Positions 1 to 64,000 of a stretch of 64,000 bases of DNA are shown here, piece by piece. Position 1 is the first letter of the stretch. Each line of letters begins with the position of its first letter. The stretch spans positions 1,289-65,288 of the forward strand of contig DATFLL010000050.1 of the NCBI GenBank assembly GCA_035267785.1. Reading direction: 5' to 3'. Source of the stretch: Gammaproteobacteria bacterium (GTDB lineage: Bacteria; Pseudomonadota; Gammaproteobacteria; DATFLL01). The notes beneath the pieces are model-generated. The model searched no databases. It saw only the letters and a list, made by a program, of their open reading frames with translations, and had not been told where the DNA came from. A program made the translations under genes and the position numbers.

Positions 1-1
1 C

Positions 2-739
2 ATCACCTTTGTCGGGTCCATTGTTGCGCTGATATTCCTACCGCGAGCCTCGGTCCCTGCGGATGCCGCGCTTCCGATGTCTCGAGGGCAAGGCCGCCTA
101 GCCGCGCTACTGAGTTCACCGGGGTGCCCGTTCATTGTCGCGGCGTGGGGTTTCAATCTGCTCGTCTTCCTGACCATGCAGGGCGTGCTGCTCGCAACGA
201 TGGTGCTGTTGGTCAAACACCGTGAGATCTATCTGTTCGGCATGCAGGCGAGGGGGACATCGGGCCTGGTCATGGCGGTTTTGATTGGGTGCTCGGCGCT
301 AATGGCGGTCGGCATCGGCCGGGCGATCGACAAAGTGGCGCTGCGGGCCACGCTGCCGGTTCCAGCGCTCGGTGTTTTCGCGGCGGGTTTCGGGACTCTG
401 GCGGTTGCCCATTCGACACTTGTGCTGATACTCGGGGCGGTGTTCGTCGGCCTTTCCTTCAATGGGATCACGTTGCCGATGATGGCGCTGCTCGGGGACG
501 TCACCAGCGAGGGTCAACACGGTCCTGCCGTCGGTATCTATCAACTGTTTGGCGACATCGGAGGCACAATCGGGCCGATCGCGGGCATTGAAGTCGGAAC
601 GAATATCGGTTTGGAGCCGCTGTATCTGGCCATCGCAGCGGTGATAGTGTTTGCCCTACCGTTCGCTCTCTGGCTAAGACGGTACGAACAGGCCCGATTG
701 GTACGTCGCGGAGCAGAGGCACAGGCCCGCGGCGGCTAA
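2..739 (+). CDS. MFS-type permease, C-terminal part (5' end outside window)
   Basis: The frame is open from the first bases of the window. The product has about 6 hydrophobic helices with small-residue loops (GDIGGTIGP), like the second half of major-facilitator transporters. Family-level guess only. Confidence 0.55.
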   Translation: MTFVGSIVALIFLPRASVPADAALPMSRGQGRLAALLSSPGCPFIVAAWGFNLLVFLTMQGVLLATMVLLVKHREIYLFGMQARGTSGLVMAVLIGCSALMAVGIGRAIDKVALRATLPVPALGVFAAGFGTLAVAHSTLVLILGAVFVGLSFNGITLPMMALLGDVTSEGQHGPAVGIYQLFGDIGGTIGPIAGIEVGTNIGLEPLYLAIAAVIVFALPFALWLRRYEQARLVRRGAEAQARGG

Positions 740-1209
740 CTGCGAATGGGCCGCGAGCAGAGCGGGTTCGAGGGGTACGCTCGTCCTCTCGCACGAGAGG
801 GGCGTCGCGGGTAGATCAGAGGGGCGTGTTCGGGCGCGAAGTCGGTGCCGCGGGCTCGCTGCCCGGCTCGGGTTGCTCCACGCCGATTCCTTTTTGCTGT
901 TGGCCCGTTCGCTCCATGTCCGCCGGTTTCGAGGCGGCCGCTACCCGGCCGTTACGCGTTCGACAAATGCGCACGCGAATTTCATTTCTGAAATTATTTC
1001 AAATCCGCACCGGCTGCCGTTGCTCCGCCCTGTTTGTATCTCACTGATTGTTATGTTGATCCGGTGCCGCGTCCGTTTTGGCACGGTCGTTGCGATGTAT
1101 CGATCAACGGCAAATCGCCTAACGCCGCGGCGCGGCGGTGGGCGGGACGGGAGTGGCAGTGGGAACGTCGCATTCGATTGGGTTCAATCCATGCACGAGG
1201 GGCGCAGAC

Positions 1210-1836
1210 ATGCGGGAACGGTGGAGGGGGTATGTCTGGGGGCTGCTCGTCAGCGTGGCGATCGCCGTCGGCGCGCCGGACGCCCGGGCGTTCGCCCACG
1301 GACCCGACTGGACCATTGGTCGGGCGGTCATCGTCACGATGCCCCGAGGCGGGCGAACCCCGCACGGTCTGTACCTGAAGCTCAGCCTGCGCAACGTCGG
1401 TACGCCCGGCCGGACGCCGGTGCGCATCTTCGGGCGGTGGGCGCTGGAGGAGGCCGCCGATCGGAATACTCGTGGTGCTGGTTCGCCAATCGGACCGGGC
1501 TGGGCCGGGCCGGCGCGCACGGATAACCAGCACGGTTCGTCGCCGACCGGTCGTTGGTCCGTGCCGAATGCGCCGTCCTACTCGCAGGCACCGTCCGCGC
1601 CGGGCATCCGGGCAGGCGGTGCGCAGCGACGGCAACTTCCGCGGGGAATGCGGTTGCTCGGAAGCTATCGGCGCGAGGTCAGCCTGAACCAGACGACCAT
1701 TCTGGCGGTTCCGCTCACGACGCTCGGTACGCCGCGGCGCGATATCCATCGCCTGGAGGTCGTGGTGATGACGGCGGCGGTGGTGACTGACCATCAGTTC
1801 GTCGAACTGGCGGCGAATCGGCGGGCGGGCTATTGA
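1210..1836 (+). CDS. hypothetical exported protein
   Basis: ATG at 1210 inside ORF 1138..1836. N-terminal signal-like segment GLLVSVAIAVGAPDARA. Third codon positions are mostly G/C in this frame. No recognisable domain, and the middle is low-complexity. Confidence 0.35.
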   Translation: MRERWRGYVWGLLVSVAIAVGAPDARAFAHGPDWTIGRAVIVTMPRGGRTPHGLYLKLSLRNVGTPGRTPVRIFGRWALEEAADRNTRGAGSPIGPGWAGPARTDNQHGSSPTGRWSVPNAPSYSQAPSAPGIRAGGAQRRQLPRGMRLLGSYRREVSLNQTTILAVPLTTLGTPRRDIHRLEVVVMTAAVVTDHQFVELAANRRAGY

Positions 1837-1878
1837 AGGCTCGCCGCATAGGCACGGGTTTTATCAACCAGACATGAG

Positions 1879-2628
1879 GTGAATCCAATGTTTCTCAATG
1901 ACCTGCATATCTCCCGCCTCGGTACGGCTCGGCTGTTGTTTGTGACGGCGGTGGCCTTGGGACTGAGCGGTTGCATGACTCCCAGTCAGCCTCACGCCGA
2001 CAACTCCGTGACAACGCACCGACTGGCCAGTCTGCCGCCCCCGAACGGCCCGGCCAAGAAGGTGACGATCTACCAGTTCACCAGCAGCGTGCCCGAGGTA
2101 GGCGCCCAAGCGGCTACCGACATGTTTACCACCGCATTGGTGAAATCACACCGCTTTGCCGTACTCGAGCGCCAGCGTCTCAGCGAGGGCGTGCTGCGAG
2201 AGAAGCAGATGAATTCGCAAGGCATGACCACGGGCAATGTCGGCCAGACCGCGTTGGCCGGCGCCGACTACATCTTTCACGGCACCGTCAGCGAAGCCAA
2301 TGCCAATGCATCGAGCAACGGTGTGGGGGCGACGGTGCGCGGGTTGGGAGTGGAGACCAGCGGCGCGAAGGCCGTGATCGCAGTCGATGTTCGGGTGGTC
2401 GACGCCCACAACGGAGCCGTGTTGGACGCGGTGGATGTACGCCGGGCGGTCAAACAGGGCGGCGTCGGCGTTTCGGGAATCGGCTCGTTCCTACAAAGCT
2501 TCACCAAGACAGACCTGCAGGGTGCCGATGCCAGCGTTCATTCCTCGCGCAAGGAAGGCGTGGATCGGGCGCTGCGAGAGTGCATCGAAGAGGCGGTCTA
2601 TCAGGTCGCCAAGCGGTTCGGTAACTGA
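1879..2628 (+). CDS. CsgG/HfaB-family outer-membrane lipoprotein
   Basis: Lipobox LGLSGC. Blocks TDMFTTALVKSHRFAVLERQRL and ADYIFHGTVSE...VIAVDVRVVDAHNGAVLDAV align to E. coli CsgG blocks TAMLVTALKDSRWFIPLERQGL and ANIMVEGSIIGYES...QIAVNLRVVNVSTGEILSSV. Confidence 0.8.
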   Translation: MNPMFLNDLHISRLGTARLLFVTAVALGLSGCMTPSQPHADNSVTTHRLASLPPPNGPAKKVTIYQFTSSVPEVGAQAATDMFTTALVKSHRFAVLERQRLSEGVLREKQMNSQGMTTGNVGQTALAGADYIFHGTVSEANANASSNGVGATVRGLGVETSGAKAVIAVDVRVVDAHNGAVLDAVDVRRAVKQGGVGVSGIGSFLQSFTKTDLQGADASVHSSRKEGVDRALRECIEEAVYQVAKRFGN

Positions 2629-2636
2629 AGGAGCGG

Positions 2637-3830
2637 GTGGGCGCCATGTCTCTGCGTTACCTGCCGTTCGCGCTTTTGCTTGGGTGCCTGCCCCTGATGG
2701 GGCGGGCCACCACCCCGCCGGGCGGCTGGCAGGTGAACGAGCTGCGGCTCAACGCGCCCACCGTTGGCGGTTTCTGGTACGGCGCAGCTTCGCCGTTGAG
2801 CCGTGGACTGAACGTCACCCAGGGCTATGCCGCCCTGTACGCAGTGGAGGTGCTGCCGGGCCTGAACTATACGGTCCAGCTGACGGTGCCGCACAGCCTC
2901 AAGGGTATTCAGGTCTTTGTGTACGACCGCTGGCCGCTGCTGCTCAAGGCACGCGCAATTCAACTGCCGACCGGGCCCGTCGTAGTGAGGCCGCAAGCGA
3001 GGCGGGTTACTTACCGCTGGCGCGTCGGGGTATCGGCACGCAGCACGGGCAGCCTGCTGTACATGCTGGTCCACTATCCACGCGACCCTGCACACCACCG
3101 CCGCTTGGCGCCCCGTCTGCTCGTCGCCTCGCCGCCGATCGGCCCTTCTCACCATATCGGCCACGGGGTGACCTATTTGCCGGGGCCGCGTCAGCTGGTA
3201 TTGCACGGAGACCGCTCCGCGGTGGCCTATGTGTTTCACCCGGCCGGACCTGACAGCCCGACTCGGTCGCGTCCAGTGTGGACGGTGCCGGGCGATCTCA
3301 TCAGTAACGCCCGTTTTACGGGGGGACTGAAGAACTGGGTGCCGCTGACCGGTGCCTCGGGGCAAGCAGCGCAGCCGGGCGTCGATACCGGTGGCTTGGC
3401 CCTGCCCGCCGGCACTGGCGTGCGCCAGGAGGTCGACGCCGATGTGTCCCGTGCAGAGTCGTTGATCCTGTGGGCGGATGTGCGTCTGGACGGGCCTTCC
3501 GGCGACATGCTGCAACAGCGGAACCCGGGTTTTGCGCTCGCCGTGTGTTATCAGGACGAGAAGGGTACCCGCCACTGTGGCGACACCGCCTATCGGGTGT
3601 CCTTCTCGACGGCGGGCGAGCGCGGTTCGCCCCTCAAAGGCGACGCGCAGGATCCGCGACAGCAGGTGCCGGCTGGACGCTGGGTTCGCTACCAGACCAA
3701 CCTCTTGGATATGAACCCGCCGCCGGTCCGCATCGATTCGCTGACACTGCGGGGCGGGGAGGGCGTGCGCGCCGCGCGGGTGCGGGAAGTCCACCTCATT
3801 TTGCGGAGTAACGACCATGCGCAACCGTAA
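2637..3830 (+). CDS. hypothetical secreted protein
   Basis: Starts 9 nt after the CsgG-like stop. Signal peptide LPFALLLGCLPLMGRA. The C-terminal third looks like a beta-sandwich or jelly-roll domain. No named family recognised. Confidence 0.6.
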   Translation: MGAMSLRYLPFALLLGCLPLMGRATTPPGGWQVNELRLNAPTVGGFWYGAASPLSRGLNVTQGYAALYAVEVLPGLNYTVQLTVPHSLKGIQVFVYDRWPLLLKARAIQLPTGPVVVRPQARRVTYRWRVGVSARSTGSLLYMLVHYPRDPAHHRRLAPRLLVASPPIGPSHHIGHGVTYLPGPRQLVLHGDRSAVAYVFHPAGPDSPTRSRPVWTVPGDLISNARFTGGLKNWVPLTGASGQAAQPGVDTGGLALPAGTGVRQEVDADVSRAESLILWADVRLDGPSGDMLQQRNPGFALAVCYQDEKGTRHCGDTAYRVSFSTAGERGSPLKGDAQDPRQQVPAGRWVRYQTNLLDMNPPPVRIDSLTLRGGEGVRAARVREVHLILRSNDHAQP

Positions 3831-4530
3831 TCTTTGGATTCTAAACATACTGGTGTGGAGCCTGTTGTGTGTGAGCGCACCGCTGGTCGCCGGACCGTTG
3901 GACCGTACCGACATGGGGCCGCGCGTCAACCCGGCGACCAACGACATGCTGCGCGTGCCGGGTGTGGTCGGCATGGACTATCAAAGCGCCGTGGGCGCAC
4001 TTCAGCAGGCCGGCCTCAATCCGCGTGTGAACAAGCTGCATAAGAAAACAAAGGAGTACGCGGGCGAGGAGGGGATGGTGGTCAAGCAGGTTCCATCGGC
4101 CGGCGGCGCGGCCATGCTCGGTTCATCGGTCAGTATTACGGTATATCTCCCGGGCAACATGGCGCTCGATCAAGGTCATCTGCCTGCCGGTGGAGCGCCG
4201 GCGCCCTATCCCGACGACGGCAGCGGCGGGTACGGGTCGCCCGGCGCCGAGCCGGCGGCAGACGGCCAAGGGGATGCTCCGAACGCGGGTGATTCTAGCG
4301 GCGGGGATGCCGGCCAGTTTGGTTCGGGAACATGGGGTGAACCCGCTGCGGCCCCGACGGCGAGCGTTGCCCCCGGTGTGGGCACGAATGGGCCGTCCGT
4401 ACCGCCGTCCCGGTGGCAGCTGCCGCCGGCCGGCGACCCCGCCGGCCCAACAGCCGCCCCGTCGGTGCCGGTCAAGCCCGAGGGTGAACATTATCTGCAC
4501 AATCCGCAACAGGGCGGGCAGCTGCGCTAA
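3817..4530 (+). CDS. PASTA-domain protein with Pro/Gly/Ala-rich tail
   Basis: Overlaps the previous gene by 14 nt. Has an N-terminal signal or anchor. VPGVVGMDYQSAVGALQQAGLNP...VVKQVPSAGGAAMLGSSVSITVYL matches the PASTA fold pattern. About 130 aa of P/G/A low complexity follow. Confidence 0.65.
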   Translation: MRNRNLWILNILVWSLLCVSAPLVAGPLDRTDMGPRVNPATNDMLRVPGVVGMDYQSAVGALQQAGLNPRVNKLHKKTKEYAGEEGMVVKQVPSAGGAAMLGSSVSITVYLPGNMALDQGHLPAGGAPAPYPDDGSGGYGSPGAEPAADGQGDAPNAGDSSGGDAGQFGSGTWGEPAAAPTASVAPGVGTNGPSVPPSRWQLPPAGDPAGPTAAPSVPVKPEGEHYLHNPQQGGQLR

Positions 4531-4569
4531 CGAACAACGGTCCACAAGCAAAATCACAGGAGTACCGTC

Positions 4570-5301
4570 ATGAGCGAAGACACCCACATTACATCAGCAT
4601 CGGCGACCAACGGTGGGGACAACCTGCCGTCCGCCGCTGGTATCGTCCAGACAGTTATCGCGGTCATAACGCGACCCTCCGAGTATTTCGAGGCGATGCC
4701 CCGCAACGGTGGTTTCGTACAGCCGCTGATCTTTATGGTGGTTATGGGGGTTGCGGCCGGTCTGGTGCATGCCGTGCTGGGGCTGCTGGGTTTGTTGCCG
4801 GGCGTGTCCGCCGCAATGGCCCTCGCGGCGATCGTGCTCGCGCCGATCCTGATTGCCATCTTTGGTTTCGTCGGTGCAGCGATTCTGTTCGTAATCTGGA
4901 AGCTTATGGGTTCGGAACAGGATTTTGAGACGGCCTATCGCTGTACAGCGTACGGCAGCGCCATCTCTCCAGTGACTCAGATATTGTCGGTGATTCCCTA
5001 TCTGGGCACGGTCCTGGGTCTGGCTTGGTGGACGTTCATTTTGGTCACTGCCAGCACGCGCGTTCATAGAATCCGTCAAGGTGTCGCGGCGGCGGTGTTT
5101 GGCATCATCGCTCTCCTGTTGGCAGTTGCCAGCGTGGGTGCGGAGATGGCGGCGCGCCGAATGCAGTCGGTATTGGAACAGGAAACGCAACAGCTCAGAT
5201 CGGGAACGGCCAACGGCCAGGATGCCGGTCAGGCGATGCAGGACCTGGGCAAGATGCTTCAGAAACTGGGCAAGAACGCAAAGCAGGGTGACGGCAAGTG
5301 A
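4570..5301 (+). CDS. Yip1-like polytopic membrane protein
   Basis: About 5 TM helices follow a cytoplasmic N-terminus (RPSEYFEAMPRNGGFVQPLIFMVVMG), the typical Yip1-domain layout. Charged coiled C-terminal tail. Confidence 0.55.
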   Translation: MSEDTHITSASATNGGDNLPSAAGIVQTVIAVITRPSEYFEAMPRNGGFVQPLIFMVVMGVAAGLVHAVLGLLGLLPGVSAAMALAAIVLAPILIAIFGFVGAAILFVIWKLMGSEQDFETAYRCTAYGSAISPVTQILSVIPYLGTVLGLAWWTFILVTASTRVHRIRQGVAAAVFGIIALLLAVASVGAEMAARRMQSVLEQETQQLRSGTANGQDAGQAMQDLGKMLQKLGKNAKQGDGK

Positions 5302-5346
5302 CCGGCCGTTGCGGTATTTGAATCGCAAGTAGTCAGGAGAAAAATC

Positions 5347-6123
5347 ATGAATCGCACAGCGGTTTTGGCCTCCCTTTCCACCGTGCTCCTGTTCGGTGCG
5401 GCATCCGCGGCGCAGGCCGGGCTGATTATTACGCAGGTGGAGAAGCAGTCGGACAGTCACAAGACGACCAAGAGCACCTTGTATATCGAGGGGAATAGTA
5501 TGGCTGTGCGTGCCGAAGACGGCACCGGAATGATCTTCGATGGGGACAAGCAGATATCCTGGAACTTCGACACGCATCGCAAGTATTACGTGAAGATGAC
5601 CGCCGCCGAAATGAAGGCGATGGTGGCCAAGTCGAAGGCGATGGCCGACAAGATGATGAAGGAACAGCTCAAGCACATGTCGCCCAAGGTGCGAAAGCAG
5701 ATGCTGGCCGAGATGAAGAAAGAGAAGAAGGGCCCGACGTACAAGAAGACCGGCTCCGTGCGCAGGGTGGGCAAATGGAAGTGCACGCCGGTGGCCAAGT
5801 ATTCATCCGACGGTGAGCAGCAGGATCAGATGTGTGTTGCGACGTTCGAGGAACTCGGTATCACGGCCGGCGACCGAAAGGTCTTCCGGGCGATGAACCG
5901 GTTTATTGAAGCGGCAGGCAGCGGCGATGATTGCGACGGCTGCAGCAGCTCAGGCATCTTGTCCAAGCGGGCGGAACAACAGCTCGGGTTCAGAGGCCTA
6001 CCCGTCGAGGAGGGAGACAACTTCACCAAGACGACGCTTGTGTCGATACGACACGGCGCTGTGCCCGCCAGCGCCTTCAAACTGCCCGCCGGGCTGGAAG
6101 AACGAAAAATGCCCGGTATGTGA
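5347..6123 (+). CDS. secreted protein (DUF4412-like?)
   Basis: Signal peptide ending AAQA, then a beta-rich start (GLIITQVEKQSD...TLYIEGNSMAV) and a Lys/Met-rich helical insert. The domain assignment is tentative. Confidence 0.55.
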   Translation: MNRTAVLASLSTVLLFGAASAAQAGLIITQVEKQSDSHKTTKSTLYIEGNSMAVRAEDGTGMIFDGDKQISWNFDTHRKYYVKMTAAEMKAMVAKSKAMADKMMKEQLKHMSPKVRKQMLAEMKKEKKGPTYKKTGSVRRVGKWKCTPVAKYSSDGEQQDQMCVATFEELGITAGDRKVFRAMNRFIEAAGSGDDCDGCSSSGILSKRAEQQLGFRGLPVEEGDNFTKTTLVSIRHGAVPASAFKLPAGLEERKMPGM

Positions 6124-6168
6124 GTCGGGTGGAGTTTGGAGAGGACTGGCAAACGGGAGGGCACTACG

Positions 6169-7242
6169 ATGAGATGGCAACGGGGGTTTGGGATCGGCGC
6201 GATACTGCTCTGGGCGCTGGCCGGAGCCGCGGCCTCTGCCGGCCAGGGGCTGGTCGCGGGGATCTACCCGGGCGCGGTGCGCGACAAACAGGCCGGGGAT
6301 GTCACAGTGCAGGTCTATCTGACCCATGCCTCGTTTAAGCAGGTGAGCACCTGGTATGCGGGGAAAGTGGGGGCGATGACCGAGAGCGCGGCCAATTCGC
6401 TCGGCCATGCGGACGCGGGCGGCGGTAACCCCGGTCGGACGGTCGGCGAAATCGGCGCGGACGTGGAGGCGATTCGGCGAGGACATGTCGTGATGGACCA
6501 GAGCACCGTTGTGCGCTCGCTCAAGGACATGACTGCGACGAAGGATGTTGGCGTGGTCTGCGAGGCGATGCGGCGCAATACAGCCAAGGATGGAGCTGCC
6601 GACAGTGCTCCGGCGGCCCCGAACGAGGACATGAGCGGGTCGGCCGATGCCCAGGCGGCAGCCATGCAGCGCCAATTGCAGCAGATGCAGGCCAAATTGA
6701 ACCAGGCGAATCGGCAGATGCTGGCCGAAACGACTCCGCTGGACCGGAAGATTGGTGCGATGAGCGATCTATTCGCGGGGCTTCGCGACGAGGCGATGGC
6801 CGGTCTACACAGCCACACCAAGCAGGACTTGTTGAAGGTCTACGCCAAATACAAACACCTGGAAACATCGTGGTATCCGACGGTCAAGACCGCCAACGGG
6901 CCCGAGAGCTACGATCGCTGGCTTCTGGCGCGCGACCGAGCGAAGCTAAAGGGTGAAATGCATGCAGGAGCGGCGCCGGCTCAAGCGGGAGCCGCCGATA
7001 TGCAGTCCTTGTCCGCCAAGATACAGGCCGCCGCGGCCGCCGGTCGCATGGACGAGGTGCAGCGTCTCAGTGCGCAGATGCGCCAGGGGATGGCGGGTGC
7101 GCAGACCGACGCCCACCAAGAGCGCGCGGCGCAGCTCGAGGATCGGTGGGATTTCTGGCTCGCCTTTCTCAAGGACCTCGACGCGCACGCGTACCGCACG
7201 CGCATCTGGATCAATACCCAGCCGTCGAGCTGGGGTTACTGA
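6169..7242 (+). CDS. secreted coiled-coil protein, unknown function
   Basis: ATG at 6169 with GGGAGG 8 nt upstream. Signal peptide ILLWALAGAAASAGQG. Long Ala/Gln/Met-rich helical segments. Confidence 0.55.
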   Translation: MRWQRGFGIGAILLWALAGAAASAGQGLVAGIYPGAVRDKQAGDVTVQVYLTHASFKQVSTWYAGKVGAMTESAANSLGHADAGGGNPGRTVGEIGADVEAIRRGHVVMDQSTVVRSLKDMTATKDVGVVCEAMRRNTAKDGAADSAPAAPNEDMSGSADAQAAAMQRQLQQMQAKLNQANRQMLAETTPLDRKIGAMSDLFAGLRDEAMAGLHSHTKQDLLKVYAKYKHLETSWYPTVKTANGPESYDRWLLARDRAKLKGEMHAGAAPAQAGAADMQSLSAKIQAAAAAGRMDEVQRLSAQMRQGMAGAQTDAHQERAAQLEDRWDFWLAFLKDLDAHAYRTRIWINTQPSSWGY

Positions 7243-7293
7243 GGGCCGCAGGCCATGGTCCGGGTATACAGGGACCCGGTCATTCGATCGACG

Positions 7294-7449
7294 ATGATGC
7301 TGCAACTCGCCCTGGTTGGCCTATTGTTGACGGCGGTTGGTTTGGCCATGCCGGGCAAAGTCGCCGCGGTACGTTTTGCACCGGTGCTGACAAGCAGTCC
7401 ACGGGTACCCGATGCGAACAAGGTGTATTTTCCTCCCTATACGAAATGA
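7294..7449 (+). CDS. possible small secreted peptide
   Basis: MMLQLALVGLLLTAVGLAMPGKVAA signal-like start followed by about 26 residues. Last co-directional ORF of the CsgG-like operon. Weak codon bias. Confidence 0.25.
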   Translation: MMLQLALVGLLLTAVGLAMPGKVAAVRFAPVLTSSPRVPDANKVYFPPYTK

Positions 7450-7647
7450 GCCGCGTCGCGATCCGTTTCGCGCGAGCGTAAGGCGTGACCGCGAGCGTGC
7501 CTTACGAATTAATAACAAAGTTAAATTAATCATTAGGCATATTTCAATTGACCGGCGTCAATGCCTATGCGACACCGTAAGTCATACTAATAAGCGTATG
7601 GCGCCAGCCGAATCTTTGCATGTCTCGGGACTGGGTGGAAAGTCTGT

Positions 7648-10600
7648 ATGTCGGATTTGAAGGACAGCACCGAATCTCGCTTGCCTGCAAAGCTAAATCC
7701 ACCGCTTCAGCCCAAAGCGGTCTATCGGCGAAAGCGACTATATCGCCGGATCAAACAGGTCTTGGATTCCGGTGCAGCCCTCTGGGTGCAAGGGCCGGCC
7801 GGTGCGGGCAAGACAACGTTAACGTCGAGTTTCCTGCAGGCCGAGAACCGGCCCACGCTCTGGTATCAGCTCGATTCAGTCGACGGCGAACCGGCGACTT
7901 TGATTCGGCATTTGCGTACGTTGTTCGCCACCGTGGCGGATGCGCAGGTGCTACCGACGTTCGACCCCAGACTAGGGCAGGACCCACTGCGATTCGCCAA
8001 GGAATTCTTCGAGGCGTTTTTCGAACACGTTCCCCTTCAAACCGTCCTCGTGCTCGATGACTATCAAGATGTCGAAGCGGCTGGAAGGGTGGACGCCTTT
8101 ATCGCGGCGGCCCTGAAAGTTCTGCCCAAGGACCGCCATTTGATCGTCTTGAGCCGCGGCGATGTCCCCAGGGCATTGACGCGTGCCCTGGCCGATGGCC
8201 GTCTCGATCGGCTCGGGTGGGATGAGCTGCGCCTGGACGACGAGGAGGCTCGCCACATTGCGCACCTGCGGGTCCCGCGCAAACGCCAGGTCGACATTCC
8301 TGTGTCGAATCTCAATCGCCGGGCGCAGGGCTGGGTGGCGGGCTTCGTGCTGATGGTCCAGCAGGCAGCGGCTGGAGGCGCGTTGGGTGACCCGATAAGC
8401 TCGCCGACACCGGATACGGTCAACGACTATTTTGCCACCGAACTGTTCGACCGCGGCAAGGGCGCCGAGCTGGACTTGCTGATGGCGCTATCGTTTTTTC
8501 CACGGTTTTCCCTCCAGATGGCAAAGGCGATCTCGGACGACCCTCAGGCGGCCAAGGTGGTCGAGGACCTGTACAGGCGCAACTTCTTTCTCACGCGCCA
8601 CGAGTCCGAGTCGGGCCAGATCTATTTTCGACTCCACCCCTTGTTTTCGGATTTTCTCCGTCACGAGGCACAGCGGCGACTGACGGATTCGACACGGCGT
8701 TCGCTGCAGTTGCGTGCCGCACAAATTCTCGCCGCCGATGGCGATACGGGCGATGCGGTACGGCTCTATCAGGCAGCCGGGGAGTGGCCGGCTGCCGAAT
8801 CGCTGATCACCGCCGAGGCGCCGCGACGCTACCAGGTCGGTGAGTTTCGGGTCATTCAACACTGGCTCGCCGGGCTACCTGCGGCGAGGATCGGGTCGAA
8901 TGCGTGGTTGTCGTTATGGCGCGGTGCCTGCGCGGCTGTCACGCGAAGCGCGTCCGGGCGGGCCGATCTGCAACACGCGTATGCGCTCTTTCGCGAAACG
9001 AACGAGCAGCCCGGTGCTCTTCTCGCCTGGTGTATGGTGGTCGAAGGGTACGTTCTCGAATGGGGTGACATGCATCCGCTCGATACCTGGATAGCCGCCT
9101 TCGACGATCTGGAGCCGGTCCTTGCGCAGGTGCCGGCGGCGCTTGGTCAGCGCGCGACGCTGGCGATGTTTTCGGCGATGTCCTACCGCTCTCCGTGGCG
9201 GGGACGATGCGACGAATGGGCAAGTTATTCGGAGGAGGTTTTCACGCAGACGTCGGATCCGGTGATGCGGGCCTTCATGGCCAGCCAGCTGGCGATGTTC
9301 TATGCCTTTTCGCGCGGCGACCTTGGGCGGGCGGCGGTGTTCGTCACTGAGATAAAAGGGCAGGTCGACGAACGGTCGATCAACCCATTGGCCGAAATCG
9401 TATTTCTGGTCCATTACGCCGTCGTCAACTTATGGAACACCGGCGACGTCGACGCCTGCCTGGAAATGGTGCGTAAAGGGATCGAGGTCGCCGAGCGCGC
9501 GGGCGTGATGACGATGAATTTCTTTCTCGCCGCCGTCGGTGCGTGGGCGTCGATTGCCGCGGGCGATTACCTCGAAGCGGAGGGCTATCTCGATCGATTG
9601 AGCCGCACGTTCGATCAGGGGGCCTTGCTCAACCGCTGCGTGTTTCACGATACGTTCGCGATTCTGAATCTGCACCGCGGGAACCTGGAGCTTGCTCGAT
9701 CGCAGGCGGAGATGAGCCTGGAGTTGGCTCGGCGCGGCGGCATGCCGTATGCCGAGTCGGCGTGTCTTCTGACCAATTCGCGGGTGTATAGCCTCGCGGG
9801 CGAGTGGGAGGAAGCCGAGCGCTATCGACGTCTGGCCGCTGAGCTTGCGAATTCGATGGACAATCGCTTCGTGTTCTATCACTTGTTGTGGTTCGAGGCG
9901 GCGGATCGTCTACAGCGCGACGGGGTAGAGGCGGCAATCGACCCGCTGCGCAAGGCGCTGGGTGAGGGTCGGGCGGGGACCTTTTTCGCCAATCTATGGT
10001 TGGAGCGGGATACGTTCTCTCGTTTGTGCCATGTGGCTCTGGCCCACGACCTCGAGACGGACTACGTCCGCCGCCTGATTGCGGGGGCGGGTTTGCCGGC
10101 CCTGGACCCTGGCTGGGCGAACGCGGGTTGGCCGTTTCGTCTGCGAGTGGAGGTCCTGTCTGGGTTGCGTGTGCAGGAGCTCACGGTCGACGGATATCGA
10201 CCCGTGTCGGTGCAAGGGCGCGGGGCGCAGCTGCTCGAGGCATTGGTGTGGTCCGGTGGCCAAGGGGTGAGTCAGGAACGTCTGGCCGATCTCCTCTGGC
10301 CGGACGCCGAGGGCGATGCGGCGCGGCGCAGCTTCGATACGACGCTGCACCGGCTGAGGCGAGCGGTCGGCGACGAGCGGTTGTTGCGCCTGGAAGGCGG
10401 GCGTCTGAGTCTTGACCCGGGTTTGGCGTGGACCGATGCCGGAGCGTTGGAAGCCGCGTGCAAGGATCTCACGCATGCGCTGCACACAGTCGGCGCGCCA
10501 ACGACTGTCGAGGCACTCGGTCGGCGGCTTACGGAAGGCGCGTCCGTCATGGCCGCCAATCACCCGGGCCGCGTCGGGAGCGAGGCCCTGGACGCCGGCC

Positions 10601-10890
10601 TGCGCCGAGAGATGGAGCGGGCCCTCGATCTCGTCGGCCACTATTGGCTCACTCGTGAGAACTGGGAACTTGCCGTCGAGGCGTTCGAGTCGCGTCTGCG
10701 ACTCAATCCCCTCGCGGAAGGGGCTTATCTGGAACTGATGCGGATTCACGTCGGGCGGGGATTCCCGGTGGAGGCCCTTTCCGTCTATGAACGGTGTAAA
10801 GAAAATGTCAAAAACCTGCTCGGGATTGGCCCCGGACCGGAGATAGAGAACCTCTACCGGCGCATGCGTGCCTCTGCGGGCGATGCCTGA
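7648..10890 (+). CDS. P-loop NTPase (MalT/STAND-like) + helical repeats + C-terminal OmpR-type wHTH and BTAD transcriptional regulator
   Basis: Walker A GPAGAGKTT and Walker B VLVLDDYQ. About 550 aa of helical or TPR-like region. wHTH LADLLWPDAEGDAARRSFDTTLHRLRRAVG. BTAD AYLELMRIHVGRGFPVEALSVYERCKENVKNLLGIGPGPEIENLYRRM. Confidence 0.8.
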   Translation: MSDLKDSTESRLPAKLNPPLQPKAVYRRKRLYRRIKQVLDSGAALWVQGPAGAGKTTLTSSFLQAENRPTLWYQLDSVDGEPATLIRHLRTLFATVADAQVLPTFDPRLGQDPLRFAKEFFEAFFEHVPLQTVLVLDDYQDVEAAGRVDAFIAAALKVLPKDRHLIVLSRGDVPRALTRALADGRLDRLGWDELRLDDEEARHIAHLRVPRKRQVDIPVSNLNRRAQGWVAGFVLMVQQAAAGGALGDPISSPTPDTVNDYFATELFDRGKGAELDLLMALSFFPRFSLQMAKAISDDPQAAKVVEDLYRRNFFLTRHESESGQIYFRLHPLFSDFLRHEAQRRLTDSTRRSLQLRAAQILAADGDTGDAVRLYQAAGEWPAAESLITAEAPRRYQVGEFRVIQHWLAGLPAARIGSNAWLSLWRGACAAVTRSASGRADLQHAYALFRETNEQPGALLAWCMVVEGYVLEWGDMHPLDTWIAAFDDLEPVLAQVPAALGQRATLAMFSAMSYRSPWRGRCDEWASYSEEVFTQTSDPVMRAFMASQLAMFYAFSRGDLGRAAVFVTEIKGQVDERSINPLAEIVFLVHYAVVNLWNTGDVDACLEMVRKGIEVAERAGVMTMNFFLAAVGAWASIAAGDYLEAEGYLDRLSRTFDQGALLNRCVFHDTFAILNLHRGNLELARSQAEMSLELARRGGMPYAESACLLTNSRVYSLAGEWEEAERYRRLAAELANSMDNRFVFYHLLWFEAADRLQRDGVEAAIDPLRKALGEGRAGTFFANLWLERDTFSRLCHVALAHDLETDYVRRLIAGAGLPALDPGWANAGWPFRLRVEVLSGLRVQELTVDGYRPVSVQGRGAQLLEALVWSGGQGVSQERLADLLWPDAEGDAARRSFDTTLHRLRRAVGDERLLRLEGGRLSLDPGLAWTDAGALEAACKDLTHALHTVGAPTTVEALGRRLTEGASVMAANHPGRVGSEALDAGLRREMERALDLVGHYWLTRENWELAVEAFESRLRLNPLAEGAYLELMRIHVGRGFPVEALSVYERCKENVKNLLGIGPGPEIENLYRRMRASAGDA

Positions 10891-10942
10891 GGCCACCGCC
10901 CGATTCCATCTTCGCAATTCCCGTCCTCCCCAAAGTTCAGAT

Positions 10943-10972
10943 CTGTAAGCCGGCTGTAAGACCGGCTGTTTC
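10943..10972 (+). promoter_or_regulatory. three direct heptamer repeats (CTGTAAG, CTGTAAG, CTGTTTC) at 11-12 nt spacing
   Basis: Read directly at 10943, 10954 and 10966. They lie between the BTAD regulator stop and the sigma-54 activator start. The helical-turn spacing resembles SARP/OmpR-type direct-repeat sites. Confidence 0.3.
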
Positions 10973-11040
10973 ATTCTTGAAATCAATTCTCGAAGGGCTC
11001 GGCCGAGTCGGCCAATGGGGTCGCAGAAAAGGGGGGTGGG

Positions 11041-12963
<1,923 letters not shown>

Positions 12964-13012
12964 ATGCGCCGCCACTGGCTTTCGAATGGTTGACGGCGTA
13001 AGGAGTACTGCC

Positions 13013-14395
13013 ATGAATTTGATGACAAACAGTATCGATCGTAACGGACGCCGGGGATGGCATGCATATTGGCGCCACGGGCTGACGGTCGCGGGCGTCG
13101 TCGGCGCGGCGATGTTGCTGGGTGTCGCCCGGGCGGGGAACCTCACGGCACCTACGTGGCACCTGCCGAACGGGTTGCGGACTGTGCGGCCGGCGGCCAA
13201 TGGACAACGTGCCGAATCGTTCGCCGGGCGATGGACCAACACGAACCGTGCGACCTCCGGGATTACACGTCTCGTCATCACGCACGCGGGCAGCCATTAC
13301 CGGGTTCATGCCTGGGGCAAGTGTCACCCGCGCGATTGCGATTGGGGAACCGTCACTGCGGTGGCTTACGGTCGCTCGCCGGGTTCACCCGCCCCGGTCA
13401 TGTTGAGCGCGGTGTTCAATCAACGCACCGGCGAGACAACCCTGATCGTCGAGCGCCACGGCGGGAAGCTGACCGCGCGGGTGCTGACGCGATTCAAGGC
13501 CGCCCAGGCACGGGGACGTGCGAATTTCGCGGCATCCTATGGCTTCGCGTACGCAGGGGCCGGCGGTGGCGGGCAGACGGCCGCCGCTGCGCCATCGGGC
13601 GGAGCGTCAACGCCGACGAGCGGCGCGCGGGGACGCTTCCGGGTCGTCATCACAGGGTTCAGTGTCAAACGGGAGACATCCGACGATGCGTTGCAGCGAG
13701 ATGGCAAGGGCGACGAAGTCTATTTATTGACCGGTGTCGCCACGCTGGGCCCCGACGGCAAGCGTCGTGCTGACACGAAGCTGCGTACGCGGATTATGGG
13801 CGACACCAACGGGTGGTCCGGGCGCCTGCGTGCCGGCAGTCGCAGTACTCGGGGCGGGCTCACGACGGGCGATCAGTATCCGAGCTCTAATCCGTGGCAG
13901 TACTCGGGGCGCACCTACAGCGATCGGTTGCCCGAGTTGGTGTGGCAGGGAACATTGCGCCGGGGAGGCGACGGTGTTCTGATCACGCCGTCGATCTGGG
14001 AGTGGGACAGGAGCGGCGATGACCTGGTCAGTCAAGTCGGTCTGTTCCTGACGTCCTTGCCCGACGCGCTCAACCAGTTCACTGTCGACGCTTCGAATTG
14101 GATATTCGGCGACGGTGGCAGCAGCAGCGGTTCGTATAAGGAGTGTTTGACGACCAGACAAAAGCTGGACAGTCATATACTCGGCGTGGCGGAGACGCGA
14201 CCGATTGGAATGAGACGCCTCGGCGATCGTTTCCGGTTCTGTCCGGTATCGCTCGCCTTGAACTACGACAAAGCGGAGCGAGCCGTCCGCACTAGCCAGG
14301 GTTTCGGCCGCGGCGTAGTGGTCCTGGACTATCACGATGCCTCGGAACTGGGCGGGGGCGAGTATCGACTTTATATTAAGGTGTCTAGCTATTAA
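13013..14395 (+). CDS. hypothetical secreted protein (460 aa)
   Basis: AAGGAG lies 7 nt before the ATG at 13013. Signal or anchor VAGVVGAAMLLGVARA. Gly/Ala linker. No recognisable domain. Confidence 0.6.
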   Translation: MNLMTNSIDRNGRRGWHAYWRHGLTVAGVVGAAMLLGVARAGNLTAPTWHLPNGLRTVRPAANGQRAESFAGRWTNTNRATSGITRLVITHAGSHYRVHAWGKCHPRDCDWGTVTAVAYGRSPGSPAPVMLSAVFNQRTGETTLIVERHGGKLTARVLTRFKAAQARGRANFAASYGFAYAGAGGGGQTAAAAPSGGASTPTSGARGRFRVVITGFSVKRETSDDALQRDGKGDEVYLLTGVATLGPDGKRRADTKLRTRIMGDTNGWSGRLRAGSRSTRGGLTTGDQYPSSNPWQYSGRTYSDRLPELVWQGTLRRGGDGVLITPSIWEWDRSGDDLVSQVGLFLTSLPDALNQFTVDASNWIFGDGGSSSGSYKECLTTRQKLDSHILGVAETRPIGMRRLGDRFRFCPVSLALNYDKAERAVRTSQGFGRGVVVLDYHDASELGGGEYRLYIKVSSY

Positions 14396-14412
14396 CTTCG
14401 ATCGCCGCATTA

Positions 14413-14450
14413 AAAAGGCCCCGCCCGCCTCCGCGGGTCGGGCCTTTTGT
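14413..14450 (+). terminator. rho-independent terminator
   Basis: AAAAAGGCCCCGCCCGC-CTCC-GCGGGTCGGGCCTTTTGT. GC stem with two internal mismatches, an A-run before and a T-run after. Starts 18 nt after the stop at 14395. Confidence 0.7.
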
Positions 14451-14665
14451 GTATCTAAATGTAAAATAATCATAAAAACAATATAAACCTATAATAAAAA
14501 TACGTCTTTTGATCTGGAAATCGGCAGCCGGGACGGCTATGGTTTCCTAAATTAGACGTTGGTCAACTCGGGTTGAACCAATGGCCGATAACTATAACCG
14601 CGAGGGATGCGCCGGTTGGTCGTCTGGCACGTCACCGTGCATTCCGCGACGTCGGAGGTGAATGC

Positions 14666-15268
14666 GTGTCAGACAGTACAGTCAGCGATCCGCACTTTTG
14701 GCGAGCCGGTGCCATCAGCACCACGATTATCATGGTCGCCGTCCTCGGTATCCTCACCGTCAACAGCCTGGGCGCCATCGAGGCGGGCGGTTCACACGTC
14801 CCCCCCTATACGGTCATCAACCACAAGATCGGCTACGGGCCGGCTCTGAACCGCGATACCGACGCCCCGACCATAGGCGGCGAGCAGTTGCTGTTCGGGA
14901 AACGGTATACGCCGACGGAGGCGCACGCGCTCATTCGCCGGGGCAAACTGGTCATACAAAGCCGGGCCTGCATGGACTGCCATACCTTTTTCGGCAACGG
15001 TGCCTATTATGCGCCCGATCTGACCAAGGCCTGGCTGGATCCGGAATGGAAGGTCTGGAAGGCTATGACCCAGAGCAAGACGCGCGGCGAGGCCATGAAG
15101 CGCTTTTTGATGCACCCGGAACGCTATCCGACCTGGGCGCGGCGCATGCCGAACCTTCAGTTGAGCGCGCAGGAAGCCGAGGCGGTCGTGGCGTATCTGA
15201 AGTGGATGTCGTCGGTCGATGCCAACGGCTTTCCCGCCCACTTCGGCCATATCGAAAAGAACGATTAG
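14666..15268 (+). CDS. norC: nitric oxide reductase cytochrome c subunit (NorC-like)
   Basis: GTG at 14666 with GGAGG 7 nt upstream. One TM helix, a single heme motif CMDCH, then FFGNGAYYAPDLT as in NorC. The longer ATG at 14573 is also possible. Confidence 0.7.
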   Translation: MSDSTVSDPHFWRAGAISTTIIMVAVLGILTVNSLGAIEAGGSHVPPYTVINHKIGYGPALNRDTDAPTIGGEQLLFGKRYTPTEAHALIRRGKLVIQSRACMDCHTFFGNGAYYAPDLTKAWLDPEWKVWKAMTQSKTRGEAMKRFLMHPERYPTWARRMPNLQLSAQEAEAVVAYLKWMSSVDANGFPAHFGHIEKND

Positions 15269-15280
15269 GGGAGAGGCGTT

Positions 15281-16675
15281 ATGTACGAATCGCAGCGTCT
15301 GGCGCTCAAGTATTTCACGGCCGCCATCGCCCTTTTCGGGGTGATGATCGTCGCGGGTCTGCTCGCGGCCTATTATTACATCGACCCGCAGATTCTCTAC
15401 AACGTCTTCGATTTCAGTACGGCGAAAATTCTGCACATCGACGTCCTGATTATCTGGCTGCTGATGGGGTTCTTCGGCGCGGTCTACTGGTTCCTTCCGG
15501 AGGAGCTGGGGCAGGAGACCGTGGGCCTGGGCGTTGCGAAGGTGGCATTCTATGTGCTGTGTGCCGCGGTGCTGGTCGTGGCGGGTGTATTCATATTCGT
15601 GCAATACGGTACCAGCGACGAATTTTCTCTGTGGTTCATCAATCAGGGGCGAAAATACGTCGAGGCGCCTCGATGGGCGGCCTTGGGTATTACGGCGGTG
15701 GTCCTGGTGTTCATGTACAACGTCATCGGCACCGCACTGAAGGCCAAGAAGATTACGGGCGTCGTGGCAGTGCTGATCGTCGACCTCGTGCCGCTTTTCG
15801 CCCTGTATCTCATTTCACTGCCGGCCATTACGAACATGTCAGTCGATCTGTATTGGTGGTGGTGGCTCGTCCATATGTGGGTGGAGGCCACCTGGGAGGT
15901 GTTGATCGGCTGTATCATGGCTCTGGCGCTGATGCAGTTACTTGGAACCTCGCGCCGCATCGTCGAGACGTGGCTCTATATCGAGGTCGCGCTGGTCCTG
16001 GGCACGGGCATTCTCGGCCTGGGCCATCATTACTTCTGGATAGGGACGCCCAAGTACTGGCTGAGTATCGGCGGGTTGTTTTCAGCCTTCGAGCCCTTGC
16101 CCCTGCTCGGCATGGTCGTGCACGCCGTCTATGATTCCGGCGTGCACCGGATGAAGGCAACCAACCGGCCCGCATTCTACTGGGTCATGGCCGAGGCATT
16201 CGGAAATTTCATCGGGGCCGGCGTCTGGGGATTTATGATGACGCTGCCGCAGATCAATCTGTTCAGCCACGGAACGCAGTGGACTGTATCGCACGGTCAT
16301 TTTGCCTTCTGGGGGGCTTACGGGTGCGGGGTGATCGCCGTGGTGTATCTGGCGCTGCAAAAGAGCCGGTCGGTGTCGTACATGGACGGCACGGCATGGA
16401 AGTGGTCGTTCGCCCTTCTGAACATCGGTTTGGTCGGTATGGCCGGTGCCCTGCTGGTGTCGGGTATGGCGCAGGCCTTCTACGAGCGGGCCATCGGGGG
16501 CTCGACGCTTCAGGCCTTCATTCAGGCCCAGTCCAGTCCCTGGTTCATGCAGGGCATGTATGCACGATTTGGCTTCGGGATACTGTTTGCCGTGGGCTAC
16601 GTGATTCTCGTCTATAACCTGCTGACGGTTGGCCGACGGGAGGCGGTCGGGGCCGCGGTTCCGGCGGCGACATGA
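15281..16675 (+). CDS. norB: nitric oxide reductase large subunit (NorB, cNOR type)
   Basis: 12-TM heme-copper-oxidase fold. HMWVEATWEV (cNOR HxWVExxWE with both Glu), GHHYFWIG, SHGHFAFWGAYG. No oxidase-type HPEVY. Confidence 0.85.
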   Translation: MYESQRLALKYFTAAIALFGVMIVAGLLAAYYYIDPQILYNVFDFSTAKILHIDVLIIWLLMGFFGAVYWFLPEELGQETVGLGVAKVAFYVLCAAVLVVAGVFIFVQYGTSDEFSLWFINQGRKYVEAPRWAALGITAVVLVFMYNVIGTALKAKKITGVVAVLIVDLVPLFALYLISLPAITNMSVDLYWWWWLVHMWVEATWEVLIGCIMALALMQLLGTSRRIVETWLYIEVALVLGTGILGLGHHYFWIGTPKYWLSIGGLFSAFEPLPLLGMVVHAVYDSGVHRMKATNRPAFYWVMAEAFGNFIGAGVWGFMMTLPQINLFSHGTQWTVSHGHFAFWGAYGCGVIAVVYLALQKSRSVSYMDGTAWKWSFALLNIGLVGMAGALLVSGMAQAFYERAIGGSTLQAFIQAQSSPWFMQGMYARFGFGILFAVGYVILVYNLLTVGRREAVGAAVPAAT

Positions 16676-16977
16676 GTTCGGTCGAGTTGCTCAAGACGGC
16701 CGGACTGCTCGGCGTCCTCGTGTTGTTCGGCGGTGGCTACGGCGTACTGTACGCCGTGGGCCGCTTGCGCCGCCAGCGTTCCTGGCTGCAGGGCGGCTAT
16801 GCCTGTTACGCGGTGCAGGTTCTGATCGCCGGCGTTTTGGTCGTCACCAGCCCACTGGCCGTGGGCTGGAAGCTTCTGATCGTGTTCAGCGTTTTCGCGT
16901 ATCTGGCGATTCCGCCGGTCACTTGGCGCTACCTGGAGCGTACCCATCACGAGGAAGGCGAGGTCTATGATTCCTAA
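16672..16977 (+). CDS. small membrane protein (3 TM), translationally coupled to norB
   Basis: ATGA start/stop overlap with norB. Hydrophobic throughout. No family recognised. Confidence 0.5.
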   Translation: MSSVELLKTAGLLGVLVLFGGGYGVLYAVGRLRRQRSWLQGGYACYAVQVLIAGVLVVTSPLAVGWKLLIVFSVFAYLAIPPVTWRYLERTHHEEGEVYDS

Positions 16978-17326
16978 CATCCTCAATGCCCTGTTGGGCA
17001 TCTGGCTAACGTATGCGGCGGTCTTTCTGGTCAATCGCAACGGCGGCATCGACGTACCCTTATTGATCGCCGGCGCGGTGATCGTCGTACTCTCGTTGTG
17101 GGCAAGGCGCTCGGATGTGCTGCGCTGGGTCGCACCGGTCGATGTAGTCTTGGGACTGGTGCTGATGGTGTTCGCGGGGCTGCATCTGACGGGCTGGATC
17201 ACCAAGCTCGCCATGTTCTGGGGCGTCTTTTGGGTCGGCATTGTCGTGGGCGTATTGGCATTGTGGGCCGCCCTTTATCGGCCTGCTGGGATTACCACCG
17301 CTACGGCCCCGTCGGGCGAGGAATAG
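16967..17326 (+). CDS. small membrane protein (4 TM)
   Basis: Overlaps the previous ORF by 11 nt. Four hydrophobic helices. No family recognised. Confidence 0.5.
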   Translation: MIPNILNALLGIWLTYAAVFLVNRNGGIDVPLLIAGAVIVVLSLWARRSDVLRWVAPVDVVLGLVLMVFAGLHLTGWITKLAMFWGVFWVGIVVGVLALWAALYRPAGITTATAPSGEE

Positions 17327-17349
17327 ACAGGTCGAAGCGGGCCCCGGCG

Positions 17350-19002
17350 TCAGGGAACCAGCCAGGTGGCCCGGCCGTCGGCCAACGACACGATATAGCA
17401 GCCCTTGACGGCGGTGCGCTGGCCGGGGGCGAGACTCATGTCGGGGTAGACCGACTTCCACACCACGTTGTCGACCATGTGTTCGACCTTCTCCAGGAAA
17501 TAGTCCCGGTAAAAGTTGCCTCGGATGTGGGACATGACGTCCGTGACGGTCGTGACCGCGAAGAAGGTATTGGCCTGGATGCGCGGCGCTGTGATGGGAA
17601 TGTGTTTGGCTCGCAGCCAGGCGTTGACGCGGCGCAGCCGACGTTGCAGCGATTGTTCCCTTACAAAACGCTGAGCCAGGAAGGTGCGCTCGCGCAGCGA
17701 CGCGGGGAGCGCCGCCGTTCCCTGCGGTTCGAGCATTCCCGACGACAGATACAGGCGACCGGGCAGCAGCGAGGGCGGAAGGCTTGCCAGGGCGGAGACC
17801 TGCGAGGCTGGCAACCAGACCACCAGGGCTTCGGGGGCGCCAGTTCTCAATATCTCTTTCCAGTAGGTCTTGTCCGGCCGCCGTGTCGTTGCCAGGGGGT
17901 GGCCTTCGGATGGCCCCAGGCCCGCTTGTTTTAACGCGTCATCGAACGCGGCTGCCAGCGCGCGACCGTTTTCGGTGTCGGGGTAGAGTTGCACGATGTG
18001 CCGGGCCGTTGAGTCGGCGAGATGGCGCGCAACGGCCGCGGCGTCACCGTAAAGACCGCGTGTGAAATAGACCGTGTAGAAATCCTTTCCCGGATCGGGC
18101 GGCAGCGCGACGTTGGGAAAAAGACACGGCACGGCACGTTGTTCACAGAATGCGTGCACTGGCTGCCACTGCCCCGCGCCCAGACCGCCGACGACGGCGA
18201 AGACCGGCCGTGTACGGTAATGTGCTTCCAGTTGAGCGGACCAGCTGTCCGGCGGTCCCTTGAGCTCCCACACGTGCAGCACCCAGGTGCGATAGGCCTC
18301 ATACGGCCATTCCTTGTGCCAGGGACTGTGGCGCTTTCGCCGCGATTCAAGACGCGTCTGGGCGTTTTTGTCGCGCACGTATGCGCGCAGCACCGCCAGC
18401 ATGGCCTGCTTTTTCGCCGCATCGACAGGTGGGGCGATGATGGTGGCCAGATGCAGTTCGCTGTCCGTCACACCCGGCGAAGGCTCGGTCGAGAGTGTCG
18501 CCAGGTAATCGACGAGCTTTTCCACGTCCGCGGGGCTGAGCGCGTAGCGAGGCATCAGTCGATTGAGTTCGCGCCCCGAGGGGTCGATGCCGTCACGGAT
18601 CGCCCGAATCAGGCTCGCCCGGGTATAGGCCGGACGCTGTGCCTGGCCCAGTGTCCGTTCCCCGCCGAGTTCGGCGCGTCGGCTTTGTTTGGGTGCGAAC
18701 AAGGCGCGACCGTTGATCGGGGGGAACACCGTTCCGCCTTCGCTGGAGCCCAGGCCGCTGCGTCGGTGACATTGTGCACAGGCGAGCTGGTTGGCTGTCA
18801 CGGGCACATCGTGTTCGACCGTCGCCGCCATTAGCCGCCCGGACGGCAAAATGCCGGAACGATACATTTGTTCGCCGGGGCCGATCGCCGGCTTCCCGGA
18901 AGGTCCCGCCGCCGCCGGGTAAGGCATGGCCAGGCTCAACAGCGCCAACGCCGCCGACAGGCCGGCGCGGCGAGTGGCCGCTGCTCCTTTGTACCGCTTC
19001 AT
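17350..19002 (-). CDS. c-type cytochrome domain fused to periplasmic-binding-protein-like domain
   Basis: Signal peptide, heme motif CAQCH, and RPAYT...MPRYALSPADVEKLVDYLATL. The remaining about 400 aa resemble type-1 (LivK-like) solute-binding folds. Confidence 0.65.
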   Translation of the reverse strand: MKRYKGAAATRRAGLSAALALLSLAMPYPAAAGPSGKPAIGPGEQMYRSGILPSGRLMAATVEHDVPVTANQLACAQCHRRSGLGSSEGGTVFPPINGRALFAPKQSRRAELGGERTLGQAQRPAYTRASLIRAIRDGIDPSGRELNRLMPRYALSPADVEKLVDYLATLSTEPSPGVTDSELHLATIIAPPVDAAKKQAMLAVLRAYVRDKNAQTRLESRRKRHSPWHKEWPYEAYRTWVLHVWELKGPPDSWSAQLEAHYRTRPVFAVVGGLGAGQWQPVHAFCEQRAVPCLFPNVALPPDPGKDFYTVYFTRGLYGDAAAVARHLADSTARHIVQLYPDTENGRALAAAFDDALKQAGLGPSEGHPLATTRRPDKTYWKEILRTGAPEALVVWLPASQVSALASLPPSLLPGRLYLSSGMLEPQGTAALPASLRERTFLAQRFVREQSLQRRLRRVNAWLRAKHIPITAPRIQANTFFAVTTVTDVMSHIRGNFYRDYFLEKVEHMVDNVVWKSVYPDMSLAPGQRTAVKGCYIVSLADGRATWLVP

Positions 19003-19694
19003 TAGTGCGTCTTGGCCGACAGGCGTGCCTGTGACTGGCGGTATTCGTTAATCAGATCGCGCGCGGTCGTGAATCCGTCAATGCGAATCCAGGGCAAGCG
19101 GGGGGATACCCGGATAAAGGCGGTGGGGCTGTGGTTCATCTTATCCCCTCGATAGACGTTGAATGCACGCTGTAGCGCGACGCTGTCGTCCAATGTGCCC
19201 GTCAGGAAACGCCAGTTGGCCTCCGCTTTGTAGGTCTGAGCGTAGCGGGTGAGCCGCTCCGGCGTGTCGTGTTCCGGATCGATCGAGACAGACACCATCT
19301 GCACCTTGTGGCGCTCGTCGCCGAGGCCGGCCTGGACCTGCGCGAACGTGGCGGTCATGACGGGACAAATCGCGGTGCACGAAGTGAAGATGAAGTTGAG
19401 CATCACCGGGCGGTTCTGGGCCAAGAGTTCGGCGACGCGTATCGTCCGTCCGTGGCGGTCACGGAACGTCAGGTCCGGCACGCTGTAGGCAACCTCGGTT
19501 CGCTGGTAGTCGTCGGTATCCTTTGGTACGGCCATCGCATGGTGATCGTGGCTCATGTGGTGCCCGCCGGCGGCCGGCTCCCCGGCGTGTACGACGGCAA
19601 CGGGCGAGCATACGAGCCAGGCGGCAAGGCCCAGGCACAGTCGAAGACGACCTGCGGCATATCTCTGCCGGGTGGCGATAGTTGTCGGGCGCAT
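19002..19694 (-). CDS. SCO1/SenC-family copper chaperone / thiol-disulfide protein
   Basis: Thioredoxin-fold motif FIFTSCTAICPVM (CxxxC) and SVSIDPEHDTPERL. An N-terminal His-rich stretch follows the signal (GGHHMSHDHHAM). 1-nt overlap with the downstream gene. Confidence 0.85.
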   Translation of the reverse strand: MRPTTIATRQRYAAGRLRLCLGLAAWLVCSPVAVVHAGEPAAGGHHMSHDHHAMAVPKDTDDYQRTEVAYSVPDLTFRDRHGRTIRVAELLAQNRPVMLNFIFTSCTAICPVMTATFAQVQAGLGDERHKVQMVSVSIDPEHDTPERLTRYAQTYKAEANWRFLTGTLDDSVALQRAFNVYRGDKMNHSPTAFIRVSPRLPWIRIDGFTTARDLINEYRQSQARLSAKTH

Positions 19695-19977
19695 ATCGGC
19701 ACTTCCTAAGTCAAGTACGGCGTTGGCTCGAGGGGGCAGGCGTGATGCGCCGCGTGCCCTCGGGCGGTGTCGTCAAAGCCTAGCCAATATGTGGGCGGCC
19801 CCGTCTACAGTGTTTTACTACCTTGCCATGTGGACTACTACTGCAACTAGTCAGTTCGATAGGACGGCAGGACGCGGACCGTATATTTTTAGCTGACAGG
19901 ACGGTCGCAATGGCTATACGCAGTGACCCGAAAGTACTAGCGAGAAACCAGCCAACGGTGGTGGGGGTGCTTCAATC

Positions 19978-21786
19978 ATGGCAGAGGAGGGGATGACAGC
20001 GGCGATGCGCTCGGGGGTGTCCGTCCGGGCCGGTGCCACGAGTGAGCCTCAGTATGTCGAGGGCCCGGCCGCCGATTCAGTGACTCAAGGGCTCGGGGAA
20101 CATCCGCTCATCCAGGCGCTCGTGCGCAGGGAAAAGCTCACTCGGGCGGACCTCGGGCGCCTGGAGCACCTCCAGCGCGAGCAGCACAATGGCGAGTCGC
20201 CTGTCCTGCTGCTCAGCAAGCTCGGCATTGTCGCGGAGCAGGAGGTTGCCAATACGGTCGCTGAGGTGCTCGGCCTGGAGCGTGCCGCGGCGGCCCAATA
20301 CCGGGAAGCTCCGGTCATGGACGAGACGATCAGTCCGCGTTTTATGCGGCAGTATCGTCTGCTACCGCTGGCCTGCGAGGATACGGACGTCACCGTTTGC
20401 ATGGCCGATCCATTTGACGAGTTTGTCGTCGAATCCATACGCATGGTCACGGGCAAGGCGGTCTTGCGTGTTGTGGGAACCCCTTCTGAATTAGACGCGG
20501 CGATTGAGCGCCTGTACGGCGAGGGGCGCTCCGAGATCGGGCGGATCCAGGACCATGAAGAGGCCCCTGAGGAGGTCTCCGATTCCGAGGTCGAACAACT
20601 CAAGGACCTGGCCAGCGAGGCGCCCGTCATCCGCATGGTGAATCTCATTATTCGACGGGCTATCGAGCGCGCCGCGTCGGATATTCACATCGAGCCGGCC
20701 GATGGACGCCTGCGCGTGCGTTTCCGTATCGACGGCGTGCTCAAGGACGCGGAGTCGCCCGCTGCCCGGATGGGTGCGGCGGTGGTCTCGCGCATCAAGA
20801 TTATGGCCAACCTGAATATCGCCGAGCGGCGCCTGCCGCAGGATGGGAGGATCCGTCAGCGCATCGAAGGGCAAGAGTTGGACTTTCGAGTCTCGACTAT
20901 CCCCGCGATGCACGGCGAGAGCGTGGTCCTGCGTATTCTCAATCGCGACGCGGTAGCCTTGGATTTCGCCGCGTTGGGCGTATCGGACGAGAACATCCGG
21001 GTGCTGGGCGACGCGATACATCGACCACACGGCATGCTGTTGGTAACGGGACCGACCGGCAGCGGCAAGACTACGACGCTTTACGCTGCTCTGACGGCCT
21101 TGAACAGTGACGAGGTCAAGATCATTACGGTCGAAGACCCTGTGGAGTACCAGATCGACGGCGTCAATCAGATACAGGTCAAACCGGCAATCGGACTGAG
21201 CTTCGCGACCGCACTGCGTTCCATCGTTCGCCAGGACCCGGATGTGATCATGGTCGGAGAAATGCGAGACCTGGAAACGGCGAAGATCTGTGTCCAGTCG
21301 GCGCTGACCGGGCATACGGTGTTGTCGACTCTGCACACGAACGATGCTGCTGGCAGTATTACGCGTCTCGTGGAAATGGGCGTCGAGAACTACCTGCTGA
21401 CCTCCACGGTCAACGCGGTTGTCGGTCAACGATTGGTCCGTGTCCTGTGCGATCACTGCAAGCGCGCACACGAACCCGTACGGGAGTTCCTGGACGTATT
21501 GGGGTTGGCCGAGGGCGAACGGGACGGGGGAGGCTTGAAATTGTTCGAGCCGCAAGGCTGCTCGCAATGCAACGGCACGGGTTATCGGGGGCGGACCGTC
21601 GTGATGGAGGTCCTTCCCATCGACGATGCGATTCGGCGCCTGATTCTTGACCGTGCGGATGCCTCGGAGATCAGGGCGGTGGCCGTGCGGCGCGGCATGG
21701 TGCCCATGTACCAGGACGGTTTGCGAAAGGTCCGGCACGGCATCACGACGCTCGAGGAAGTCTTGCGGGTAACCCAGGACGCATAA
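19978..21786 (+). CDS. gspE: type II secretion ATPase GspE
   Basis: Walker A GPTGSGKTTT, Asp and His boxes, tetracysteine CDHC...CSQCNGTG, and an N-terminal T2SSE_N-like domain. Confidence 0.9.
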   Translation: MAEEGMTAAMRSGVSVRAGATSEPQYVEGPAADSVTQGLGEHPLIQALVRREKLTRADLGRLEHLQREQHNGESPVLLLSKLGIVAEQEVANTVAEVLGLERAAAAQYREAPVMDETISPRFMRQYRLLPLACEDTDVTVCMADPFDEFVVESIRMVTGKAVLRVVGTPSELDAAIERLYGEGRSEIGRIQDHEEAPEEVSDSEVEQLKDLASEAPVIRMVNLIIRRAIERAASDIHIEPADGRLRVRFRIDGVLKDAESPAARMGAAVVSRIKIMANLNIAERRLPQDGRIRQRIEGQELDFRVSTIPAMHGESVVLRILNRDAVALDFAALGVSDENIRVLGDAIHRPHGMLLVTGPTGSGKTTTLYAALTALNSDEVKIITVEDPVEYQIDGVNQIQVKPAIGLSFATALRSIVRQDPDVIMVGEMRDLETAKICVQSALTGHTVLSTLHTNDAAGSITRLVEMGVENYLLTSTVNAVVGQRLVRVLCDHCKRAHEPVREFLDVLGLAEGERDGGGLKLFEPQGCSQCNGTGYRGRTVVMEVLPIDDAIRRLILDRADASEIRAVAVRRGMVPMYQDGLRKVRHGITTLEEVLRVTQDA

Positions 21787-21791
21787 TCCCC

Positions 21792-23009
21792 ATGACGACA
21801 TTTCATTACAAGGCGGTGACTGCGGCGGGCGAGGTCGTCGAGGGCGAGCTCGAAGCCGACGACCGTGCCAGGGCCGTGGCAGAACTGCAAGCCATGGGGC
21901 GGATACCCATCCGGGCCGAGGTGCGGGGCACACAGCGAGCGCGATGGTGGGACGGGCGCCGGTCGGTGCATCGGCGGATACCGGCGGCTGCGGTGCTCGA
22001 GTGGACCCGGGCCCTCAGCTCCCTGTTGGGTTCCGGCATATCTCTCGACCGGTCACTGCAGATTATTTCCGCCAGCGCCGGCGAACAGAGTGTCCGACTG
22101 CTTGCGGAGACGACGCAGGAGACGGTACGTGGTGGAGCTCCGCTATCGGCTGCGCTCGAGCAGTCACCGGCCGCGTTTTCGCGCTTCTACATCAATATGG
22201 TCAAGGCGGCCGAGGCGGCGGGGTCGCTCGATGTCGGACTGGAACGCCTGGAGCAGTACCTCGAACGGGGCCGGGCTTCGCGCGAACAACTGGTGTCGGC
22301 ACTGACCTATCCGGCGATCCTGCTCGCGGTGACCGGGCTTTCACTGGTGCTCATCGTCAGTTATGTCGTGCCGCAGTTCGAGCCGTTGTTTCTGGGTAAA
22401 AACGTCGAATTACCATGGTCAACCGCGTTCATTTTCGCGATGGCGGGCGCGATACGCCATTACGGTTGGTTGGCGCTCGTCCTGCTTATCGCGTCGGGTG
22501 TGGTCGCGGTGAGGTTGTGGCGGGACCCGACACGACGGATCGTCATCGACCGCACCCTTCTGCGTGTGCCGCTGTTCGGGGTGCTGCAGTCGCTGCGGGA
22601 GACGTCGGCCTTTTGCCGCAGTCTTGGCATGCTGCTGGAGAACGGGCTGCCGCTGTTGTCGGCATTCACGATCGCCAAAGAGACCGTTGGCAACCGGTGG
22701 CTCAACGGGGCGCTCGATGACGCGGTGACGGCGATTCGGGAGGGCCAGGGGTTGTCCCGCCCCTTGGAGGCCATCGAATCCTTTCCGCCGGTGGCGGTGC
22801 AACTGGTTCAGGTCGGAGAAGAAACAGGGCGCCTGGACAAGATGCTGGTACGCGTGGCGGATATCTGCGACCGAGAGTTAGGTACCCGGGTCGCGCGCGG
22901 GCTCAGTGTGTTGGAGCCGGCGCTTATTGTCGGTATGGGCGTGGTCATCGGAGGAATCATCGCCTCTTTGATGGCGGCGATCGTCAGTGTCAACGACATT
23001 CCGCTGTAG
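21792..23009 (+). CDS. gspF: type II secretion inner-membrane platform GspF
   Basis: Duplicated T2SSF domain and three TM segments. Starts 5 nt after gspE. Confidence 0.9.
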   Translation: MTTFHYKAVTAAGEVVEGELEADDRARAVAELQAMGRIPIRAEVRGTQRARWWDGRRSVHRRIPAAAVLEWTRALSSLLGSGISLDRSLQIISASAGEQSVRLLAETTQETVRGGAPLSAALEQSPAAFSRFYINMVKAAEAAGSLDVGLERLEQYLERGRASREQLVSALTYPAILLAVTGLSLVLIVSYVVPQFEPLFLGKNVELPWSTAFIFAMAGAIRHYGWLALVLLIASGVVAVRLWRDPTRRIVIDRTLLRVPLFGVLQSLRETSAFCRSLGMLLENGLPLLSAFTIAKETVGNRWLNGALDDAVTAIREGQGLSRPLEAIESFPPVAVQLVQVGEETGRLDKMLVRVADICDRELGTRVARGLSVLEPALIVGMGVVIGGIIASLMAAIVSVNDIPL

Positions 23010-23051
23010 TCAGCGGGTCGCCGTGAACATGGTAAGTCCGGAGGCAGTGGT

Positions 23052-23510
23052 ATGTGCAGACCTGTTAGAAACAATATCGAGCGTTGTCGGCATTTTGCCG
23101 CTCGGGGAGCGGGGTTTACCCTGATCGAGCTGCTGGTGGTATTGGTCATCCTGGGAATGTTGGCGGGCCTGGTCGGTCCGGCCGTGATGAAACACTTGGA
23201 TGCCTCCAAGACGCGCACTGCGAAGCTGCAAGTCGAGGAGCTCAGCGCGGCGCTGGACGCGTACAAGCTGGACGTCGGTCGTTACCCGACGACGGAGGAG
23301 GGACTGCGTTCCCTGGTCGAGCGCCCCGCCAGTGTATCGTTCTGGAACGGGCCCTATCTGCGCAAGGCGTTTGTGCCGTTGGACCCCTGGGGCCAGGAAT
23401 ATCGGTTTCGTTCTCCCGGCGAACACGGCCCCGTCGATGTCTTCTCCTTCGGAGCGGACAACGCTGAGGGTGGAACGGGCGAAAACCAGGACGTCGTGAG
23501 CTGGTTGTGA
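23052..23510 (+). CDS. gspG: major pseudopilin GspG
   Basis: Prepilin motif G-FTLIELLVVLVILG. LDPWGQEYRFRSPGEHGPVDVFSFGADNAEGG is typical of GspG. GGAGG lies 8 nt before the ATG. The leader is unusually long (about 20 aa). Confidence 0.9.
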   Translation: MCRPVRNNIERCRHFAARGAGFTLIELLVVLVILGMLAGLVGPAVMKHLDASKTRTAKLQVEELSAALDAYKLDVGRYPTTEEGLRSLVERPASVSFWNGPYLRKAFVPLDPWGQEYRFRSPGEHGPVDVFSFGADNAEGGTGENQDVVSWL

Positions 23511-23527
23511 GCCACGAACCGATACAT

Positions 23528-24001
23528 ATGAGCCACACCCGCGGTTTCACGCTGCTCGAACTGCTGGTGGTTATCACGATCGCGGCGCTGATATTGACCG
23601 TGGTTGCGGTGCGCTTCGACCTCTGGGGGCGCGGCGTGGCGGTAACGACCGCGACGCAACAACTGGCCAGCGTTATGCGTCGCGCGCATGCACGGGCCGC
23701 GCTGGAGGGCCGGACGGTGGAAATGCACATCGACCCGCAGCGCAGCCGCTATTGGTTGAGCGGCCAACCGCGCGCCTACACCTTATCCGGCGGTCTGCGG
23801 ATCGAGCCTGTCCAATCGCAGCGCGCCGCGGCTGCGCGGGTGAACGAGCGGCTCCTGGTGCGGTTCTACCCCTCGGGTACGGCCACGGGAATCGAACTTC
23901 GGATCAGCGATGGTCAGGCCGCCTATCGGTTGGAGGTGAGCGGACTGACGGGGCGTGTCAGTATGCGCCGCACGGCTGCGCTCGAGGAGGCGCCGCGATG
24001 A
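23528..24001 (+). CDS. gspH: minor pseudopilin GspH
   Basis: MSHTRG-FTLLELLVVITIA prepilin start. An alternative GTG at 23507 overlaps the gspG stop. Confidence 0.75.
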   Translation: MSHTRGFTLLELLVVITIAALILTVVAVRFDLWGRGVAVTTATQQLASVMRRAHARAALEGRTVEMHIDPQRSRYWLSGQPRAYTLSGGLRIEPVQSQRAAAARVNERLLVRFYPSGTATGIELRISDGQAAYRLEVSGLTGRVSMRRTAALEEAPR

Positions 24002-24384
24002 AAGCCGAGACCGCCGGATTCTCGCTGCTCGAGGTGCTGGTGGCACTGGCCGTACTGGGGGTGTCGCTCGGTGTGCTGTTCCGAGTCTTCGGACAGTCGC
24101 TCACGGACGTTGGGCGCGCCGAACATTATACGCAGGCGGTGCTGGTCGCCGAGTCCCAGTTGGCAACGTTGGATGTCGACCCGGGGCGCGGTCTTCGGTC
24201 ATACGAAACGGATGTCGATGATCGCTTCCACGTGAGCGTAGTGGTCAGCCCCGTCCCGCTCTTGCACGCCCGCGCCGCGGTTCCACTCGGTGCGTATCGT
24301 GTATCGATTACGGTGGATTGGGGAGAGGAGAGCCGGCGGCGTCAGGTCACTGCCACGACGGTTCGCCTCGCACGGCCGCGATGA
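23998..24384 (+). CDS. gspI: minor pseudopilin GspI
   Basis: MKAETAG-FSLLEVLVALAVLG. ATGA overlap with gspH. Confidence 0.75.
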   Translation: MKAETAGFSLLEVLVALAVLGVSLGVLFRVFGQSLTDVGRAEHYTQAVLVAESQLATLDVDPGRGLRSYETDVDDRFHVSVVVSPVPLLHARAAVPLGAYRVSITVDWGEESRRRQVTATTVRLARPR

Positions 24385-25052
24385 AGGGCCGTGCGCGAAA
24401 TGACGTCGTTTCCCGCGATGTTCGGGGCTTCACTCTCGTCGAACTGGTGGTGGCGTTGGCGGTTATGAGTTTGCTCATGCTCGTGCTGTACGACGGTCTG
24501 CACCTGGGGATGCGTACCTGGGACGCGGGTTCGCGGCGCGTGGACCGAGCCGAACAGCTTCGCCGACTGGAGGCGTTTCTCCGCGGCCAGCTGGCCAGGG
24601 TGCATTTGCCGGTCGGCGCCGCCCAATTGAACGAAGGGGCGTTATCGTTTCACGGCGATGCGTCCGGGATGGCTTTCATCGGCCGCATGCCCGCGCGCAC
24701 GGGCAGCGGCGCGTTTTACGCGTTCGTTATCAGGGTGGAGGGCGGCGGAGAGGTCAAACGGCTGGCCGCTCGGTACGCGATGGCTGAATTGTATACCGGG
24801 ATGGAGCGTGCGGCACCGGTCATTCGGTACGAAGTGCTCGTAGAGCGCGCCGGTGCGGTGCGGTTCGAGTATTTCGGGCTCGATGAACGGGGACAGTGGC
24901 ATTGGACTGGGAGTTGGGTTCGAAAACGAACGCTGCCCACGCTCGTGCGGATGCGAATCGAGCCGGCTGCACCGGACGAACGGCCGTGGCCTGAGTTGCT
25001 CTTTCGCGTGCGTGAAGGGGACTACTGGGTTCCGTCGGCGGAGACGTCATGA
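24381..25052 (+). CDS. gspJ: minor pseudopilin GspJ
   Basis: VRG-FTLVELVVALAVMSLL. ATGA overlap with gspI. Confidence 0.75.
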   Translation: MKGRARNDVVSRDVRGFTLVELVVALAVMSLLMLVLYDGLHLGMRTWDAGSRRVDRAEQLRRLEAFLRGQLARVHLPVGAAQLNEGALSFHGDASGMAFIGRMPARTGSGAFYAFVIRVEGGGEVKRLAARYAMAELYTGMERAAPVIRYEVLVERAGAVRFEYFGLDERGQWHWTGSWVRKRTLPTLVRMRIEPAAPDERPWPELLFRVREGDYWVPSAETS

Positions 25053-25948
25053 ACGGATCATTACATTCCCGGACAGTCATTGAAAGGTCGCAGCAGGGCG
25101 TGGCACTGGTGTCGGTGCTCTGGGTGGTGGCGCTGTTGACGCTCGTTGGAGCCAGTCTGACCAGCGCGGTGCGAACGGAAATCGCACTGGCCGGTCAACG
25201 GGTCACTGAGCTGCAGGGGCGTGCGGCGGCCGAAGGGGCGATCTATCTCGCCGTGCAGAGACTGCTGTTCCCGAACCTGGACACCGTGTGGCCAACGGAT
25301 GGCTCGCCGTTTGTGCAGACTGTAGGCGAAACGCAGGTGCGAGTGCAGGTGTTCGACGAGGCGGGGCGGGTCGATCTGAATATGGCCGGGCCGGAGCTGC
25401 TGGGCGGGCTGTTTCGTGCCGTCGGGGTTGCGGACGAGCAGGCGGACGCGATTGTCGATGCGATTATGGACTGGCGTGACGTTGACAGCTTGCGGCGGCT
25501 CAATGGCGCGGAAGACGGAGACTACGCCGCGGCCGGGTTGGACTACGGTGCCAAGGACGCGGACTTTGAAAGTGTCGATGAGCTGCGCATGGTGCTCGGG
25601 ATGACGCCCGAGATCTTCGCGGCGGTACGCGATGCCGTGACCGTGCATCATCGTCATGCGTGGGTCAATCCAGCCGTCGCGTCGCGTCCGGTGTTGCTGG
25701 CCATTCCGGGCATCGATGCATCTGCGGTGGACGCCTACCTGGAGGCACGCGGTGCGGGGGCAAGGCAAGTGCCGGCGCCGATCGGCGCGCAGTCGTCGCT
25801 GGTGCAGGTTCGCGGAACGACGTATACGATTCGAGCGCGTGGAGTGGAGAACGGGCGCGAGCTCGCCGGCCTGGAGGTGACGATTCGGATCAACCGCGGC
25901 GGGCAGAAACGCCCGTTCGAGGTTCTGCAATGGGACCGGATACCATGA
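25049..25948 (+). CDS. gspK: minor pseudopilin GspK
   Basis: QQGVALVSVLWVVALLTLV N-terminus without the conserved Glu5. GspK-like DWRD...DGDYAAAGLDYGAKDADFESVDELRMVLGM. ATGA overlap. Confidence 0.8.
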   Translation: MNGSLHSRTVIERSQQGVALVSVLWVVALLTLVGASLTSAVRTEIALAGQRVTELQGRAAAEGAIYLAVQRLLFPNLDTVWPTDGSPFVQTVGETQVRVQVFDEAGRVDLNMAGPELLGGLFRAVGVADEQADAIVDAIMDWRDVDSLRRLNGAEDGDYAAAGLDYGAKDADFESVDELRMVLGMTPEIFAAVRDAVTVHHRHAWVNPAVASRPVLLAIPGIDASAVDAYLEARGAGARQVPAPIGAQSSLVQVRGTTYTIRARGVENGRELAGLEVTIRINRGGQKRPFEVLQWDRIP

Positions 25949-27270
25949 AGCGCAGCGATCGCCATGCCGCGCGCGCGGCCGCCGGAGCGTCTTTACGACT
26001 GCGGGATGTGTTTCTTGCGGGGCGGACCCGGTCGGCCTCACCGGGTCAGCACCTGGAGCAACTGTGGACGTGGTGGACCGGAGAGCTGTGGACCATGTTG
26101 CCGGCCCGCATGCAGACAGTACTTCGACGCGAAGAACAGGAAATCGTCGTGGATGTGCACAGCCGTGCCTCTGCGACGCTTTGCCTTCTGGGTGCAGGCA
26201 CCCGCGACCACTGTGCGGAGATACAACTCCTCGTTGGGGATGGCGAGCCGGCAGGAGTGCCGCCCGGCCTGGCCGGCGTATGGCCGATGTCGCCGGCGCG
26301 GGTGGCTCTGCGCCTGCCCCGATCCGAAGTTCTGGAATTGGTTCTGGATTTGCCCGCCGCGACGGAGGAGAACCTGGGCGAGGTTTTGGGCTTTGAAATG
26401 GATCGCAACACACCGTTTCGCGCCGAGCAGGTGTATTTCGGATTTGATGTTGCCGGTCGGGACCGGGAGCGCCAACGACTGCAAGTCCGGCTGCGCGTCG
26501 TGCCGCGGGTCATCGTGGATGCGTGGCTGAAGCGGCTCGCGCAGCTTGGGCTGACACCGACGGTCATCGGCTCGGTCGCGCCGGATCTGCGCGCCGGTGT
26601 TGCGGACGGGGAAGACAGGGCACTTGCCCGCATTGAGGAGATCGATTGCGGGCTTGAAATCAGGCAGCGTCAATGGACCGTCTCGAGGCTGGTGCCGTGG
26701 GGCGCTGCAGCGGTGCTGACACTCGCGGTGGTCACGGGGATCGCCCTGCCGCTGTACGATCTCCACAGCCGTGCCGCCGAGCTGGAGCTGCGAGTCGCTC
26801 AGGCCAAGGTCCAGGCGGACCGCGTACTGCGGACATTGGATGAGATGAAAGAGCTGCGGGAGCGGGCGGAGTTTGTCGTCATGCGCAAATCGCAGGCGCC
26901 GACGATAGTGGAGATGTTAGCGGAGCTCGCCCGAATATTCCCCGACGATACGTGGGTCAGTCGGTTTGAAGTGACGGGCGAGGACGTGCGTATCCAGGGC
27001 GAATCGGCGAGCGCATCGTCGTTGATTGCACTCGTGGAGGAGTCGATCAGGTTTCGCAGTGCCCAGTTCGCTTCGCCGGTGACGCGCAACCAGAGTACCG
27101 ATCGCGACCGGTTCGTAATCGCGGCCAAGGTCGAAGAGATCAAATCTCCGGCCGACGCACCTGATTCGCATCGCCCGGGTGGCGTCCCCGTACTGAAAAG
27201 GGGTGACGACCGAGGGCGTCGTGCCGGTGTGGCTGCTGCTGCACCTTCGACACCGAGAGCCAGGCCATGA
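25945..27270 (+). CDS. gspL: GspL-like assembly protein (cytoplasmic domain + TM + PilN-like periplasmic domain)
   Basis: ATGA overlap with gspK. Single central TM (AAAVLTLAVVTGIALPLY). The periplasmic part (IVEMLAELARIFPDDTWVSRFEVTGEDVRIQGES) resembles GspL/PilN ferredoxin-like domains. Confidence 0.65.
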   Translation: MKRSDRHAARAAAGASLRLRDVFLAGRTRSASPGQHLEQLWTWWTGELWTMLPARMQTVLRREEQEIVVDVHSRASATLCLLGAGTRDHCAEIQLLVGDGEPAGVPPGLAGVWPMSPARVALRLPRSEVLELVLDLPAATEENLGEVLGFEMDRNTPFRAEQVYFGFDVAGRDRERQRLQVRLRVVPRVIVDAWLKRLAQLGLTPTVIGSVAPDLRAGVADGEDRALARIEEIDCGLEIRQRQWTVSRLVPWGAAAVLTLAVVTGIALPLYDLHSRAAELELRVAQAKVQADRVLRTLDEMKELRERAEFVVMRKSQAPTIVEMLAELARIFPDDTWVSRFEVTGEDVRIQGESASASSLIALVEESIRFRSAQFASPVTRNQSTDRDRFVIAAKVEEIKSPADAPDSHRPGGVPVLKRGDDRGRRAGVAAAAPSTPRARP

Positions 27271-27854
27271 ATTCGGCAAGTAAGCCAAGAACGGGTCAGA
27301 TTCTGGCGCTCTTGATACTCGTGGCGTTACTCGCTCTGGTCTATAGTGCGGTGGCGCAGCCGCTCTTGTCGAGTTATTTCGGCTACCGTGAAGTCATCGA
27401 TTCCAAACGCGCACAACTGCAGCGTTATCAGAAAATCATCGCGCGCGGGCAGTGGGCAGGTGAGGCACTGCAGCGTATGCGGAAGCAAGGACAGCAGCGC
27501 GCCTACTACCTGCCCGGTGGCACCTCGGCGTTGGCTTCGGCAAAGCTTCAGGAATACGTCAAGCGCCTGGCGCGCGCCAGCCACGGGGAGCTCATCAGCA
27601 CACAAGTGCTCTCGCAGCGCCGCAGCGGGGAGGTGCCGAGCGTCACGCTGCGGGTACAGATGAAGGGCGGGCTCGACACTTTGCTGAACATGTTCTATGC
27701 GATCGAGACAGGCACGCCCGTCGTGGTCCTGGAAAATGTGGTCATTGCCTCGCACGGCACGCGGCGCCTCGTCTCTAACCAGGCCGGTCGGTACGTCGAT
27801 GAACTGGATATCCGATTCGACCTGGTGGGCTACACGTACGGGGGGAAAGACTGA
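27267..27854 (+). CDS. gspM: GspM-like protein
   Basis: ATGA overlap. Short cytoplasmic N-terminus, one TM (ILALLILVALLALVY), and a periplasmic domain of GspM size. Confidence 0.65.
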   Translation: MNSASKPRTGQILALLILVALLALVYSAVAQPLLSSYFGYREVIDSKRAQLQRYQKIIARGQWAGEALQRMRKQGQQRAYYLPGGTSALASAKLQEYVKRLARASHGELISTQVLSQRRSGEVPSVTLRVQMKGGLDTLLNMFYAIETGTPVVVLENVVIASHGTRRLVSNQAGRYVDELDIRFDLVGYTYGGKD

Positions 27855-28435
27855 TGGCCCGCGGTGCTGCGGCGCGCCTCGTCAAGGGCGGGTGGCTGGT
27901 GGCGACAGCCGCGGCCGCGGTCATCGCACTGGCGGTGGAATATCACTGGCTCGAGACGGGGCGTGAGGCGTTTCGTGCCGGGTTGTCCGCTGCGCCGCGT
28001 CCGCCTGGCCGGGGGTCGGCCGCGGCGGCTGACGCGGAGGTTCGACTGCCGGCATTCCCGCCGTTGGAACATTACCGCGATCTGACCGAGCGCCCGCCGT
28101 TCCTGCCCACTCGTCGTCCCGCCGCCGGCGATGCACAGGCCCCGGCGCGGGCGGTCGAGGAGGTCCGATTGAGTCAGCAGTGGAAACTGGTCGGCATTGT
28201 GGTGTCGCCGGAGCAGACCCACGCGGTGTTGCACGAGCGACGAGGGGGGCGCAGCGTGAGTCTTTCCGTGGGAATGTCACTGGAAGGCTGGACAGTGGCC
28301 ACCGTCGAGTCCGATCGGGTTCGTCTGACAAGCGGGACGCGGACGCTCGAGATGGAGCTTCATCCACTGAAAGAGGAGGCGTCTCACGCGCCGAAAAATC
28401 AATTTCGCCGAAGCGGGGTCTACACTCCGCGCTAG
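27854..28435 (+). CDS. GspC/XpsN-like protein
   Basis: One TM. TERPPFLP motif. C-terminal beta domain WKLVGIVVSPEQTHAVLHE...GWTVATVESDRVRL resembles GspC-HR/PilP. Position matches xpsN in Xps-ordered clusters. Confidence 0.5.
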   Translation: MARGAAARLVKGGWLVATAAAAVIALAVEYHWLETGREAFRAGLSAAPRPPGRGSAAAADAEVRLPAFPPLEHYRDLTERPPFLPTRRPAAGDAQAPARAVEEVRLSQQWKLVGIVVSPEQTHAVLHERRGGRSVSLSVGMSLEGWTVATVESDRVRLTSGTRTLEMELHPLKEEASHAPKNQFRRSGVYTPR

Positions 28436-28492
28436 GTGGTGGGGACGCAGTGGCGCGCCGGCCGTTATCGGGGAACCGAAGAAGGTGATTGC

Positions 28493-30718
28493 ATGAGAAG
28501 CAGAAAAATGAAATACACGACCACAGCGGCAATCTTCACGTTCGTCGCGGGGGTTTTGGGCGGTTGTGTGCAGACACCTGCCAAACATACCGCCGTGCCT
28601 TTCCCGGCGCGTAACGGCGAGATGCGACAGCGGGATGGCTCCGTCAATGGCGGCGCGGCGGCGGTCGGACCCGTCTATACGTCTGAGCGGGCCGGCGCTC
28701 GCGCGAACGAGGCCGGGCCCGAGCTATACAGGGGAACGGGGCGTTTCATTTCGGGCCGGGCGCCCCGTCCGTCGCCGGTGTCGACGGATGCAAACGGCGG
28801 TATCACGCTCAACTTCAAAGACGCGGATATCCAGGAAGCCGTCAAGTCGATTCTAGGCGACATCCTCAAGGTCAACTACACCATCGACCCGCAGGTCAAA
28901 GGACAGATATCGCTGCAGACCAGCCGGCCGATCGCACGTGAGGGGCTCGTTCCCACGCTGGAGGTATTGCTGCGGGCCAACGGGGCGGTTCTCACGAGAG
29001 AGGGCGATCTCTACCGGGTCGTACCGGAGGCAGGTGCGTTGGACGGGGCCATAGGGACCTCGCGACAGATTGGGCGTGGTGCGGGCTATCGCGTCGTTGC
29101 CGCGCCGCTTCGCTATATCGCGGCCAAGGAAATGCAGAAATTGCTCGAGCTGGCGAAGCCGGCTAAAGGGGTGATTCACGCAGACCCGGCCCGAAACCTT
29201 TTGGTCATTTCTGGCTCGGAGACCGAGCTGCGCAATATGTTGGACACGATCGCGGTGTTCGACGTGGACCAGATGCGGGGAATGTCGGTGGGGCTGTTCC
29301 CGCTGCGTTCGGTGGAAGCGCGCGTGGTGTCCGAGGAAATGCGCAAGATATACGGCGAGGGTGCCGACGGTCTGTTGTCGGGGATGTTGAAGATCGTCCC
29401 GGTGGAGCGGCTCAACGCCTTGCTGGTGATCAGCCCGCAGCACAGATATCTCGAGCAGGCGGGACAGTGGATCAAACGGCTGGATCGTACCGGAGACGTC
29501 GCTGGCATTGGACTGTTCGTCTACTACGTGCAGAACGGCAAGGCGGGGCGGCTGGCCGAGATGCTCACGCAGGTTTTCGCTTCCTCGGGAGGGGCCCGAA
29601 GCGAGGGTCGCGCGGGTGTGCCCCCAATCGCCGCGAAGGCCCTGGATACGGAAAAGACCGGCAACCCCGCCAAGGCGGTGTCGGCGGGCGGTGCCACTGT
29701 GCGGCCGGCCGTTGCCGGGAGGCCGGCGCTGCACACGCCGACGGATGCGGCGGCCGAGGTCGGGGACGTTCGCATCATCGCCGACGAGGAGAACAATGCA
29801 CTGCTCGTGATGTCCGCGCCCAGCGACTACAAAAAAATTGAAAAGGCGATTCGCAAGCTGGACATCATTCCGCAGCAGGTATTGGTGGAGGCCTCGATCG
29901 TCGAGGTCGAGCTCACCGGGGAGCTCAGTTACGGCGTGGAATGGTATTTTCGCAGCAAGGCCAACGGGTATTCGGGGGTTGGGACATTGGACCTGGGAAG
30001 CAGCGGTCTGTCGCCCGTGGTGCCCGGCTTCTCTTATCAGGTGCTCAATTCGGCCGGTGCGATTCGCGGGGTCCTCAACACGCTGGCCAGCGAAACCGAG
30101 CTACGCGTCGTGTCCTCGCCCTCATTGATGGTGTTGGACAACCGCACTGCGCGTATCCGGGTGGGCGACCAGGTGCCGGTGCGCACCTCCGAGACGACCA
30201 ACACCGCCACCTCGGGCACAAACCCGCTGATTGTCAGCACCATCCAATTCCGCGATACGGGCGTGCTGCTCGAGGTCACGCCGCGGGTGAACGCAGGTGG
30301 ACTGGTGGTTCTGGACATTTCCCAGGAGGTAAGCAACGTCGACAAGACGACGTCCTCGTCGATCGATTCGCCGACGATCAATCAACGCCAGATCAGTACG
30401 TCGGTGGCCGTCCAGAGCGGCGACACCATCGTGTTGGGCGGTCTGATCCGCGAGAACAATTCCGACTCCAGCAGCGGAATTCCGGGGCTTCGCAGCATCC
30501 CGCTGCTGGGTTGGCTGTTCGGAGGCACCAGCAAGTCGTCGGAGCGAACCGAACTGCTGGTCCTGATTACCCCCACGGCAGTCCCCGACCAGCACGTGGC
30601 CCGGCAAGTGACCGACGAACTTCGCAATAAAATGAAGGCGTTGTTTCCCGCCGGCGAGGCGGGCACGGCCGGGGATCGGCCGCCGATCTCCGCCGCGCCC
30701 GCGAGCGTGGAAGAGTAG
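28493..30718 (+). CDS. gspD: T2SS secretin GspD with predicted lipoprotein signal
   Basis: N0-N3 domains and a secretin core (VVSSPSLMVLDNRTARIRVGDQVPV...SGIPGLRSIPLLGWLFG). The N-terminus FTFVAGVLGGC is lipobox-like. The ATG at 28493 is chosen over the upstream GTG. Confidence 0.9.
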   Translation: MRSRKMKYTTTAAIFTFVAGVLGGCVQTPAKHTAVPFPARNGEMRQRDGSVNGGAAAVGPVYTSERAGARANEAGPELYRGTGRFISGRAPRPSPVSTDANGGITLNFKDADIQEAVKSILGDILKVNYTIDPQVKGQISLQTSRPIAREGLVPTLEVLLRANGAVLTREGDLYRVVPEAGALDGAIGTSRQIGRGAGYRVVAAPLRYIAAKEMQKLLELAKPAKGVIHADPARNLLVISGSETELRNMLDTIAVFDVDQMRGMSVGLFPLRSVEARVVSEEMRKIYGEGADGLLSGMLKIVPVERLNALLVISPQHRYLEQAGQWIKRLDRTGDVAGIGLFVYYVQNGKAGRLAEMLTQVFASSGGARSEGRAGVPPIAAKALDTEKTGNPAKAVSAGGATVRPAVAGRPALHTPTDAAAEVGDVRIIADEENNALLVMSAPSDYKKIEKAIRKLDIIPQQVLVEASIVEVELTGELSYGVEWYFRSKANGYSGVGTLDLGSSGLSPVVPGFSYQVLNSAGAIRGVLNTLASETELRVVSSPSLMVLDNRTARIRVGDQVPVRTSETTNTATSGTNPLIVSTIQFRDTGVLLEVTPRVNAGGLVVLDISQEVSNVDKTTSSSIDSPTINQRQISTSVAVQSGDTIVLGGLIRENNSDSSSGIPGLRSIPLLGWLFGGTSKSSERTELLVLITPTAVPDQHVARQVTDELRNKMKALFPAGEAGTAGDRPPISAAPASVEE

Positions 30719-30725
30719 ACATCCC

Positions 30726-31481
30726 ATGGCGGATATAGTCCATAATGACTATACGGCCTACGGGGCCCACGGCGAGGGAGGGCGTTGGGTGCGAATTCTG
30801 GCGGTGGACGATCACATGTTGTTCCGGCGTTGTCTGGCCGATTACCTGGCGGCCCAGGACGGAATGACGGTCGTTGGTGAGGCGGCGTCGCCCCAGCGCG
30901 CTCTGGAGCTGATGGAAAAGCTCCAGCCGGATATGGCGTTGGTGGATATCGACCTGGGCGGCGACGACGGCCTGCAATTGGCGGGCACCATTACCGGAAC
31001 CTACCCCGATTGCGCCGTCATTATCCTGACCGCCTCGGAGGACGAGGCGCAGATGCTGCGGGCCATGGAAATCGGTGCCAGCGGCTATCTCGTCAAGGAC
31101 GTGCGTCCTGAGAATCTGGTGGCCGCGCTGCGGTTGGTGAGGGACGGCGAGACGGTGTTTGCGCGGACCTTTGTGGACCGCCGGCTGCGCAGCCAGGGGC
31201 GCCAGGGGGATGCGCCCAGCGTGGACGCGTCCGCGAGCACGACGAGCACTGGCGACGTTGCCGATCGGGCCTCACCGCCCGGCAGGCTTTCGCAGCGCGA
31301 AATCGAGGTGCTGGGCCTTGTGTCGGACGGTCTGGTCGACAAGCAGGTTGCCGATCGGCTGGGCATCAGTGAAAGCACGGTGAAAAACCACATGCGCAGC
31401 ATTCGCCGAAAGCTGGGGGCGAGCAATCGTGTCCAGGCCAGTTTGATTGGAATGCGCTCGGGCCTCATCGCCAAGCCTTAG
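30726..31481 (+). CDS. NarL/FixJ-family response regulator (REC + LuxR HTH)
   Basis: ILAVDDH...ALVDIDLGGDDG receiver. LSQREIEVLGLVSDGLVDKQVADRLGISESTVKNHMRSIRRKL HTH. Confidence 0.85.
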   Translation: MADIVHNDYTAYGAHGEGGRWVRILAVDDHMLFRRCLADYLAAQDGMTVVGEAASPQRALELMEKLQPDMALVDIDLGGDDGLQLAGTITGTYPDCAVIILTASEDEAQMLRAMEIGASGYLVKDVRPENLVAALRLVRDGETVFARTFVDRRLRSQGRQGDAPSVDASASTTSTGDVADRASPPGRLSQREIEVLGLVSDGLVDKQVADRLGISESTVKNHMRSIRRKLGASNRVQASLIGMRSGLIAKP

Positions 31482-31549
31482 CACCGGCCCGTGCCGTGCC
31501 CGTGATTAATCACTATACCAATATATTCTGAATTATTGGGTGCCACGTC

Positions 31550-32908
31550 TTGGTCCAGCATACATCTCCCTCGGACCCGAAGCTCCCGGCCCGACGATTT
31601 ATACGGCTCAGCGCGGCATGGCTGCTCGGCGCGGTGCTCATGGCCGGCGTCGCCATTACGGTTTACGTGGCGACCGTTACGGTCACGCGGGATGCCGATC
31701 TCTACGGCCACTGGGTGGCGAAATACCTTCAACAAACGCTTGACCCGCGCTATTTCGAATCCACCGCGTCGATCGACCCCGCCCAACTGCGCAACGTGTT
31801 CCACCGCTTGAACCAGTTTGCCGATATCGGCGCGGTCAAGCTCAAGGAACCCTCCGGGCTGATCGTTTGGGCCGACGCCCCCGAATTGATGGGTAGACGC
31901 GAGCCGCCCAGCGTCGCGTTCGACAAGGCCCTGGCTGGGGAGGTCAGTGCGCATTACGAGGAGGTCGACGATGCGGGCGAGCGTCTCAGCGAACATCTGG
32001 GCTACAGCGTCTTTCCCTGGTTGTACGAGGTCTGCATCCCCATTCGCGCGGGCGACGGTAGGGTGGTCGGTGTCGTGGAGGTGTATCAGAATCCCCAGCG
32101 TATCCTCGGCCGCATCGCGTCCGAACTGGGCGTGGTGTGGGGCATTCTGTTGCTTGCAGCCTTAGCCTACGTCATCCCGACCATGAGGCTGTTCGGTAGG
32201 ACCTCGCGGGATATGTTGTCGCTGCAGTCGGATCTGGAACAGAGTCGCCGTCTGGCCGAGGTGGGCGAGTACGTCAGCATGATTGTGCACGATACGCGCA
32301 ACCTTCTCGCCGGCATCCGCTATACATGCGAGTGCATGTCCGCGCCAAATGTAAGTACCGAAAAGCGGCGCAAGATGGCGGCCGACCTCGAAGGCCCGGT
32401 CCGCATGTCGTTCGGAATGATGAATGACCTGCTTTCCTTTGTCAGTGGCAAGCGCCCTCCGTTGGACATTCGCGAGCACGATCTAGCCGGGCTCCTGGAT
32501 GAAATCAAAGACATGCTGATCGCCACGCTCGAACCGGACGGTCATCGGCTGACTCTTGCCGTCACCCCCGGGATCAAAGTGACTTGCGACGGCGAGCGTT
32601 TTTCGCAGATTATCCTGAACCTTGTACGCAACAGTACCGAGGCCATGACCGAGCCGGGCGAGGTCGAAATCACGGGGGCGGCTGAGGGCGACGGCGTGCA
32701 TGTCTTCGTCCGCGACGTCGGCCCGGGTATCGACCCCGCTCTACTGCCCAATGTCTTCCAGCCCTTCGTCTCCGAGCAAAACAAAGCGAGGCCCGGACTG
32801 GGCCTGGCGATTATCCGGGACATCATGGATCGGCACGGCGGAGTCATTACCGCACGCAATAGAGCCGCAGGCGGGGCCGAGTTCGAGCTCATATTTACTT
32901 ATAGATAA
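31550..32908 (+). CDS. membrane sensor histidine kinase
   Basis: TM helices flank a sensor loop of about 150 aa. H-box MIVHDTRNLLAGI. N, G1 and G2 boxes (LNLVRNSTEAM, RDVGPGI, GLGLAI). TTG start is tentative. Confidence 0.8.
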   Translation: MVQHTSPSDPKLPARRFIRLSAAWLLGAVLMAGVAITVYVATVTVTRDADLYGHWVAKYLQQTLDPRYFESTASIDPAQLRNVFHRLNQFADIGAVKLKEPSGLIVWADAPELMGRREPPSVAFDKALAGEVSAHYEEVDDAGERLSEHLGYSVFPWLYEVCIPIRAGDGRVVGVVEVYQNPQRILGRIASELGVVWGILLLAALAYVIPTMRLFGRTSRDMLSLQSDLEQSRRLAEVGEYVSMIVHDTRNLLAGIRYTCECMSAPNVSTEKRRKMAADLEGPVRMSFGMMNDLLSFVSGKRPPLDIREHDLAGLLDEIKDMLIATLEPDGHRLTLAVTPGIKVTCDGERFSQIILNLVRNSTEAMTEPGEVEITGAAEGDGVHVFVRDVGPGIDPALLPNVFQPFVSEQNKARPGLGLAIIRDIMDRHGGVITARNRAAGGAEFELIFTYR

Positions 32909-33184
32909 TATGGGAATAGTGCTTTCGTGCTATACTGGCTGATGAAGCCGGTGCCGTGCCTTGAAAATGCCATTGCCGGCCCGGTCGACTCGACGTATGC
33001 TTTTTTGCCCGGCCCGATGTAATGGTGCCTCGGCGCCGGGCTCCGCGTGCAACGGACTGCATTTCCTAATTCGGCGTGCCCACGGACTGGGAACACGAAC
33101 AAAACAATAATAACGAATACGCAAGGCCTGCCGGACGGTGTCCTCTTACCGTCGCGCCGGGGCGCACTGCGAGGGCTCTGAAAA

Positions 33185-34930
33185 ATGGGTTCGCTGCACC
33201 AAATGTATCAAAACGATGTCGTGGGCCGGGACGTCATGGATGCCTTGCGCGCTCGAATGGTCGTCCTGCCCGCCGATGACCCGGATGCCGTGTTTATGTC
33301 CGCGGCCGTCCTCGCGCTCGAACTCATCCGCTGCGAACAAGTCGTCATCGCCCACCGCCGCGACCACGGTGCCGGTTACCTGGTGCACCGTGTCCCCGAC
33401 GGATCGCGTGACGATGTACAGACCGGGCCGTTCGACCACCCCACTAATGCCTTCGGCTCGTTGTTGATCCGAGAGATGACTCTCCAGGTAGAGCGCGGTC
33501 TTGGTTTCAATGAGCCGTTCGCACGCGATCTCATTCGTCTGGGCTTCATGAGCGCGATCAGCGTGCCCGTCCCAAGTGAGCATGGACCTTGGGGATTTAT
33601 CTGCGCCTGTTCGCGCAACACCCGCAGCTTCGACTCCGGCGAACGCGCGGTCCTGCGCAGCTTGGCTGCCGTGGTGGGTGCCGCCGTGTATGGGCCGGCC
33701 TCACAAGTCATGGAGGCGGACCAGTTGGCGGCTCGGCAAGTTCGCCGGGCCAAGCGGGAGTGGGAGTCGACGGTAGACTCTCTGACCGAGGTGATCGTGC
33801 TCCTCGACACGGAAGGCTATATCATTCGGGCCAACCGAGCTCTGGAGGAATGGGGGTTCGGTGACGTTGCCAGTATAATCGGGAACAAGATCGGTACCCT
33901 GCTTGCCGCTTCCCGGGAATATGGCCCGTCACCCTTGAGGCGCCCCTGGCCGGAACTCGTCCGGCAACTCACTACGAATACCAGCCTGGAGTGGGAACAG
34001 GAGTGTGCTTGGATAGCCAAGACGCTGCGGTTCCGCTTGCGTCTGATCGCCCGGTCCGACGAAGAATCCTTCGCGGCCGGCGAGGGATATGCCGTGCTCG
34101 TGATCGAAGACATCACGCGCCGCAAACAGCTCGAGCGTGAGATTCTGGAGAAAAATCGTCATCTTGAGGATCAGGTTGCCAGGCGCACTCGCGAGCTCGT
34201 CGCGCGTAATGCCCAACTTCGACAAGAGATCCGTGCACACCTTCGCGACAAGAAGGCGCTCAGTGCCTCCGAGCACGAGTTGCACAATCTCTCCCGTCAA
34301 TTGATGGGGGCACAGGAGACCGAAAGAAAACGCATTGCGCGCGAGCTGCACGATAGTATCGGGCAGGCGCTCAGCGCCATCAAGTTCAAGGTCGAGTGTT
34401 TCATGGAGACTGACGCGCAGACCGAGGGTGCGCAGGATTCCTTGGGGCATGTGGTGTCGCGCATCCGGGCGACGATTGAAGAGGTCCGGAAGATAGCAAT
34501 GGATTTGCACCCGTCGATCCTGGACGACCTGGGTCTGATTTCGACGATCGATTGGTTTAGTCGTGAGTTTCGCGCCACCTATCCTCATATCGATGTCCAC
34601 ATTGCCGTCCATGCCGACGAGGAAGATATTCCGGACCGTCTGAAGCTGGTGATCTACCGCGTCATCCAGGAGGCGTTCAACAATGTTGTCAAGCACTCGG
34701 AGTGCACTTATCTCTCACTTGCGCTGGGTGCCAACAGGAAGGGACTCCAGCTTTGTATTTTCGATGATGGCAAGGGGTTCGATGTGCAACGTGGTCGGCC
34801 AGCGGGGAAGAGCCGTGCCGGTTTGGGCCTGAAGAGCATGCGCGAGCGGGTGGAGCTGACAAGCGGTCAATTCTGTATAGAATCCGCTGCTGGCTGCGGT
34901 ACCGGGATCCATATCAGATGGGTGAGCTAA
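33185..34930 (+). CDS. cytoplasmic GAF-PAS histidine kinase, HisKA_3 (NarX/DegS) type
   Basis: GAF-like N-terminus and PAS (VIVLLDTEGYIIRANRALEEWGF). H-box ERKRIARELHDSIGQAL. HATPase (YRVIQEAFNNVVKHS...GLGLKSMRERV). Confidence 0.85.
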   Translation: MGSLHQMYQNDVVGRDVMDALRARMVVLPADDPDAVFMSAAVLALELIRCEQVVIAHRRDHGAGYLVHRVPDGSRDDVQTGPFDHPTNAFGSLLIREMTLQVERGLGFNEPFARDLIRLGFMSAISVPVPSEHGPWGFICACSRNTRSFDSGERAVLRSLAAVVGAAVYGPASQVMEADQLAARQVRRAKREWESTVDSLTEVIVLLDTEGYIIRANRALEEWGFGDVASIIGNKIGTLLAASREYGPSPLRRPWPELVRQLTTNTSLEWEQECAWIAKTLRFRLRLIARSDEESFAAGEGYAVLVIEDITRRKQLEREILEKNRHLEDQVARRTRELVARNAQLRQEIRAHLRDKKALSASEHELHNLSRQLMGAQETERKRIARELHDSIGQALSAIKFKVECFMETDAQTEGAQDSLGHVVSRIRATIEEVRKIAMDLHPSILDDLGLISTIDWFSREFRATYPHIDVHIAVHADEEDIPDRLKLVIYRVIQEAFNNVVKHSECTYLSLALGANRKGLQLCIFDDGKGFDVQRGRPAGKSRAGLGLKSMRERVELTSGQFCIESAAGCGTGIHIRWVS

Positions 34931-34938
34931 ACGTTCTC

Positions 34939-35592
34939 TCAGGACGCCCGTAAACCGTTTTCAATTGCATAGGCCGTGATGCCCGCCGCATTGTGCAGGT
35001 TGAGTTTTTTCATCAGGTTTGAGCGATGCTTCTCGATGGTCTTGGTGCTCAGGGAAAGATAATGTGCGATCTGCTTGTTTTTGTACCCTTCGGCGATAAG
35101 TTTCATCACTTCCCGCTCGCGGTGCGTAAGAATTTCCCAGCTTGCCGCTGCGCTTGGCCTCGCGGTCGTTCCGACATAACCCGAGACCACGCCGGTGCAA
35201 ATGCCGGGACTGAGGTAGGTGCGGCCATTCGAGATGTTGCGCACCGCGGACAGCAGGTCTGCGTGGCTGTCATCTTTGAGCACGTAGCCGTCCGCGCCGG
35301 CCTTCAAGGCGGTACGCACATATTCGTCCGCTTTGTGAACGGTGAGGGCGATAATGCGCACGTCGGGATGGCGCATGCGAATCTCGCGAATCGCCTCGGT
35401 GCCGTTCATGCCGGGCATCGAGAGGTCGATGATCACCAGGCTAGGTGCCAGCTCGGCGACCGCTCGGATCGCGTCTTTGCCGGTGCTGACGTCCCCGACG
35501 ACCTGGAAGCTGTCGGTCGCCTCGAGCAGGGCACGAAGCCCTTGGCGCAAAATAGTATGGTCTTCGGCAATAAGGATGCGTTGCGTGTTCAT
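34939..35592 (-). CDS. NarL/LuxR-family response regulator
   Basis: ILIAEDHTILRQGL...LVIIDLSMPGMNG receiver. LTHREREVMKLIAEGYKNKQIAHYLSLSTKTIEKHRSNLMKKL HTH. An upstream ATG at 35610 is possible. Confidence 0.85.
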   Translation of the reverse strand: MNTQRILIAEDHTILRQGLRALLEATDSFQVVGDVSTGKDAIRAVAELAPSLVIIDLSMPGMNGTEAIREIRMRHPDVRIIALTVHKADEYVRTALKAGADGYVLKDDSHADLLSAVRNISNGRTYLSPGICTGVVSGYVGTTARPSAAASWEILTHREREVMKLIAEGYKNKQIAHYLSLSTKTIEKHRSNLMKKLNLHNAAGITAYAIENGLRAS

Positions 35593-35929
35593 CTGCAGGA
35601 TGCCCCCCATCTTCGCAGGTTAAACCGTACTCCAAATTGGAGATTTAGTATGGCACAACGGTTCGGCAGGTCGTATAGCACGTTCGGGTCATAACCCGCG
35701 GGTGAACAGTGACAATACTAACTCCATTTGGTGTGTTTGCTGTATTTTTCCCGGGCAGGGGGGAATATAATTTGAACACATTGTGACAGCCGAACACGGG
35801 GACGGGGGAAGGGCCCGGCAGGCCGGCTCGCCGTCGTGGGGCCGGATGGTTCCCACGCAGGGCGGCGTACGGTAAACCGGGAATTGGGTGCATTGTCCAA
35901 AACAGGGCACAGGCCGGAGCGACGTCCTC

Positions 35930-36289
35930 ATGTACCGTATATTGTTGGTCGAAGATGATATTGAGTTTCGCTCGAGCCTGGTGGACGTTCTGCTCGCCGC
36001 GTATCCCCATGTGTCTATCCTTGAGGCCGGCTGCGGCCGCGAGGCGCTTGACGTTTTCAAAGCCACGTCCCCGGATCTGGTGTTCATGGATATCGGCCTG
36101 CCCGACACGGATGGGCTCGATCTGACGCGCAAGATTCGCGAGCTCGATCCCGACGCTCGCGTTATTATCCTGACGGGGCACAACTCGCCCGAGTACCGCT
36201 GTGCGGCGGAGACCGCCGGTGCCAGCGGTTACGTCTGGAAAGGCGAGCCGTCGCGCGTCCTGTTGGGCCTGGTCGGCGCGACCTCCTAG
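35930..36289 (+). CDS. stand-alone receiver (CheY-like) response regulator
   Basis: MYRILLVEDDIEF...LVFMDIGLPDTDG...IILTGH. No output domain. Confidence 0.8.
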   Translation: MYRILLVEDDIEFRSSLVDVLLAAYPHVSILEAGCGREALDVFKATSPDLVFMDIGLPDTDGLDLTRKIRELDPDARVIILTGHNSPEYRCAAETAGASGYVWKGEPSRVLLGLVGATS

Positions 36290-36574
36290 CGCAGTCGGGG
36301 CGTCCGAAGGGCAATACCCTAACTGTTTCGTCCCGCTCCCCACCACCACATATCTGTCGATTTTTGCCGCGCATAGTTACGGCATACCCGCACCGGGACT
36401 TACTGTCTTTCCCTACCGCTTTATTCGTCCGTCTTATCTACAGTTGCCATGAACGAGGGCCGATCGCTGACGATCGGTCGGTTGCGCCGAAGGCCGTTGC
36501 CCGAGGACCAATTCTTTTGGTGCTGGGCCGGAGCGAAAGCCCAAGGCGGCGAAAGTCAACGGGAGAGACGGATT

Positions 36575-39500
36575 ATGTTTGGCAACACAAGAACTATTCG
36601 TGCAACCAGGCACTGGATAGCGGCCCTACTGCTTGGCGCGGTCGGGTTCGCGGCCGGGCCGGTATACGCCGCTCAGTTCACGCTGAACGTGGTCGATGAC
36701 AACGGAGCGCCGGTAAGTGGCTTTCGCTGGATGGTCGAGGAGGACGTCACATATCCCGTGACGCCCGGGACGCCCGACCCGACCAGCCTGTCGTTCAATT
36801 TTCATAAGAGCCATACACCGGTTGCGCTCGACACGGCCGGCAATGCCCTCGAAGGCCGCACCGATGGCAGCTCAGTGACCGTTGGCTCGATTGACCCGGG
36901 CAAACGCTACTACGTGTCCGTGCTCCCTTACGGTGGGCACTCGCGAGGCAGTGCGCCTCTGCACTTCGACGCGGCGGCAACGGCTGCCACCGTCACGGTG
37001 GTGGCGAACCAGAATCCGCTGCCGACCGCGCAGATCTCGATTTTCGTCTTTGAAGACAACCAGGTGGTCAATGGCGCGCCAGACCTGCCCGAAGAGCATG
37101 GCCTGGGAGGCGCGGGTTCGGGCTGGAAGGTCCTGTTGGCCGAAGCGGCGGGTCAGTACGGTGCGGCCGGCGGCCAGGTTACCCAGGATGCCTTTGGCAA
37201 TCCGCTGGGCACCGAATATGCACCTGGCGATCCGAACACGATTGTGAAGCTGGGCGACGGTACCCTTACCCCGGACGCCAACGGTGTGTTGGTGATCAAG
37301 AACCTGCCCCCTGCGAAGTACGGCATCCAGGTCGTGCCGCCCGCGGGTCAAGGCTGGATCCAGACCTCGACGATCGAGGGGACGCATACCATCGACGCCT
37401 GGGTGAAGCCCAACGAGCCGAGCTATTTCGTCGAATTCGGCCCTCCGGGCCACCACGTGTTCATCGGTTTCGTGAAGGCGACTAACGAGTTCGCGGGCAA
37501 CGCCGGCGGCAGCACGATTTCCGGCAAGATCGTCAACAACCATGCATCGCGTCCGCCGGACTATACGTTCTACAACGGGAACGCCTTCCCGGACTGCTGG
37601 ATCGGCGTGAACAACGGACCGGCCGGGTCCGGACGCATGGTCTACGCGCAGGCGTGTAACTCTGACAGCACCTTCAGCATCGCCAATGTGCCTGCCGGCG
37701 CCTACGACCTGGTGGTCTGGGACGCCAATCTGGACATCGTGATCGCGACATTGGGCGTCACCGTCAACGCCGACGGGACCTGCTCTGCGCCCGGCGGCGC
37801 CTGCGACTTTGGTGAAATTCCCGTGTTCAACTGGAATGCGCGCCTGGAAACCAGCGTGTTCTTCGACCGCAATGGTAACGGCTTTCGCGACTGCCCGAGT
37901 GGGCGCGAGGCCTGTGACGATTTCTCACAGGATGATGTCGGTCTGGGTGCCGATCAAAGCGCGGTCAATTTACGTTTCCGTGACGGTCGCATCTATGAGT
38001 CCTTCCCGGTCGACTCGACGGGCGCGGCACCGTTCGACGAAGTCTTTCCGTTCTTCCACTGGTTGGTTGCCGAGGTCGATTTTGCCCGCATGAAGGCGAC
38101 GGGCGCCACGTTCACCGTGGACGCGGGCGGTCCGGTGGCCCCCGGCGAGGATCTTAATCCCCAGCCACAGACCTGTACGGCCGATGACGTGGCGGCCAAC
38201 ACAGACGGGTGTACGAACGTGGGGGATCCACGCATCAACCCGAACACGGGCGATAACCTGTCGCGCACCGAAACCGGTCCGGTTCTGACCACAGGATTCC
38301 AGGCCTTCCTCGGCCAGACGCTCAAGCTGGAGTTCGGCAAGGGGCTTTATGGCCCGGGTGAGAACGGCGGATTGTCCGGTATCGTGTTCTATGCCACGAC
38401 CCGCGCTGAAAACGATCCCCGTTATGCCGCGGGAGAGCCGTGGGAACCGGGCGTTCCTCGCGTTCAGATCAACCTGTACCAGGAGGACCCGGTTCTGGGC
38501 TACGGACATATTGCCGACATGGATGGCGACGGTGCGGAAACACCCGCCGACGTCGACAACTATCCGTTCGGCAACTTCCCCGGTCCTGAGGACGTCGATC
38601 ACAACGCCAATGGCACGTTCGACGTGGGTGACGCCATCCGCGTGACGACAACCGACAGTTGGGACGACAGCGTGCCGACCGGCTGCCAGGGAGACGTGTA
38701 TTACGTCAACGGTGATCCGAACCAACCCACCGACTGTTTCGACGGGCTGCGCAACTTCAACCAGATACGGCCCGGCGTGTTCGACGGTGGCTATGCGTTC
38801 GGCCCGAACGTGACCGGAGACGGTTCCGCGGAAATCCCCGCTGGAACCTACATCGTCGAGATGGCGGTTCCGCCGGGCTATGAACTGCTGAAGGAAGAGG
38901 ACAAGAACGTCGACTTCGGCGAGAGCTATGTGCCGAGCCCTCTGCTGCTGCCGCCCGAGTGTGTCGGCGCGCCGCACGTCGTCCCGCAGTATCTGAGCAT
39001 GCAGACGGACGAGACGGGCGTGCCGCTGCCTGGTGTCGCGGCCGCAGACCTGATTGATGCACCGTTCGCCGGCACGTCCCGGCCCCTGTGTAACCGCAAG
39101 CGTGTGACTTTGGCCAACGGCCAGAATGCGGCTGCGGATTTCTACCTGTTCACACAGGTGCCCAAGTCGGCCCATGTGGTAGGCGGTATCCTGAACGATC
39201 TGGCCAACGAGTTCGACCCGACCAAGCCGAACTTCGGCGAGAAGTACGCTCCGCCGTGGCTGCCGGTTTCGTTCCGCGATTGGCGCGGCCAGGAGGTTAA
39301 CCGCGTCTATGCCGACGAGGCGGGCAAGTTCAACGCCCTGCTGCCGTCGAACTACACAGTGAACATACCGAGCCCCTCGGGTGTCTCGCCGAACATGCTG
39401 ACTGCCTGCATGAACGACGCGGGTCCGATTCCGAACCCGAACTACGACCCGAGCGTTCCAGGATCGCAGCCGACCATAATCGACCCGTACTACAACCCGC

Positions 39501-41857
39501 AGTACAGCCAGTTCTGCTACACGTTGCAGTACATGCCGGGTGCGACGACCTATCTGGATACCCCGGTGCTTCCGATTGCGGCCTTCGCTGGACCGGGCAA
39601 TCCGGTGGACTGCCAGCAGCCGACCAACACGCCCATTGTGGCCTGGGTCAGCGCGCAGGGCAGCACACTGAATCCGGAAGGTGGTCCGTGGGCGGCCGTT
39701 GGCGACACCATCGTGATCCAGTCGGCGGGCCAACTCCAGGTGTCGAATCCCGCGTTCACCGGTCCGGGCGGCACCGAGCCTCGGTTGATTCAGCGCGACT
39801 ACCGCTTCGGAACGACCTCGGGAACAGTGACGATTGCCGGTACTCCGCTGAATATCGTGTCCTGGGATTCCAACACCATCACCGCCACGATTCCGCGCGG
39901 CACGGATACCGGTGAGCTGGTCGTTACCAGTGCCTCGGGTCTCTCGTCCCCGGTGGGAGTTACGGTCACGGTGGGGCGCGTACCTGGCGGGAGCGTGTTC
40001 CATGTCTCGCCGAGCTCGGTCCCCGGTGCCACCCCTATTCAGGATGCCATCGATGCCGCCAGCGCCGGCGACCTGATTCTGATCGCCCCGGGTACCTACG
40101 ACGAGCTGCCGATCATGTACAAGCCGCTGCAGCTTCAGGGCTGGGGTGCGTGGTCCGTCACCTTGAACTCGCGCAAGGTACCCGGCGAGAAGCTGCAGGC
40201 CTGGCGTAACAAGATCAATACATTGTACGCCAACGGCCAGTTCGACCTGCTGCCGGGCCAGCCCGTGCCGGCCCTTGACGCGGCCAACAACGAACCGGCC
40301 CTGTTCGCGGCCGAGGAGGGTGCGGGTATCACGGTCGTCGCCAAACAGACCGGACCGAACCGCTTCCGTCCGAAGCCCGTCAACGCCCGGATCGACGGTC
40401 TCACCATCACAGGCGCCGACTTCGGCGGCGGCATCTTCGTCAACGGCAACGCTGACCACCTGGAGATCAGCAACAACCGCATTATGGGCAACTCCGGTAC
40501 GTTCGGCGGTGGCATCCGGGTCGGTCACGCGACCCTGACCCAAGAGACCCCCGACGGCCTCTTATACACCGATTCCAGCAACGACAGTCTGCGCATTCAT
40601 CATAACCACATTGCGCAGAACGGTACGCAGGGGGGGACCGGAGGCGGTGTCGCGCTGTATACCGGAGCTAACGGCTACGCGGTGACCGATAACTTTATCT
40701 GCGGCAACTTTTCCCAGGCGCCCGGTGCGGGTGTGGGTCACCTGGGCTTGAGCCCCAATGGTCGCATCGCTCACAACCAGATCATCTTCAATCAGTCCTT
40801 CTCGCAGGACGGGGTGATTTCAGGTGGCGGTGTCTATGTGGCCGGCGCCGCGGCGCTGGCCGCGACGGGTCTGAGTCCCGGCGCAGGTGACGTGACCATC
40901 GACGACAACCTGATTCTCGGCAACCAATCGGGTGCCGGCGACGGCGGCGGCATCGCGACCGAGTCGGTCAACGGCGAGGACGTGGCCGCCAGCCCCGACA
41001 ACGAGTCCAACTGGTACCGCGTGAAGATCGTCAACAACCAGGTGGTCGACAACGTCGCGGGCTACGCGGGCGGCGGCATCTCGCTGCGGGATACCGCCCG
41101 GGCCGATATCGTCAACAACACGATCGCCAACAACGACAGTACGGCGACGGTGGGGGCGGCGTTCTCGCCGGGTGTGCCCAATATGTCCAACGCCCAGCCG
41201 GCCGGCGTCGTATCCCGCGCGCACACGACCGCCCTGGCCGGGGCAATCGGAGCGGTCGGTCCGCAGTTCGCGGCTGGCTTCTCCAACCCGCGCCTCGTCA
41301 ATAACGTCATCTGGCACAACCGCTCGTTCTACTTCGCGGTCAATGACGCCTACGATCCGGATCTGCCGGCGGGCCCGACCAACCAGGCCTATCGACTGCT
41401 GCCTGATATCGGCGCGGGTGATGCTCCGGTCTACGCCGACCTGGCGGTCCTCGGTACCACCGGCTCGCTGGATCCCCGGTTCTCGGTGCTCACCGATACC
41501 ACTGGCTACGACGCGAGCAATATGAGCGCCGACCCGCAGTTCGTCGCGAGCTACGTCAACGGCGACCCGAACTCCACGGTCCAGATGCCGGAGGCCACCA
41601 CGAGTCTGGCGCCGGCGGTGGCGTTCGATGAGGGCGGTAACTTCATCGATATCCGTTTCGGTCCGTTGACACTGAACGACCCGGCGACGGGTGCAGCCTA
41701 CGGGGACTACCACCTGCAGAGCGGTTCGCCGGCTATCGACTCCGGAGACACGACCATCGTGTACAACGGTGCGCTCTCCGAGCTGCTGCTGGATATGGAC
41801 GGTCAGACGCGGCCGCTGGGTGCGGGCGCTGACATCGGTGCCGACGAGGCTCAGTAA
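36575..41857 (+). CDS. giant secreted protein: SdrD-B/Cna-like beta-sandwich repeats + acidic Ca-binding-like loops + IPT/TIG + right-handed beta-helix region
   Basis: GGGAGAG precedes the ATG at 36575. Signal peptide ALLLGAVGFAAGPVYA. Repeated motifs NLPPAKYGIQVVPPAGQGW, ANVPAGAYDLVVWD, IPAGTYIVEMAVPPGYELL. TIG-like TIAGTPLNIVSWDSNTITATIPRGTDTGELVV. Beta-helix repeats (GGGIFVNGNADHLEISNNRIMGNSG...). C-terminal DMDGQTRPLGAGADIGADE. Confidence 0.85.
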   Translation: MFGNTRTIRATRHWIAALLLGAVGFAAGPVYAAQFTLNVVDDNGAPVSGFRWMVEEDVTYPVTPGTPDPTSLSFNFHKSHTPVALDTAGNALEGRTDGSSVTVGSIDPGKRYYVSVLPYGGHSRGSAPLHFDAAATAATVTVVANQNPLPTAQISIFVFEDNQVVNGAPDLPEEHGLGGAGSGWKVLLAEAAGQYGAAGGQVTQDAFGNPLGTEYAPGDPNTIVKLGDGTLTPDANGVLVIKNLPPAKYGIQVVPPAGQGWIQTSTIEGTHTIDAWVKPNEPSYFVEFGPPGHHVFIGFVKATNEFAGNAGGSTISGKIVNNHASRPPDYTFYNGNAFPDCWIGVNNGPAGSGRMVYAQACNSDSTFSIANVPAGAYDLVVWDANLDIVIATLGVTVNADGTCSAPGGACDFGEIPVFNWNARLETSVFFDRNGNGFRDCPSGREACDDFSQDDVGLGADQSAVNLRFRDGRIYESFPVDSTGAAPFDEVFPFFHWLVAEVDFARMKATGATFTVDAGGPVAPGEDLNPQPQTCTADDVAANTDGCTNVGDPRINPNTGDNLSRTETGPVLTTGFQAFLGQTLKLEFGKGLYGPGENGGLSGIVFYATTRAENDPRYAAGEPWEPGVPRVQINLYQEDPVLGYGHIADMDGDGAETPADVDNYPFGNFPGPEDVDHNANGTFDVGDAIRVTTTDSWDDSVPTGCQGDVYYVNGDPNQPTDCFDGLRNFNQIRPGVFDGGYAFGPNVTGDGSAEIPAGTYIVEMAVPPGYELLKEEDKNVDFGESYVPSPLLLPPECVGAPHVVPQYLSMQTDETGVPLPGVAAADLIDAPFAGTSRPLCNRKRVTLANGQNAAADFYLFTQVPKSAHVVGGILNDLANEFDPTKPNFGEKYAPPWLPVSFRDWRGQEVNRVYADEAGKFNALLPSNYTVNIPSPSGVSPNMLTACMNDAGPIPNPNYDPSVPGSQPTIIDPYYNPQYSQFCYTLQYMPGATTYLDTPVLPIAAFAGPGNPVDCQQPTNTPIVAWVSAQGSTLNPEGGPWAAVGDTIVIQSAGQLQVSNPAFTGPGGTEPRLIQRDYRFGTTSGTVTIAGTPLNIVSWDSNTITATIPRGTDTGELVVTSASGLSSPVGVTVTVGRVPGGSVFHVSPSSVPGATPIQDAIDAASAGDLILIAPGTYDELPIMYKPLQLQGWGAWSVTLNSRKVPGEKLQAWRNKINTLYANGQFDLLPGQPVPALDAANNEPALFAAEEGAGITVVAKQTGPNRFRPKPVNARIDGLTITGADFGGGIFVNGNADHLEISNNRIMGNSGTFGGGIRVGHATLTQETPDGLLYTDSSNDSLRIHHNHIAQNGTQGGTGGGVALYTGANGYAVTDNFICGNFSQAPGAGVGHLGLSPNGRIAHNQIIFNQSFSQDGVISGGGVYVAGAAALAATGLSPGAGDVTIDDNLILGNQSGAGDGGGIATESVNGEDVAASPDNESNWYRVKIVNNQVVDNVAGYAGGGISLRDTARADIVNNTIANNDSTATVGAAFSPGVPNMSNAQPAGVVSRAHTTALAGAIGAVGPQFAAGFSNPRLVNNVIWHNRSFYFAVNDAYDPDLPAGPTNQAYRLLPDIGAGDAPVYADLAVLGTTGSLDPRFSVLTDTTGYDASNMSADPQFVASYVNGDPNSTVQMPEATTSLAPAVAFDEGGNFIDIRFGPLTLNDPATGAAYGDYHLQSGSPAIDSGDTTIVYNGALSELLLDMDGQTRPLGAGADIGADEAQ

Positions 41858-41926
41858 TGGGTTCGGCCGGTCGGTGCTCCCGAGGGGCATCGATCGGCCG
41901 GCAGCCGACTCAAGAGGAGTGGAATA

Positions 41927-43159
41927 ATGAACAGCTTCTACGCACACGCAGCAAAGGCGGCTTTGTTTCTCGTCCTGCTAGGCAGCACGGGATTGGCCAG
42001 CGCCGCGGCCTTCATACAGTGTCCCGGTGACACCAACGCCGATGCAGTTCCGGACGTACCGGTGCTCGATGAGCAGGGCAACCCAAGGAACATCAAGTGC
42101 ATGCACTTGAGTAGCGGTGACGGGTTCGTCAACATGGCCGACGGCAAGCTGCAGTACATTTTCAGCTTCTCGGATTTGACTGGTATACCGGAGGCCGACT
42201 CAATAGATGCCGGGATCCTGGCCGCTAACTTCCCGGCCCCGACTATTGCGCTGGATGAAGGCCAGGAATTCTACCTGTCGCTAACGAACGTCGGCATGGC
42301 GCACCGCCCGGATCTGTTCGACCCGCATACGGTCCACTTTCACGGCTTTCCCAATGCATCCTCGATTTTCGACGGCGTTCCCGATGCAACGATCTCCATC
42401 AATATGGGTGCGACGCTGACGTACTACTACAAGATTGTCGAGCCCGGCACCTATATGTACCACTGCCATGTCGAGGCGACCGAGCATATGCAGATGGGCA
42501 TGCTCGGTAACCTCTACGTTCGCCCCGCGCAGAACGGCACTCCCATCGCAGACCCTGACGGCAGCGGTCGGGTCCACGACAAGTTCGTGTACAACGATGG
42601 CGACGGGGTGACGGGTTACGACGTGGAAGTTCCGATTCAGCTCGGCTCCTTCGACTCCGAATTCCACGATGCGAGCATGAATGTCCAGCCCTTGCCGTTT
42701 CAAAACATGAAGGCGCGTTACGCCATGTTGAACGGGCGCGGCTACCCGGACACGGTGCGCCCCTCGAACTACTTTGAATTGAACCCCGGCGCGGCGCAGC
42801 AGGAGAACGGCGGCGTAAACTCTCAGCGCATCAATGCACTGGTCGAGGCCGCGCAAGGTCAGAAGATTCTCCTTCGTATCTCCAATCTCAACGTCACGAA
42901 TTACTTCACCGTGACAGCGCTCGGTATTCCAATGAAGGTGGTTGGCGGCGGCGCGCGTCAGCTGCGCGGGCCGACGGGCAAGGACATCTCGTATGAGACG
43001 ACCTCCGTGACGTTGGGCGGCGGCGAAGCGGTCGAAGTGATTCTCGATACGAAAGACGTCCCGGCAGGTACGTATTTTCTTTATACGACGAACATGAACT
43101 ACCTCAGCAACGGCGATCAGGATTTCGGCGGCATGATGACCGAGATACGCATCAACTAA
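41927..43159 (+). CDS. multicopper-oxidase-fold protein 1: copper ligands only in the N-terminal cupredoxin domain
   Basis: Signal peptide. HTVHFHG (H134, H137, H139) and YHCHVEATEHMQMGM (H179, C180, H181, H187, M192). The second domain has YFLYTTN where ligands would sit. Confidence 0.85.
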   Translation: MNSFYAHAAKAALFLVLLGSTGLASAAAFIQCPGDTNADAVPDVPVLDEQGNPRNIKCMHLSSGDGFVNMADGKLQYIFSFSDLTGIPEADSIDAGILAANFPAPTIALDEGQEFYLSLTNVGMAHRPDLFDPHTVHFHGFPNASSIFDGVPDATISINMGATLTYYYKIVEPGTYMYHCHVEATEHMQMGMLGNLYVRPAQNGTPIADPDGSGRVHDKFVYNDGDGVTGYDVEVPIQLGSFDSEFHDASMNVQPLPFQNMKARYAMLNGRGYPDTVRPSNYFELNPGAAQQENGGVNSQRINALVEAAQGQKILLRISNLNVTNYFTVTALGIPMKVVGGGARQLRGPTGKDISYETTSVTLGGGEAVEVILDTKDVPAGTYFLYTTNMNYLSNGDQDFGGMMTEIRIN

Positions 43160-43190
43160 CGGCGAACCGCGAGCGTTCAGGAGACGGAAC

Positions 43191-44525
43191 ATGAATGTGA
43201 AATTCACACAGCCAGCCCGGCTGTTGGCCATGGCGACGATGTTGTTGTCACTGGCCTGTGCGAACCTGGCGCGGGCGGAGATCGACGGGATCACCGACCC
43301 CACGTCCACGTTCAACCTATCGGCTGAAGCGAATTACATCGCAACGCCGGACGGCGGCAGCACGCTCATCTGGGGCTTTGCCGACCAGAACGGGGGCACG
43401 CCCATGCAGTATCCGGGCCCCACGCTTATCGTCAAACAGGGCGATACGGTCACTGTCAATCTCACCAATAACCTGTCGGTGCCGGTCTCCATCGTGTTTC
43501 CGGGACAGGCCGGGGTCACGGCCAGCGGCGGCGCCGCCGGGTTGTTGACCAACGAGGCGGCACCGGCCGGCGGCACGGTTCAGTATTCCTTCACGGCAAC
43601 GAACGCCGGGACCTACATGTACCACAGCGGCACCAATCCGCAACTGCAGATGGACATGGGCCTGGTGGGAGCCCTGATCGTGCGCCCGACCGGCTATGAC
43701 GCGTCGACCAACAAGATTGCCTACGGACATCCGGACACGAAATACGATCACGAATATCTGTTCTTCCTGACGGAGATGGATGTGGCGATGCACGACGCCA
43801 TCGATCAGGGGCGCCCGCAGGACGTGGACAACACGAGCTATCACCCGACGCTGTGGTTCATCAACGGGCGCAATGGCCCCGATACGATGTCCCCGGCCGG
43901 CCAGCCCTGGCTGCCGCATCAGCCCTACAGCGCCCTGGCGAGAATTCACCCGGGAGAGAAGCTGCTGCTGCGTGTCATCGGAGGGGGGCGCGACACCCAT
44001 CCGTTCCACACCCACGGCAACGACTTCGAGCAAATCGGGCGTGACGGGCGGATGCTCCAGAGCGCGCCGGGCGCCGGGCCGGATTTGCAGCGGGGCGACT
44101 ACACCATGCAGACGGTGCCCGGCGCGACTTACGAGGCGATTTTCCAGTGGACGGGCCGCGAGCTCGGCTGGGATATCTATGGCACCCCGGCACAGGGCGG
44201 TGCAGCCCACACCTGCAATGGGCTCGATACGGCCTCGGCGGGCTTCGACCCTGTAACGCATGAGTACTGCCCGGATCACGGCAAACCCCTGCCGGTGGTT
44301 CTTCCCGAGACCCAGGACCTGACCTTTGGCGGTTTCTACAGTGGCAGTCCGTTCCTCGGCGGGCTCGCCGATCTGCCGCCGGGTGAGGGCGGGCTCAATC
44401 TCTACGGTGGCATGTTCTTCATGTGGCACAGCCATAACGCCGTGGAACAGGTCAACAACGACATCTTCCCGGGCGGTATGACGACGATGCTGATCGTCGA
44501 GCCGCCAGGGGTTCCGATTCCCTGA
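43191..44525 (+). CDS. multicopper-oxidase-fold protein 2: trinuclear-site His pairs only in the C-terminal domain, no T1 Cys
   Basis: Signal peptide. The N-terminal domain is degenerate (IVFPGQ, YMYHSG). The C-terminal domain has HPFHTHG (H270, H273, H275) and WHSH (H413, S414, H415) in place of HCH. Confidence 0.85.
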   Translation: MNVKFTQPARLLAMATMLLSLACANLARAEIDGITDPTSTFNLSAEANYIATPDGGSTLIWGFADQNGGTPMQYPGPTLIVKQGDTVTVNLTNNLSVPVSIVFPGQAGVTASGGAAGLLTNEAAPAGGTVQYSFTATNAGTYMYHSGTNPQLQMDMGLVGALIVRPTGYDASTNKIAYGHPDTKYDHEYLFFLTEMDVAMHDAIDQGRPQDVDNTSYHPTLWFINGRNGPDTMSPAGQPWLPHQPYSALARIHPGEKLLLRVIGGGRDTHPFHTHGNDFEQIGRDGRMLQSAPGAGPDLQRGDYTMQTVPGATYEAIFQWTGRELGWDIYGTPAQGGAAHTCNGLDTASAGFDPVTHEYCPDHGKPLPVVLPETQDLTFGGFYSGSPFLGGLADLPPGEGGLNLYGGMFFMWHSHNAVEQVNNDIFPGGMTTMLIVEPPGVPIP

Positions 44526-44562
44526 GCCGACTAGGCAATGAACTGAGGACAGGAGTGCTGTC

Positions 44563-46713
44563 ATGCTCAAGTCAAAAACATCAATCGCGCTAGTCGGTCT
44601 TCTGACGTTGGCGGCGGGCCCGGCGGCCGCGGTCACCTATGACCTCTGCGCGGGTCCATTTAACCAGACTATGCCCGACGGTACGGTGGTCCCCATGTGG
44701 GGTTTCGCACCGGGCGGCGCGACCGGCGGGGTCTGTGACGCGCCGCCGACGGCGCCGGGGCCCATGCTTACGGTGCCCGACGGGGACAACGTCTTGACTA
44801 TCAACCTTGTCAACACGCTGCCGAATACCAACGGGGCGCCAACGCCCGTGTCGGTCGTTGTCCCGGGGCAGATCACCGCCATGGAACCGCAGCGTAACCC
44901 CGACGGGCGAGTGCGTTCCTTCACGCATGAGACGCTGCCGGGTACACCGGGGGTGTACACCTGGTCGAACTTCACGCCGGGCACCTACATCTACCACAGC
45001 GGCAGCCATCCGGCGGTACAGGTCCAGATGGGACTGTACGGCGGTGTCAAGAGGGACAGCGGACCGGGCGTCGCGTATCCGGGCGTTGGTTATGACGCCG
45101 AGGTCGTGATGTTCTACAGCGAGCTGGACCCGGACCTGCACGCGGCCGTGGCGAGCGACGATTACGGTCCGGGTAAGGGGACGACCAGCACGCTCTACTA
45201 TCATCCGCAGTATTTTCTGATCAACGGGGCGCCCTATGTCGACGGTGTTACGCCGGATCTGGCGGGAGCGCCTTCAGGCCAGCGTACGCTGATCCGCTTC
45301 CTGAACGCGGGCTTGAAGACCCACGTGCCGGAGATCCTGGGACGCTACATGAGCATCAAGGCCGAGGATGGCAAGGCGTATCCGTACCCAAGAGAGCAGT
45401 TCTCCTTGCAGCTGCCGGCCATGAAGACCAAGGACGCGGTCGTCGTCAGCGACAGCCGCTACCCAATCTACGACCGCGCGATGGCCTTGACCAATGGCAC
45501 GGGTGCCGGTCCGGGCGGCATGCTCAGGTTCGTGGCCCTCGGTTCGCCGTCGGCCGCCGACACCGTTACCATCCTGCGCACGCGTCACGACAGCGGCACG
45601 TCGTCGTTCAGTGTGTGGGCCGACAGCTCGGCCGCCGGTGCGGGCACGGTTCTGTCTCTGCAGGGCTATGGTGACATGACTTACGCGGCCGATCCCGACT
45701 TCGGTTACAGCATCGCAGCGGCCGGTGTCGTCACCAACCCGGGCAGCGCCACGGTCAACAGCAGCCTGGGCGGCAGTGACAGCAAGGCTGTGCCGTACAC
45801 GGCGCCGCCCGTGGCGAGTGCCGATGCTGCGAGTGTCGACGAGGGTGCGAGCGTGAACGTCCCGGCGGCCGGCGTGCTGGCCAACGACAGCAAGGGCGGC
45901 TACTTCGGTAGCGGCGAAGCCCTCGCGGCCGTGCTGGTCACACCGCCCAGCAATGGTACGGTGACGCTCAACGCCGACGGCAGCTTCAGCTACACGCACA
46001 ACGGGAGCGAGACGACCGTCGACAGCTTCACCTATCGGGTCGATGCCATCGACACCGGAACCTCCACGACGTTGGCGAGCAGCAGTCCCGCGACCGTGAC
46101 GGTTACCGTGAACCCGGTAAACGACACGCCGGTGGCGGTGGCGGACGCCGTGACTACGGCGGACGGTACGGCAGTGGTCGTGCCGGTCCTGTCCAACGAC
46201 ACGGATGCCGACGGCGACCCGCTCAGTGTCACGGCCGTGACGCAGGGCACCAGCGGCACGGTCAGCCTGGTCAGCGGTACGGTGACCTATACGCCGACCG
46301 CGCCGGGTCCGTACACCGACAGCTTCACCTATACGGTGGACGATGGTAACGGCGGAACGGCGGTGGGTACGGTCACGGTGACCGTGGAGGCGGCGGTTAA
46401 TCAGCCCCCGGTGGCTTCTGACGATGCGGGTACTGTGACGCGCAACAAGCGCAACACTTCGCCGCCGAACTCGGTGACCATCGACGTGCTGGCCAATGAC
46501 AGCGATGCCGACGGTAGCCTGGTCCCGTCCACTGTCCAGGTGACGGTGCCCCCGGCACACGCCGGTACGGTGTCGGTAAACCCGTCGACCGGTGCCATCA
46601 CCTATACACCGCCGGTCAACTTCCGCGGCACCGACGTGTTCAAGTACACGGTGCAGGACGACGCCGGTGCGACGTCCAACGCGGCGAGCGTGAACGTCAA
46701 CGTCGTGCGGTAA
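44563..46713 (+). CDS. copper-ligand-less MCO-fold protein fused to three cadherin-like/Ig-like repeats
   Basis: Signal peptide. Two cupredoxin-like domains lack His ligands (VVVPGQ, YIYHSGSHPAVQVQMGLYG). Three repeats of about 100 aa carry LANDS/LSNDTDADGDPL and FTYTV/FKYTV motifs. Confidence 0.8.
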   Translation: MLKSKTSIALVGLLTLAAGPAAAVTYDLCAGPFNQTMPDGTVVPMWGFAPGGATGGVCDAPPTAPGPMLTVPDGDNVLTINLVNTLPNTNGAPTPVSVVVPGQITAMEPQRNPDGRVRSFTHETLPGTPGVYTWSNFTPGTYIYHSGSHPAVQVQMGLYGGVKRDSGPGVAYPGVGYDAEVVMFYSELDPDLHAAVASDDYGPGKGTTSTLYYHPQYFLINGAPYVDGVTPDLAGAPSGQRTLIRFLNAGLKTHVPEILGRYMSIKAEDGKAYPYPREQFSLQLPAMKTKDAVVVSDSRYPIYDRAMALTNGTGAGPGGMLRFVALGSPSAADTVTILRTRHDSGTSSFSVWADSSAAGAGTVLSLQGYGDMTYAADPDFGYSIAAAGVVTNPGSATVNSSLGGSDSKAVPYTAPPVASADAASVDEGASVNVPAAGVLANDSKGGYFGSGEALAAVLVTPPSNGTVTLNADGSFSYTHNGSETTVDSFTYRVDAIDTGTSTTLASSSPATVTVTVNPVNDTPVAVADAVTTADGTAVVVPVLSNDTDADGDPLSVTAVTQGTSGTVSLVSGTVTYTPTAPGPYTDSFTYTVDDGNGGTAVGTVTVTVEAAVNQPPVASDDAGTVTRNKRNTSPPNSVTIDVLANDSDADGSLVPSTVQVTVPPAHAGTVSVNPSTGAITYTPPVNFRGTDVFKYTVQDDAGATSNAASVNVNVVR

Positions 46714-46731
46714 TCCGAGAGGGCCGAGATC

Positions 46732-47232
46732 ATGCAATACGGTAACGCAGTGTCGGCTCTGGCAGGCGAGGGGGCGGCGGTTCGCCGCCGCTCCCGAGCT
46801 CTGCCGCTGTTGGGTGGGGCATTCGTGATTGGCGCACTGGCGCTGGCCTGGATCTTCTCCTGGTTCAACGCGGGGGCTATGTCGCCGTCGGCGTCGGAGC
46901 TGCGCAATACCTGGGGTATTGAAATCCTCGGTATCCGCACCTCAGCGGCCGGCTATATGCTGGACTACCGCTTTCGCGTCAAGGACGTCGACAAGGCCGC
47001 TCCGCTGCTCGATCGCACGATTCCCGCCTACATCGTGGTGGAGAAGAGCGGGGCCCGGCTCGGAGTGCCCAACCCACCGACCACCGGTCGGCTGCGCGCT
47101 TCGGCCAAGTTTCCCAAGAAGGATCGGAACTATTTCATCTTCTTCGGCAACCCCGGCCACTACGTCAAGGCAGGGGATCGAGTCAGTGTCGTGATTGGCG
47201 ACTTCAAAGTCCAGCACCTCGTTGTGCAATAG
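46732..47232 (+). CDS. membrane-anchored hypothetical protein
   Basis: One N-terminal TM (LLGGAFVIGALALAWIF) and a beta-rich domain of about 110 aa. The next gene starts immediately after its stop. Confidence 0.55.
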   Translation: MQYGNAVSALAGEGAAVRRRSRALPLLGGAFVIGALALAWIFSWFNAGAMSPSASELRNTWGIEILGIRTSAAGYMLDYRFRVKDVDKAAPLLDRTIPAYIVVEKSGARLGVPNPPTTGRLRASAKFPKKDRNYFIFFGNPGHYVKAGDRVSVVIGDFKVQHLVVQ

Positions 47233-49326
47233 ATGGGTTCGACGCATATGACACACCGCAGCATCAAATGGGCAGTCGCCCCGGTCCTGGGCCTGGCGGT
47301 ACTGTGCACGGCCGGGCTTGCGAGCGCAGGCAGTATCGGGTCGAGCCTGAAGGAGCGGCTCGAGCAGCTCGGTCCTGACGATGAGGTGGCGGTCATCATC
47401 CGTCTCAAGGACAAGGCGGATGTGCGCTCGTTCAAGGACCTGGATCGGCACGCACGGCGGGCGAAGATCATCAAGGCCCTACGCGACAAGGCGGCCCAGT
47501 CTTTGGAGCCGCTGCGGGTGGTACTCAATCAGGGCGAGGTGCGCAGGATGCGCGACCTGTGGCTGATCAACGGCGTTGCGGCGACGGTGCCGGCCCACCG
47601 TGTCGGTGCGCTGGCGAACAAGCCCTGGGTGGGCAACATCTCCCTGGACATGACCTTGGCCGCGCCGACGGTGACCTATGGCGTGACGTCGACGCCCGGC
47701 TGGAATCTCGCCGCGATGGCGGCGCCCGATCTGTGGCAACAGGGTTTCACGGGCCAGGGTGTGGTCGTGGCTACGTTGGACAGCGGCGTCGATACCTTCC
47801 ATCCCGATGTCGGCAGCCGCTGGCGCGGCGGTTCCAACAGCTGGTTCGATCCTTACGGCCAGCATGCGACACCGGTGGACATGAACGGTCACGGTACACA
47901 CGTGGCGGGCCTCATCCTCGGGGGCGATGCCAGCGGGCAGGTATTGGGGGTCGCGCCCGACGCGCAGTGGATTGCAGCAAAGATTTACGATGACGCCGGA
48001 AGCGCGACCTTCAGCGCGATTCATCTCGCGCTGCAGTGGGCGCTCGATCCGGACGGCAATCCGGACGTCGACGATGCGCCGGACGTGGTTAACAACTCCT
48101 GGGGCTTGCCGGATGCGGCGGGGACGTGTAACCCGGAATTCGCGGAGGACATAGCGGCACTGCGGGCCTCGGACATCGCTGTCGTGTTCGCGGCGGGCAA
48201 CTCCGGCCCCAATGCCTCCAGCGATCTCAGCCCGGGCAACAGCTCGCCGAACCTGGTGACCGGTGCCGTCGACGAGACCCTGACGATCGCGCCCTCCAGC
48301 AGCCGCGGACCCTCGTCCTGCGATGGCGGGCTCTATCCGCAGGTCGTGGCGCCGGGAGTGAACGTCCTCACGGCAGACCTGACGTTCAGCGGTCTGTTCC
48401 CGCAGTCGTACGTCGAGGTGTCCGGCACGTCGTTCGCTGCGGCACAGGCAAGCGGCACCCTGGCGCTGCTGATAAGCGCTGTTCCGACGGCGAGCGTGAA
48501 CGAGTTGGAAACAGCCGTGTTGGATACGGCCGTGGACAAGGGCGCGTTGGGTCCCGATTACGATTACGGCATGGGGCTCGTCAACGCCGCCGATGCGTAC
48601 AACACCCTGGCCGGTGGCACCACGGCGCAGCCGGGCAGCCTGCAGTTCGCCGTGGCCGGATACAGCGTCAGCGAAGACGGAGGCAGCGTGACGCTGACGG
48701 TGAGCCGACAGGGCGGCAGCAGCGGCGCGGTGTCGGTCGACTTTGCCACCTCGGACGGATCGGCCGCCTCCGGTCAGGACTACGTTGCGGCCGCCGGTAC
48801 GCTCAACTTTGCCGACGGCATTACCAGCCGGACGATTACGATTACCATTGTCGACGACACGGTTTACGAGGGAAACGAGACATTGTCGGTGGCGCTCGCC
48901 AATCCGACCGGCGGTGCAACCCTCGGCTCGCCCATTTCGACGCTGTTGACTATCGTCGACAACGATCCGCAGGTTGTCGATGTCGATCAGGACGGGTATG
49001 CCGCCGGTTCGGATTGCAATGACAACGATGCGTCCGTTTATCCCGGTGCGCCTGAGATCAAGCACGACGGTGTCGATCAGGATTGCAACGGCTACGATTT
49101 GACCATCGACATCAGCGCACTGCGCTACAACGCCAAGAAGGGCAAGCTGACCGTGGAGGCCACCAGCGCGCTCAATGGCTCGGCCAATCTCTCGGTTGAC
49201 GGATTCGGGGCGATGAGCTGGAACCGGCGCAAGGGTGTTTGGCAGTTGGATGTCTCGGGCGTCGGGACGCAGCCGACCCGGATCACGGTCAGCGGTGTCG
49301 AGGGATCCGAAACGGCACCATTCTGA
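47233..49326 (+). CDS. secreted subtilisin-like (S8) serine protease with I9 propeptide, Calx-beta and MopE-like Cys/Asp motif
   Basis: Catalytic triad in VVVATLDSGVD, HGTHVAGL, SGTSFAAAQASG. Calx-beta VSVDFATSDGSAASGQDYVAAAGTLNFADG...ITIVDDTVYEGNE. DQDGYAAGSDCNDNDASVYPGAPEIKHDGVDQDCNG. Confidence 0.85.
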   Translation: MGSTHMTHRSIKWAVAPVLGLAVLCTAGLASAGSIGSSLKERLEQLGPDDEVAVIIRLKDKADVRSFKDLDRHARRAKIIKALRDKAAQSLEPLRVVLNQGEVRRMRDLWLINGVAATVPAHRVGALANKPWVGNISLDMTLAAPTVTYGVTSTPGWNLAAMAAPDLWQQGFTGQGVVVATLDSGVDTFHPDVGSRWRGGSNSWFDPYGQHATPVDMNGHGTHVAGLILGGDASGQVLGVAPDAQWIAAKIYDDAGSATFSAIHLALQWALDPDGNPDVDDAPDVVNNSWGLPDAAGTCNPEFAEDIAALRASDIAVVFAAGNSGPNASSDLSPGNSSPNLVTGAVDETLTIAPSSSRGPSSCDGGLYPQVVAPGVNVLTADLTFSGLFPQSYVEVSGTSFAAAQASGTLALLISAVPTASVNELETAVLDTAVDKGALGPDYDYGMGLVNAADAYNTLAGGTTAQPGSLQFAVAGYSVSEDGGSVTLTVSRQGGSSGAVSVDFATSDGSAASGQDYVAAAGTLNFADGITSRTITITIVDDTVYEGNETLSVALANPTGGATLGSPISTLLTIVDNDPQVVDVDQDGYAAGSDCNDNDASVYPGAPEIKHDGVDQDCNGYDLTIDISALRYNAKKGKLTVEATSALNGSANLSVDGFGAMSWNRRKGVWQLDVSGVGTQPTRITVSGVEGSETAPF

Positions 49327-49343
49327 TTTGCCTTCCCGCTCGA

Positions 49344-49380
49344 CCCGCGCCGTGAGCACCGCGGCGCGGGGTTTTTCTTT
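49344..49380 (+). terminator. rho-independent terminator ending the 6-gene operon
   Basis: CCCGCGCCG-(9 nt loop)-CGGCGCGGG followed by GTTTTTCTTT. Starts 18 nt after the stop. Confidence 0.8.
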
Positions 49381-49535
49381 ACACATTCTTGATTTGTGGT
49401 GCCGACGACCGCAACAGGCTTGCCGGTGGCAGTTGCTTGCGGCACACTGGCGCTCCTTCTAGATATTGGCCCTATATAATAGGTATGGCGTGTCGAGCAT
49501 GTGCTCCCGAGCGCGTGCATTCAGGAGACTTTACG

Positions 49536-49739
49536 ATGGCCGATGATACGAACAAGGGTGGTCCGCGTTTCAAAGACAAAGAGATCTGGCTGGTCGGCGC
49601 CGGCGGTGCGCTGCTGGGCGCGGTCGTGGGCGCCTACCGGGGCAGCGGCGCGCTGGATATCCTGTCCGGGGCCGTCGGCGGGGCGATCCTGTTGACGGTC
49701 GTCTGGCACATAGGGCAGATGATGCAGGGACCTCGCTAG
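49536..49739 (+). CDS. small Gly-rich membrane protein (67 aa)
   Basis: AGGAGA precedes the ATG at 49536. Two Gly-zipper-like helices (LVGAGGALLGAVVGAY, LSGAVGGAILLTVVW). Confidence 0.4.
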   Translation: MADDTNKGGPRFKDKEIWLVGAGGALLGAVVGAYRGSGALDILSGAVGGAILLTVVWHIGQMMQGPR

Positions 49740-49804
49740 CGAAACGTTTGAATCTGCTGTGGAGGGCATTGACGGCATCGCGCTGACTCCCGCTTTAATG
49801 CAAC

Positions 49805-52800
49805 TCAGCAAAAATCCCGCGACTGCGTGGGCAGTGCCCCGAGCAAGTCACTATGGTCCTCCAGGCGCCGGGCGATCACGTGAATGACCTCGCCCTCGCG
49901 CTGTACCTGCCCATCGATGATCAATAATCTTCCGTTCAACACCTCCCGGCGATAACGTTCACTCAGTTTCGGCCAGACGATCACATTGGCGCTGCCGGTC
50001 TCGTCCTCCACGGTCAGGAAGATCACTCCCTTGGCACTGGAGGGATGCTGGCGCGTGACCACCAGGCCCGCAATGCGGATCGACGTGTCGTGAGCGCGTT
50101 CGCGCAAGGTAGCACTCGAGGCGCAGCGCCGGCGCACCAACTCGGCGCGCAGCAGCGCCAGCGGGTGGCGGCCCAGGGTTAAACCCAGACTGCTGTAGTC
50201 GGCGACGAGGTCCTCGCCCTCGGTCGGCGCGCGCAGTAGGGCGGTATCGTCGCTGTCCACGGTGTCGCCGAACAGGGGCAGCGTGGTCTCGGTGCCGAGC
50301 GCCTGCCAATGCGCATGATGACGGTGGCCGGCCAGTGAGGCCAATGCGCCGGCGCCCGCCAGGGCGTTGATGTCCGCGCGGCCGAGCCGCGCCCGCCGGG
50401 TCAGGTCGGTCACGCTGTGGAAGGCCTGCACCGCCCGCGCCTCGACCAGGCGTTCGACGCCGGCCTTACTGACGCCCTTCACCTGGCGCAGCCCCAGTCG
50501 CAGAGCGAGGTCTTTGTCGTCAGTGGGCTCCAGGGTGTAATCCCAACCGCTGTGCGCGACGTCCACGGGCCGTACCTCCACACCGTGGCCGCGCGCGTCC
50601 TGCACGAGCTGCGAGGGCGCATAAAAACCCATCGGCTGGCTGTTGAGCAGGGCGCAGGCGAAGGCAGCCGGCTCGTAGCGCTTGAGCCAGGCCGAGACAT
50701 AGACCAGCAGCGCGAAGCTGGCGGCGTGCGATTCGGGGAAGCCGTATTCGCCGAAGCCCTGGATCTGGTTGTAGATCTGCTGGGCGAAGTCCTCGCTGTA
50801 ACCGCGCTCGCGCATGCCGTCGACGAGCTTCTGGCGAAAGCGCTCCAGCTTGTCGCGCCGGCGCCAGGAGCCGATCGCCCGGCGCAGCGCGTCGGCCTCG
50901 CCGGGCGAGAAGCCGGCGGCGACCACCGCCAGCTTGATTACCTGTTCCTGGAAGATTGGCACGCCCAGGGTGCGTTCCAGCACCCGGCGCACGGCCTCGC
51001 TGGGATAGCTCACCGGCTCCAGGCCGTCGCGCCGGCGCAGATAGGGATGCACCATCTCGCCCTGAATGGGACCGGGGCGCACGATGGCCACCTCGATGAC
51101 CAGGTCGTAGAAGGTGCGCGGCCTGAGTCGCGGCAGCATGGCCATCTGCGCGCGCGATTCGATCTGGAACACACCCACGGTATCGGCGTGCGAGAGCATG
51201 GCATAGACCGCCGCGTCTTCCGGCGGGATGTTGGCCAGGCTCAGACGCCGTCCGCGGTGGCGTGCGATCAGATCGAAGGCGCGGCGAATGGCACTGAGCA
51301 TGCCCAGTCCCAGTACGTCCACCTTGAGCAGGCCCATGGTGTCCAGGTCGTCCTTGTCCCATTCGATCACCGAGCGTTCGGCCATGGCCGCGTTTTCGAT
51401 CGGCACCAGGCGCGAGACCGCCCTGCGCGCGATGACGAAGCCCCCGACGTGCTGCGACAAATGGCGCGGAAAGCCGAGGATCGTGAGCACCAGTTCGATC
51501 AGGCGCTGGACGAGGGGACTGGCGGGATCGAGCCCGGCCTCGCGCACGCGCTCGGCGAGCTGCTCGCGCCCGTCCCACCAGGCGTAGCTGTCGGCCAGGC
51601 GCTCGACCTGCTCGGCGTCGAATCCCAGCGCCTTGCCCACGTCGCGCAGCGCGCTCTTGGGCCGATAGGTAATGACGGTGGCGGTCAGTGCGGCGCGCTC
51701 GCGCCCGTAGCGCGAGTAAATGTACTGGATGACCTCCTCGCGGCGCTCGTGCTCGAAGTCGACGTCGATGTCCGGCGGCTCGTTGCGCTCCTTGGAAACG
51801 AAGCGCTCGAACAACATCTCCATGCGGCTCGGATCGACGGCCGTGATCCCCAGGCAGTAGCACACCACGGAGTTCGCCGCCGAACCGCGGCCTTGACACA
51901 AAATGCCGCGCGAGCGCGCGAAGCGTACGATGTCGTACACGGTCAGAAAATAGGGTTCGTAGCCGAGCTCGGCGATGACGGCGAGCTCGTGTTCGACCAG
52001 TGCGCGCACATTCTCCGGGGCGCCTGCCGGCCAGCGTTCGGCCAGGCCCGCCTCGGTCAGGCGCCGCAGATAGGCCGTGGCCGTCTCGCCCGGCGGGACA
52101 TCATCAGTTGGGTATTCGTAGCGCAGCTCATCGAGCGAGAAGGTGCAGCGTTCGGCAATGCGCACGGTCTCTGTGAGCAGGGCGGCGGGATATACGTGCG
52201 CCAGCCGTTTGCGCGTGCGCAGGTGCCGCTCACCGTTGGGACACAGTGCCTTGCCCAGCGAGTGTACCGGCGTGCCGAGCCGGATCGCCGTGAGCACGTC
52301 CTGCAGCGTGCGGCGCCCGCGCGTGTGCATGTGCACACCGCCCGCGGCAGCCAGGGGTAAACCGGTGCGCCCGGACAATGTCTCCAGGCGCTCCAGCCAG
52401 GCGGCATCGTCCGGCCCGCGCAGCAGCTCCGCCGCGATCCATGACCGTTCGGCAAAACGCGCGCCGAGCCAGGCCGCTTGTTCGGCCATCGTCTCGTCGT
52501 CATCGGCGGGCGAGGGCAGCAGCAGGGCCAGACAACCCGGGAGCCCGCTATCCAGATCGTTCCGCCGCAGCTCGTATTGTCCCTTGGGCGCCCGGCGCCG
52601 CGCCCGGGTGATGAGCTCGGAGAGGTTGGCGTAGCCGTCGCGGTCCATCGCCAGCGGCACCACGGCCGGCCCGTCGGCCAGGCGCAGCTCGCTGCCGACA
52701 ATCAGGTGCAGGCCGTGCTCCTTCGCCGCCTGATGCGCCCGCACCACCCCGGCCAGCGAGCACTCGTCGGTGACGGCCAGGGCCCGGTAGCCCAGCTTCG

Positions 52801-52894
52801 CGGCCCGCGTCACCAGCTCCTCCGGGTGCGAGGCCCCGCGCAGGAAGGTGAAGTTCGAGATGCAGTGCAGCTCGGCGTAGTCGGGGAGGGTCAT
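49805..52894 (-). CDS. dnaE2: error-prone DNA polymerase DnaE2 (ImuC)
   Basis: N-terminus YAELHCISNFTFLRGASHPEELV (PHP domain). Pol III alpha core of about 1029 aa, the typical DnaE2 size, without tau/beta-clamp extensions. Confidence 0.95.
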   Translation of the reverse strand: MTLPDYAELHCISNFTFLRGASHPEELVTRAAKLGYRALAVTDECSLAGVVRAHQAAKEHGLHLIVGSELRLADGPAVVPLAMDRDGYANLSELITRARRRAPKGQYELRRNDLDSGLPGCLALLLPSPADDDETMAEQAAWLGARFAERSWIAAELLRGPDDAAWLERLETLSGRTGLPLAAAGGVHMHTRGRRTLQDVLTAIRLGTPVHSLGKALCPNGERHLRTRKRLAHVYPAALLTETVRIAERCTFSLDELRYEYPTDDVPPGETATAYLRRLTEAGLAERWPAGAPENVRALVEHELAVIAELGYEPYFLTVYDIVRFARSRGILCQGRGSAANSVVCYCLGITAVDPSRMEMLFERFVSKERNEPPDIDVDFEHERREEVIQYIYSRYGRERAALTATVITYRPKSALRDVGKALGFDAEQVERLADSYAWWDGREQLAERVREAGLDPASPLVQRLIELVLTILGFPRHLSQHVGGFVIARRAVSRLVPIENAAMAERSVIEWDKDDLDTMGLLKVDVLGLGMLSAIRRAFDLIARHRGRRLSLANIPPEDAAVYAMLSHADTVGVFQIESRAQMAMLPRLRPRTFYDLVIEVAIVRPGPIQGEMVHPYLRRRDGLEPVSYPSEAVRRVLERTLGVPIFQEQVIKLAVVAAGFSPGEADALRRAIGSWRRRDKLERFRQKLVDGMRERGYSEDFAQQIYNQIQGFGEYGFPESHAASFALLVYVSAWLKRYEPAAFACALLNSQPMGFYAPSQLVQDARGHGVEVRPVDVAHSGWDYTLEPTDDKDLALRLGLRQVKGVSKAGVERLVEARAVQAFHSVTDLTRRARLGRADINALAGAGALASLAGHRHHAHWQALGTETTLPLFGDTVDSDDTALLRAPTEGEDLVADYSSLGLTLGRHPLALLRAELVRRRCASSATLRERAHDTSIRIAGLVVTRQHPSSAKGVIFLTVEDETGSANVIVWPKLSERYRREVLNGRLLIIDGQVQREGEVIHVIARRLEDHSDLLGALPTQSRDFC

Positions 52895-52925
52895 GGCGCG
52901 ATACCGGTACGAAAAAACGCGATAA

Positions 52926-52941
52926 CTGTATATTTATACAG
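52926..52941. promoter_or_regulatory. LexA (SOS) box CTGT-N8-ACAG upstream of dnaE2
   Basis: CTGTATATTTATACAG read directly. It lies 32 nt upstream of the dnaE2 start codon and matches the gamma/beta-proteobacterial consensus CTGT-N8-ACAG with an AT-only spacer. Confidence 0.75.
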
Positions 52942-53330
52942 TATCTGGCGGCGATGCGCCATTGGCCGCATTCGACAGTCTCGATCCCGGTGCAACCGGT
53001 TGATTGTAGGGAAAGTCTCAATACTGCCGCTTGTGTCGGCATTTGACCGGGTCGAAATCCGACATATAGTTATCGAAAGGCTTCGACCAACCGCGTTTTG
53101 CCAACCGAGCGGGGAAGACCGCTGTATTGCAGGCCGCGGCTGCGGCCGGTTCGCCGTGGCCGACCCGTCCTTCGCCGTGTGCACGCCGCCCGCAGGCTCC
53201 CTCGGGAGCGTATTCCTGATGTGGTGTGCAATTCGACGCGCGTCGGCCGTTCGAAGGCGTTCCCGCCGAGCCGGTTTCTCCCAGGTTGCCGGATCCGCGG
53301 ACGGTCGAGCGCACCATGGAGGGAAAAACC

Positions 53331-54161
53331 ATGTCCAACGAGCAGACGATGGCGGACCACTGGGCGCGGGGCGACATCTACGCGCGTATCCTGGCCGCCC
53401 TGAAAAAGGCCGGAAAATCCCTCGATACGTTGACGGTCGAGGACCTGGCGCCGGTCGACCACTTCCACGCCCGGGGCCTGCCCGCGACCGAGGACCTGGG
53501 CGATGTCCTGCCGATCGAGTCCCATCATCACATACTGGATATTGGCTGCGGCCTGGGCGGGCCGGCGCGTTATTTCGCGCAGCGCTTTCAGTGCCGGGTC
53601 AGCGGCGTGGATATCACCGACCCGTTCGTCGACACCGCCAAGCGCCTCAACAAGCTGCTCGGGATGAGCGACACGGTGACCGTCGAGCACGGCAACGGTC
53701 AGCGACTGCCTTTCGACGACGCCCTCTTTGATGGGGCGTACAGCCAACATGTCACCATGAACGTGGCCGATCGACTCCAATTCTTCGCCGAGGCCTATCG
53801 GGTTTTGAAGCCCGGCGGATTCTTCGCGCTCACGGAGCACGGCCTGGGAGCAGCGGGCGAGCCCTGCTATCCCCTGCCGTGGTCCGAGGACGGCAGCGGC
53901 TCGTATCTCATGTCCCCTGAGCAGACCTGCGCGCTCCTGGAGGCGGCCGGGTTTACCGAGATCGCGCTCGAGGACACCGGACCCAAGTATCTGGCAGCCT
54001 ATCGCAAGGTCATCGAGTTGATCGAACAACGGGCCGTTCCGCCATTGGGCATCCACGTCCTGATGGGAGACAACGCCGCGGAGAAGACGCGCAACTCGGC
54101 CCGTAACATCGAGGAAGGCCGTACGCATCCCGTGCAGGTGATATGTCGCAAAGTCGCATGA
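53331..54161 (+). CDS. class I SAM-dependent methyltransferase
   Basis: Motif I ILDIGCGLGGPARYF, post-I VSGVDI, and LKPGGFFAL. GGAGGG lies upstream of the ATG at 53331. Confidence 0.8.
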   Translation: MSNEQTMADHWARGDIYARILAALKKAGKSLDTLTVEDLAPVDHFHARGLPATEDLGDVLPIESHHHILDIGCGLGGPARYFAQRFQCRVSGVDITDPFVDTAKRLNKLLGMSDTVTVEHGNGQRLPFDDALFDGAYSQHVTMNVADRLQFFAEAYRVLKPGGFFALTEHGLGAAGEPCYPLPWSEDGSGSYLMSPEQTCALLEAAGFTEIALEDTGPKYLAAYRKVIELIEQRAVPPLGIHVLMGDNAAEKTRNSARNIEEGRTHPVQVICRKVA

Positions 54162-54545
54162 GCCGTCACCGCCCGTGTTGCACCCTCGTAACTATCGCCA
54201 CTGCACCCAGGAGGTCGAGTGATAGCCGGAAATTGGTGCCGCGATGTGATACCGCGCAGCACTTTGCCGCCGTTCTGCCCCGACGGAACCAAAAACGGCT
54301 GAATGGCCGGAATAATTCCAGTGAGTGACGAGGGCTGTCCCCTGGTTCTACCGCAATCCTACGGTCTCATATGATCATGTGGCAATTCGCAGTATATTTA
54401 TGGAAGAACGACAACAGCGACGTCCTATCTGGCTGATTTAAGGGGGCGCGCAAGGGAGCACTGGCAATCGGGAATTATCATTACTTGAGACGTTCAATTA
54501 TCGTTATGCGCCGCAGTATCGCGGCCATTTGAGCAACGACCATAG

Positions 54546-55616
54546 ATGATGAATCAGCGTTGTGAATTGAGTGAGCTCGGCTGGGGCGACTGGTTTGCAC
54601 AGCGCGCAGACTGCAAACAGCCGGATACCGTCGCCCGCGTAGCGGCAGTCGACCGCGACCAATTGTTGCTCGTGGATCAGGACGGAAGTTTTCGCGCAAA
54701 GTTGGCTGGCCGTTATTTGCATTATCACCACCTGAACGAGGAGCTGCCGTGCGTAGGCGACTGGGTTTGTGTGGAAAAGCAGCCTGGCGACGACTTTGGG
54801 GTCATCCACGCGCGACTGGGGCGCAGGACTTCTCTTCGCAGGAAGTCCGCTGGGAACGCGACGGAATACCAGATGATTGCAGCGAACGTGGACTACGTGT
54901 TCATCGTGCAGTCTTGCCACTTCGATTTCAACGCGAAGCGTTTGGAACGTTATCTCGTAATGGTGATGGAAAGTGGTGCCGAGCCATACATTCTGCTGAC
55001 CAAGACTGACTTGGTGACTCCCGAAGTGCTGGCCTCGCAGTTGGCGGCGATCCAGTCTCTCGGTATCGCCGCGCCGATAGTGCCTCTGAGTAACGTGACA
55101 CGAGACGGCCTGGAGGACGTTAAACGGCTGCTGCTACCTGGAAAGACCTATTGCTTCGTCGGATCGTCAGGAGTTGGGAAAAGCAGCCTGATCAATCAGT
55201 TAGCCGGCCGTGAAAGGATGCAAACGAGTTCTGTCAGCGGGACAGGAGAAGGGCGGCACACGACTGTTCGTCGTGAGCTGATACGTCTCGATGGTGGCGC
55301 GTTGGTTATCGACAACCCCGGGATGCGCGAATTCGGAATCCTCGGCGCGGAAAGCGGCATAGAAGCCAGCTACGCGGACATCATCGCCCTTGCGTCCCGC
55401 TGCCGCTTTCACGACTGCAGCCATACTGACGAGCCCGGCTGTGCCGTGATCGCGGCCGTACAGGCCGGGGAGATCAGCCAGGCGGCCCTCGACAGTTTTC
55501 TCAAACTCAAAGAAGAATCGGCATTCAACGACCTGTCGTATGCCGAAAAAAGAAAAAAGGATCGGGGCTTTGGTCGATATATCAAATCTGCAAAGAAAGA
55601 CTTACGGGACAGGTAG
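54546..55616 (+). CDS. rsgA: ribosome small-subunit-dependent GTPase A (RsgA/YjeQ family)
   Basis: Circularly permuted GTPase: LTKTDL (G4) before GSSGVGKSSL (G1) and DNPGMREF (G3). Zn finger CRFHDCSHTDEPGCAV. N-terminal OB domain. Confidence 0.85.
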   Translation: MMNQRCELSELGWGDWFAQRADCKQPDTVARVAAVDRDQLLLVDQDGSFRAKLAGRYLHYHHLNEELPCVGDWVCVEKQPGDDFGVIHARLGRRTSLRRKSAGNATEYQMIAANVDYVFIVQSCHFDFNAKRLERYLVMVMESGAEPYILLTKTDLVTPEVLASQLAAIQSLGIAAPIVPLSNVTRDGLEDVKRLLLPGKTYCFVGSSGVGKSSLINQLAGRERMQTSSVSGTGEGRHTTVRRELIRLDGGALVIDNPGMREFGILGAESGIEASYADIIALASRCRFHDCSHTDEPGCAVIAAVQAGEISQAALDSFLKLKEESAFNDLSYAEKRKKDRGFGRYIKSAKKDLRDR

Positions 55617-55702
55617 CGTATTCACGGCGTATAACCCGGCGGTCGAACGGGCCTGCGCGAAAAGCACCCTAAGCCGCTCACTTCTGTATCGGGGATCGCA
55701 AA

Positions 55703-56056
55703 ATGATTGAGCTTGTCATCTCCTGTTTTTTCAGTGCGGGAATTGGTTTTGCGGTGAATCGGTTCGTGCTAAAGAAACGTATCCGTGGACAAAGGTTACT
55801 TGCTGTCACGTTGGCGACATCGAGGGCGGCATTTTATGCGCCTTCCTTAATTCATATTGGTCACGGCGCCTATATTCCTGGTCCATTTCTAATCACCGTT
55901 TATTATTCATTTCGCGAGTCTGGTCCTGAGCTAGATCTTTTTGTTTTTCTTATACCGTCCATTGTGTTGGTTGTGTCATTGGTCATGTCGTGGCTAACAG
56001 CGCGCCATGTCCAGCCGCACGTTCCAGGGCGCGCGCCGAAAACGGCGCGCCCCTGA
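55703..56056 (+). CDS. hypothetical membrane protein
   Basis: Three hydrophobic segments in an AT-richer segment. No family recognised. Confidence 0.4.
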   Translation: MIELVISCFFSAGIGFAVNRFVLKKRIRGQRLLAVTLATSRAAFYAPSLIHIGHGAYIPGPFLITVYYSFRESGPELDLFVFLIPSIVLVVSLVMSWLTARHVQPHVPGRAPKTARP

Positions 56057-56592
56057 AAGCTAACGGTATGCGCAATAAGAAATGAGTAAAGCAATTGGCA
56101 AAGAATTGGAAATTTTATGGCCGGATTTCGATGAAGATGAGGGTGACGACAAATTATCGGCTTTTGAAAGACTTAAAGTGGCGGCGTCAAAAAGGAGATA
56201 ATCCGCAGCTTCCAGATGCGCTTACATCAAATAGGAACGACTTCTGGATTAGGGGGTTACTTTCGGAGCCTGTCTCTGATTTGGCCGGTTCTAAATGCTT
56301 ACCAGAGCTGTTTGATGCATTACAAAAGAACTATGATGAAGGTCATGACAATGATCGGCTCAACCATTTGTGTTAAGGAAATGGCCGGGGCTGAGCCGGA
56401 GGCATGTAGAAAAGCATAAGAAGACCTGCTGGCGCCCGACAATTTTAGGCATAGAGAAGCCACAGAGGGGCTGCTCGAATTTTGTGAATAATTCGCGCAT
56501 AACATGCGCTCGTGGGGGCGCTTCTTACGTCGCGCCCCACGCTTCAAACGTCAGGTGCCGCCAGACGATGCCGGTACCGAGAGGAGGACGGG

Positions 56593-57600
56593 ATGAACTA
56601 CTCAGCCGCAGTCCGAAGTACATGGCATCATTACGATCTTAATAGGGATGGTCCTGACTACAAGACGTTAGTCCAGTATGCAACGCTCGCCGCATCCAGC
56701 CACAATACGCAGCCATGGCGGTTCAAGTTGGAGCCCGACAGGATCGTGATTTTGCCGGACCTGTCGCGGCGCTGTCCGGCCGTCGACCCGGACGATCATC
56801 ACTTGTATGCCAGTTTGGGATGTGCAGCAGAGAATCTGCTGTTGGCCGCGCAGGCCGCCGGAATGGAAGGCCAATATTCCTACGATGCGTCCACCTCAAG
56901 TTTGCAAGTGGACCTGGAAACCGCTTCCCTCCGGGCGTCGCCGTTGTTCGATGCGATTCCGTTGCGCCAGTGCTGCCGGGCTGAATACGATGGAACTTCG
57001 CTTTCCGCTGAACAACTTCGCCTACTGGAGGATGCCGGCCGTGGCGATGGCGTCTCCGTCATACTCCTTACCGACAGTAAATGCAAAGCGCAGGTCGCGG
57101 ACTACGTCGTTGCCGGGAACACGGCCCAGTTCGCCGACTCAGCATGGTCTGATGAGCTGAAGGCCTGGATCCGTTTCAACGCAAAAGACGCAATACATCG
57201 TTGTGACGGCCTGTACGGTCCGGTAATGGGCAACCCCGATGTGCCCGCGTGGCTTGGATTGTTGTATATGCGCCTGGCATTTTCCGCGAAAAACCAGAAT
57301 CGGAAAGACGTCCGGCATATCCGGAGTTCGGCGGCCGTTGCGGTGTTATATTCCGAGACCAATGACAAACCGCATTGGATCGAAGCGGGTCGCTGTTATG
57401 AGCGCCTCGCGCTGCAGGCGGCGGCTCTGGGTTTGAGTACCGCGTTTATCAATCAGCCGGTAGAGGTATCCGCATTGCGCCCGCAGTTCGCGAGTTTCCT
57501 CGGCATCGGTAGTCGTCGACCCGATCTCGTGGTCCGCATTGGTCGTGGTCCGAGTATGCCGCGGTCGTTGCGCCGGCCCGTGGCTGAGGTTATAACGTGA
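56593..57600 (+). CDS. nitroreductase-fold (Acg-like) FMN oxidoreductase
   Basis: GAGGAGG precedes the ATG at 56593. LVQYATLAASSHNTQPWRF, a typical nitroreductase start. About 335 aa, the duplicated-domain size. Confidence 0.7.
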   Translation: MNYSAAVRSTWHHYDLNRDGPDYKTLVQYATLAASSHNTQPWRFKLEPDRIVILPDLSRRCPAVDPDDHHLYASLGCAAENLLLAAQAAGMEGQYSYDASTSSLQVDLETASLRASPLFDAIPLRQCCRAEYDGTSLSAEQLRLLEDAGRGDGVSVILLTDSKCKAQVADYVVAGNTAQFADSAWSDELKAWIRFNAKDAIHRCDGLYGPVMGNPDVPAWLGLLYMRLAFSAKNQNRKDVRHIRSSAAVAVLYSETNDKPHWIEAGRCYERLALQAAALGLSTAFINQPVEVSALRPQFASFLGIGSRRPDLVVRIGRGPSMPRSLRRPVAEVIT

Positions 57601-57761
57601 TTTCGTCCATCGTTGACCGGAGCGACTTTGATGAAGAGGTGAGGTATTGGAAAAAGGCTGAGCCTGAGCCGTCTGGATAAAAAGGGCCGGTGACAAATGA
57701 TAATTATATGCAATTGCCGCCGGCACCGTTAAATGCTGGCGCAGAGGAAACGAAGGGTTGT

Positions 57762-58388
57762 ATGCGTAGAAAAGGAAGAATTATATCGTGGAACGACGAG
57801 AAGGGTTACGGGTTCATCGCGCCAGACGATGGAAGCGACCGGATATATGTTCACATAACCGCTTTCGGTAATGCGGGTCGGCGCCCCGCGCTCAATCAAA
57901 AGGTGGCGTTTTCTGTATCTGCGGATAGGCGGGGCAGGCAGTGTGCCGGAACAGCAAGATTATCCGGTCAGCGTCGCTCGCAATTGGGAAGGACGATGAC
58001 TGGCCTCCTGTCGATTATCGGCGCGATTGTTTTTCTGGCCGTCGTCGCCGTCTTGGCGGCTGAAACAAGAATACCGACCGTGATTTTGGCGGTCTATTTG
58101 GTGGTGAGCCTGATTGCGTTTATTGTGTATGCGGCGGATAAGTCGGCAGCAAAAAGAGGAGCCTGGCGAACGCAAGAGAACACGCTCCACTTGTTATCGG
58201 TGGCGGGCGGTTGGCCGGGTGCGCTTGTTGCGCAACAACTGTTACGTCACAAATCCAAGAAGCGGTCCTTTCGTGCCGTATTCTGGGTAACGGTCATAGT
58301 GAATTGCGCAGGATTGGCGTGGCTTCTGACGCCGGAAGGCGCAGCCGCGGCGCGCTCGCTGATCGGGTCTTTCGTGTCCGAACTATAG
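57762..58388 (+). CDS. cold-shock domain + DUF1294 membrane protein
   Basis: GRIISWNDEKGYGFIAPDDGSDRIYVHITAF (CSD RNP motifs). The C-terminal TM region has YAADKSAAKRGAWRTQENTLHLLSVAGGWPGALVAQQLLRHK, typical of DUF1294. Confidence 0.8.
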   Translation: MRRKGRIISWNDEKGYGFIAPDDGSDRIYVHITAFGNAGRRPALNQKVAFSVSADRRGRQCAGTARLSGQRRSQLGRTMTGLLSIIGAIVFLAVVAVLAAETRIPTVILAVYLVVSLIAFIVYAADKSAAKRGAWRTQENTLHLLSVAGGWPGALVAQQLLRHKSKKRSFRAVFWVTVIVNCAGLAWLLTPEGAAAARSLIGSFVSEL

Positions 58389-58565
58389 GAAGAGGTCGGC
58401 GATAAACGATAATTACGAGTATCTGCGGCTGTTATCGAACCGTTTAATTGCCGTGGGAATACTAAAGAAAGTCACATTTGCTTATATTGGGGTATGTTTC
58501 AATTTCGCTGGTCGTTGGAATCGTCGCGCGACGCATATAAGTCGGGTTCCGCGCGAGGGGAGCGT

Positions 58566-59120
58566 ATGAATCGGCCAACCGGGCTGCTCGGGTTTTTAAA
58601 CAACGTTTCGGCAAGGATTGTGATGGCAGCGGTCCTCATGGGGCTGTCGTTCCACGCCGTTCCGGGTCATTGTGCCGGGAGCGCGAAGATATACGTGTCG
58701 ACCATCGGCTTGCCGTTCTTTCCCGGGGCGGCGAGTCAGCCAGGGGACGATTTCGTACTTTACCGCGTGGGCTCAGAAGCCGCCGCCAAGCGGCTGTTGC
58801 ACAACGTTTTCGACCGGATCGAGCGGTCTCGGCGCAACCGTACCCAATTCAACATGCTCGCACGGGTGCTGTCGGTTCGGGACTATGCCAAGGAATTTGT
58901 CTATGTTCTGTGTTCGCCCGTAGGCCGTGCGGTCAAGATCGAGCAGCCTTTCCGGTATGAGGGAGGCAAGCGACTGCTGTTCAATGTTGTCAAAGATCCG
59001 CATGATCCGAGCGAGGCGCTGTATCTTCGTCTGTACGTGGTCGACCGGGCTAAGGACCGATTCGCGAAGACGATTGTCCGTGCGGGACGCCAGCGCGTGC
59101 TGAAGTGGCGCCAGCCCTAG
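58566..59120 (+). CDS. hypothetical exported protein
   Basis: Signal-like IVMAAVLMGLSFHAVPGHCAG. No domain recognised. Confidence 0.45.
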   Translation: MNRPTGLLGFLNNVSARIVMAAVLMGLSFHAVPGHCAGSAKIYVSTIGLPFFPGAASQPGDDFVLYRVGSEAAAKRLLHNVFDRIERSRRNRTQFNMLARVLSVRDYAKEFVYVLCSPVGRAVKIEQPFRYEGGKRLLFNVVKDPHDPSEALYLRLYVVDRAKDRFAKTIVRAGRQRVLKWRQP

Positions 59121-59167
59121 TGAGTTTCCGAGGCGTCCGCTTTTTATAACGAATTACGGGTGCTGTC

Positions 59168-59467
59168 ATGCCGAAAATTGTATTGATTACCATCGTTCAT
59201 CTGATGCTGGCCACGATGACCGGGCTGATGCTCGGGCTGGGAGTGCTCGGCACCGGCTTTTCGGATTCGTCGGCCGTGCGCGGTGGATATGGGCTGCTGG
59301 TGATGATTTGGCAGGTGCTCGATGCCCCGGCCGGGCCCTATATTCTGCACGCGACGTCGCCGAACGGCTGGCTCTTGAGTCTGCTGCAACTGCTGACCAG
59401 CTTTATCTGGGCGAATATCATTGTCCTCATTCTGGCGCTGTGGAAGGCCCGGCAAAAGGGTCTATAG
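59168..59467 (+). CDS. hypothetical membrane protein (3 TM)
   Basis: Hydrophobic throughout. No family recognised. Confidence 0.4.
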   Translation: MPKIVLITIVHLMLATMTGLMLGLGVLGTGFSDSSAVRGGYGLLVMIWQVLDAPAGPYILHATSPNGWLLSLLQLLTSFIWANIIVLILALWKARQKGL

Positions 59468-59491
59468 CTCGCTGGCAAAGAGGGGTGTTCG

Positions 59492-60004
59492 GTGCGTATC
59501 ACTGGTCTTTCGGCGGCGCTGGTGGTCTTGACGATATCGATGTTGGCGGCTTCCGTTTCCGCCTCGGCCGGGGACGAGGAGTGCCTGTACGACCAGGCGC
59601 AGCAGCGCCACGAGTACCAGGGGCTCGAAGCGAGGTATCCGGGCGGTCGGTTTGTCGAGGCCGAGCAGATGCTGGTAATCCCGACGGCGGACGGCGAGGT
59701 CCATCTGCGCATCGGAGGCTGCGTGCATTACGGCGTCATGATCGAACGCTGGCGGAGCACCCCGACCAAGGCTGAATCTCGCGAGGCGTTGTTCAAGACC
59801 ATTGTCGGTCTGGTCCGCACCTACGGGCAAGGCATGGCCGATGCCGAACGCCTGGGGAAATTGCTGGCGGCGGGACGGTTTACCGATTTGTCCGATCGGA
59901 ACGGGCCCTACTACATGGTGCGCTACCCGGATTTCGCGGCCTTCGAGATCTATCGGCGAAGCGAACAGGAGCGGAGCATCGTCGGCGTGAGCTTCTATAA
60001 TTGA
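59492..60004 (+). CDS. hypothetical exported protein
   Basis: GTG start after AGAGGGG. Signal peptide LVVLTISMLAASVSASAG. Confidence 0.45.
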   Translation: MRITGLSAALVVLTISMLAASVSASAGDEECLYDQAQQRHEYQGLEARYPGGRFVEAEQMLVIPTADGEVHLRIGGCVHYGVMIERWRSTPTKAESREALFKTIVGLVRTYGQGMADAERLGKLLAAGRFTDLSDRNGPYYMVRYPDFAAFEIYRRSEQERSIVGVSFYN

Positions 60005-60059
60005 CCTGAATAGCCTGCAATCTCACGCTGACGCGGTGTGGACAAAGTGGGGTGGGTAT

Positions 60060-60590
60060 ATGAAGTGGCTGACGTACTGGACAGTGGCTTTTGCCTTAGC
60101 GGGGGCAATCTCGGGCGCCGGGGCCGCGGAACGGCATTTCGGACCGACAACGTCGGTGCCGCCTCGGCTCCAGAAGCCGGGGCTTCGCCAAGGCACCCAC
60201 CCGGTAGTGAACACACGGTTGGTGGCCGAGCGTGTGGCAAAGCTCCGCCGCGCGCGAGACATACTGCGGCGGCAGGCGGCCGCGCCGCTGCCCGACAATT
60301 TGCCGCGCGGGGAGCGGGCGGAGGCGAAGCGTTATCGGGCTTGGCTCAAGAATTCGGCGAAGCGTATGGACGCGCTGGCACGGCGCGGTGAGTCGCTGCT
60401 TCGCATGCAGTCGGGCTCGCAGAGCGAAGCGACGATGCGCCGTATTCAGGAAACAAACCGCAGCTTCAGTATGCAGTACCTGGCCTTGCAACAGAAAATT
60501 CAGCAGGAAAGCCGCGAATTTAACCTTGTGTCGAATATTATGAAGACGAAGCACGAGGCCGCCAAGAACGCCATCAACAACATCCGCTAG
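60060..60590 (+). CDS. hypothetical periplasmic helical protein
   Basis: Signal peptide WTVAFALAGAISGAGA. Arg/Gln-rich helices. Confidence 0.45.
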   Translation: MKWLTYWTVAFALAGAISGAGAAERHFGPTTSVPPRLQKPGLRQGTHPVVNTRLVAERVAKLRRARDILRRQAAAPLPDNLPRGERAEAKRYRAWLKNSAKRMDALARRGESLLRMQSGSQSEATMRRIQETNRSFSMQYLALQQKIQQESREFNLVSNIMKTKHEAAKNAINNIR

Positions 60591-60669
60591 GACGAATTGC
60601 CCGCATCGGTTGCCGGCCGGTGTGTATGTTCTATCCTTGGTCGAAAGTGCAACGACAGGAGACCGGACG

Positions 60670-61254
60670 ATGGGAGTCGCTTGGAGTCTGAATACGGGGC
60701 ATAGCAAGTGGCTGCGCCGGCTGGTGCCCGCGCTGTTGGCACTGCTGCTGGCCGGGCTGCCGTGGGAGACGGCCGGAGCGGCGGGGATGAGCCTGAAGTC
60801 GCCAGCCTTTCCTCACAAAGGTGCGGTTCCGAAAATGTATACCTGCCAGGGCGGTAACATCTCGCCGCCGCTGCACTGGCGCGGCGTGCCGAGCAATGCG
60901 AAGAGCCTGGTGCTCATCGTCGACGACCCGGACGCGCCGGACCCGAAGGCCCCGAAAATCACCTGGGTGCACTGGGTGCTGTACAACATGCCTGCCAAGG
61001 ACGGGGGCCTGCCGCCGGCGGCGAAGTCCAAGGACTTGCCACCGGGGACCGAGGAGGCCCGCAACGGTTGGGGGCGGACCGGCTACGGCGGACCATGCCC
61101 GCCCATCGGGCGGCACCGGTATTTCTTCAAGCTCTACGCCCTCGATACGAAGCTGGATGGTCTGACCAATCCGGACAAGGCGGCCGTGGTAAAGGCGATG
61201 CAGGGGCACATCGTCGAAAAGACGGAACTGATCGGAACCTATCAGAAGCATTGA
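60670..61254 (+). CDS. YbhB/YbcL-family (PEBP, Raf-kinase-inhibitor-like) periplasmic protein
   Basis: Signal peptide. YTCQGGNISPPLHW, LIVDDPDAP, WVHWVLYN, GYGGPCPPIGRHRYFFKLYALD are all family hallmarks. Confidence 0.85.
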   Translation: MGVAWSLNTGHSKWLRRLVPALLALLLAGLPWETAGAAGMSLKSPAFPHKGAVPKMYTCQGGNISPPLHWRGVPSNAKSLVLIVDDPDAPDPKAPKITWVHWVLYNMPAKDGGLPPAAKSKDLPPGTEEARNGWGRTGYGGPCPPIGRHRYFFKLYALDTKLDGLTNPDKAAVVKAMQGHIVEKTELIGTYQKH

Positions 61255-61300
61255 AGCGAGTTGGCAGTCGGCAGAAAGAAAGCAGAGTTATAGGCTTTTG

Positions 61301-61370
61301 CTGCCAACTGCCAACTGCCAACTGCCAACTGCCAACTGCCAACTGCCAACTGCCAACTGCCAACTGCCAA
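61301..61370. repeat. perfect tandem heptanucleotide repeat (CTGCCAA) x10
   Basis: Counted directly: 70 nt with no interruptions. It lies in the 122-nt gap between convergent genes (stops at 61254 and 61377). Confidence 0.97.
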
Positions 61371-61376
61371 CTTTTG

Positions 61377-62828
61377 TCATCCGAACACGCCGTGCAGATA
61401 CCATGCGCCGTCGCCTTCTAAATCCCGATAGATCCAGTAGCGTTCGTTGCCCTGATTCTCCGCGATGAAGTAGTCGCGGCGTGCCTCGATGCCGTCCCAC
61501 CAGCCCGATTCGATGCGTTCCGGTCCGCGGCGAAGGCGCAGCTCGCCGCCCAGCCAGGGCCGGCCGTCGACGAGCCGCAGCGCCGTGGGTTCTTCCAGCA
61601 GCCACAGGGGCCGGACGCCTTCGGGCAGCGGGACGGCTTTGCGCCGCGCTGTCTCGGTGCCGGGCGGGCAGGGGCGCCAGGCGTGTTCGGGGCGGTGGTC
61701 GTCGTGCGGGCACAGACCGGTGACGGCCGCCTCGCCGAGGCGGGCGCGCAGGCGCTCGACCAGATGCTGCCAGTCACCCTTTTCGCTATCCCCTTTGTCG
61801 AACAGGGCCGCGGGCTGCGCGGCCAGTGCCTGCGGCCGATCGGCGCGCAGGGCGATGGATTCCACCGGCGCGTTCAAGGGACACCGTTCCAGGCGCTCGC
61901 GCAGCAGACCGAGCAGGTGATCGGGCTCGCGGGTGGGGGAAACCAGGCCCAGGTGCAGCGATGTCGGCGGGCCCCGGCGGTGATCGAGTGTCAATTCCAG
62001 GGACGAGACACCGGCGCCGCGTGCGATGAGAAAACCGCACAGCTCGACGACCAGTCGACGCGCGGCGAACACCAGGGCGGTGCTGTCGTCGACCTCAGCG
62101 GGGAGCTCCAGCCGGGACTCGAAGCGCTCCGGCGGGGCAAAGCGCGGCCGGGGATCGGGCTGCAGGCCGAAGGCCCGGTCGAGGTCGGTGACGAATGCCG
62201 GGCCGAAGCGCTTGGCCAGACCGGCACGCGGCAGACGTACGCAGTCGCCGAGGCGGCGCAGGCCCAGGCCGCGCAGCTCGGCCCGGGCCTTGGCGGAGAT
62301 TTCCAGCACGGTCAGCGGCAGGGTATGCAGGGCCCGGCTGAGGGCGGGCAGGTCGGTGATGGTCTCGCGTCGGCCGGCGCGGGCCAGCCACCACGCACCG
62401 AGCGGGGTCGGAGCAACGCCCGGCCGGGCCCGGTAGCCCAGGTTCTCCACGCCGTCGCCGATACGTGTCAGCAAGGTATCGAGTCCCCCGAACAGGCGCA
62501 GGCTGGCGCCGATCTCCAGCAGCAGGCCGGCCGGGGGCTGGAGGCTGACCCGGGAGGTGAACTGCCCGGCCCAGCCGGCCAACCTGCCCAGGGCCTCGGC
62601 CTCGGCCGCCTCGTCGCGGGCGCGGATGGACAGCCCGGGGCACAGGGCCAGGGCGGTATTGACCGCCAGACCGGGGTGGACGCCGGCCGCGGCGGCGGCG
62701 CGATTGCGGGCGTGAATGCGCTGACGCTGCCCGTCGGGGGCGGCGATTGCGAGCGGGGTTCGGGCAGGGCTGCCCCGGGCCACGACCTCCAGCGGCAGAT
62801 GCGGCAGGTACAGGGCAAGCCAGAGCAT
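61377..62828 (-). CDS. imuB: ImuB, Y-family-polymerase-like protein of the mutagenesis cassette
   Basis: Start MLWLALYLPHLPLEVV. Y-family palm and little-finger-like core. Sits directly after imuA with a 2-nt gap. The long upstream extension in the ORF track overlaps imuA and is not used. Confidence 0.85.
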   Translation of the reverse strand: MLWLALYLPHLPLEVVARGSPARTPLAIAAPDGQRQRIHARNRAAAAAGVHPGLAVNTALALCPGLSIRARDEAAEAEALGRLAGWAGQFTSRVSLQPPAGLLLEIGASLRLFGGLDTLLTRIGDGVENLGYRARPGVAPTPLGAWWLARAGRRETITDLPALSRALHTLPLTVLEISAKARAELRGLGLRRLGDCVRLPRAGLAKRFGPAFVTDLDRAFGLQPDPRPRFAPPERFESRLELPAEVDDSTALVFAARRLVVELCGFLIARGAGVSSLELTLDHRRGPPTSLHLGLVSPTREPDHLLGLLRERLERCPLNAPVESIALRADRPQALAAQPAALFDKGDSEKGDWQHLVERLRARLGEAAVTGLCPHDDHRPEHAWRPCPPGTETARRKAVPLPEGVRPLWLLEEPTALRLVDGRPWLGGELRLRRGPERIESGWWDGIEARRDYFIAENQGNERYWIYRDLEGDGAWYLHGVFG

Positions 62829-62830
62829 GG

Positions 62831-63454
62831 TCAGACGACCGTGGGCAGGAAGATCGGTCGCACGCCCCAGCCGCCGCGGCGCTTGAGCAGGTGCAGGCGC
62901 AGCCCGCCGGCCGCGGGCTCCAGGCGCAGGCGCAGGGCGGCGGGCGAGGCCTGATCGGCCGCACTCAGCGGGCGGAACAGGATGCCCACGGCGGCGCCGT
63001 GCTCGGCGGCCAGCTGCAGCCGGCGCAGGGCGCGGTGGTTCGGTGCTGCTGGCCAGCCGAGGACCGCGCCGCAGGTTCCGGCGCGAAGGGCCTGCTCCAT
63101 GGCCCACAGCATCTCGGCGGAGTTGTCGGTCCGCCCCGGCCGCACGAGCAGGGTGCGGGCCGGATCGATGCCGGCGGAGGCCAGCGCCGGGGCATAGGGC
63201 AGATGGGGCGGGTCGATCCAGGCCAGCCAGCGGTCCTCGGCACTGAGCCGGGCCAGGGCCGGCAGCAGCAGGCCTAGCTCACCGGCGCCGGGGCGGGCGA
63301 GTAGCAGCTCGGTCAGGGCGCCGCGCGGCCAGCCGCCGCCGGGCAGCTCGGCATCCAGGGCCTCACTGCCGGTGGGTACGCCGGCCGGCCCGCGGCGGAC
63401 GGGCTCGCCGCCGCGCCACAGGTCGGCACGTTGGAGGAGGGATTCCAGGCTCAT
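62831..63454 (-). CDS. imuA: ImuA (RecA/SulA-like) protein of the mutagenesis cassette
   Basis: LWRGG...GVPTGSEALDAELPGGGWPRGALTELL...WLAWIDPPHLPYAPAL are typical ImuA blocks. Position between lexA and imuB. Confidence 0.8.
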   Translation of the reverse strand: MSLESLLQRADLWRGGEPVRRGPAGVPTGSEALDAELPGGGWPRGALTELLLARPGAGELGLLLPALARLSAEDRWLAWIDPPHLPYAPALASAGIDPARTLLVRPGRTDNSAEMLWAMEQALRAGTCGAVLGWPAAPNHRALRRLQLAAEHGAAVGILFRPLSAADQASPAALRLRLEPAAGGLRLHLLKRRGGWGVRPIFLPTVV

Positions 63455-63490
63455 CGGACTCGTCCGGCAGGGTCGACACCGCGTCAAATA

Positions 63491-63518
63491 CGCATAGTGT
63501 AAATATATACACTATGCG
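63491..63518. promoter_or_regulatory. 28-bp palindromic operator candidate (CGCATAGTGT-N8-ACACTATGCG) upstream of imuA
   Basis: Perfect 10-bp inverted arms around the AT-only spacer AAATATAT, 37 nt upstream of the imuA start. The core is GTGT-N8-ACAC rather than CTGT-N8-ACAG. Confidence 0.5.
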
Positions 63519-63585
63519 TGCGCGGCGACAAGCTGTGGCCGATACCGTGTCGGTGAGGCGGAAAAAATTGAACGGGGGACTGGAG

Positions 63586-64000
63586 TTACAGGGGGTGTCC
63601 GTTGCGGATGACGCCGACGCCCAGGCCCTCGATGACCAGGTCGTCGCGTTTGAGGTCGACGAGGATGGGCTCGAAGTCGGGGTTTTCGGGCACCAGGGTG
63701 ACCTTGTTGCCGCGGCGGCGAAAGCGCTTGACCGTGACCTCGCTGCCCAGGCGGGCGACGACGATCTGACCGCTGCGCACCTCGCTCGTGCGGTGCACGG
63801 CGAGCAGGTCGCCGTCGAGGATGCCCGCCTCGCGCATGCTCTGGCCGCGCACCCGCAGCAGGTAGTCGGCGCTGGGGCGGAACAGTCCGGGGTCGAGGCG
63901 GTAGTGGGTCTCGATGTGCTGCTCGGCGAGGATGGGGCTGCCCGCGGCGACGCGCCCGACCACCGGCAGGCCAATCTCCTCGCGCAGGCGGATACCGCGC
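63586..64000 (-). CDS. lexA: LexA repressor, C-terminal part (5' end outside window)
   Basis: [15 protein letters not shown] (Ala-Gly cleavage site), RVRGQSM (Ser nucleophile), VTVKRF (Lys). The frame stays open to the window edge. Confidence 0.85.

What the first reader, a model, noticed from the sequence alone, without database searches (positions are those of the whole stretch)
1879..7449. CsgG-family channel operon without any curli or holdfast partners
Seen: six or seven co-directional ORFs have 9- to 51-nt gaps or overlaps. The first is a clear CsgG/HfaB-family lipoprotein. The others are exported or membrane proteins: an unknown 397-aa protein, a PASTA protein, a Yip1-like membrane protein, two unknown secreted proteins and possibly a 51-aa peptide. 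None shows CsgA/B repeat motifs or resembles CsgE/F or HfaA/D. By my by-eye alignment, the segment corresponding to the E. coli CsgG constriction loop (FKPYPASNFSTAVPQ region) is about 10 residues shorter here. Inference: a CsgG-type outer-membrane conduit serving an uncharacterised cargo and periplasmic machinery.
Basis: partly seen in the sequence, partly recalled or inferred. Interest (0 to 1): 0.62.

Follow-up and report, generated by a model that had tools for sequence, protein, structure and literature searches.

The report
Loop-less CsgG channel with PASTA partner
This is a real and conserved but unstudied envelope gene set: a relative of the curli outer-membrane pore CsgG that lacks the pore-narrowing loop is always encoded with a two-domain sugar-binding-like protein and a cell-wall-binding (PASTA) protein with a long floppy acidic tail, which suggests an undescribed way of exporting or anchoring material at the surface of Gram-negative bacteria.

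Summary
ORFs at 1879-7242 are co-directional and tightly packed. The first is a CsgG-family lipoprotein (Pfam 100.7 bits; best fold matches are CsgG structures). Its constriction loop is 11 residues shorter than in E. coli CsgG, while both transmembrane hairpin segments are kept.

The genome has no other CsgG-family gene and no CsgE, CsgF or curlin repeats.

Across 80 species genomes carrying this CsgG subfamily, homologues at 53% identity or more form one clade (support 100/100). In that clade:
- a ~400-aa protein B lies directly downstream in 25 of 25 loci with enough sequence
- a PASTA protein C follows in 18 of 20

B folds as two jelly-roll sandwiches, the second resembling CBM16/CBM22. 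C has a signal peptide, an invariant LDR..R.N..M.R.PGV peptide, one PASTA domain and an acidic disordered tail.

Yip1, a DUF4412-like protein and protein F recur in distant loci in shuffled order.

The 64-aa ORF has no homologue.

Best reading: a sigma-54-controlled, wide-bore CsgG-type module, linked to the wall through its PASTA partner, with B and C as partner or cargo. Function is inferred, not shown. It is a new variant of a known kind.

The parts
1079..1094 (+). Sigma-54 promoter-like site, TGGCACGGTCGTTGCG (-24 GG / -12 GC), 116 nt upstream of ORF0
   Evidence: It is the only match with 1 mismatch or fewer in the 64-kb window on either strand. An equivalent TGGCAC-N5-TTGC lies upstream of ORF0 in L003/L004, L008, L010 and L017, where it is a perfect match. 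A sigma-54 activator gene is nearby in those genomes where the contig reaches far enough.
1210..1836 (+). ORF0: exported 208-aa protein with a signal peptide, two conserved blocks around a variable low-complexity insert, and no Pfam family
   Evidence: It is conserved and ends just before the CsgG-like gene in 6 genomes, including a Thermodesulfobacteriota MAG (phmmer E down to 9e-21, jackhmmer 3e-54). Alignment A3 has 30 invariant columns. No Pfam match.
1879..2628 (+). A: CsgG-family outer-membrane lipoprotein (lipobox LSGC) with both TM hairpin segments kept and the constriction loop deleted
   Evidence: Pfam CsgG 100.7 bits. PDB CsgG by sequence: E 4e-11, or 7e-17 with the family profile. 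AF2 model pLDDT 71; the top Foldseek matches are CsgG 6l7c/4uv2/4uv3, followed by GNA1162, PelC and LpoB. The 11-residue loop deletion, a TM1 of equal length and a TM2 about 6 aa longer are shown.
2637..3830 (+). B: exported 397-aa protein made of two jelly-roll beta-sandwich domains. The N-domain always accompanies the CsgG-like gene; the C-domain is CBM-like.
   Evidence: AF2 pLDDT 85.4, pTM 0.83. Foldseek matches CBM16 (TM 0.62-0.67), tandem CBM22 and neuropilin b1b2. B is directly downstream of A in 25 of 25 loci. In the sister clade only the N-domain is kept (profile positions about 5-167). The C-domain recurs in surface proteins that carry PPC, CBM35/6, dockerin, T9SS-tail or OmpA domains. 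Signal peptides are of the signal peptidase I type.
3817..4530 (+). C: exported PASTA protein: signal peptide, invariant N-terminal peptide (G)PLDR..R.N..M.R.PGV, one PASTA domain, and an acidic disordered tail of about 120 aa rich in Gly, Pro and Ala
   Evidence: PASTA 35.8 bits here and 27.8-33.8 bits in 9 homologues. Tails run from about 10 to 480 aa; in 17 of the 19 measured K+R is 0.03 or less and D+E is 0.02-0.27. C follows B in 18 of 20 loci.
4570..5301 (+). D: Yip1-domain integral membrane protein (accessory)
   Evidence: Pfam Yip1 57.8 bits, with hydrophobic segments. It lies in the same neighbourhood but in different positions in L011, L025, L027 and L028 (upstream of A) and in L003, L008-L010 (downstream).
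5347..6123 (+). E: exported DUF4412-like protein (accessory)
   Evidence: The window protein has no Pfam match of its own. Jackhmmer links it to neighbours of A in L008, L014, L016, L025, L027, L028 and L080. Five of 8 family members match DUF4412, best E 5.8e-10.
6136..7242 (+). F: exported 357-368-aa protein with a helical, coiled-coil-like C-terminal half and no known family (accessory)
   Evidence: All homologues are annotated as hypothetical proteins. F recurs near A in L003, L008, L010, L011, L014, L016 and L032.
7255..7449 (+). G: 64-aa ORF, probably not a gene
   Evidence: There is no jackhmmer or tblastn match in any related locus, including those with 70-78% identical A.
7648..10890 (+). 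MalT-like STAND ATPase with a C-terminal wHTH and BTAD domain; probable linked regulator
   Evidence: Matches AAA_16, Trans_reg_C and BTAD, and the N-terminal half of MalT at E 1.8e-40. It is syntenic downstream of the module in L003, L004, L008, L009 and L010.
11041..12963 (+). Membrane-anchored HAMP plus sigma-54 activator (bEBP); probable activator of the promoter at 1079
   Evidence: Sigma54_activat 239 bits, plus HAMP and HTH_8. It is syntenic in L003, L004, L009 and L010, and lies directly upstream of the promoter and ORF0 in L017.

Best explanation
This is an operon driven by a sigma-54 promoter: ORF0, A, B, C, D, E and F. It encodes a distinct clade of CsgG-type outer-membrane oligomer together with two obligatory exported partners.

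Shown:
- A has the CsgG fold and keeps both segments that form the 36-stranded barrel in CsgG.
- A lacks the 11-residue insertion that forms the 0.9-nm constriction.
- B (two jelly-roll domains) and C (PASTA domain plus acidic disordered tail) are co-inherited with A across phyla.

Inferred mechanism:
- A assembles into a CsgG-like barrel whose lumen is much wider than that of curli CsgG.
- The N-terminal sandwich of B, the part kept wherever this branch of A occurs, docks on A's periplasmic face as an adaptor or plug, in the position CsgE takes in curli.
- B's CBM-like domain and C's PASTA domain bind envelope glycan, tying the complex to peptidoglycan.
- The invariant N-terminal peptide of C is the recognition element.
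- C's unfolded acidic tail, or C or B as a whole, is passed through the pore and displayed on the surface.
- The Yip1 membrane protein, the DUF4412-like protein and F are lineage-specific helpers.
- The neighbouring membrane-bound sigma-54 activator switches the operon on in response to an external signal.
For: CsgG identity and retained hairpins:
- Pfam and PDB sequence matches and the alignment with E. coli CsgG.
- Fold matches: CsgG first, then the ring lipoproteins PelC, GNA1162 and LpoB, which lack the hairpins.

Loop deletion:
-.
- In CsgG the constriction is 0.9 nm inside a barrel of 4 nm inner diameter and is formed by Phe, Asn and Tyr rings (PMC4594475).

Co-inheritance of A, B and C:
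- Orthology between this window and Geopsychrobacter or delta-type MAGs: B 31-33% identical, E 1e-34 to 5e-52; C 47% identical over the PASTA part.
- Census: B adjacent in 25 of 25 loci, C in 18 of 20.
- The triad clade has 100/100 support, and its sister clade keeps only B's N-domain.
- Gaps between genes are 4-nt or overlaps, which fits translational coupling.

C as substrate or tether:
- Invariant post-signal peptide.
- Tails of variable length, poor in basic residues and low in hydrophobic residues, rich in G/P/S/T/Q/N/Y. This composition resembles unfolded CsgG substrates.

Link to the cell wall:
- PASTA is present in every C tested.
- In the more distant branch of the same loop-less subfamily, OmpA-C-type peptidoglycan-binding proteins take the downstream position.

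Regulation:
- Sigma-54 promoter conserved upstream of ORF0, with activator genes nearby.
Against: - No oligomer could be modelled, so pore formation and bore width are not measured.
- TM2 did not align by HMMER, and AF2 confidence is low across both hairpins (pLDDT below 50 at 144-161 and 195-223).
- Only about 12 of 28 members of the triad clade keep the lipobox Cys; the rest have a GWG N-terminus of the signal peptidase I type. In E. coli, non-lipidated CsgG stays in a soluble pre-pore form (PDB 4uv2 title).
- An open 3-4 nm hole in the outer membrane would be harmful unless plugged, and no plug is shown.
- Nothing shows which protein, if any, is exported.
- B's C-domain family occurs in many extracellular proteins, so B could be cargo rather than adaptor.
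- There are no expression data; no RNA runs hold this sequence.
- The set is rare and patchy: it is absent from 60 relatives of this genome.
Confidence: 0.4

Rival explanations
1. This is a non-secretory envelope scaffold. A forms a ring under or in the outer membrane, as PelC, LpoB, FlgT or the TolB N-domain do. B and C fasten it to peptidoglycan. The complex would act as an outer-membrane-to-wall tether or as a regulator or sensor of wall synthesis, and nothing would pass through it.
For: - The same fold is used by the ring or adaptor lipoproteins PelC, GNA1162, LpoB, FlgT and the TolB N-domain.
- Pfam LpoB is a marginal second match at 23.2 bits.
- The partner is always a wall-binding module: PASTA in the triad clade, OmpA-C in the distant branch.
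- Many clade members are not lipoproteins.
- In four genomes C's disordered stretch is a linker to a further C-terminal domain.
Against: - The two hairpin insertions that distinguish pore-forming CsgG from PelC or LpoB are kept at full length. TM1 is among the best-conserved stretches shared with E. coli CsgG.
- The LpoB equivalog model scores 27 bits against a cut-off of 110.
- No PBP or wall-synthesis gene is linked.
Confidence: 0.3
2. This is a polysaccharide export or anchoring device. A would funnel a glycan, as PelC does, or hold one, as the holdfast anchor HfaB does. B's CBM-like domain would bind the polymer.
For: - PelC is among the fold matches.
- B's C-domain resembles CBM16/CBM22 and co-occurs with CBM35/6 and dockerin in other proteins.
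- HfaB gives a weak NCBIfam match at 28.9 bits.
Against: - No glycosyltransferase, polymerase, Wza, PelB or holdfast gene appears in the window operon or in the conserved neighbourhoods.
- The HfaB equivalog cut-off of 300 is far from met.
Confidence: 0.12
3. This is an ordinary curli or holdfast system whose partner genes lie elsewhere in the genome.
For: The only support is the Pfam CsgG family name.
Against: - The genome (92% complete) has no CsgE, CsgF or curlin repeat; E. coli is detected by the same searches as a positive control.
- CsgG equivalog 45.9 bits against 505; HfaB 28.9 bits against 300.
- The constriction loop is missing.
Confidence: 0.02
4. The genes are neighbours by chance or by shared descent only and do not work together.
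For: There is no direct interaction or expression evidence.
Against: - The A-B-C order is kept across Gammaproteobacteria, Zetaproteobacteria, Desulfuromonadales, Syntrophaceae/Desulfatiglans-type deltas, Bacteriovoracaceae and a Spirochaetia MAG, while the flanks differ completely.
- The accessories D, E and F recur in shuffled positions.
- Gene spacing is 4-nt or overlapping.
Confidence: 0.04

Closest known systems
Curli secretion (type VIII): E. coli CsgG with CsgE, CsgF and CsgA/CsgB
   Same: - The same protein family and fold.
- An N-terminal lipobox in the window copy.
- Both barrel-forming hairpin segments.
- Small exported partners encoded alongside.
- A candidate substrate that is unfolded and rich in Gly, Gln, Asn and Ser.
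   Different: - 22-30% identity to E. coli CsgG across the subfamily members aligned; 28% for the window's protein.
- The 11-residue constriction-loop segment carrying Tyr51 is missing, and Phe56 is replaced by Val.
- About 30 C-terminal residues are missing.
- There is no CsgE, CsgF or curlin repeat anywhere in the genome.
- The partners are a tandem jelly-roll protein and a PASTA protein.
- Control is by sigma-54 rather than CsgD.
Caulobacter holdfast anchor HfaA-HfaB-HfaD
   Same: A CsgG/HfaB-family outer-membrane protein is encoded with exported partners that end up at the surface and hold a glycan.
   Different: - The HfaB model scores only 28.9 bits against a cut-off of 300.
- No partner matches a holdfast family.
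- No holdfast synthesis genes are linked.
PelC, the dodecameric lipoprotein ring of Pel polysaccharide export, and LpoB/GNA1162-type lipoproteins
   Same: They share the core alpha/beta fold (Foldseek probability 1.0) and a short loop at the position of the CsgG C-loop.
   Different: These proteins lack the two long hairpin insertions that A shares with CsgG. No pel or PBP genes are linked.
PASTA domains of PBP2x and PknB/PrkC-type kinases
   Same: C carries one PASTA domain above the Pfam cut-off.
   Different: C has no transpeptidase or kinase domain. It is a small exported protein of a diderm bacterium with an acidic disordered tail and a family-specific N-terminal peptide.

Membership tests
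CsgG/HfaB family (Pfam PF03783) | Score above the Pfam gathering threshold | tested here: met
   100.7 bits against 20.8, covering residues 66-243.
CsgG/HfaB family (Pfam PF03783) | CsgG fold | tested here: met
   The AF2 model's best PDB matches are CsgG 6l7c, 4uv2 and 4uv3 (E about 1e-7 to 3e-8, probability 1.0, TM 0.36-0.50).
CsgG-type pore | Two hairpin insertions (TM1, TM2) that build the barrel | tested here: inconclusive
   TM1 aligns without gaps to E. coli TM1 and shares the GVGA..G.G.(D/E)T motif. A TM2 segment is present and about 6 aa longer, but HMMER did not align it, and AF2 confidence is low in both segments.
CsgG-type pore | Constriction loop with stacked Tyr51, Asn55 and Phe56 rings | tested here: not met
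   An 11-residue deletion removes Tyr51; Asn55 aligns with Ser and Phe56 with Val. The loop length is fixed at 14 in all 71 subfamily members that matched the pattern.
CsgG-type pore | N-terminal lipidation (lipobox Cys) | tested here: met
   The window protein has LSGC. Only about 12 of 28 members of the triad clade keep the Cys.
CsgG-type pore | Nonameric membrane-inserted assembly | not testable with these tools
   Only monomer prediction was available.
Curli system (csgBAC/csgDEFG) | CsgG equivalog score | tested here: not met
   NF011731 scores 45.9 bits against a cut-off of 505.
Curli system (csgBAC/csgDEFG) | CsgE and CsgF partners and curlin-repeat subunits | tested here: not met
   There is no match in the operon or in the 92%-complete genome. 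The E. coli control is found by the same searches.
Holdfast anchor (HfaABD) | HfaB equivalog score | tested here: not met
   NF037935 scores 28.9 bits against a cut-off of 300.
Holdfast anchor (HfaABD) | HfaA/HfaD partners | tested here: inconclusive
   No operon protein matches any NCBIfam or Pfam holdfast model at E 0.1 or better. I did not confirm that HfaA and HfaD models are in those libraries.
LpoB (PBP1b activator) | Equivalog score | tested here: not met
   TIGR02722 scores 27.2 bits against 110.55. Pfam LpoB scores 23.2 against 22.3, as a secondary match under CsgG.
PASTA domain (PF03793), protein C | Score above the gathering threshold | tested here: met
   35.8 bits against 23.2 here, and 27.8-33.8 bits in 9 homologues.
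Yip1 (PF04893), protein D | Score above the gathering threshold | tested here: met
   57.8 bits against 28.6.
DUF4412 (PF14371), protein E | Score above the gathering threshold | tested here: inconclusive
   The window protein has no match of its own. Five of 8 aligned family members match, best E 5.8e-10.

The most novel reading that the evidence does not exclude
This would be a third, undescribed branch of CsgG-type (type VIII-like) secretion. A loop-less, wide-bore CsgG barrel, plugged or gated by a tandem jelly-roll partner and tied to peptidoglycan through a PASTA protein, would pass a small folded domain or thread an acidic disordered tail to the cell surface. The host lineages live in sediments, and several belong to groups I know as iron or metal cyclers (Desulfuromonadales, Geobacteraceae-related clades, Zetaproteobacteria). 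There the acidic, Gly/Tyr-rich tails could form a surface brush that binds cations or minerals.
Probability: 0.2. Interest if true: 0.75.

Novelty: new variant of a known kind. Interest (0 to 1): 0.55.

Why it matters
- **Breadth of CsgG biology.** CsgG is the model peptide-diffusion channel of Gram-negative bacteria and a workhorse pore of commercial nanopore sequencing. Its defining functional element is the 0.9-nm constriction. A natural, conserved clade that keeps the barrel hairpins but has lost the constriction, and has exchanged all curli partners for a jelly-roll protein and a PASTA protein, would show that the CsgG scaffold serves a second kind of envelope task.
- **A possible new pore.** Such a clade would offer a naturally wide CsgG-type pore for study.
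- **PASTA in a diderm.** A PASTA domain would be placed in the periplasm of diderm bacteria, outside any PBP or kinase.
- **A route to experiment.** The minimal A-B-C form exists in a cultured, non-pathogenic bacterium, Geopsychrobacter electrodiphilus (assembly GCA_000384395.1), so the idea can be tested directly.

Tried and rejected
- **Curli or holdfast partners.** I searched the operon (Pfam, NCBIfam) and the whole genome (CsgE, CsgF, Curlin_rpt). Nothing was found.
- **The 64-aa ORF G as a gene.** Rejected: there is no homologue in any related locus.
- **A shared N-terminal tag on several cargo proteins.** The LDR..R.N motif occurs only in the PASTA protein, plus one unrelated internal match.
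- **Homology between B and the OmpA-type proteins that follow distant A homologues.** hhalign probability was about 0.1, so rejected.
- **Sequence search of the B profile against PDB.** Only a marginal CBM16 match (E 0.08) appeared; the fold search was needed.
- **Sigma-70 promoter and terminator scan of 700-7700.** Nothing exceeded the level seen in shuffled sequence.
- **RNA evidence.** Only DNA metagenome runs hold the sequence.
- **Literature.** There were no papers for CsgG plus PASTA domain, and nothing relevant for CsgG-like operons or CsgG in Geobacter.
- **Presence in the genome's own relatives.** B is absent from all 60, so vertical conservation within the lineage cannot be claimed.

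Full report
**1. What is in the window**

Between 1879 and 7449 the + strand carries seven packed ORFs:

| ORF | Coordinates | Length |
|---|---|---|
| A | 1879-2628 | 249 aa (246 aa from ATG 1888, the start used by database records) |
| B | 2637-3830 | 397 aa |
| C | 3817-4530 | 237 aa |
| D | 4570-5301 | 243 aa |
| E | 5347-6123 | 258 aa |
| F | 6136-7242 | 368 aa |
| G | 7255-7449 | 64 aa |

Spacings are 8, -14, 39, 45, 12 and 12 nt.

- A matches Pfam CsgG at 100.7 bits, C matches PASTA at 35.8 bits and D matches Yip1 at 57.8 bits.
- B, E, F and G match no Pfam or NCBIfam family.
- A has the lipobox LSGC.
- B, C, E, F and ORF0 have N-terminal signal peptides, and D has several hydrophobic helices.

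**2. The CsgG-like protein**

- Against PDB sequences, A finds only CsgG: E 4e-11, or 7e-17 with a 28-member family profile.
- The AF2 monomer model has mean pLDDT 71. It has a confident core and low-confidence hairpins.
- Its best fold matches are CsgG in pore, pre-pore and CsgF-bound forms. GNA1162, PelC, FlgT, LpoB and the TolB N-domain follow.

The alignment with E. coli K-12 CsgG (fetched as L088) agrees with the HMMER alignments on four points:
- An 11-residue deletion sits exactly in the constriction loop. It removes the stretch containing Tyr51. Asn55 aligns with Ser70 and Phe56 with the invariant Val71.
- TM1 has the same length and shares the motif GVGA..G.G.(D/E)T.
- The TM2 segment is present and about 6 residues longer.
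- The last 30 or so residues of CsgG are missing.

The loop length between VTIY and TDMF is 14 in all 71 subfamily members that matched the pattern, against 25 in E. coli.

In CsgG the loop forms a 0.9-nm constriction inside a barrel of 4 nm inner diameter. The stacked Phe/Asn/Tyr rings were reported as required among CsgG-like translocators (PMC4594475). A therefore has the barrel-forming features of CsgG but not its constriction.

One caveat: only about 12 of 28 members of the closest clade keep the lipidated Cys. The others have a GWG N-terminus of the signal peptidase I type.

**3. No curli or holdfast context**

- The genome is 3.1 Mb and 92% complete. It has a single CsgG-family gene.
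- It has no CsgF, CsgE or curlin-repeat match, while E. coli is detected as a control by the same searches.
- The equivalog models for CsgG, HfaB and LpoB are all far below their cut-offs.

**4. Conservation of the neighbourhood**

The word-indexed search found 234 homologues of A at E ≤ 0.001 (best 120 listed), most about 240-245 aa long.

Three first look-ups showed the same A, B (about 400 aa) and PASTA order. These were in Geopsychrobacter electrodiphilus, in a gammaproteobacterial MAG and in a delta-type MAG, with unrelated flanks. B and C there are true homologues of the window proteins:
- B is 31-33% identical, E 1e-34 to 5e-52.
- C is 47% identical over the PASTA part.

A scan of one genome per species returned 80 loci. 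I called six-frame ORFs and ran jackhmmer with each window protein. After removing duplicates:

| Identity of A homologue | B directly downstream | PASTA gene follows |
|---|---|---|
| 53% or more | 25 of 25 loci with at least 1.3 kb downstream (23 full length) | 18 of 20 loci with at least 2.7 kb |
| 47.5-53% | 10 of 14 (mostly the N-domain only) | 1 of 11 |
| below 47.5% | 0 of 29 | 0 of 26 |

- In the middle band the B-like protein is about 210 aa. It covers only B's N-terminal domain, profile positions about 5-167.
- A maximum-likelihood tree of A puts all full-length-B loci in one clade with 100/100 support. That clade also holds one locus with PASTA but no B, and one locus cut by a contig end.
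- The short-B loci form the sister clade, with 98/89 support.
- The triad clade spans Gammaproteobacteria, Zetaproteobacteria/Mariprofundaceae, Hydrogenophilales, Desulfuromonadales/Geothermobacter, Syntrophaceae- and Desulfatiglans-type lineages, Bacteriovoracaceae and one Spirochaetia MAG.
- B is absent from 60 relatives of the window's own genome. The set is therefore rare and patchy, which suggests horizontal spread.

**5. The partners**

*Protein B*
- The AF2 model is confident (pLDDT 85.4, pTM 0.83) and shows two jelly-roll beta-sandwiches.
- Foldseek matches CBM16 (TM 0.62-0.67 on the C-domain), tandem CBM22, neuropilin b1b2 and other galactose-binding-like sandwiches.
- A full scan of 1.84 billion representatives found about 25 full-length clusters. 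It found 766 proteins in total at E 0.001 or better, most sharing only the C-domain.
- In larger proteins that domain sits beside PPC, CBM35/6, cohesin/dockerin, PKD, T9SS-tail and OmpA domains. It is therefore a mobile module of surface proteins.

*Protein C*
- Every C has a signal peptide and then an invariant peptide, (G)PLDR..R.N..M.R.PGV.
- One PASTA domain follows.
- The tail runs from about 10 to 480 aa. It is rich in G/P/S/T/Q/N/Y and acidic. K+R is 0.03 or less in 17 of the 19 tails measured, and hydrophobic residues are few.
- In four genomes the tail leads to a further C-terminal domain of about 180 aa.

*Proteins D, E and F*
- D (Yip1), E and F recur near A in distant genomes, but in other positions. 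D and E lie upstream of A in L025, L027 and L028, and F lies downstream in L011, L014 and L016. Shuffled order of this kind is the usual sign of functional linkage.
- E belongs to a divergent DUF4412 family.
- F has only hypothetical relatives.

*ORF G*
- G has no relative at all.

**6.

- ORF0 (1210-1836) is an exported 208-aa protein. It is conserved immediately upstream of A in six genomes, including a Thermodesulfobacteriota MAG.
- At 1079-1094 lies TGGCACGGTCGTTGCG. It is the only match with one mismatch or fewer to the sigma-54 consensus in the whole window.
- Equivalent sites precede ORF0 in L003/L004, L008, L010 and L017, where the match is perfect.
- These genomes also carry the HAMP sigma-54 activator (window 11041-12963) and the MalT-like STAND/BTAD regulator (7648-10890) next to the module. 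In L017 the activator gene lies directly upstream of the promoter.
- The unit is therefore best drawn as promoter, ORF0, A, B, C, D, E, F plus two regulators.

**7. The more distant branch of the same loop-less subfamily**

This branch includes Burkholderiales, Arenimonas, Steroidobacteraceae and others.
- It lacks B and C.
- One or two OmpA-C-domain proteins lie directly downstream.
- A DUF3617 lipoprotein often lies just upstream, and a Ser/Thr kinase with TPR repeats lies further upstream.
- The OmpA-type proteins are not homologous to B.

A peptidoglycan-binding partner thus seems to be the common theme of the subfamily.

**8. Interpretation**

Shown:
- a distinct CsgG clade without the constriction insertion
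- strict co-inheritance with B and C
- the folds and domain content of the partners
- a conserved sigma-54 promoter

Inferred:
- A forms a CsgG-like barrel of much wider bore.
- B's N-domain docks on it as an adaptor or plug.
- C is held to peptidoglycan by PASTA and recognised through its invariant N-terminal peptide.
- C's unfolded acidic tail, or a small folded domain, reaches the surface through A.

I give this 0.4.

The main rival, at 0.3, is a non-secretory ring that ties the outer membrane to the wall or reports on it. The PelC/LpoB-type fold relatives, the wall-binding partners and the frequent loss of lipidation favour it. The full-length hairpins argue against it.

Lower-ranked rivals:
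- A polysaccharide role (0.12) lacks any linked sugar-polymer gene.
- Classical curli or holdfast (0.02) and chance adjacency (0.04) are close to excluded.

**9. Novelty**

- All partners are annotated as hypothetical proteins or only as 'PASTA domain-containing'.
- No paper in the searched library links CsgG with PASTA.
- Other notes of this scan describe several different uncharacterised CsgG-type operons. One first-stage note, from another genome, describes the same small protein / CsgG / CBM-like / PASTA order. That repeats the observation but is not independent proof.

I class this as a new variant of a known kind and score interest at 0.55. It is solidly conserved and has a structural twist in a famous pore family. 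Its function is untested, and it belongs to a growing list of orphan CsgG-like systems.

Noticed in passing
window 1079-1836: A sigma-54 promoter-like site (1079-1094) and an exported 208-aa ORF0 (1210-1836) precede the CsgG-like gene. Both are conserved in relatives, so the operon starts about 800 nt upstream of the reported start.
   Followed up: yes
window 7255-7449: The 64-aa ORF after F has no homologue in any related locus. The 400-nt stretch up to the STAND regulator gene is more likely an untranslated leader or promoter region.
   Followed up: partly
L005, L013, L015-L018, L022-L024, L036, L083 (N-termini of A homologues): Roughly half of the triad clade has replaced the lipobox Cys with a conserved GWG motif after the signal peptide. 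These copies are unlikely to be lipoproteins. How they would reach or insert into the outer membrane is unexplained.
   Followed up: partly
L060, L063, L064, L070-L072, L077, L087 (downstream of A); L057, L062, L065, L066, L073, L075, L081 (upstream of A): In the distant branch of the loop-less subfamily, the gene is followed by one or two OmpA-C-domain proteins. It is often preceded by a DUF3617 lipoprotein, with a Ser/Thr kinase carrying TPR repeats further upstream. This looks like a second uncharacterised module built on the same lipoprotein.
   Followed up: partly
L011:8326-9594, L014:7421-9352, L016:9914-11710, L017:4024-5838: Long forms of the PASTA protein carry an extra conserved C-terminal globular domain of about 180 aa after the disordered stretch (motifs such as WNRLVKKTSWA.IGPR.L and GRLISTGGRVFITP). 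It matches no Pfam family.
   Followed up: no
L011:7188-8291, L028:9786-10781, L014:3883-4995: By eye, a further exported protein family of 330-370 aa shares AKAKF.A.V.P..L.L.V...G and ACNKI motifs. It sits between B and C, or upstream of A, in Desulfuromonadales and Zetaproteobacteria loci.
   Followed up: no
window 3250-3830 (C-terminal domain of B): This domain belongs to a large module family that no Pfam model matched. There are 766 representative proteins at E 0.001 or better. They include proteins of up to about 2000 aa, and the larger ones scanned carry PPC, CBM35/6, dockerin, PKD, T9SS-tail and OmpA domains.
   Followed up: partly
whole window (source organism): Near-identical sequence is present in soil, mangrove, salt-marsh and sediment metagenomes. 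Only one other genome of the same family is held, and it lacks protein B.
   Followed up: partly

What the first reader, a model, noticed from the sequence alone, without database searches (positions are those of the whole stretch)
19978..49380. About 29-kb supercluster: dedicated T2SS, five two-component proteins and a secreted multicopper-oxidase operon
Seen: three gap-free blocks follow each other. The first is a complete T2SS (19978-30718). The second is 2 histidine kinases plus 3 response regulators (30726-36289). The third is a 6-gene operon (36575-49326) closed by a terminator. All six products carry signal peptides or anchors and extracellular-type domains (beta-helix, TIG, cadherin-like, Calx-beta, S8 protease, three MCO folds). 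Established: T2SS substrates are folded periplasmic proteins. In Pseudomonas putida GB-1, secretion of the Mn(II)-oxidising factor was reported to need a Gsp-type pathway, and Mn oxidation to need a two-component pathway. Inference: this is a self-contained secretion, regulation and cargo unit for an extracellular copper-dependent oxidase complex. Candidate substrates are Mn(II), Fe(II) or phenolics. I do not recognise this gene set as a described system.
Basis: partly seen in the sequence, partly recalled or inferred. Interest (0 to 1): 0.78.

Follow-up and report, generated by a model that had tools for sequence, protein, structure and literature searches.

The report
Secreted three-subunit copper oxidase module
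Next to a secretion machine, this bacterium carries a widely shared but uncharacterised gene set that seems to build an extracellular copper oxidase whose oxygen-reducing copper site is split between two proteins, an arrangement I found no report of.

Summary
The three blocks exist as described, with corrections. The third response regulator lies on the minus strand, the regulator block has gaps of about 280 nt, and no prepilin peptidase is present.

The conserved unit is not the 29-kb supercluster. It is giant protein, MCO1, MCO2 and MCO3, usually followed by a small lipoprotein and an S8 protease. All three MCOs were present in 57 of 57 informative loci, from Proteobacteria, Desulfobacterota, Acidobacteriota, Planctomycetota and Nitrospirota. 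The giant protein matched 407 species genomes. SCO1 and a MofC-like cytochrome c often accompany the unit.

T2SS genes lie within 10 kb in only about a quarter of loci. They occur in several arrangements, and in two the operon sits inside a T2SS cluster. Export by T2SS is therefore plausible, but "self-contained unit" is too strong.

The main new point concerns the copper ligands. MCO1 keeps only the domain-1 ligands (type-1 copper plus four trinuclear histidines). MCO2 keeps only the four domain-2 histidines. MCO3 keeps none. This pattern holds in 67-72 orthologs and predicts an obligate heteromeric, probably heterotrimeric, two-domain MCO with one active site. Natural giant-MCO1 fusions tie the scaffold to the enzyme.

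The substrate is unknown. A similar-looking Sideroxydans cluster is induced on magnetite. This is a new variant of a known kind.

The parts
17350..19002 (-). MofC-like protein: N-terminal monoheme cytochrome c (CAQCH) fused to a periplasmic-binding-protein domain.
   Evidence: Pfam Cytochrom_C + Peripla_BP_6. CxxCH motif read. Adjacent to the operon in 23 of 57 loci. He et al. 2017 describe MofC-like proteins as cyt c + periplasmic binding domain.
19002..19694 (-). SCO1/SenC-type membrane-anchored copper chaperone (CTAIC motif, His/Met-rich N-terminal stretch). Proposed periplasmic copper donor for the oxidase.
   Evidence: Pfam SCO1-SenC E=1.7e-22. Motifs read. Found next to the operon in 29 of 57 loci, upstream or downstream.
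19978..30718 (+). Type II secretion gene cluster in Xps-like order. GspE 19978-21786, F 21792-23009, G 23052-23510, H 23507-24001, I 23998-24384, J 24381-25052, K 25049-25948, L 25945-27270, M 27267-27854, C/N-like 27854-28435, D secretin 28436-30718.
   Evidence: Pfam/NCBIfam hits. Start codons checked. No GspO in the block.
30726..32908 (+). RR1 (receiver + LuxR/GerE HTH, 30726-31481) and HK1 (GAF-like, HisKA, HATPase, 31550-32908). RR1 starts 7 nt after gspD, so the pair probably belongs to the T2SS insertion rather than to the oxidase module.
   Evidence: Pfam. Absent from most related loci, where SCO1 abuts HK2.
33185..34930 (+). HK2: soluble GAF-PAS-HisKA_3-HATPase histidine kinase, the conserved sensor of the module.
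   Evidence: Pfam. Homologs lie upstream of the operon in many loci.
34939..35610 (-). RR2: NarL/LuxR-type response regulator on the minus strand, convergent with HK2. Partner of HK2.
   Evidence: NCBIfam E=5e-57. 50-59% identical homologs sit in the same position and orientation in many loci.
35930..36289 (+). RR3: single-domain receiver protein directly upstream of the operon. Public gene call is 119 aa; the ORF could start at 35888.
   Evidence: Pfam Response_reg E=2e-23. Gene call. Conserved in many loci.
36575..41857 (+). Giant 1760-aa secreted scaffold. Sec-type signal peptide, about 1100 aa of tandem CnaB/SdrD-B-type beta-sandwich domains plus a TIG-like domain, then a right-handed beta-helix (weak NosD similarity) and a C-terminal choice-of-anchor Q motif.
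   Evidence: Pfam/NCBIfam. AF2 pLDDT 81, pTM 0.77, with Foldseek matches to pilin/adhesin beta-sandwich arrays. 45-60% identity across phyla. Natural fusions to MCO1.
41927..43159 (+). MCO1, 410 aa. Two-domain MCO whose domain 1 keeps the type-1 Cu ligands (H134, C180, H187, M192) and four trinuclear-site His (H137, H139, H179, H181). Domain 2 has lost its His ligands.
   Evidence: Pfam. Alignment to 3g5w. Ligands are invariant or nearly so in 72 orthologs, 71-72 of 72 at every position.
43191..44525 (+). MCO2, 444 aa. Two-domain MCO paralog with degenerate domain 1 (VSIVFPG / YHSG). Domain 2 keeps HPxHxHG (H270, H273, H275) and WHSH (H413, H415), has no Cys and therefore no type-1 Cu.
   Evidence: Pfam. 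Alignment to 3g5w and 2zwn. Invariant in 67 orthologs.
44563..46713 (+). MCO3, 716 aa. Two-cupredoxin-domain paralog of MCO2 with no copper ligands, followed by three Big_9/cadherin-like repeats. Proposed ring-closing, non-catalytic subunit.
   Evidence: BLASTP to MCO2 1e-22. Cu-oxidase_3 23.1 bits. Ligand columns degenerate in 67 orthologs. The cadherin module is absent from MCO3 where it is fused to giant-MCO1.
46732..47232 (+). Small 166-aa membrane-anchored beta-sandwich protein. A lipoprotein with an L-x-G-C lipobox in most homologs; no conserved Cys or His. Role unknown.
   Evidence: No family hit. Alignment of 63 homologs. AF2 pLDDT 84.5. No significant PDB fold match. Present in 50 of 57 loci.
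47233..49326 (+). Secreted subtilase (S8) with N-terminal pro-region, Calx-beta domain and MopE-type putative metal-binding motif. Proposed maturation or release protease.
   Evidence: Pfam Peptidase_S8 5e-52, Calx-beta 4e-27, Cu-binding_MopE 4e-10. D/H/S motifs read. Present in 46 of 57 loci with variable C-terminal modules.
49344..49380 (+). Intrinsic-terminator-like hairpin (11 pairs, 10 G-C) plus T-run that closes the operon.

Best explanation
The conserved element is an extracellular multicopper-oxidase complex module with its maturation and regulatory genes. In this genome it sits beside a type II secretion system that probably exports it.

**Proposed mechanism**
1. All structural proteins have Sec-type signal peptides and no Tat motif. 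They should therefore reach the periplasm unfolded and copper-free (sequence shown, consequence inferred).
2. The membrane-anchored SCO1/SenC chaperone and the MofC-like cytochrome c/binding protein supply and redox-condition copper in the periplasm (inferred from family knowledge and co-localisation).
3. MCO1, MCO2 and MCO3 are paralogs of homotrimeric type-C two-domain MCOs. MCO1 keeps only the domain-1 copper ligands: the type-1 site plus four His. MCO2 keeps only the four domain-2 His. MCO3 keeps none (shown).
4. In two-domain MCOs the trinuclear O2-reducing cluster forms between domain 1 of one chain and domain 2 of the next. A functional cluster here can therefore form only at an MCO1-MCO2 interface. 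The enzyme must be a heteromer, most simply a 1:1:1 six-domain ring with one type-1 Cu and one trinuclear cluster, closed by MCO3 (inferred).
5. The 1760-aa beta-sandwich/beta-helix protein is part of the same complex, because it is fused to MCO1 in some genomes (fusion shown). It probably acts as a stalk or surface-binding scaffold (inferred).
6. The S8 protease probably matures or releases the complex. The small lipoprotein's role is unknown.
7. The folded complex is exported by a T2SS (inferred from recurrent and embedded synteny).
8. HK2, RR2 and RR3 control expression (inferred from conserved position).

The substrate is not established. A solid or dissolved reduced metal, Fe(II) or Mn(II), is the leading guess.
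For: **Conservation of the core**
- Gene content and order. The operon keeps its order in 56 of 57 informative loci from many phyla.
- The giant protein matches 407 species genomes.

**Split copper ligands**
- MCO1 ligands are present in 71-72 of 72 orthologs at every position.
- MCO2 and MCO3 patterns hold in 67 orthologs each.
- Residue-level alignment to the crystallised type-C enzyme 3g5w shows which domain lost which motif.
- The three proteins are paralogs.

**Scaffold belongs to the enzyme**
- Natural giant-cadherin-MCO1 fusions exist. In one such locus they are followed by separate MCO2 and a cadherin-less MCO3.
- The scaffold fold is an array of adhesin-type beta-sandwiches.

**Maturation and export**
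- SCO1 and the MofC-like gene co-localise with the operon. Their motifs were read.
- No Tat consensus was found in MCO1, MCO2 or MCO3.
- T2SS genes are adjacent in 20 of 81 loci in different arrangements. The operon is embedded in T2SS clusters in an Azospirillaceae MAG and in Amphritea atlantica.

**Literature**
- A three-cupredoxin cluster with SCO1 and a cytochrome in S. lithotrophicus ES-1 is predicted extracellular and is more abundant on magnetite.
- Geobacter OmpB is described in the title of Mehta et al. 2006 as secreted by an atypical T2SS; this title appears only in the reference list of PMC5566968.
- Iodidimonas iox genes are flanked by gsp genes.
Against: - No complex was modelled or observed. 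The heterotrimer rests on ligand complementarity and analogy to homotrimeric two-domain MCOs.
- Most loci lack a T2SS within 10 kb, so export could use a distant general T2SS or another route.
- The small lipoprotein and the choice-of-anchor motif hint at cell-surface retention rather than release.
- The system also occurs in strict anaerobes (Desulfococcus, Desulfatibacillum, Dissulfuribacter), which is awkward for an O2-dependent oxidase.
- Orthology of the ES-1 cluster to this operon was not tested at sequence level.
- SCO1 here also lies near a COX1-family gene and could serve that enzyme.
Confidence: 0.6

Rival explanations
1. The T2SS is the organism's general-purpose secretion system and lies next to the oxidase operon by chance or genomic hitch-hiking. 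The oxidase complex is periplasmic or tethered to the outer membrane and is exported, if at all, independently of this T2SS.
For: - About three quarters of related loci have no T2SS gene within 10 kb.
- The T2SS+RR1+HK1 block looks like an insertion between SCO1 and HK2.
- The small protein is a lipoprotein in most genomes.
- Only 64 kb of the genome is visible, so 'dedicated' cannot be shown.
Against: - A 25% adjacency rate is far above my rough estimate of about 1% for a 25-kb window overlapping one 11-kb cluster in a 4-Mb genome.
- The arrangements differ (upstream, downstream, divergent). In two lineages the operon sits inside a T2SS cluster.
- The nearest relatives keep an orphan GspL-GspM pair in the module.
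Confidence: 0.25
2. The module is mainly a cell-surface adhesion or matrix-building apparatus. The giant adhesin-like protein and cadherin repeats mediate attachment, and the oxidase cross-links phenolic or tyrosine groups (or makes pigment) in an extracellular matrix rather than oxidising metals.
For: - The giant N-terminus resembles pilin/adhesin beta-sandwich arrays.
- Big_9/cadherin repeats, Calx-beta and a choice-of-anchor motif are present.
- An associated protease is present.
- Laccase-type MCOs commonly oxidise phenolics (general knowledge).
Against: - The giant protein is 45-60% identical across phyla. That is much more constrained than typical adhesins.
- The ES-1 three-cupredoxin cluster responds to a solid Fe(II) mineral.
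- The taxa carrying the module are mostly lithotrophs and sediment anaerobes.
Confidence: 0.2
3. The module serves copper homeostasis. It would act as an extracellular or periplasmic cuprous oxidase and copper-sequestering system, like CueO or CopA with helpers.
For: - A SCO1 chaperone with a His/Met-rich stretch.
- A MopE-type metal-binding motif on the protease.
- Weak NCBIfam similarity of MCO1 and MCO2 to CopA.
Against: - No Met-rich substrate loop in MCO1.
- No cop/cus/cue regulators or efflux genes in the conserved neighbourhood.
- A 1760-aa scaffold and a T2SS are out of proportion for detoxification.
- The regulators are NarL-type with a cytoplasmic GAF-PAS kinase, not CopRS or CueR.
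Confidence: 0.1
4. MCO1 and MCO2 do not share a copper cluster. MCO1 acts as a type-1 (blue copper) electron carrier, and the conserved histidines of MCO2 bind something else or are relics.
Against: - Exactly the eight canonical trinuclear-site His are conserved across 67-72 orthologs from distant phyla, while the complementary motifs decayed. H181 is the one exception, conserved in 71 of 72.
- The HCH triad that links type-1 Cu to the cluster is intact in MCO1.
- The three genes always co-occur.
Confidence: 0.05

Closest known systems
Type-C two-domain multicopper oxidase (Nitrosomonas europaea blue copper oxidase, PDB 3g5w)
   Same: - Best solved-structure match of MCO1 and among the best four of MCO2.
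- Two cupredoxin domains.
- Type-1 Cu in domain 1 with the same HxxHxH and HCHxxxxxHxxxxM motifs.
- Trinuclear His contributed by domain 1 and domain 2.
   Different: - The known enzyme is a homotrimer in which every chain carries all ligands, giving three active sites.
- Here the ligands are partitioned between two paralogs, a third paralog has none, and one active site per ring is predicted.
- Sec rather than Tat signal peptides.
- Large insertions and extra repeats.
Sideroxydans lithotrophicus ES-1 cluster Slit_1812-1818 (He et al. 2017, PMC5566968; Keffer et al. 2025, AEM 91:e01865-24)
   Same: - Three tandem cupredoxin proteins. Two have MCO motifs; one is larger, has no motifs and carries adhesin/polysaccharide-lyase-like domains.
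- Small hypothetical proteins, SCO1/SenC and a MofC-like cytochrome.
- Predicted extracellular.
- The gene order parallels MCO1-MCO2-MCO3-small-...-SCO1-MofC seen here and in Thiobacillus loci.
   Different: - As described, it has no separate giant protein and no S8 protease.
- Sequence orthology was not tested here, because the ES-1 sequences could not be retrieved.
- The papers do not describe split copper ligands or a T2SS link.
MofA/OmpB-type extracellular MCO clusters (Leptothrix mofABC; Geobacter sulfurreducens OmpB with OxpG T2SS)
   Same: - Extracellular MCO encoded beside a MofC-type cytochrome c/periplasmic-binding protein and, in some cases, an SCO1 chaperone.
- OmpB is described in the title of Mehta et al. 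2006 as secreted by an atypical T2SS. I saw this only as a title in the reference list of PMC5566968.
- Adhesion-type domains and a link to metal minerals.
   Different: - MofA and OmpB are single large polypeptides with complete MCO motifs.
- He et al. state that the tandem MCOs are not homologous to them.
- No MofB peptidyl-prolyl isomerase here.
Iodide-oxidising enzyme cluster ioxABCDEF of Iodidimonas/Roseovarius (PMC9415286)
   Same: - Extracellular multi-subunit MCO (IoxA + IoxC).
- SCO1/SenC homologs in the cluster.
- gsp (T2SS) genes in the flanking region.
   Different: - IoxA (62 kDa) carries all four copper-binding regions itself.
- Three SCO1 homologs are present.
- No giant scaffold or S8 protease is described.
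- Homology of IoxC to MCO3 was not tested.
Pseudomonas putida GB-1 Mn(II) oxidation (MnxG/McoA, xcp-type secretion, MnxS1/S2/R) and Bacillus Mnx complex (MnxEFG)
   Same: - Extracellular or surface MCO activity linked to a Gsp-type pathway and two-component control.
- Mnx is a multimeric MCO complex (cited).
   Different: - Those MCOs are large single chains with complete sites.
- MnxE and MnxF are small non-MCO subunits.
- MnxR is a sigma-54-type regulator (from memory), whereas RR2 here is NarL-type.
Ceruloplasmin-type six-domain MCOs
   Same: Predicted overall architecture: a six-cupredoxin-domain ring with a single trinuclear cluster at one domain interface, the other interfaces being inactive (family knowledge).
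   Different: - Ceruloplasmin is one polypeptide with three type-1 sites.
- Here the ring would be three polypeptides with one type-1 site. The resemblance is inferred, not modelled.

Membership tests
Type II secretion system (Gsp/Xps) | GspE secretion ATPase and GspF platform protein | tested here: met
   T2SSE E=1e-141, T2SSF E=2e-52
Type II secretion system (Gsp/Xps) | Major pseudopilin G and minor pseudopilins H, I, J, K with N-methylation motif | tested here: met
   T2SSG 5e-40, GspH, T2SSK_1st and N_methyl motifs in five consecutive ORFs
Type II secretion system (Gsp/Xps) | Assembly-platform proteins L and M, and the secretin-interacting GspC | tested here: inconclusive
   M: T2SSM_b 4e-19. 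L: only a PilN-type domain. C: GspC_delta 38 bits against a cut-off of 150.
Type II secretion system (Gsp/Xps) | Outer-membrane secretin GspD with N0 and Secretin_N domains | tested here: met
   Secretin 5e-52, Secretin_N x3, GspD N0
Type II secretion system (Gsp/Xps) | Prepilin peptidase GspO/PilD | tested here: not met
   No such ORF between 19978 and 30718. It may lie elsewhere in the genome, as is common.
Two-domain multicopper oxidase (homotrimeric, type C) | Two cupredoxin domains per chain | tested here: met
   MCO1 and MCO2 Pfam Cu-oxidase hits. MCO3 Cu-oxidase_3 plus paralogy to MCO2.
Two-domain multicopper oxidase (homotrimeric, type C) | Type-1 Cu ligands (His, Cys, His, Met) in domain 1 | tested here: met
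   MCO1 only: H134, C180, H187, M192, conserved in 71-72 of 72 orthologs. MCO2 and MCO3 lack the Cys.
Two-domain multicopper oxidase (homotrimeric, type C) | All eight trinuclear-cluster His within one polypeptide, so that a homotrimer forms three clusters | tested here: not met
   MCO1 has only the four domain-1 His, MCO2 only the four domain-2 His, MCO3 none.
Two-domain multicopper oxidase (homotrimeric, type C) | Trimeric quaternary structure | not testable with these tools
   Only single-chain structure prediction was available.
MofA/OmpB-type extracellular MCO cluster | MofC-type cytochrome c + periplasmic-binding-domain protein in the cluster | tested here: met
   17350-19002: Cytochrom_C + Peripla_BP_6, CAQCH motif. 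Definition.
MofA/OmpB-type extracellular MCO cluster | Large single-chain MCO homologous to MofA/OmpB | not tested
   MofA and OmpB sequences were not retrievable. He et al. state the tandem MCOs of ES-1 are not homologous to them.
MofA/OmpB-type extracellular MCO cluster | MofB peptidyl-prolyl isomerase | tested here: not met
   No PPIase among the conserved neighbours.
S. lithotrophicus ES-1 three-cupredoxin cluster (Slit_1812-1818) | Two MCO-motif proteins plus one larger motif-less cupredoxin protein in tandem, with small hypotheticals, SCO1 and a cytochrome | tested here: met
   The same pattern is in the window. Description.
S. lithotrophicus ES-1 three-cupredoxin cluster (Slit_1812-1818) | Sequence orthology to Slit_1816-1818 | not tested
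Sideroxydans and Sideroxyarcus MAGs do carry the full operon (L033, L026).
Iodide oxidase iox cluster | IoxA: one polypeptide with four copper-binding regions | tested here: not met
   No protein here has all four regions. Definition.
Iodide oxidase iox cluster | SCO1/SenC homologs and flanking gsp genes | tested here: met
   One SCO1 gene and a T2SS cluster are adjacent. Definition.

The most novel reading that the evidence does not exclude
The operon encodes an obligate heterotrimeric two-domain multicopper oxidase. Three paralogous chains would form one six-domain ring with a single type-1 copper and a single trinuclear cluster shared between two different polypeptides. This ring would be mounted on a 1760-aa adhesin-like scaffold, matured in the periplasm by SCO1 and MofC, and exported by a T2SS. 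There it would act as an extracellular oxidase for solid or dissolved reduced metals such as Fe(II) or Mn(II) minerals, across many phyla including nominal anaerobes. It would be a living multi-chain counterpart of the intermediate proposed between trimeric two-domain MCOs and ceruloplasmin-type enzymes.
Probability: 0.35. Interest if true: 0.85.

Novelty: new variant of a known kind. Interest (0 to 1): 0.7.

Why it matters
**Enzymology.** All two-domain multicopper oxidases I know of are homotrimers with three identical sites. I found no report of one whose O2-reducing cluster is split between different gene products. If confirmed, it would show how subunit specialisation can turn a symmetric trimer into an asymmetric single-site enzyme. 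That is the same logic proposed for the origin of ceruloplasmin-type six-domain oxidases.

**Ecology.** The module is strongly conserved, with the scaffold 45-60% identical across phyla. It occurs in sulfur oxidisers, iron oxidisers, methanotrophs, symbionts and sulfate reducers from sediments and groundwater. A similar-looking cluster in Sideroxydans is induced on magnetite. The module is therefore a concrete, testable candidate for a non-cytochrome route of extracellular metal or mineral oxidation.

**Experiments.** Cultured carriers exist, so genetics and secretome work are feasible. Examples from the genome scan are Amphritea atlantica DSM 18887 and Methylocaldum sp. GT1BB.

Tried and rejected
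1. **Extra conserved neighbours.** All-vs-all clustering of ORFs from 83 loci found only NtrC-type sigma-54 regulators, in 11 loci. The other large clusters were antisense shadow ORFs in high-GC DNA.
2. **Sigma-54 promoter upstream of the operon.** Pattern matches were at chance level: 26 found against 28 expected, and none in the 35610-36575 region.
3. **Small protein as copper chaperone or pilotin.** It has no conserved Cys or His. The confident AF2 model (pLDDT 84.5) gave no PDB fold match below E=0.02. Function left open.
4. **Giant protein against solved structures by sequence profile.** Nothing found. Only the fold search was informative.
5. **Tat export.** No twin-arginine consensus in MCO1, MCO2 or MCO3 orthologs. 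The few RR hits lie in over-extended N-termini.
6. **NirK-type reading of MCO1.** Rejected, because the motifs are HxxHxH and HCH (MCO type) rather than the nitrite-reductase pattern.
7. **Sequence orthology with Sideroxydans ES-1 Slit_1816-1818.** Could not be tested.
8. **Literature precedent for a heteromeric MCO with a split trinuclear site.** None found in three searches. The 'heterotrimer' of Nmar_1354 is a proteolytic variant of one gene product.
9. **Multimer modelling.** Not possible: the structure tool folds single chains and accepts only window or database sequences.

Full report
**1. What is in the window**

ORF listing and profile searches confirm three consecutive blocks.

*T2SS block.* Coordinates 19978-30718 encode GspE, F, G, H, I, J, K, L, M, a short GspC/XpsN-like protein and the secretin GspD, all on the + strand. 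Start and stop codons overlap or abut. From memory, the E-to-M, N/C, D order is that of the Xanthomonas xps cluster. No prepilin peptidase lies in the block.

*Regulator block.* RR1 (LuxR-type) starts 7 nt after gspD and is followed by HK1. After a 276-nt gap comes HK2, a soluble GAF-PAS-HisKA_3 kinase. The plus-strand ORF at that position has no family hit. A single-domain receiver, RR3, precedes the operon.

*Cargo operon.* Six genes at 36575-49326 are tightly packed and end at a strong hairpin with a T-run at 49344-49380.

One is an SCO1/SenC copper chaperone (CTAIC motif, His/Met-rich stretch). The other is a cytochrome c fused to a periplasmic-binding domain (CAQCH).

**2. The conserved unit is the operon, not the supercluster**

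MCO1 has thousands of homologs at 63-72% identity, named only 'multicopper oxidase domain-containing protein'.

Gene neighbourhoods in Methylocaldum and Kaarinaea lacus show the same six genes in the same order. HK2- and RR2-like regulators (plus an RR3-like receiver in Methylocaldum), SCO1 and the cytochrome c/binding protein are also present. No T2SS is present.

A scan of one genome per species with a profile of the giant protein matched 407 species. The best 80 loci come from:
- Gammaproteobacteria: Thiohalomonadaceae, Methylocaldum, Amphritea, Thiodiazotropha, Sedimenticolaceae.
- Betaproteobacteria: Thiobacillus, Sulfuricella, Sideroxydans, Hydrogenophilus.
- Azospirillum.
- Desulfobacterota: Desulfococcus, Desulfatibacillum, Desulfoferrobacter.
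- Acidobacteriota, Planctomycetota, Nitrospirota, Hydrogenedentes and Binatia.

Mapping the window proteins onto these loci gave the following. The denominator is the 57 loci with enough downstream sequence.

| Component | Loci with it |
|---|---|
| MCO1, MCO2 and MCO3 all present | 57 of 57 (same order in 56) |
| Small protein | 50 |
| S8 protease | 46 |
| SCO1 within 10 kb | 29 |
| MofC-like protein within 10 kb | 23 |

No other gene family recurs, apart from alternative regulators. In Kaarinaea and the nearest relatives, SCO1 abuts the HK2-RR2 pair. The window's T2SS+RR1+HK1 block therefore looks like an insertion into the module.

**3. The T2SS link is facultative but not random**

With relaxed searches, 20 of 81 distinct loci carry at least one gsp gene within the fetched flanks, and 17 carry two or more. 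Among loci with full 10-kb flanks, 9 of 42 carry two or more.

The arrangements differ:
- Upstream on the same strand, as in the window (L048).
- Upstream and divergent (L036).
- Downstream gspE-F-G(-H) in at least eight loci.
- Embedded. In an Azospirillaceae MAG the order is GspD-K-[giant-MCO1-MCO2-MCO3-small-S8]-GspF-H-I-J. In Amphritea atlantica DSM 18887 it is GspI-J-K ... SCO1-MofC-[operon]-GspL.
- An orphan GspL-GspM pair between SCO1 and HK2 in the nearest relatives.

My rough expectation for a 25-kb window overlapping a single T2SS cluster by chance is about 1%. T2SS export is therefore a well-supported inference. 'Dedicated' and 'self-contained' are not shown: only 64 kb of this genome is visible, and most relatives keep any T2SS elsewhere.

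**4. The oxidase: three paralogs with complementary copper ligands**

MCO1, MCO2 and the N-terminal 330 residues of the 716-aa protein are paralogs (BLASTP 6e-15 and 1e-22). MCO3 reaches the Cu-oxidase_3 threshold when its N-terminus is scanned alone. The best solved relative of MCO1, and one of the best four for MCO2, is 3g5w. This is the homotrimeric type-C two-domain MCO of Nitrosomonas europaea.

Residue-level alignments to it give this pattern:

| Protein | Domain 1 | Domain 2 |
|---|---|---|
| MCO1 | keeps PHTVHFHG and YHCHVEATEHMQMGM | the enzyme's 'IHDH' motif is replaced by 'YTT' |
| MCO2 | 'PHTIHWHG' replaced by 'PVSIVFPG'; 'YHCH' replaced by 'YHSG' | keeps 'HPFHTHG' and 'WHSH' |
| MCO3 | no ligand motif | no ligand motif |

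In alignments of 67-72 orthologs taken from the loci:
- The eight trinuclear-site His are MCO1 H137/H139/H179/H181 and MCO2 H273/H275/H413/H415. All are invariant except H181, which is conserved in 71 of 72.
- The type-1 ligands of MCO1 (H134, C180, H187, M192) are invariant except H134, conserved in 71 of 72.
- The complementary positions are degenerate.

It is established knowledge for SLAC, mgLAC and the Nitrosomonas enzyme that the trinuclear cluster of a two-domain MCO forms between domain 1 of one chain and domain 2 of its neighbour. A cluster here can therefore form only between MCO1 and MCO2. Because these enzymes are trimeric rings, the constant presence of a ligand-free third paralog suggests a 1:1:1 heterotrimer with one active site. 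This step is inference; I could not model a complex.

Three full-text searches found no report of such an enzyme. The 'heterotrimer' of Nmar_1354 is a proteolytic form of one gene product.

**5. The scaffold and accessory proteins**

*Giant protein.* It is unusually conserved for its size, 45-60% identical across phyla. Its first 1142 residues fold with confidence (pLDDT 81, pTM 0.77) into tandem beta-sandwiches that match Gram-positive pilins, SdrD B-repeats and the B. anthracis TIE protein. The C-terminal third is a right-handed beta-helix with weak NosD similarity, ending in a choice-of-anchor Q motif.

*Fusions.* Several metagenomic homologs are natural fusions of giant, cadherin repeats and MCO1, 2292-2456 aa long, with the MCO1 copper motifs intact. 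In one such locus the fusion is followed by separate MCO2 and by an MCO3 that lacks cadherin repeats. The scaffold and the catalytic subunit therefore belong to one assembly, and the cadherin module moves between subunits.

*Small protein.* It is a lipoprotein in most genomes and has a beta-sandwich fold. It has no conserved Cys or His and no informative structural match.

*S8 protease.* It has an intact catalytic triad and a variable C-terminus: Calx-beta + MopE motif here, He_PIG + cadherin in Methylocaldum.

*Export signals.* MCO1, MCO2 and MCO3 carry Sec-type signal peptides without a Tat consensus. Many bacterial MCOs are Tat substrates (family knowledge). Periplasmic folding and copper insertion would explain the linked SCO1 and MofC-like genes.

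**6. What is already known**

- He et al. [quoted passage not shown] They predicted the products to be extracellular and had no functional clue. They defined MofC-like proteins as cytochrome c + periplasmic binding domain.
- Keffer et al. 2025 found that cluster, Slit_1812-1818, more abundant on magnetite than on Fe(II)-citrate. It has two MCO-motif proteins, one larger motif-less cupredoxin protein with adhesin/polysaccharide-lyase-like domains, small hypotheticals, SCO1 and a cytochrome. The description parallels MCO1-MCO2-MCO3-small-SCO1-MofC. I could not test orthology.
- Precedents for extracellular MCOs tied to T2SS exist. Geobacter OmpB appears in the reference list of He et al. under the title of Mehta et al. 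[quoted passage not shown] Iodidimonas iox genes are flanked by gsp genes.

The kind of system is therefore known: an extracellular MCO with a copper chaperone, a MofC-like protein and a T2SS. As far as I can tell, four things have not been described:
- the split-site architecture;
- the giant scaffold;
- the protease;
- the breadth of distribution.

**7. Function**

The substrate is not determined. Points in favour of a metal or mineral substrate:
- the magnetite response of the ES-1 cluster;
- the lithotroph- and sediment-rich taxon list;
- the adhesin-like scaffold;
- two invariant glutamates flanking the type-1 His ligand (E183, E186).

From memory, an acidic residue sits in the same place in the ceruloplasmin ferroxidase site. 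This is a lead, not a test.

Points against a simple aerobic oxidase: the module also occurs in strict anaerobes. Matrix cross-linking, copper handling and iodide or phenolic oxidation remain possible.

**8. Verdict**

Novelty: a new variant of a known kind. Interest: 0.7.

Noticed in passing
window 15281-16675 (+), with unannotated ORFs at 12986-14395 and 14662-16134: A 464-aa COX1-family (heme-copper oxidase subunit I) gene lies just upstream of the MofC-like/SCO1 pair. It is preceded by ORFs with no Pfam hit. SCO1 could also serve this oxidase.
   Followed up: partly
L005 2718-4434, L006 4382-6095, L055 3228-5100: In the nearest relatives (Thiohalomonadaceae and HGW-Gammaproteobacteria-1 MAGs), only a GspL-GspM-like pair sits between SCO1 and HK2, with no other T2SS genes nearby. 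It may be a remnant, or an adaptor that plugs the module into a distant T2SS.
   Followed up: partly
P0153, P0176, P0189, P0195; L089 10001-19746: Natural fusions of the giant scaffold, cadherin repeats and MCO1 in one 2292-2456-aa protein. In L089 the fusion is followed by separate MCO2 and a short MCO3 without cadherin repeats, and no S8 protease was called downstream.
   Followed up: yes
L015 (Amphritea atlantica DSM 18887), L009 (Methylocaldum sp. GT1BB), L037 (Desulfoferrobacter suflitae DRH4): Cultured strains carry the full operon. In Amphritea it is embedded between T2SS genes. These strains are ready-made experimental systems.
   Followed up: partly
window 49805-52894 (-) and 61377-63107 (-): A DnaE2-type error-prone polymerase (1029 aa) lies immediately downstream of the operon, convergent with it. 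An ImuB/IMS-family gene lies further on. The DnaE2 neighbour is also present in contigs carrying the same or a 92%-identical MCO1.
   Followed up: no
window 7648-10890 (+) and 11041-12963 (+): A large AAA/BTAD/winged-helix regulator and a HAMP-containing sigma-54 activator lie upstream. In 11 other loci an NtrC-type sigma-54 regulator sits next to the operon instead of the NarL-type pair. No sigma-54 promoter was detectable here.
   Followed up: partly
window 47233-49326 vs L001 14985-17216 and L003 15258-16985: The C-terminal modules of the S8 protease vary between genomes: Calx-beta + MopE motif here, He_PIG + cadherin repeats in Methylocaldum, MopE only in Kaarinaea. The catalytic domain is conserved.
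   Followed up: no
window 54000-58000: G+C drops to about 0.55 over genes for an RsgA GTPase, a nitroreductase-family protein and a CSD-DUF1294 protein. Nothing links this region to the finding.
   Followed up: no

What the first reader, a model, noticed from the sequence alone, without database searches (positions are those of the whole stretch)
41927..44525. Copper ligands of one multicopper oxidase appear split across two adjacent polypeptides
Seen: MCO1 has HTVHFHG and YHCHVEATEHMQMGM in its first cupredoxin domain (nt 42326-42502). That gives two HxH pairs plus a Cys/His/Met T1 set. Its second domain has no ligands. MCO2 has a ligand-less first domain (IVFPGQ, YMYHSG). Its last domain has HPFHTHG and WHSH (nt 43998-44435), giving two HxH pairs, with Ser in place of the T1 Cys. 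Established: a trinuclear copper cluster needs eight His as four HxH pairs, contributed by two cupredoxin domains at an interface. Inference: neither protein can build a trinuclear site alone. Together they supply exactly 4 + 4 His and one T1 site, which suggests an obligate heteromeric MCO. I am not aware of a described two-gene split MCO.
Basis: partly seen in the sequence, partly recalled or inferred. Interest (0 to 1): 0.72.

Follow-up and report, generated by a model that had tools for sequence, protein, structure and literature searches.

The report
Copper oxidase split across three genes
Three neighbouring genes each encode a two-domain copper-oxidase-like protein, but the eight histidines needed for the oxygen-reducing copper cluster are divided 4 + 4 between two of them and the third has none, a pattern kept in hundreds of bacteria, so the enzyme can probably only work as a mixed complex, an arrangement I did not find described for this well-studied enzyme class.

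Summary
MCO1 (41927-43159) carries a complete blue-copper (T1) site and two HxH pairs in domain 1 and no ligands in domain 2. MCO2 (43191-44525) has no ligands in domain 1 and two HxH pairs in domain 2. MCO3 (44563-46713) has a two-cupredoxin core with no ligands.

Both ligand-bearing proteins are relatives of type-C two-domain multicopper oxidases (3G5W, 2ZWN) by sequence and by predicted fold. Those enzymes are homotrimers that build each trinuclear cluster between domain 1 of one chain and domain 2 of its neighbour.

The complementary pattern is invariant in about 80 Gram-negative loci. It recurs in about 80 actinobacterial loci at only about 40% identity to MCO1 and in two further cluster variants. 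The three genes are always adjacent (75/75, 70/70; 73/74, 68/68). Natural fusions MCO2-MCO3, MCO3-BIG and BIG-MCO1 tie the products together.

Best reading: a secreted MCO1:MCO2:MCO3 ring with a single trinuclear site at the MCO1 domain 1 / MCO2 domain 2 interface. This would be an unfused analogue of six-domain oxidases such as ceruloplasmin.

The substrate is unknown. Eight literature searches found no description of such a split oxidase.

The parts
36449..41857 (+). BIG: 1802-aa secreted protein with Ig-like/SdrD_B/TIG repeats, a right-handed beta-helix (NosD-like) and a C-terminal choice-of-anchor Q domain; first gene of the operon, probable surface scaffold or anchor
   Evidence: Pfam/NCBIfam. 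Upstream of MCO1 in 64/65 loci. Naturally fused to MCO1 (P0247) and to an MCO3-like module (L164).
41927..43159 (+). MCO1: two-cupredoxin subunit with Sec-type signal peptide; domain 1 carries the T1 site plus half of the trinuclear ligands, domain 2 is ligand-free
   Evidence: Pfam Cu-oxidase_3/_2/Cu-oxidase. Best PDB sequence hit 3G5W, E=1.8e-16. AF2 pLDDT 83.7; Foldseek top hits 3G5W/2ZWN, TM 0.71-0.72.
42326..42502 (+). MCO1 ligand block: H134 (T1), H137, H139, H179, H181 (trinuclear), C180, H187, M192 (T1)
   Evidence: Six of the eight residues are invariant in 81/81 sequences; H134 and H181 are each present in 80/81. Aligned to the 3G5W domain-1 ligands.
43191..44525 (+). MCO2: two-cupredoxin subunit with signal peptide; domain 1 is ligand-free, domain 2 carries the other half of the trinuclear ligands and has a conserved ~70-aa insertion
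   Evidence: Pfam. PDB sequence hits 2ZWN/3G5W. AF2 pLDDT 85.0; Foldseek 2ZWN/3GDC/3G5W, TM 0.71-0.73. Adjacent to MCO1 in 75/75 loci.
44007..44435 (+). MCO2 ligand block: H273, H275 (HPFHTHG) and H413, H415 (WHSH)
   Evidence: Invariant in 76-77 sequences; the one exception is a gap. Exactly these two HxH pairs are kept in the actinobacterial clade and in L163/L164.
44563..46713 (+). MCO3: ligand-free two-cupredoxin core (about residues 24-330, nt 44632-45552) plus three cadherin/Big_9 repeats; proposed third ring subunit and tether
   Evidence: 33% identical to MCO2, E=2e-24. Weak PDB hit 4KNS. No HxH in any orthologue. Adjacent in 70/70 loci. The C-terminal extension is variable, total length 318-2488 aa. 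Natural MCO2-MCO3 fusion.
46732..47232 (+). P166: small protein with an N-terminal hydrophobic segment, no known domain and no conserved His/Cys/Met; conserved accessory gene
   Evidence: No Pfam/NCBIfam hit. Present in 58/60 loci and in L081, L163. Conservation profile.
47233..49326 (+). S8 subtilisin-like protease with Calx-beta domain and MopE-type metal-binding motif; probable maturation protease; last gene of the operon
   Evidence: Pfam. Present in 47/53 Gram-negative loci and in L162/L163. Not seen next to the actinobacterial cluster in L086.
49344..49370 (+). Intrinsic terminator-like site closing the operon (11-bp stem, 10 G-C pairs, T-run)
   Evidence: It is the only strong terminator-like site on the + strand between 35600 and 49900. 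The total number of terminator-like sites (9) was no more than the shuffles gave (mean 8.0).

Best explanation
The operon encodes a secreted, hetero-oligomeric multicopper oxidase derived from a type-C two-domain MCO by gene triplication and complementary loss of copper sites. MCO1, MCO2 and MCO3 each keep the two-cupredoxin fold and assemble into the pseudo-threefold ring typical of two-domain MCOs. Only one of the three inter-subunit interfaces is catalytic.

Proposed electron path:
- A substrate electron enters at the T1 copper in MCO1 domain 1 (H134, C180, H187, M192).
- It passes through the H179-C180-H181 bridge to a trinuclear copper cluster.
- That cluster is ligated by MCO1 H137/H139/H179/H181 and MCO2 H273/H275/H413/H415.
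- There O2 is reduced to water.

MCO3, with no ligands in either domain, closes the ring against the two ligand-free faces (MCO2 domain 1 and MCO1 domain 2). Its variable C-terminal cadherin-like repeats would tether the enzyme. BIG is a surface scaffold physically linked to the ring. The S8 protease, P166 and, in some clusters, CopCD serve maturation and copper supply.

Shown: the ligand distribution, the fold, the conservation, the synteny and the fusions. Inferred: the assembly, the ring order, copper occupancy and activity. The substrate is unknown; an extracellular metal or mineral reductant is one guess.
For: 1. Ligand map: 4 + 4 His and one T1 site, with nothing in the other four domains.
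2. Fold: the closest solved relatives by sequence and predicted fold are type-C two-domain MCOs. These enzymes form trimers in which residues from two protomers ligate the trinuclear site (PMC13151041).
3. Conservation: all ligands are invariant or nearly so in about 80 loci from many phyla. The identical complementary pattern holds in 70 of 73 actinobacterial MCO1-like/MCO2-like pairs, and MCO3-like proteins there have no HxH. It also holds in L163 and L164. All but 2 of the 28 distant MCO1-like representatives checked carry only the domain-1 ligand set, and none has a domain-2 HxH pair at the ligand positions.
4. Synteny: MCO1-MCO2 adjacent 75/75, MCO3 70/70; 73/74 and 68/68 in Actinomycetota.
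5. Operon: 18-37 nt gaps between the MCO and P166 genes, none before the S8 gene, Shine-Dalgarno-like sites before MCO1 and MCO2, and one strong terminator-like site after the last gene.
6. Natural fusions: MCO2-MCO3 (P0453/P0459), MCO3-BIG (L164) and BIG-MCO1 (P0247).
7. Pseudo-ligand motifs facing the presumed copper-free interfaces are more conserved than the protein average: 0.91 vs 0.72, 0.81 vs 0.67, 0.84 vs 0.57.
8. In the monomer models, confidence collapses at the MCO1 HxxHxH loop and at a conserved MCO2 loop next to WHSH. This is as expected for elements that order only on partner or copper binding.
9. A CopC-CopD gene lies inside some clusters.
10. Parity argument (inference): MCO3 is the only third member that leaves no orphan half-site.
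Against: - No direct test of interaction.
- No natural MCO1-MCO2 fusion was found. The two candidates (P0457, P0460) look like frameshift artefacts.
- In actinobacterial and L163-type clusters, MCO1-like proteins carry a twin-arginine signal while the L081 MCO2-like protein looks Sec-type. The subunits would therefore cross the membrane separately and MCO1 must be stable alone.
- Low pLDDT at the loops is only suggestive.
- Ring membership of MCO3 and the ring order rest on analogy and on one fusion lineage.
- No activity, copper content or substrate is known for any member.
Confidence: 0.7

Rival explanations
1. MCO1 and MCO2 form the composite trinuclear site, but MCO3 is not part of the ring. 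The complex would be a heterodimer, or a ring with a second copy of MCO1 or MCO2. MCO3 would then be a copper-free, MCO-shaped adhesin, comparable to FtsP/SufI-type pseudo-oxidases.
For: MCO3 is the least conserved of the three (mean column identity 0.57 against 0.72 and 0.67). Its domain-2 pseudo-motifs are no more conserved than its average. It carries variable adhesin-like repeats.
Against: MCO3 is adjacent in 70/70 and 68/68 loci. About a quarter of the complete orthologues (17 of 68 are under 380 aa) are little more than the bare two-cupredoxin core without any adhesin part. It is naturally fused to MCO2 in one lineage. Any ring with a second MCO1 or MCO2 would leave an orphan half-site (inference).
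Confidence: 0.15
2. There is no shared copper cluster. MCO1 acts alone as a blue-copper electron-transfer protein whose extra histidines are vestigial or bind a different metal. MCO2 is a separate copper-binding or structural protein of the same surface apparatus.
For: Each protein is predicted to fold confidently on its own (pTM 0.85 and 0.87). The subunits have separate export signals, including Tat for MCO1-like proteins in some clades. No interaction evidence exists.
Against: Vestigial ligands would not stay invariant across clades that share only about 40% identity, while every other ligand position was lost. The histidines retained are exactly the two complementary half-sites of one interface. 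The dispensable T1-remnant His270 of MCO2 did drift, to Tyr in Actinomycetota.
Confidence: 0.1
3. The split is an artefact: a frameshifted or decaying single gene, or mis-called ORFs.
For: Some database entries in this family are frameshift chimeras (P0457, P0460).
Against: In the window there are three complete ORFs, each with its own signal peptide, and MCO1 and MCO2 have Shine-Dalgarno-like sites upstream. Each ORF is a full two-domain protein, not a fragment. The same organisation is seen in more than 150 independent genomes.
Confidence: 0.01

Closest known systems
Type-C two-domain multicopper oxidases (Nitrosomonas europaea blue copper oxidase 3G5W; metagenomic mgLAC 2ZWN; Arthrobacter 3GDC)
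   Same: Same two-cupredoxin fold (Foldseek TM about 0.71-0.75). Same motif types: HxxHxH + HCH(x5)H...M in domain 1 and HxxHxHG + HxH in domain 2. The trinuclear site is built between domain 1 of one chain and domain 2 of another (PMC13151041).
   Different: In the known enzymes every chain carries both half-sites, so a homotrimer has three T1 and three trinuclear sites. Here the half-sites sit on different gene products and a third paralogue has none, so at most one site per ring is possible and a homotrimer of any one subunit would have none.
Six-domain multicopper oxidases (ceruloplasmin, hephaestin, MnxG)
   Same: Six cupredoxin domains in a pseudo-trimeric arrangement in which no more than one of three possible trinuclear sites survives (PMC3600357). 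The other interfaces are degenerate.
   Different: Those are single polypeptides, with T1 sites in even-numbered domains and the cluster between domains 1/6 or 2/3. Here the six domains are on three chains, the single T1 site is in an N-terminal domain (type-C ancestry), and the family is not detectably closer to them by sequence.
Mnx complex of Bacillus (MnxG with MnxE/MnxF)
   Same: A multi-subunit bacterial multicopper oxidase encoded by an operon.
   Different: From my own knowledge, all T1 and trinuclear ligands lie in MnxG, and MnxE/F are small non-MCO proteins. No catalytic site is split between subunits.
Copper-free MCO-like proteins (FtsP/SufI, insect MCORP)
   Same: Like MCO3, and like the degenerate domains of MCO1 and MCO2, they keep the cupredoxin scaffold but have lost copper ligands (PMC2661564 and PMC4203857, seen only as search-result abstracts).
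   Different: They are stand-alone three-domain proteins with non-oxidase roles. They are not obligate neighbours of ligand-bearing paralogues.
Three tandem MCO genes Slit_1816-1818 of Sideroxydans lithotrophicus ES-1
   Same: Described as two cupredoxin proteins with MCO motifs plus a larger motif-less one with adhesin and polysaccharide-lyase-like domains, predicted extracellular and more abundant on magnetite (PMC5566968; bioRxiv 10.1101/2024.09.20.614158). This matches the L164 variant found here: MCO1-like, MCO2-like, MCO3-BIG fusion.
   Different: Identity with this family was not tested, because no Slit sequences were available here. That cluster also has SCO1/SenC and a cytochrome. Neither paper notes that the ligands are split or proposes a heteromer.

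Membership tests
Multicopper oxidase superfamily | Cupredoxin-fold domains | tested here: met
   Pfam Cu-oxidase_3/_2/Cu-oxidase for MCO1 and MCO2. Foldseek matches to solved MCOs with probability 1.00. MCO3 is 33% identical to MCO2, and an MCO3-like protein hits Cu-oxidase_3.
Multicopper oxidase superfamily | T1 site: Cys + 2 His (+ axial Met) | tested here: met
   MCO1 H134, C180, H187, M192. C180, H187 and M192 are invariant and H134 is present in 80/81 sequences. MCO2 and MCO3 have none.
Multicopper oxidase superfamily | Trinuclear cluster: eight His in four HxH pairs within one enzyme | tested here: inconclusive
   Not met by any single chain. Met exactly by MCO1 + MCO2 together. Whether they form one site was not testable.
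Multicopper oxidase superfamily | Four-electron reduction of O2 coupled to substrate oxidation | not testable with these tools
   No biochemical data for any member was found.
Type-C two-domain MCO (homotrimeric) | Two cupredoxin domains with T1 in the N-terminal domain | tested here: met
   Met for MCO1. Definition from PMC13151041.
Type-C two-domain MCO (homotrimeric) | Each protomer carries both half-sites, so identical chains build the trinuclear clusters | tested here: not met
   MCO1 domain 2 has YTT at the HDH position and lacks the first motif. MCO2 domain 1 has VSIVFPGQ / YHSG. MCO3 lacks everything.
Type-C two-domain MCO (homotrimeric) | Trimeric ring quaternary structure | not testable with these tools
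Inferred from homology only.
Six-domain MCO (ceruloplasmin / MnxG type) | Six cupredoxin domains on one polypeptide | tested here: not met
   Three separate ORFs with their own signal peptides and ribosome-binding-like sites before MCO1 and MCO2. The chimeric-query search found no three-module chain.
Six-domain MCO (ceruloplasmin / MnxG type) | At most one trinuclear site among three pseudo-equivalent interfaces | tested here: met
   Met at the level of ligand counts summed over the three chains. PMC3600357 gives the rule in six-domain proteins.

The most novel reading that the evidence does not exclude
MCO1, MCO2 and MCO3 form a 1:1:1 heterotrimeric ring with one T1 site and one trinuclear site. 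This would be an extant, unfused counterpart of the hypothetical route from two-domain MCO trimers to six-domain oxidases. In this family, triplication and complementary loss of copper sites happened at the gene level without fusion. The family is widespread (Pseudomonadota, Desulfobacterota, Myxococcota, Acidobacteriota, Planctomycetota, Nitrospirota, Actinomycetota) and is physically coupled to a giant surface beta-helix protein. It would represent an unrecognised class of extracellular oxidase, possibly acting on solid or extracellular reductants.
Probability: 0.55. Interest if true: 0.8.

Novelty: new variant of a known kind. Interest (0 to 1): 0.72.

Why it matters
Multicopper oxidases are among the best-studied metalloenzymes. 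As far as I could establish, every described member builds its trinuclear cluster either within one chain or between identical chains.

A catalytic copper cluster obligatorily shared between two different gene products, with a third pseudo-subunit, would be a new quaternary solution. It would also give a living example for models of how six-domain oxidases lost two of their three clusters.

It has a practical consequence. Thousands of database entries named 'multicopper oxidase' or 'manganese oxidase' would be inactive if expressed alone, so heterologous screens and genome-based activity predictions would misread them.

The family occurs in cultured Micromonospora, Kribbella, Nocardioides and Amphritea, so the idea is directly testable.

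If the Sideroxydans magnetite-induced cluster is the same system, it may bear on extracellular mineral oxidation.

Tried and rejected
No multimer geometry could therefore be obtained, and model coordinates are not exposed.
- Natural MCO1-MCO2 fusions: a concatenated three-module query found none. P0457 and P0460 initially looked like such fusions but contain Arg/Pro-rich out-of-frame stretches and truncated modules, so I treat them as frameshift artefacts. L049's long MCO2 ORF was not a clean fusion.
- Inter-protein covariation (DCA): considered and not run. About 150 paired sequences for about 1100 columns is far too shallow.
- P166 as a copper chaperone: rejected, because it has no conserved His, Cys or Met.
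- BIG against solved structures by sequence: no hit.
- Literature: eight searches for heteromeric or split MCOs found nothing relevant. The 'heterotrimer' of Nmar_1354 is a proteolytic form of one gene product.
- Reading Lawton et al. 2009 (3G5W) failed because the paper is not held.
- A dedicated type II secretion system as a constant partner: seen in the window and in L164, but in only about 5 of 80 visible flanks. It is not a core component within the visible range.
Full report
**Observation.** The region holds three consecutive + strand ORFs: MCO1 (41927-43159, 410 aa), MCO2 (43191-44525, 444 aa) and MCO3 (44563-46713, 716 aa). MCO1 has HTVHFHG from residue 134 and YHCHVEATEHMQMGM up to M192. 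MCO2 has HPFHTHG from residue 270 and WHSH ending at H415. Pfam places Cu-oxidase domains in MCO1 and MCO2.

**Wider locus.** The three genes sit inside a six-gene operon.
- BIG (36449-41857) has 1802 aa, with Ig-like repeats, a NosD-like beta-helix and a choice-of-anchor Q end.
- MCO1, MCO2 and MCO3 follow. MCO3 is a cupredoxin core plus three cadherin/Big_9 repeats.
- P166 (46732-47232) has no known domain.
- The last gene is an S8 protease with Calx-beta and a MopE-type motif (47233-49326).

Gaps between the MCO and P166 genes are 18-37 nt, and there is none before the S8 gene. GGAG/AGGAG sites precede MCO1 and MCO2. The only strong terminator-like site on this strand follows the protease gene at 49344-49370.

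**What the proteins are.** By sequence, the best solved relatives of MCO1 and MCO2 are the type-C two-domain MCOs 3G5W, 2ZWN and 3GDC. AlphaFold2 monomer models (pLDDT 83.7 and 85.0; pTM 0.85 and 0.87) match the same structures best, with target-normalised TM 0.71-0.75.

Two-domain MCOs are trimers in which residues from two protomers ligate each trinuclear cluster. Type C has its T1 site in the N-terminal domain (PMC13151041). The printed alignments give these equivalences:
- MCO1 domain 1 equals the ligand-bearing domain 1 of 3G5W (PHTIHWHG; YHCHVNVNEH).
- MCO1 domain 2 has YTT where 3G5W has HDH.
- MCO2 domain 2 THPFHTHG equals IHAMHSHG of 2ZWN, and its HSH sits at the HDH position.
- MCO2 domain 1 has lost both motifs.

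A joint alignment of the three paralogue families shows that MCO3 has lost all four motifs. MCO3 is most similar to MCO2 (33% identity, E=2e-24). MCO1 and MCO2 share 26%. The six domains therefore hold exactly one T1 site and eight trinuclear histidines: four on MCO1 domain 1 and four on MCO2 domain 2.

**Is the pattern selected?** A scan of species-representative genomes returned 80 loci from Thiohalomonadaceae, Gallionella, Thiobacillus, Desulfobulbaceae, Myxococcota, Acidobacteriota, Phycisphaerales, Nitrospiraceae, Methylocaldum and Amphritea pacifica, among others.
- All carry BIG-MCO1-MCO2-MCO3-P166-(S8) in that order.
- Wherever enough sequence is visible, MCO2 follows MCO1 in 75/75 and MCO3 follows in 70/70. 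BIG is present in 64/65, P166 in 58/60 and S8 in 47/53.
- Of the MCO1 ligands, six are invariant in 81/81 sequences, and H134 and H181 are each present in 80/81. H270, H273 and H275 of MCO2 are invariant in 77/77, and H413, S414 and H415 in 76/77, the exception being a gap.

A full-library search found 2359 cluster representatives. All but 2 of the 28 distant MCO1-like proteins checked (35-49% identity) carry only the domain-1 ligand set, and none has a domain-2 HxH pair at the ligand positions.

One of these led to a second clade in Actinomycetota (Micromonospora, Kribbella, Actinoplanes, Nocardioides and others; 81 loci). The order there is BIG-like, MCO1-like, MCO2-like, MCO3-like, small protein.
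- MCO1-like proteins have the HxxHxHG and HCH motifs in all 73 scored pairs.
- MCO2-like proteins have the H[S/A/T]H motif in 70 of those 73. In the loci listed they have exactly two HxH (YPFHPHG, MAHSH).
- MCO3-like proteins have none in the loci listed.
- Adjacency is 73/74 and 68/68.
- The first His of the window's HPFHTHG is Tyr there. Only the four trinuclear histidines are universal.

Two further variants keep the same split. One is L163. The other is L164, where MCO1-like and MCO2-like genes are followed by a giant MCO3-BIG fusion.

**Evidence for physical association.** Natural fusions link the components.
- P0453 and P0459 are MCO2-like and MCO3-like modules joined by a linker of about 165 aa. 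They sit in operons that also contain MCO1-like, P166-like, CopC-CopD and S8 genes.
- The L164 giant protein begins with a ligand-free MCO3-like module and continues into a BIG-like region (E=1.6e-178 to BIG).
- P0247 is a BIG-MCO1 fusion with no signal peptide at the junction. Three of the 80 loci are open in frame from BIG into MCO1.
- No genuine MCO1-MCO2 fusion was found.

Pseudo-ligand motifs on the presumed copper-free faces are more conserved than their proteins' averages. In the monomer models, confidence collapses exactly at the MCO1 HxxHxH loop (mature residues 107-128). It also collapses in a conserved MCO2 loop just before WHSH (mature residues 351-375). Both are compatible with elements that order on assembly.

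**Mechanism proposed.** The subunits are exported with their own signal peptides, Sec-type here and Tat-type for MCO1-like proteins in other clades. They assemble outside the cytoplasm into a two-domain-MCO-type ring.
- The MCO1 domain 1 / MCO2 domain 2 interface holds the only trinuclear cluster. It is fed from the T1 copper in MCO1 through the His-Cys-His bridge.
- MCO3 closes the ring. It is the only third member that leaves no orphan half-site (inference).
- Its variable C-terminal repeats (total length 318-2488 aa) and BIG tether the enzyme at the cell surface.

This mirrors six-domain oxidases, which retain at most one of three possible clusters (PMC3600357), but without gene fusion.

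The substrate is unknown. The only functional hint is indirect. Sideroxydans ES-1 has three tandem extracellular MCO genes, two with motifs and one large motif-less gene with adhesin and lyase-like domains. These are more abundant on magnetite (PMC5566968; bioRxiv 10.1101/2024.09.20.614158). That description fits the L164 variant, but I could not compare sequences.

**Novelty.** Eight full-text searches found no heteromeric or split multicopper oxidase. A 2026 paper still describes two-domain MCOs simply as trimers of protomers (PMC13151041). The Nmar_1354 'heterotrimer' is a proteolytic variant of one chain. The library does not cover subscription journals, so prior description cannot be excluded.

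**Limits.** Interaction, copper stoichiometry and activity are untested. Ring order and MCO3 membership rest on homology, parity of sites, synteny and one fusion lineage.

Noticed in passing
window 19978-30718 (+); L164 1-8818: A complete type II secretion operon lies upstream of the oxidase cluster: GspE, F, G, H, further pseudopilins, K, L-like, M and secretin GspD. In the distant variant L164, a T2SS-like set (T2SSF, T2SSE, secretin, pseudopilins) directly precedes the MCO1-like gene. Only about 5 of 80 other loci show T2SS genes within the visible flanks.
   Followed up: partly
window 30726-35610: Two LuxR-type response regulators and two histidine kinases (one with GAF/PAS) sit between the T2SS and BIG. 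Homologues of the regulator and the GAF kinase occur in the flanks of 15 and 20 of 80 related loci, so they may control the operon.
   Followed up: partly
L162 3213-5036; L163 7425-9311: A fused CopC-CopD copper-handling gene lies inside the cluster, between the P166 homologue and the S8 protease, in the lineage that also has the MCO2-MCO3 fusion. An OmpR-type two-component pair follows.
   Followed up: partly
P0419, P0421 and about 20 similar proteins (about 795 aa; Planctomycetes, Kiritimatiellia): MCO1-like modules carrying only the domain-1 ligand set are fused at their N-terminus to a PAP2-superfamily domain. This is a different partner from BIG. Its meaning is unknown.
   Followed up: no
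window 44328-44402 (MCO2 residues 380-404): The loop GFYSGSPFLG..LPPGEGGLN, inside a ~70-aa insertion absent from solved two-domain MCOs, is conserved across orthologues but is the only very-low-confidence segment of the MCO2 model. It is a candidate partner-binding element.
   Followed up: partly
MCO1 H247 (FHDAS), MCO2 H201 (MHDAI), MCO3 LHAAV; window about 42665, 43791, 45139: A histidine at the equivalent position of the inter-domain segment is at least 90% conserved in all three paralogue families of the Gram-negative clade. It is not conserved in the actinobacterial MCO3-like protein of L081. Its role is unknown.
   Followed up: no
one search hit list (e.g. P0136, P0137, P0175): Several MCO2 homologues, which have no T1 site and only half a trinuclear site, carry the automated JGI name 'manganese oxidase'. 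The name is unlikely to be meaningful for the isolated protein.
   Followed up: no
window 49805-52894 (-) and 61377-63107 (-): A DnaE2-type error-prone polymerase gene abuts the operon. An ImuB-like (IMS family) gene lies about 8 kb further on rather than next to it. Between them are RsgA, nitroreductase, CSD-DUF1294 and PEBP genes.
   Followed up: no
window 54001-58000 and 62001-64000: G+C drops to 0.55 at 54-58 kb, against 0.60-0.68 nearby, and rises to 0.735 in the last 2 kb. Not examined.
   Followed up: no
P0242 (1994 aa); L013, L050, L075: In some genomes the BIG reading frame runs without a stop into MCO1. In P0242 it passes through a PEP-CTERM-like hydrophobic anchor and the MCO1 signal peptide. 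It is unclear whether this is read-through, a sequencing or gene-calling artefact, or a real polyprotein that the S8 protease could cut.
   Followed up: partly
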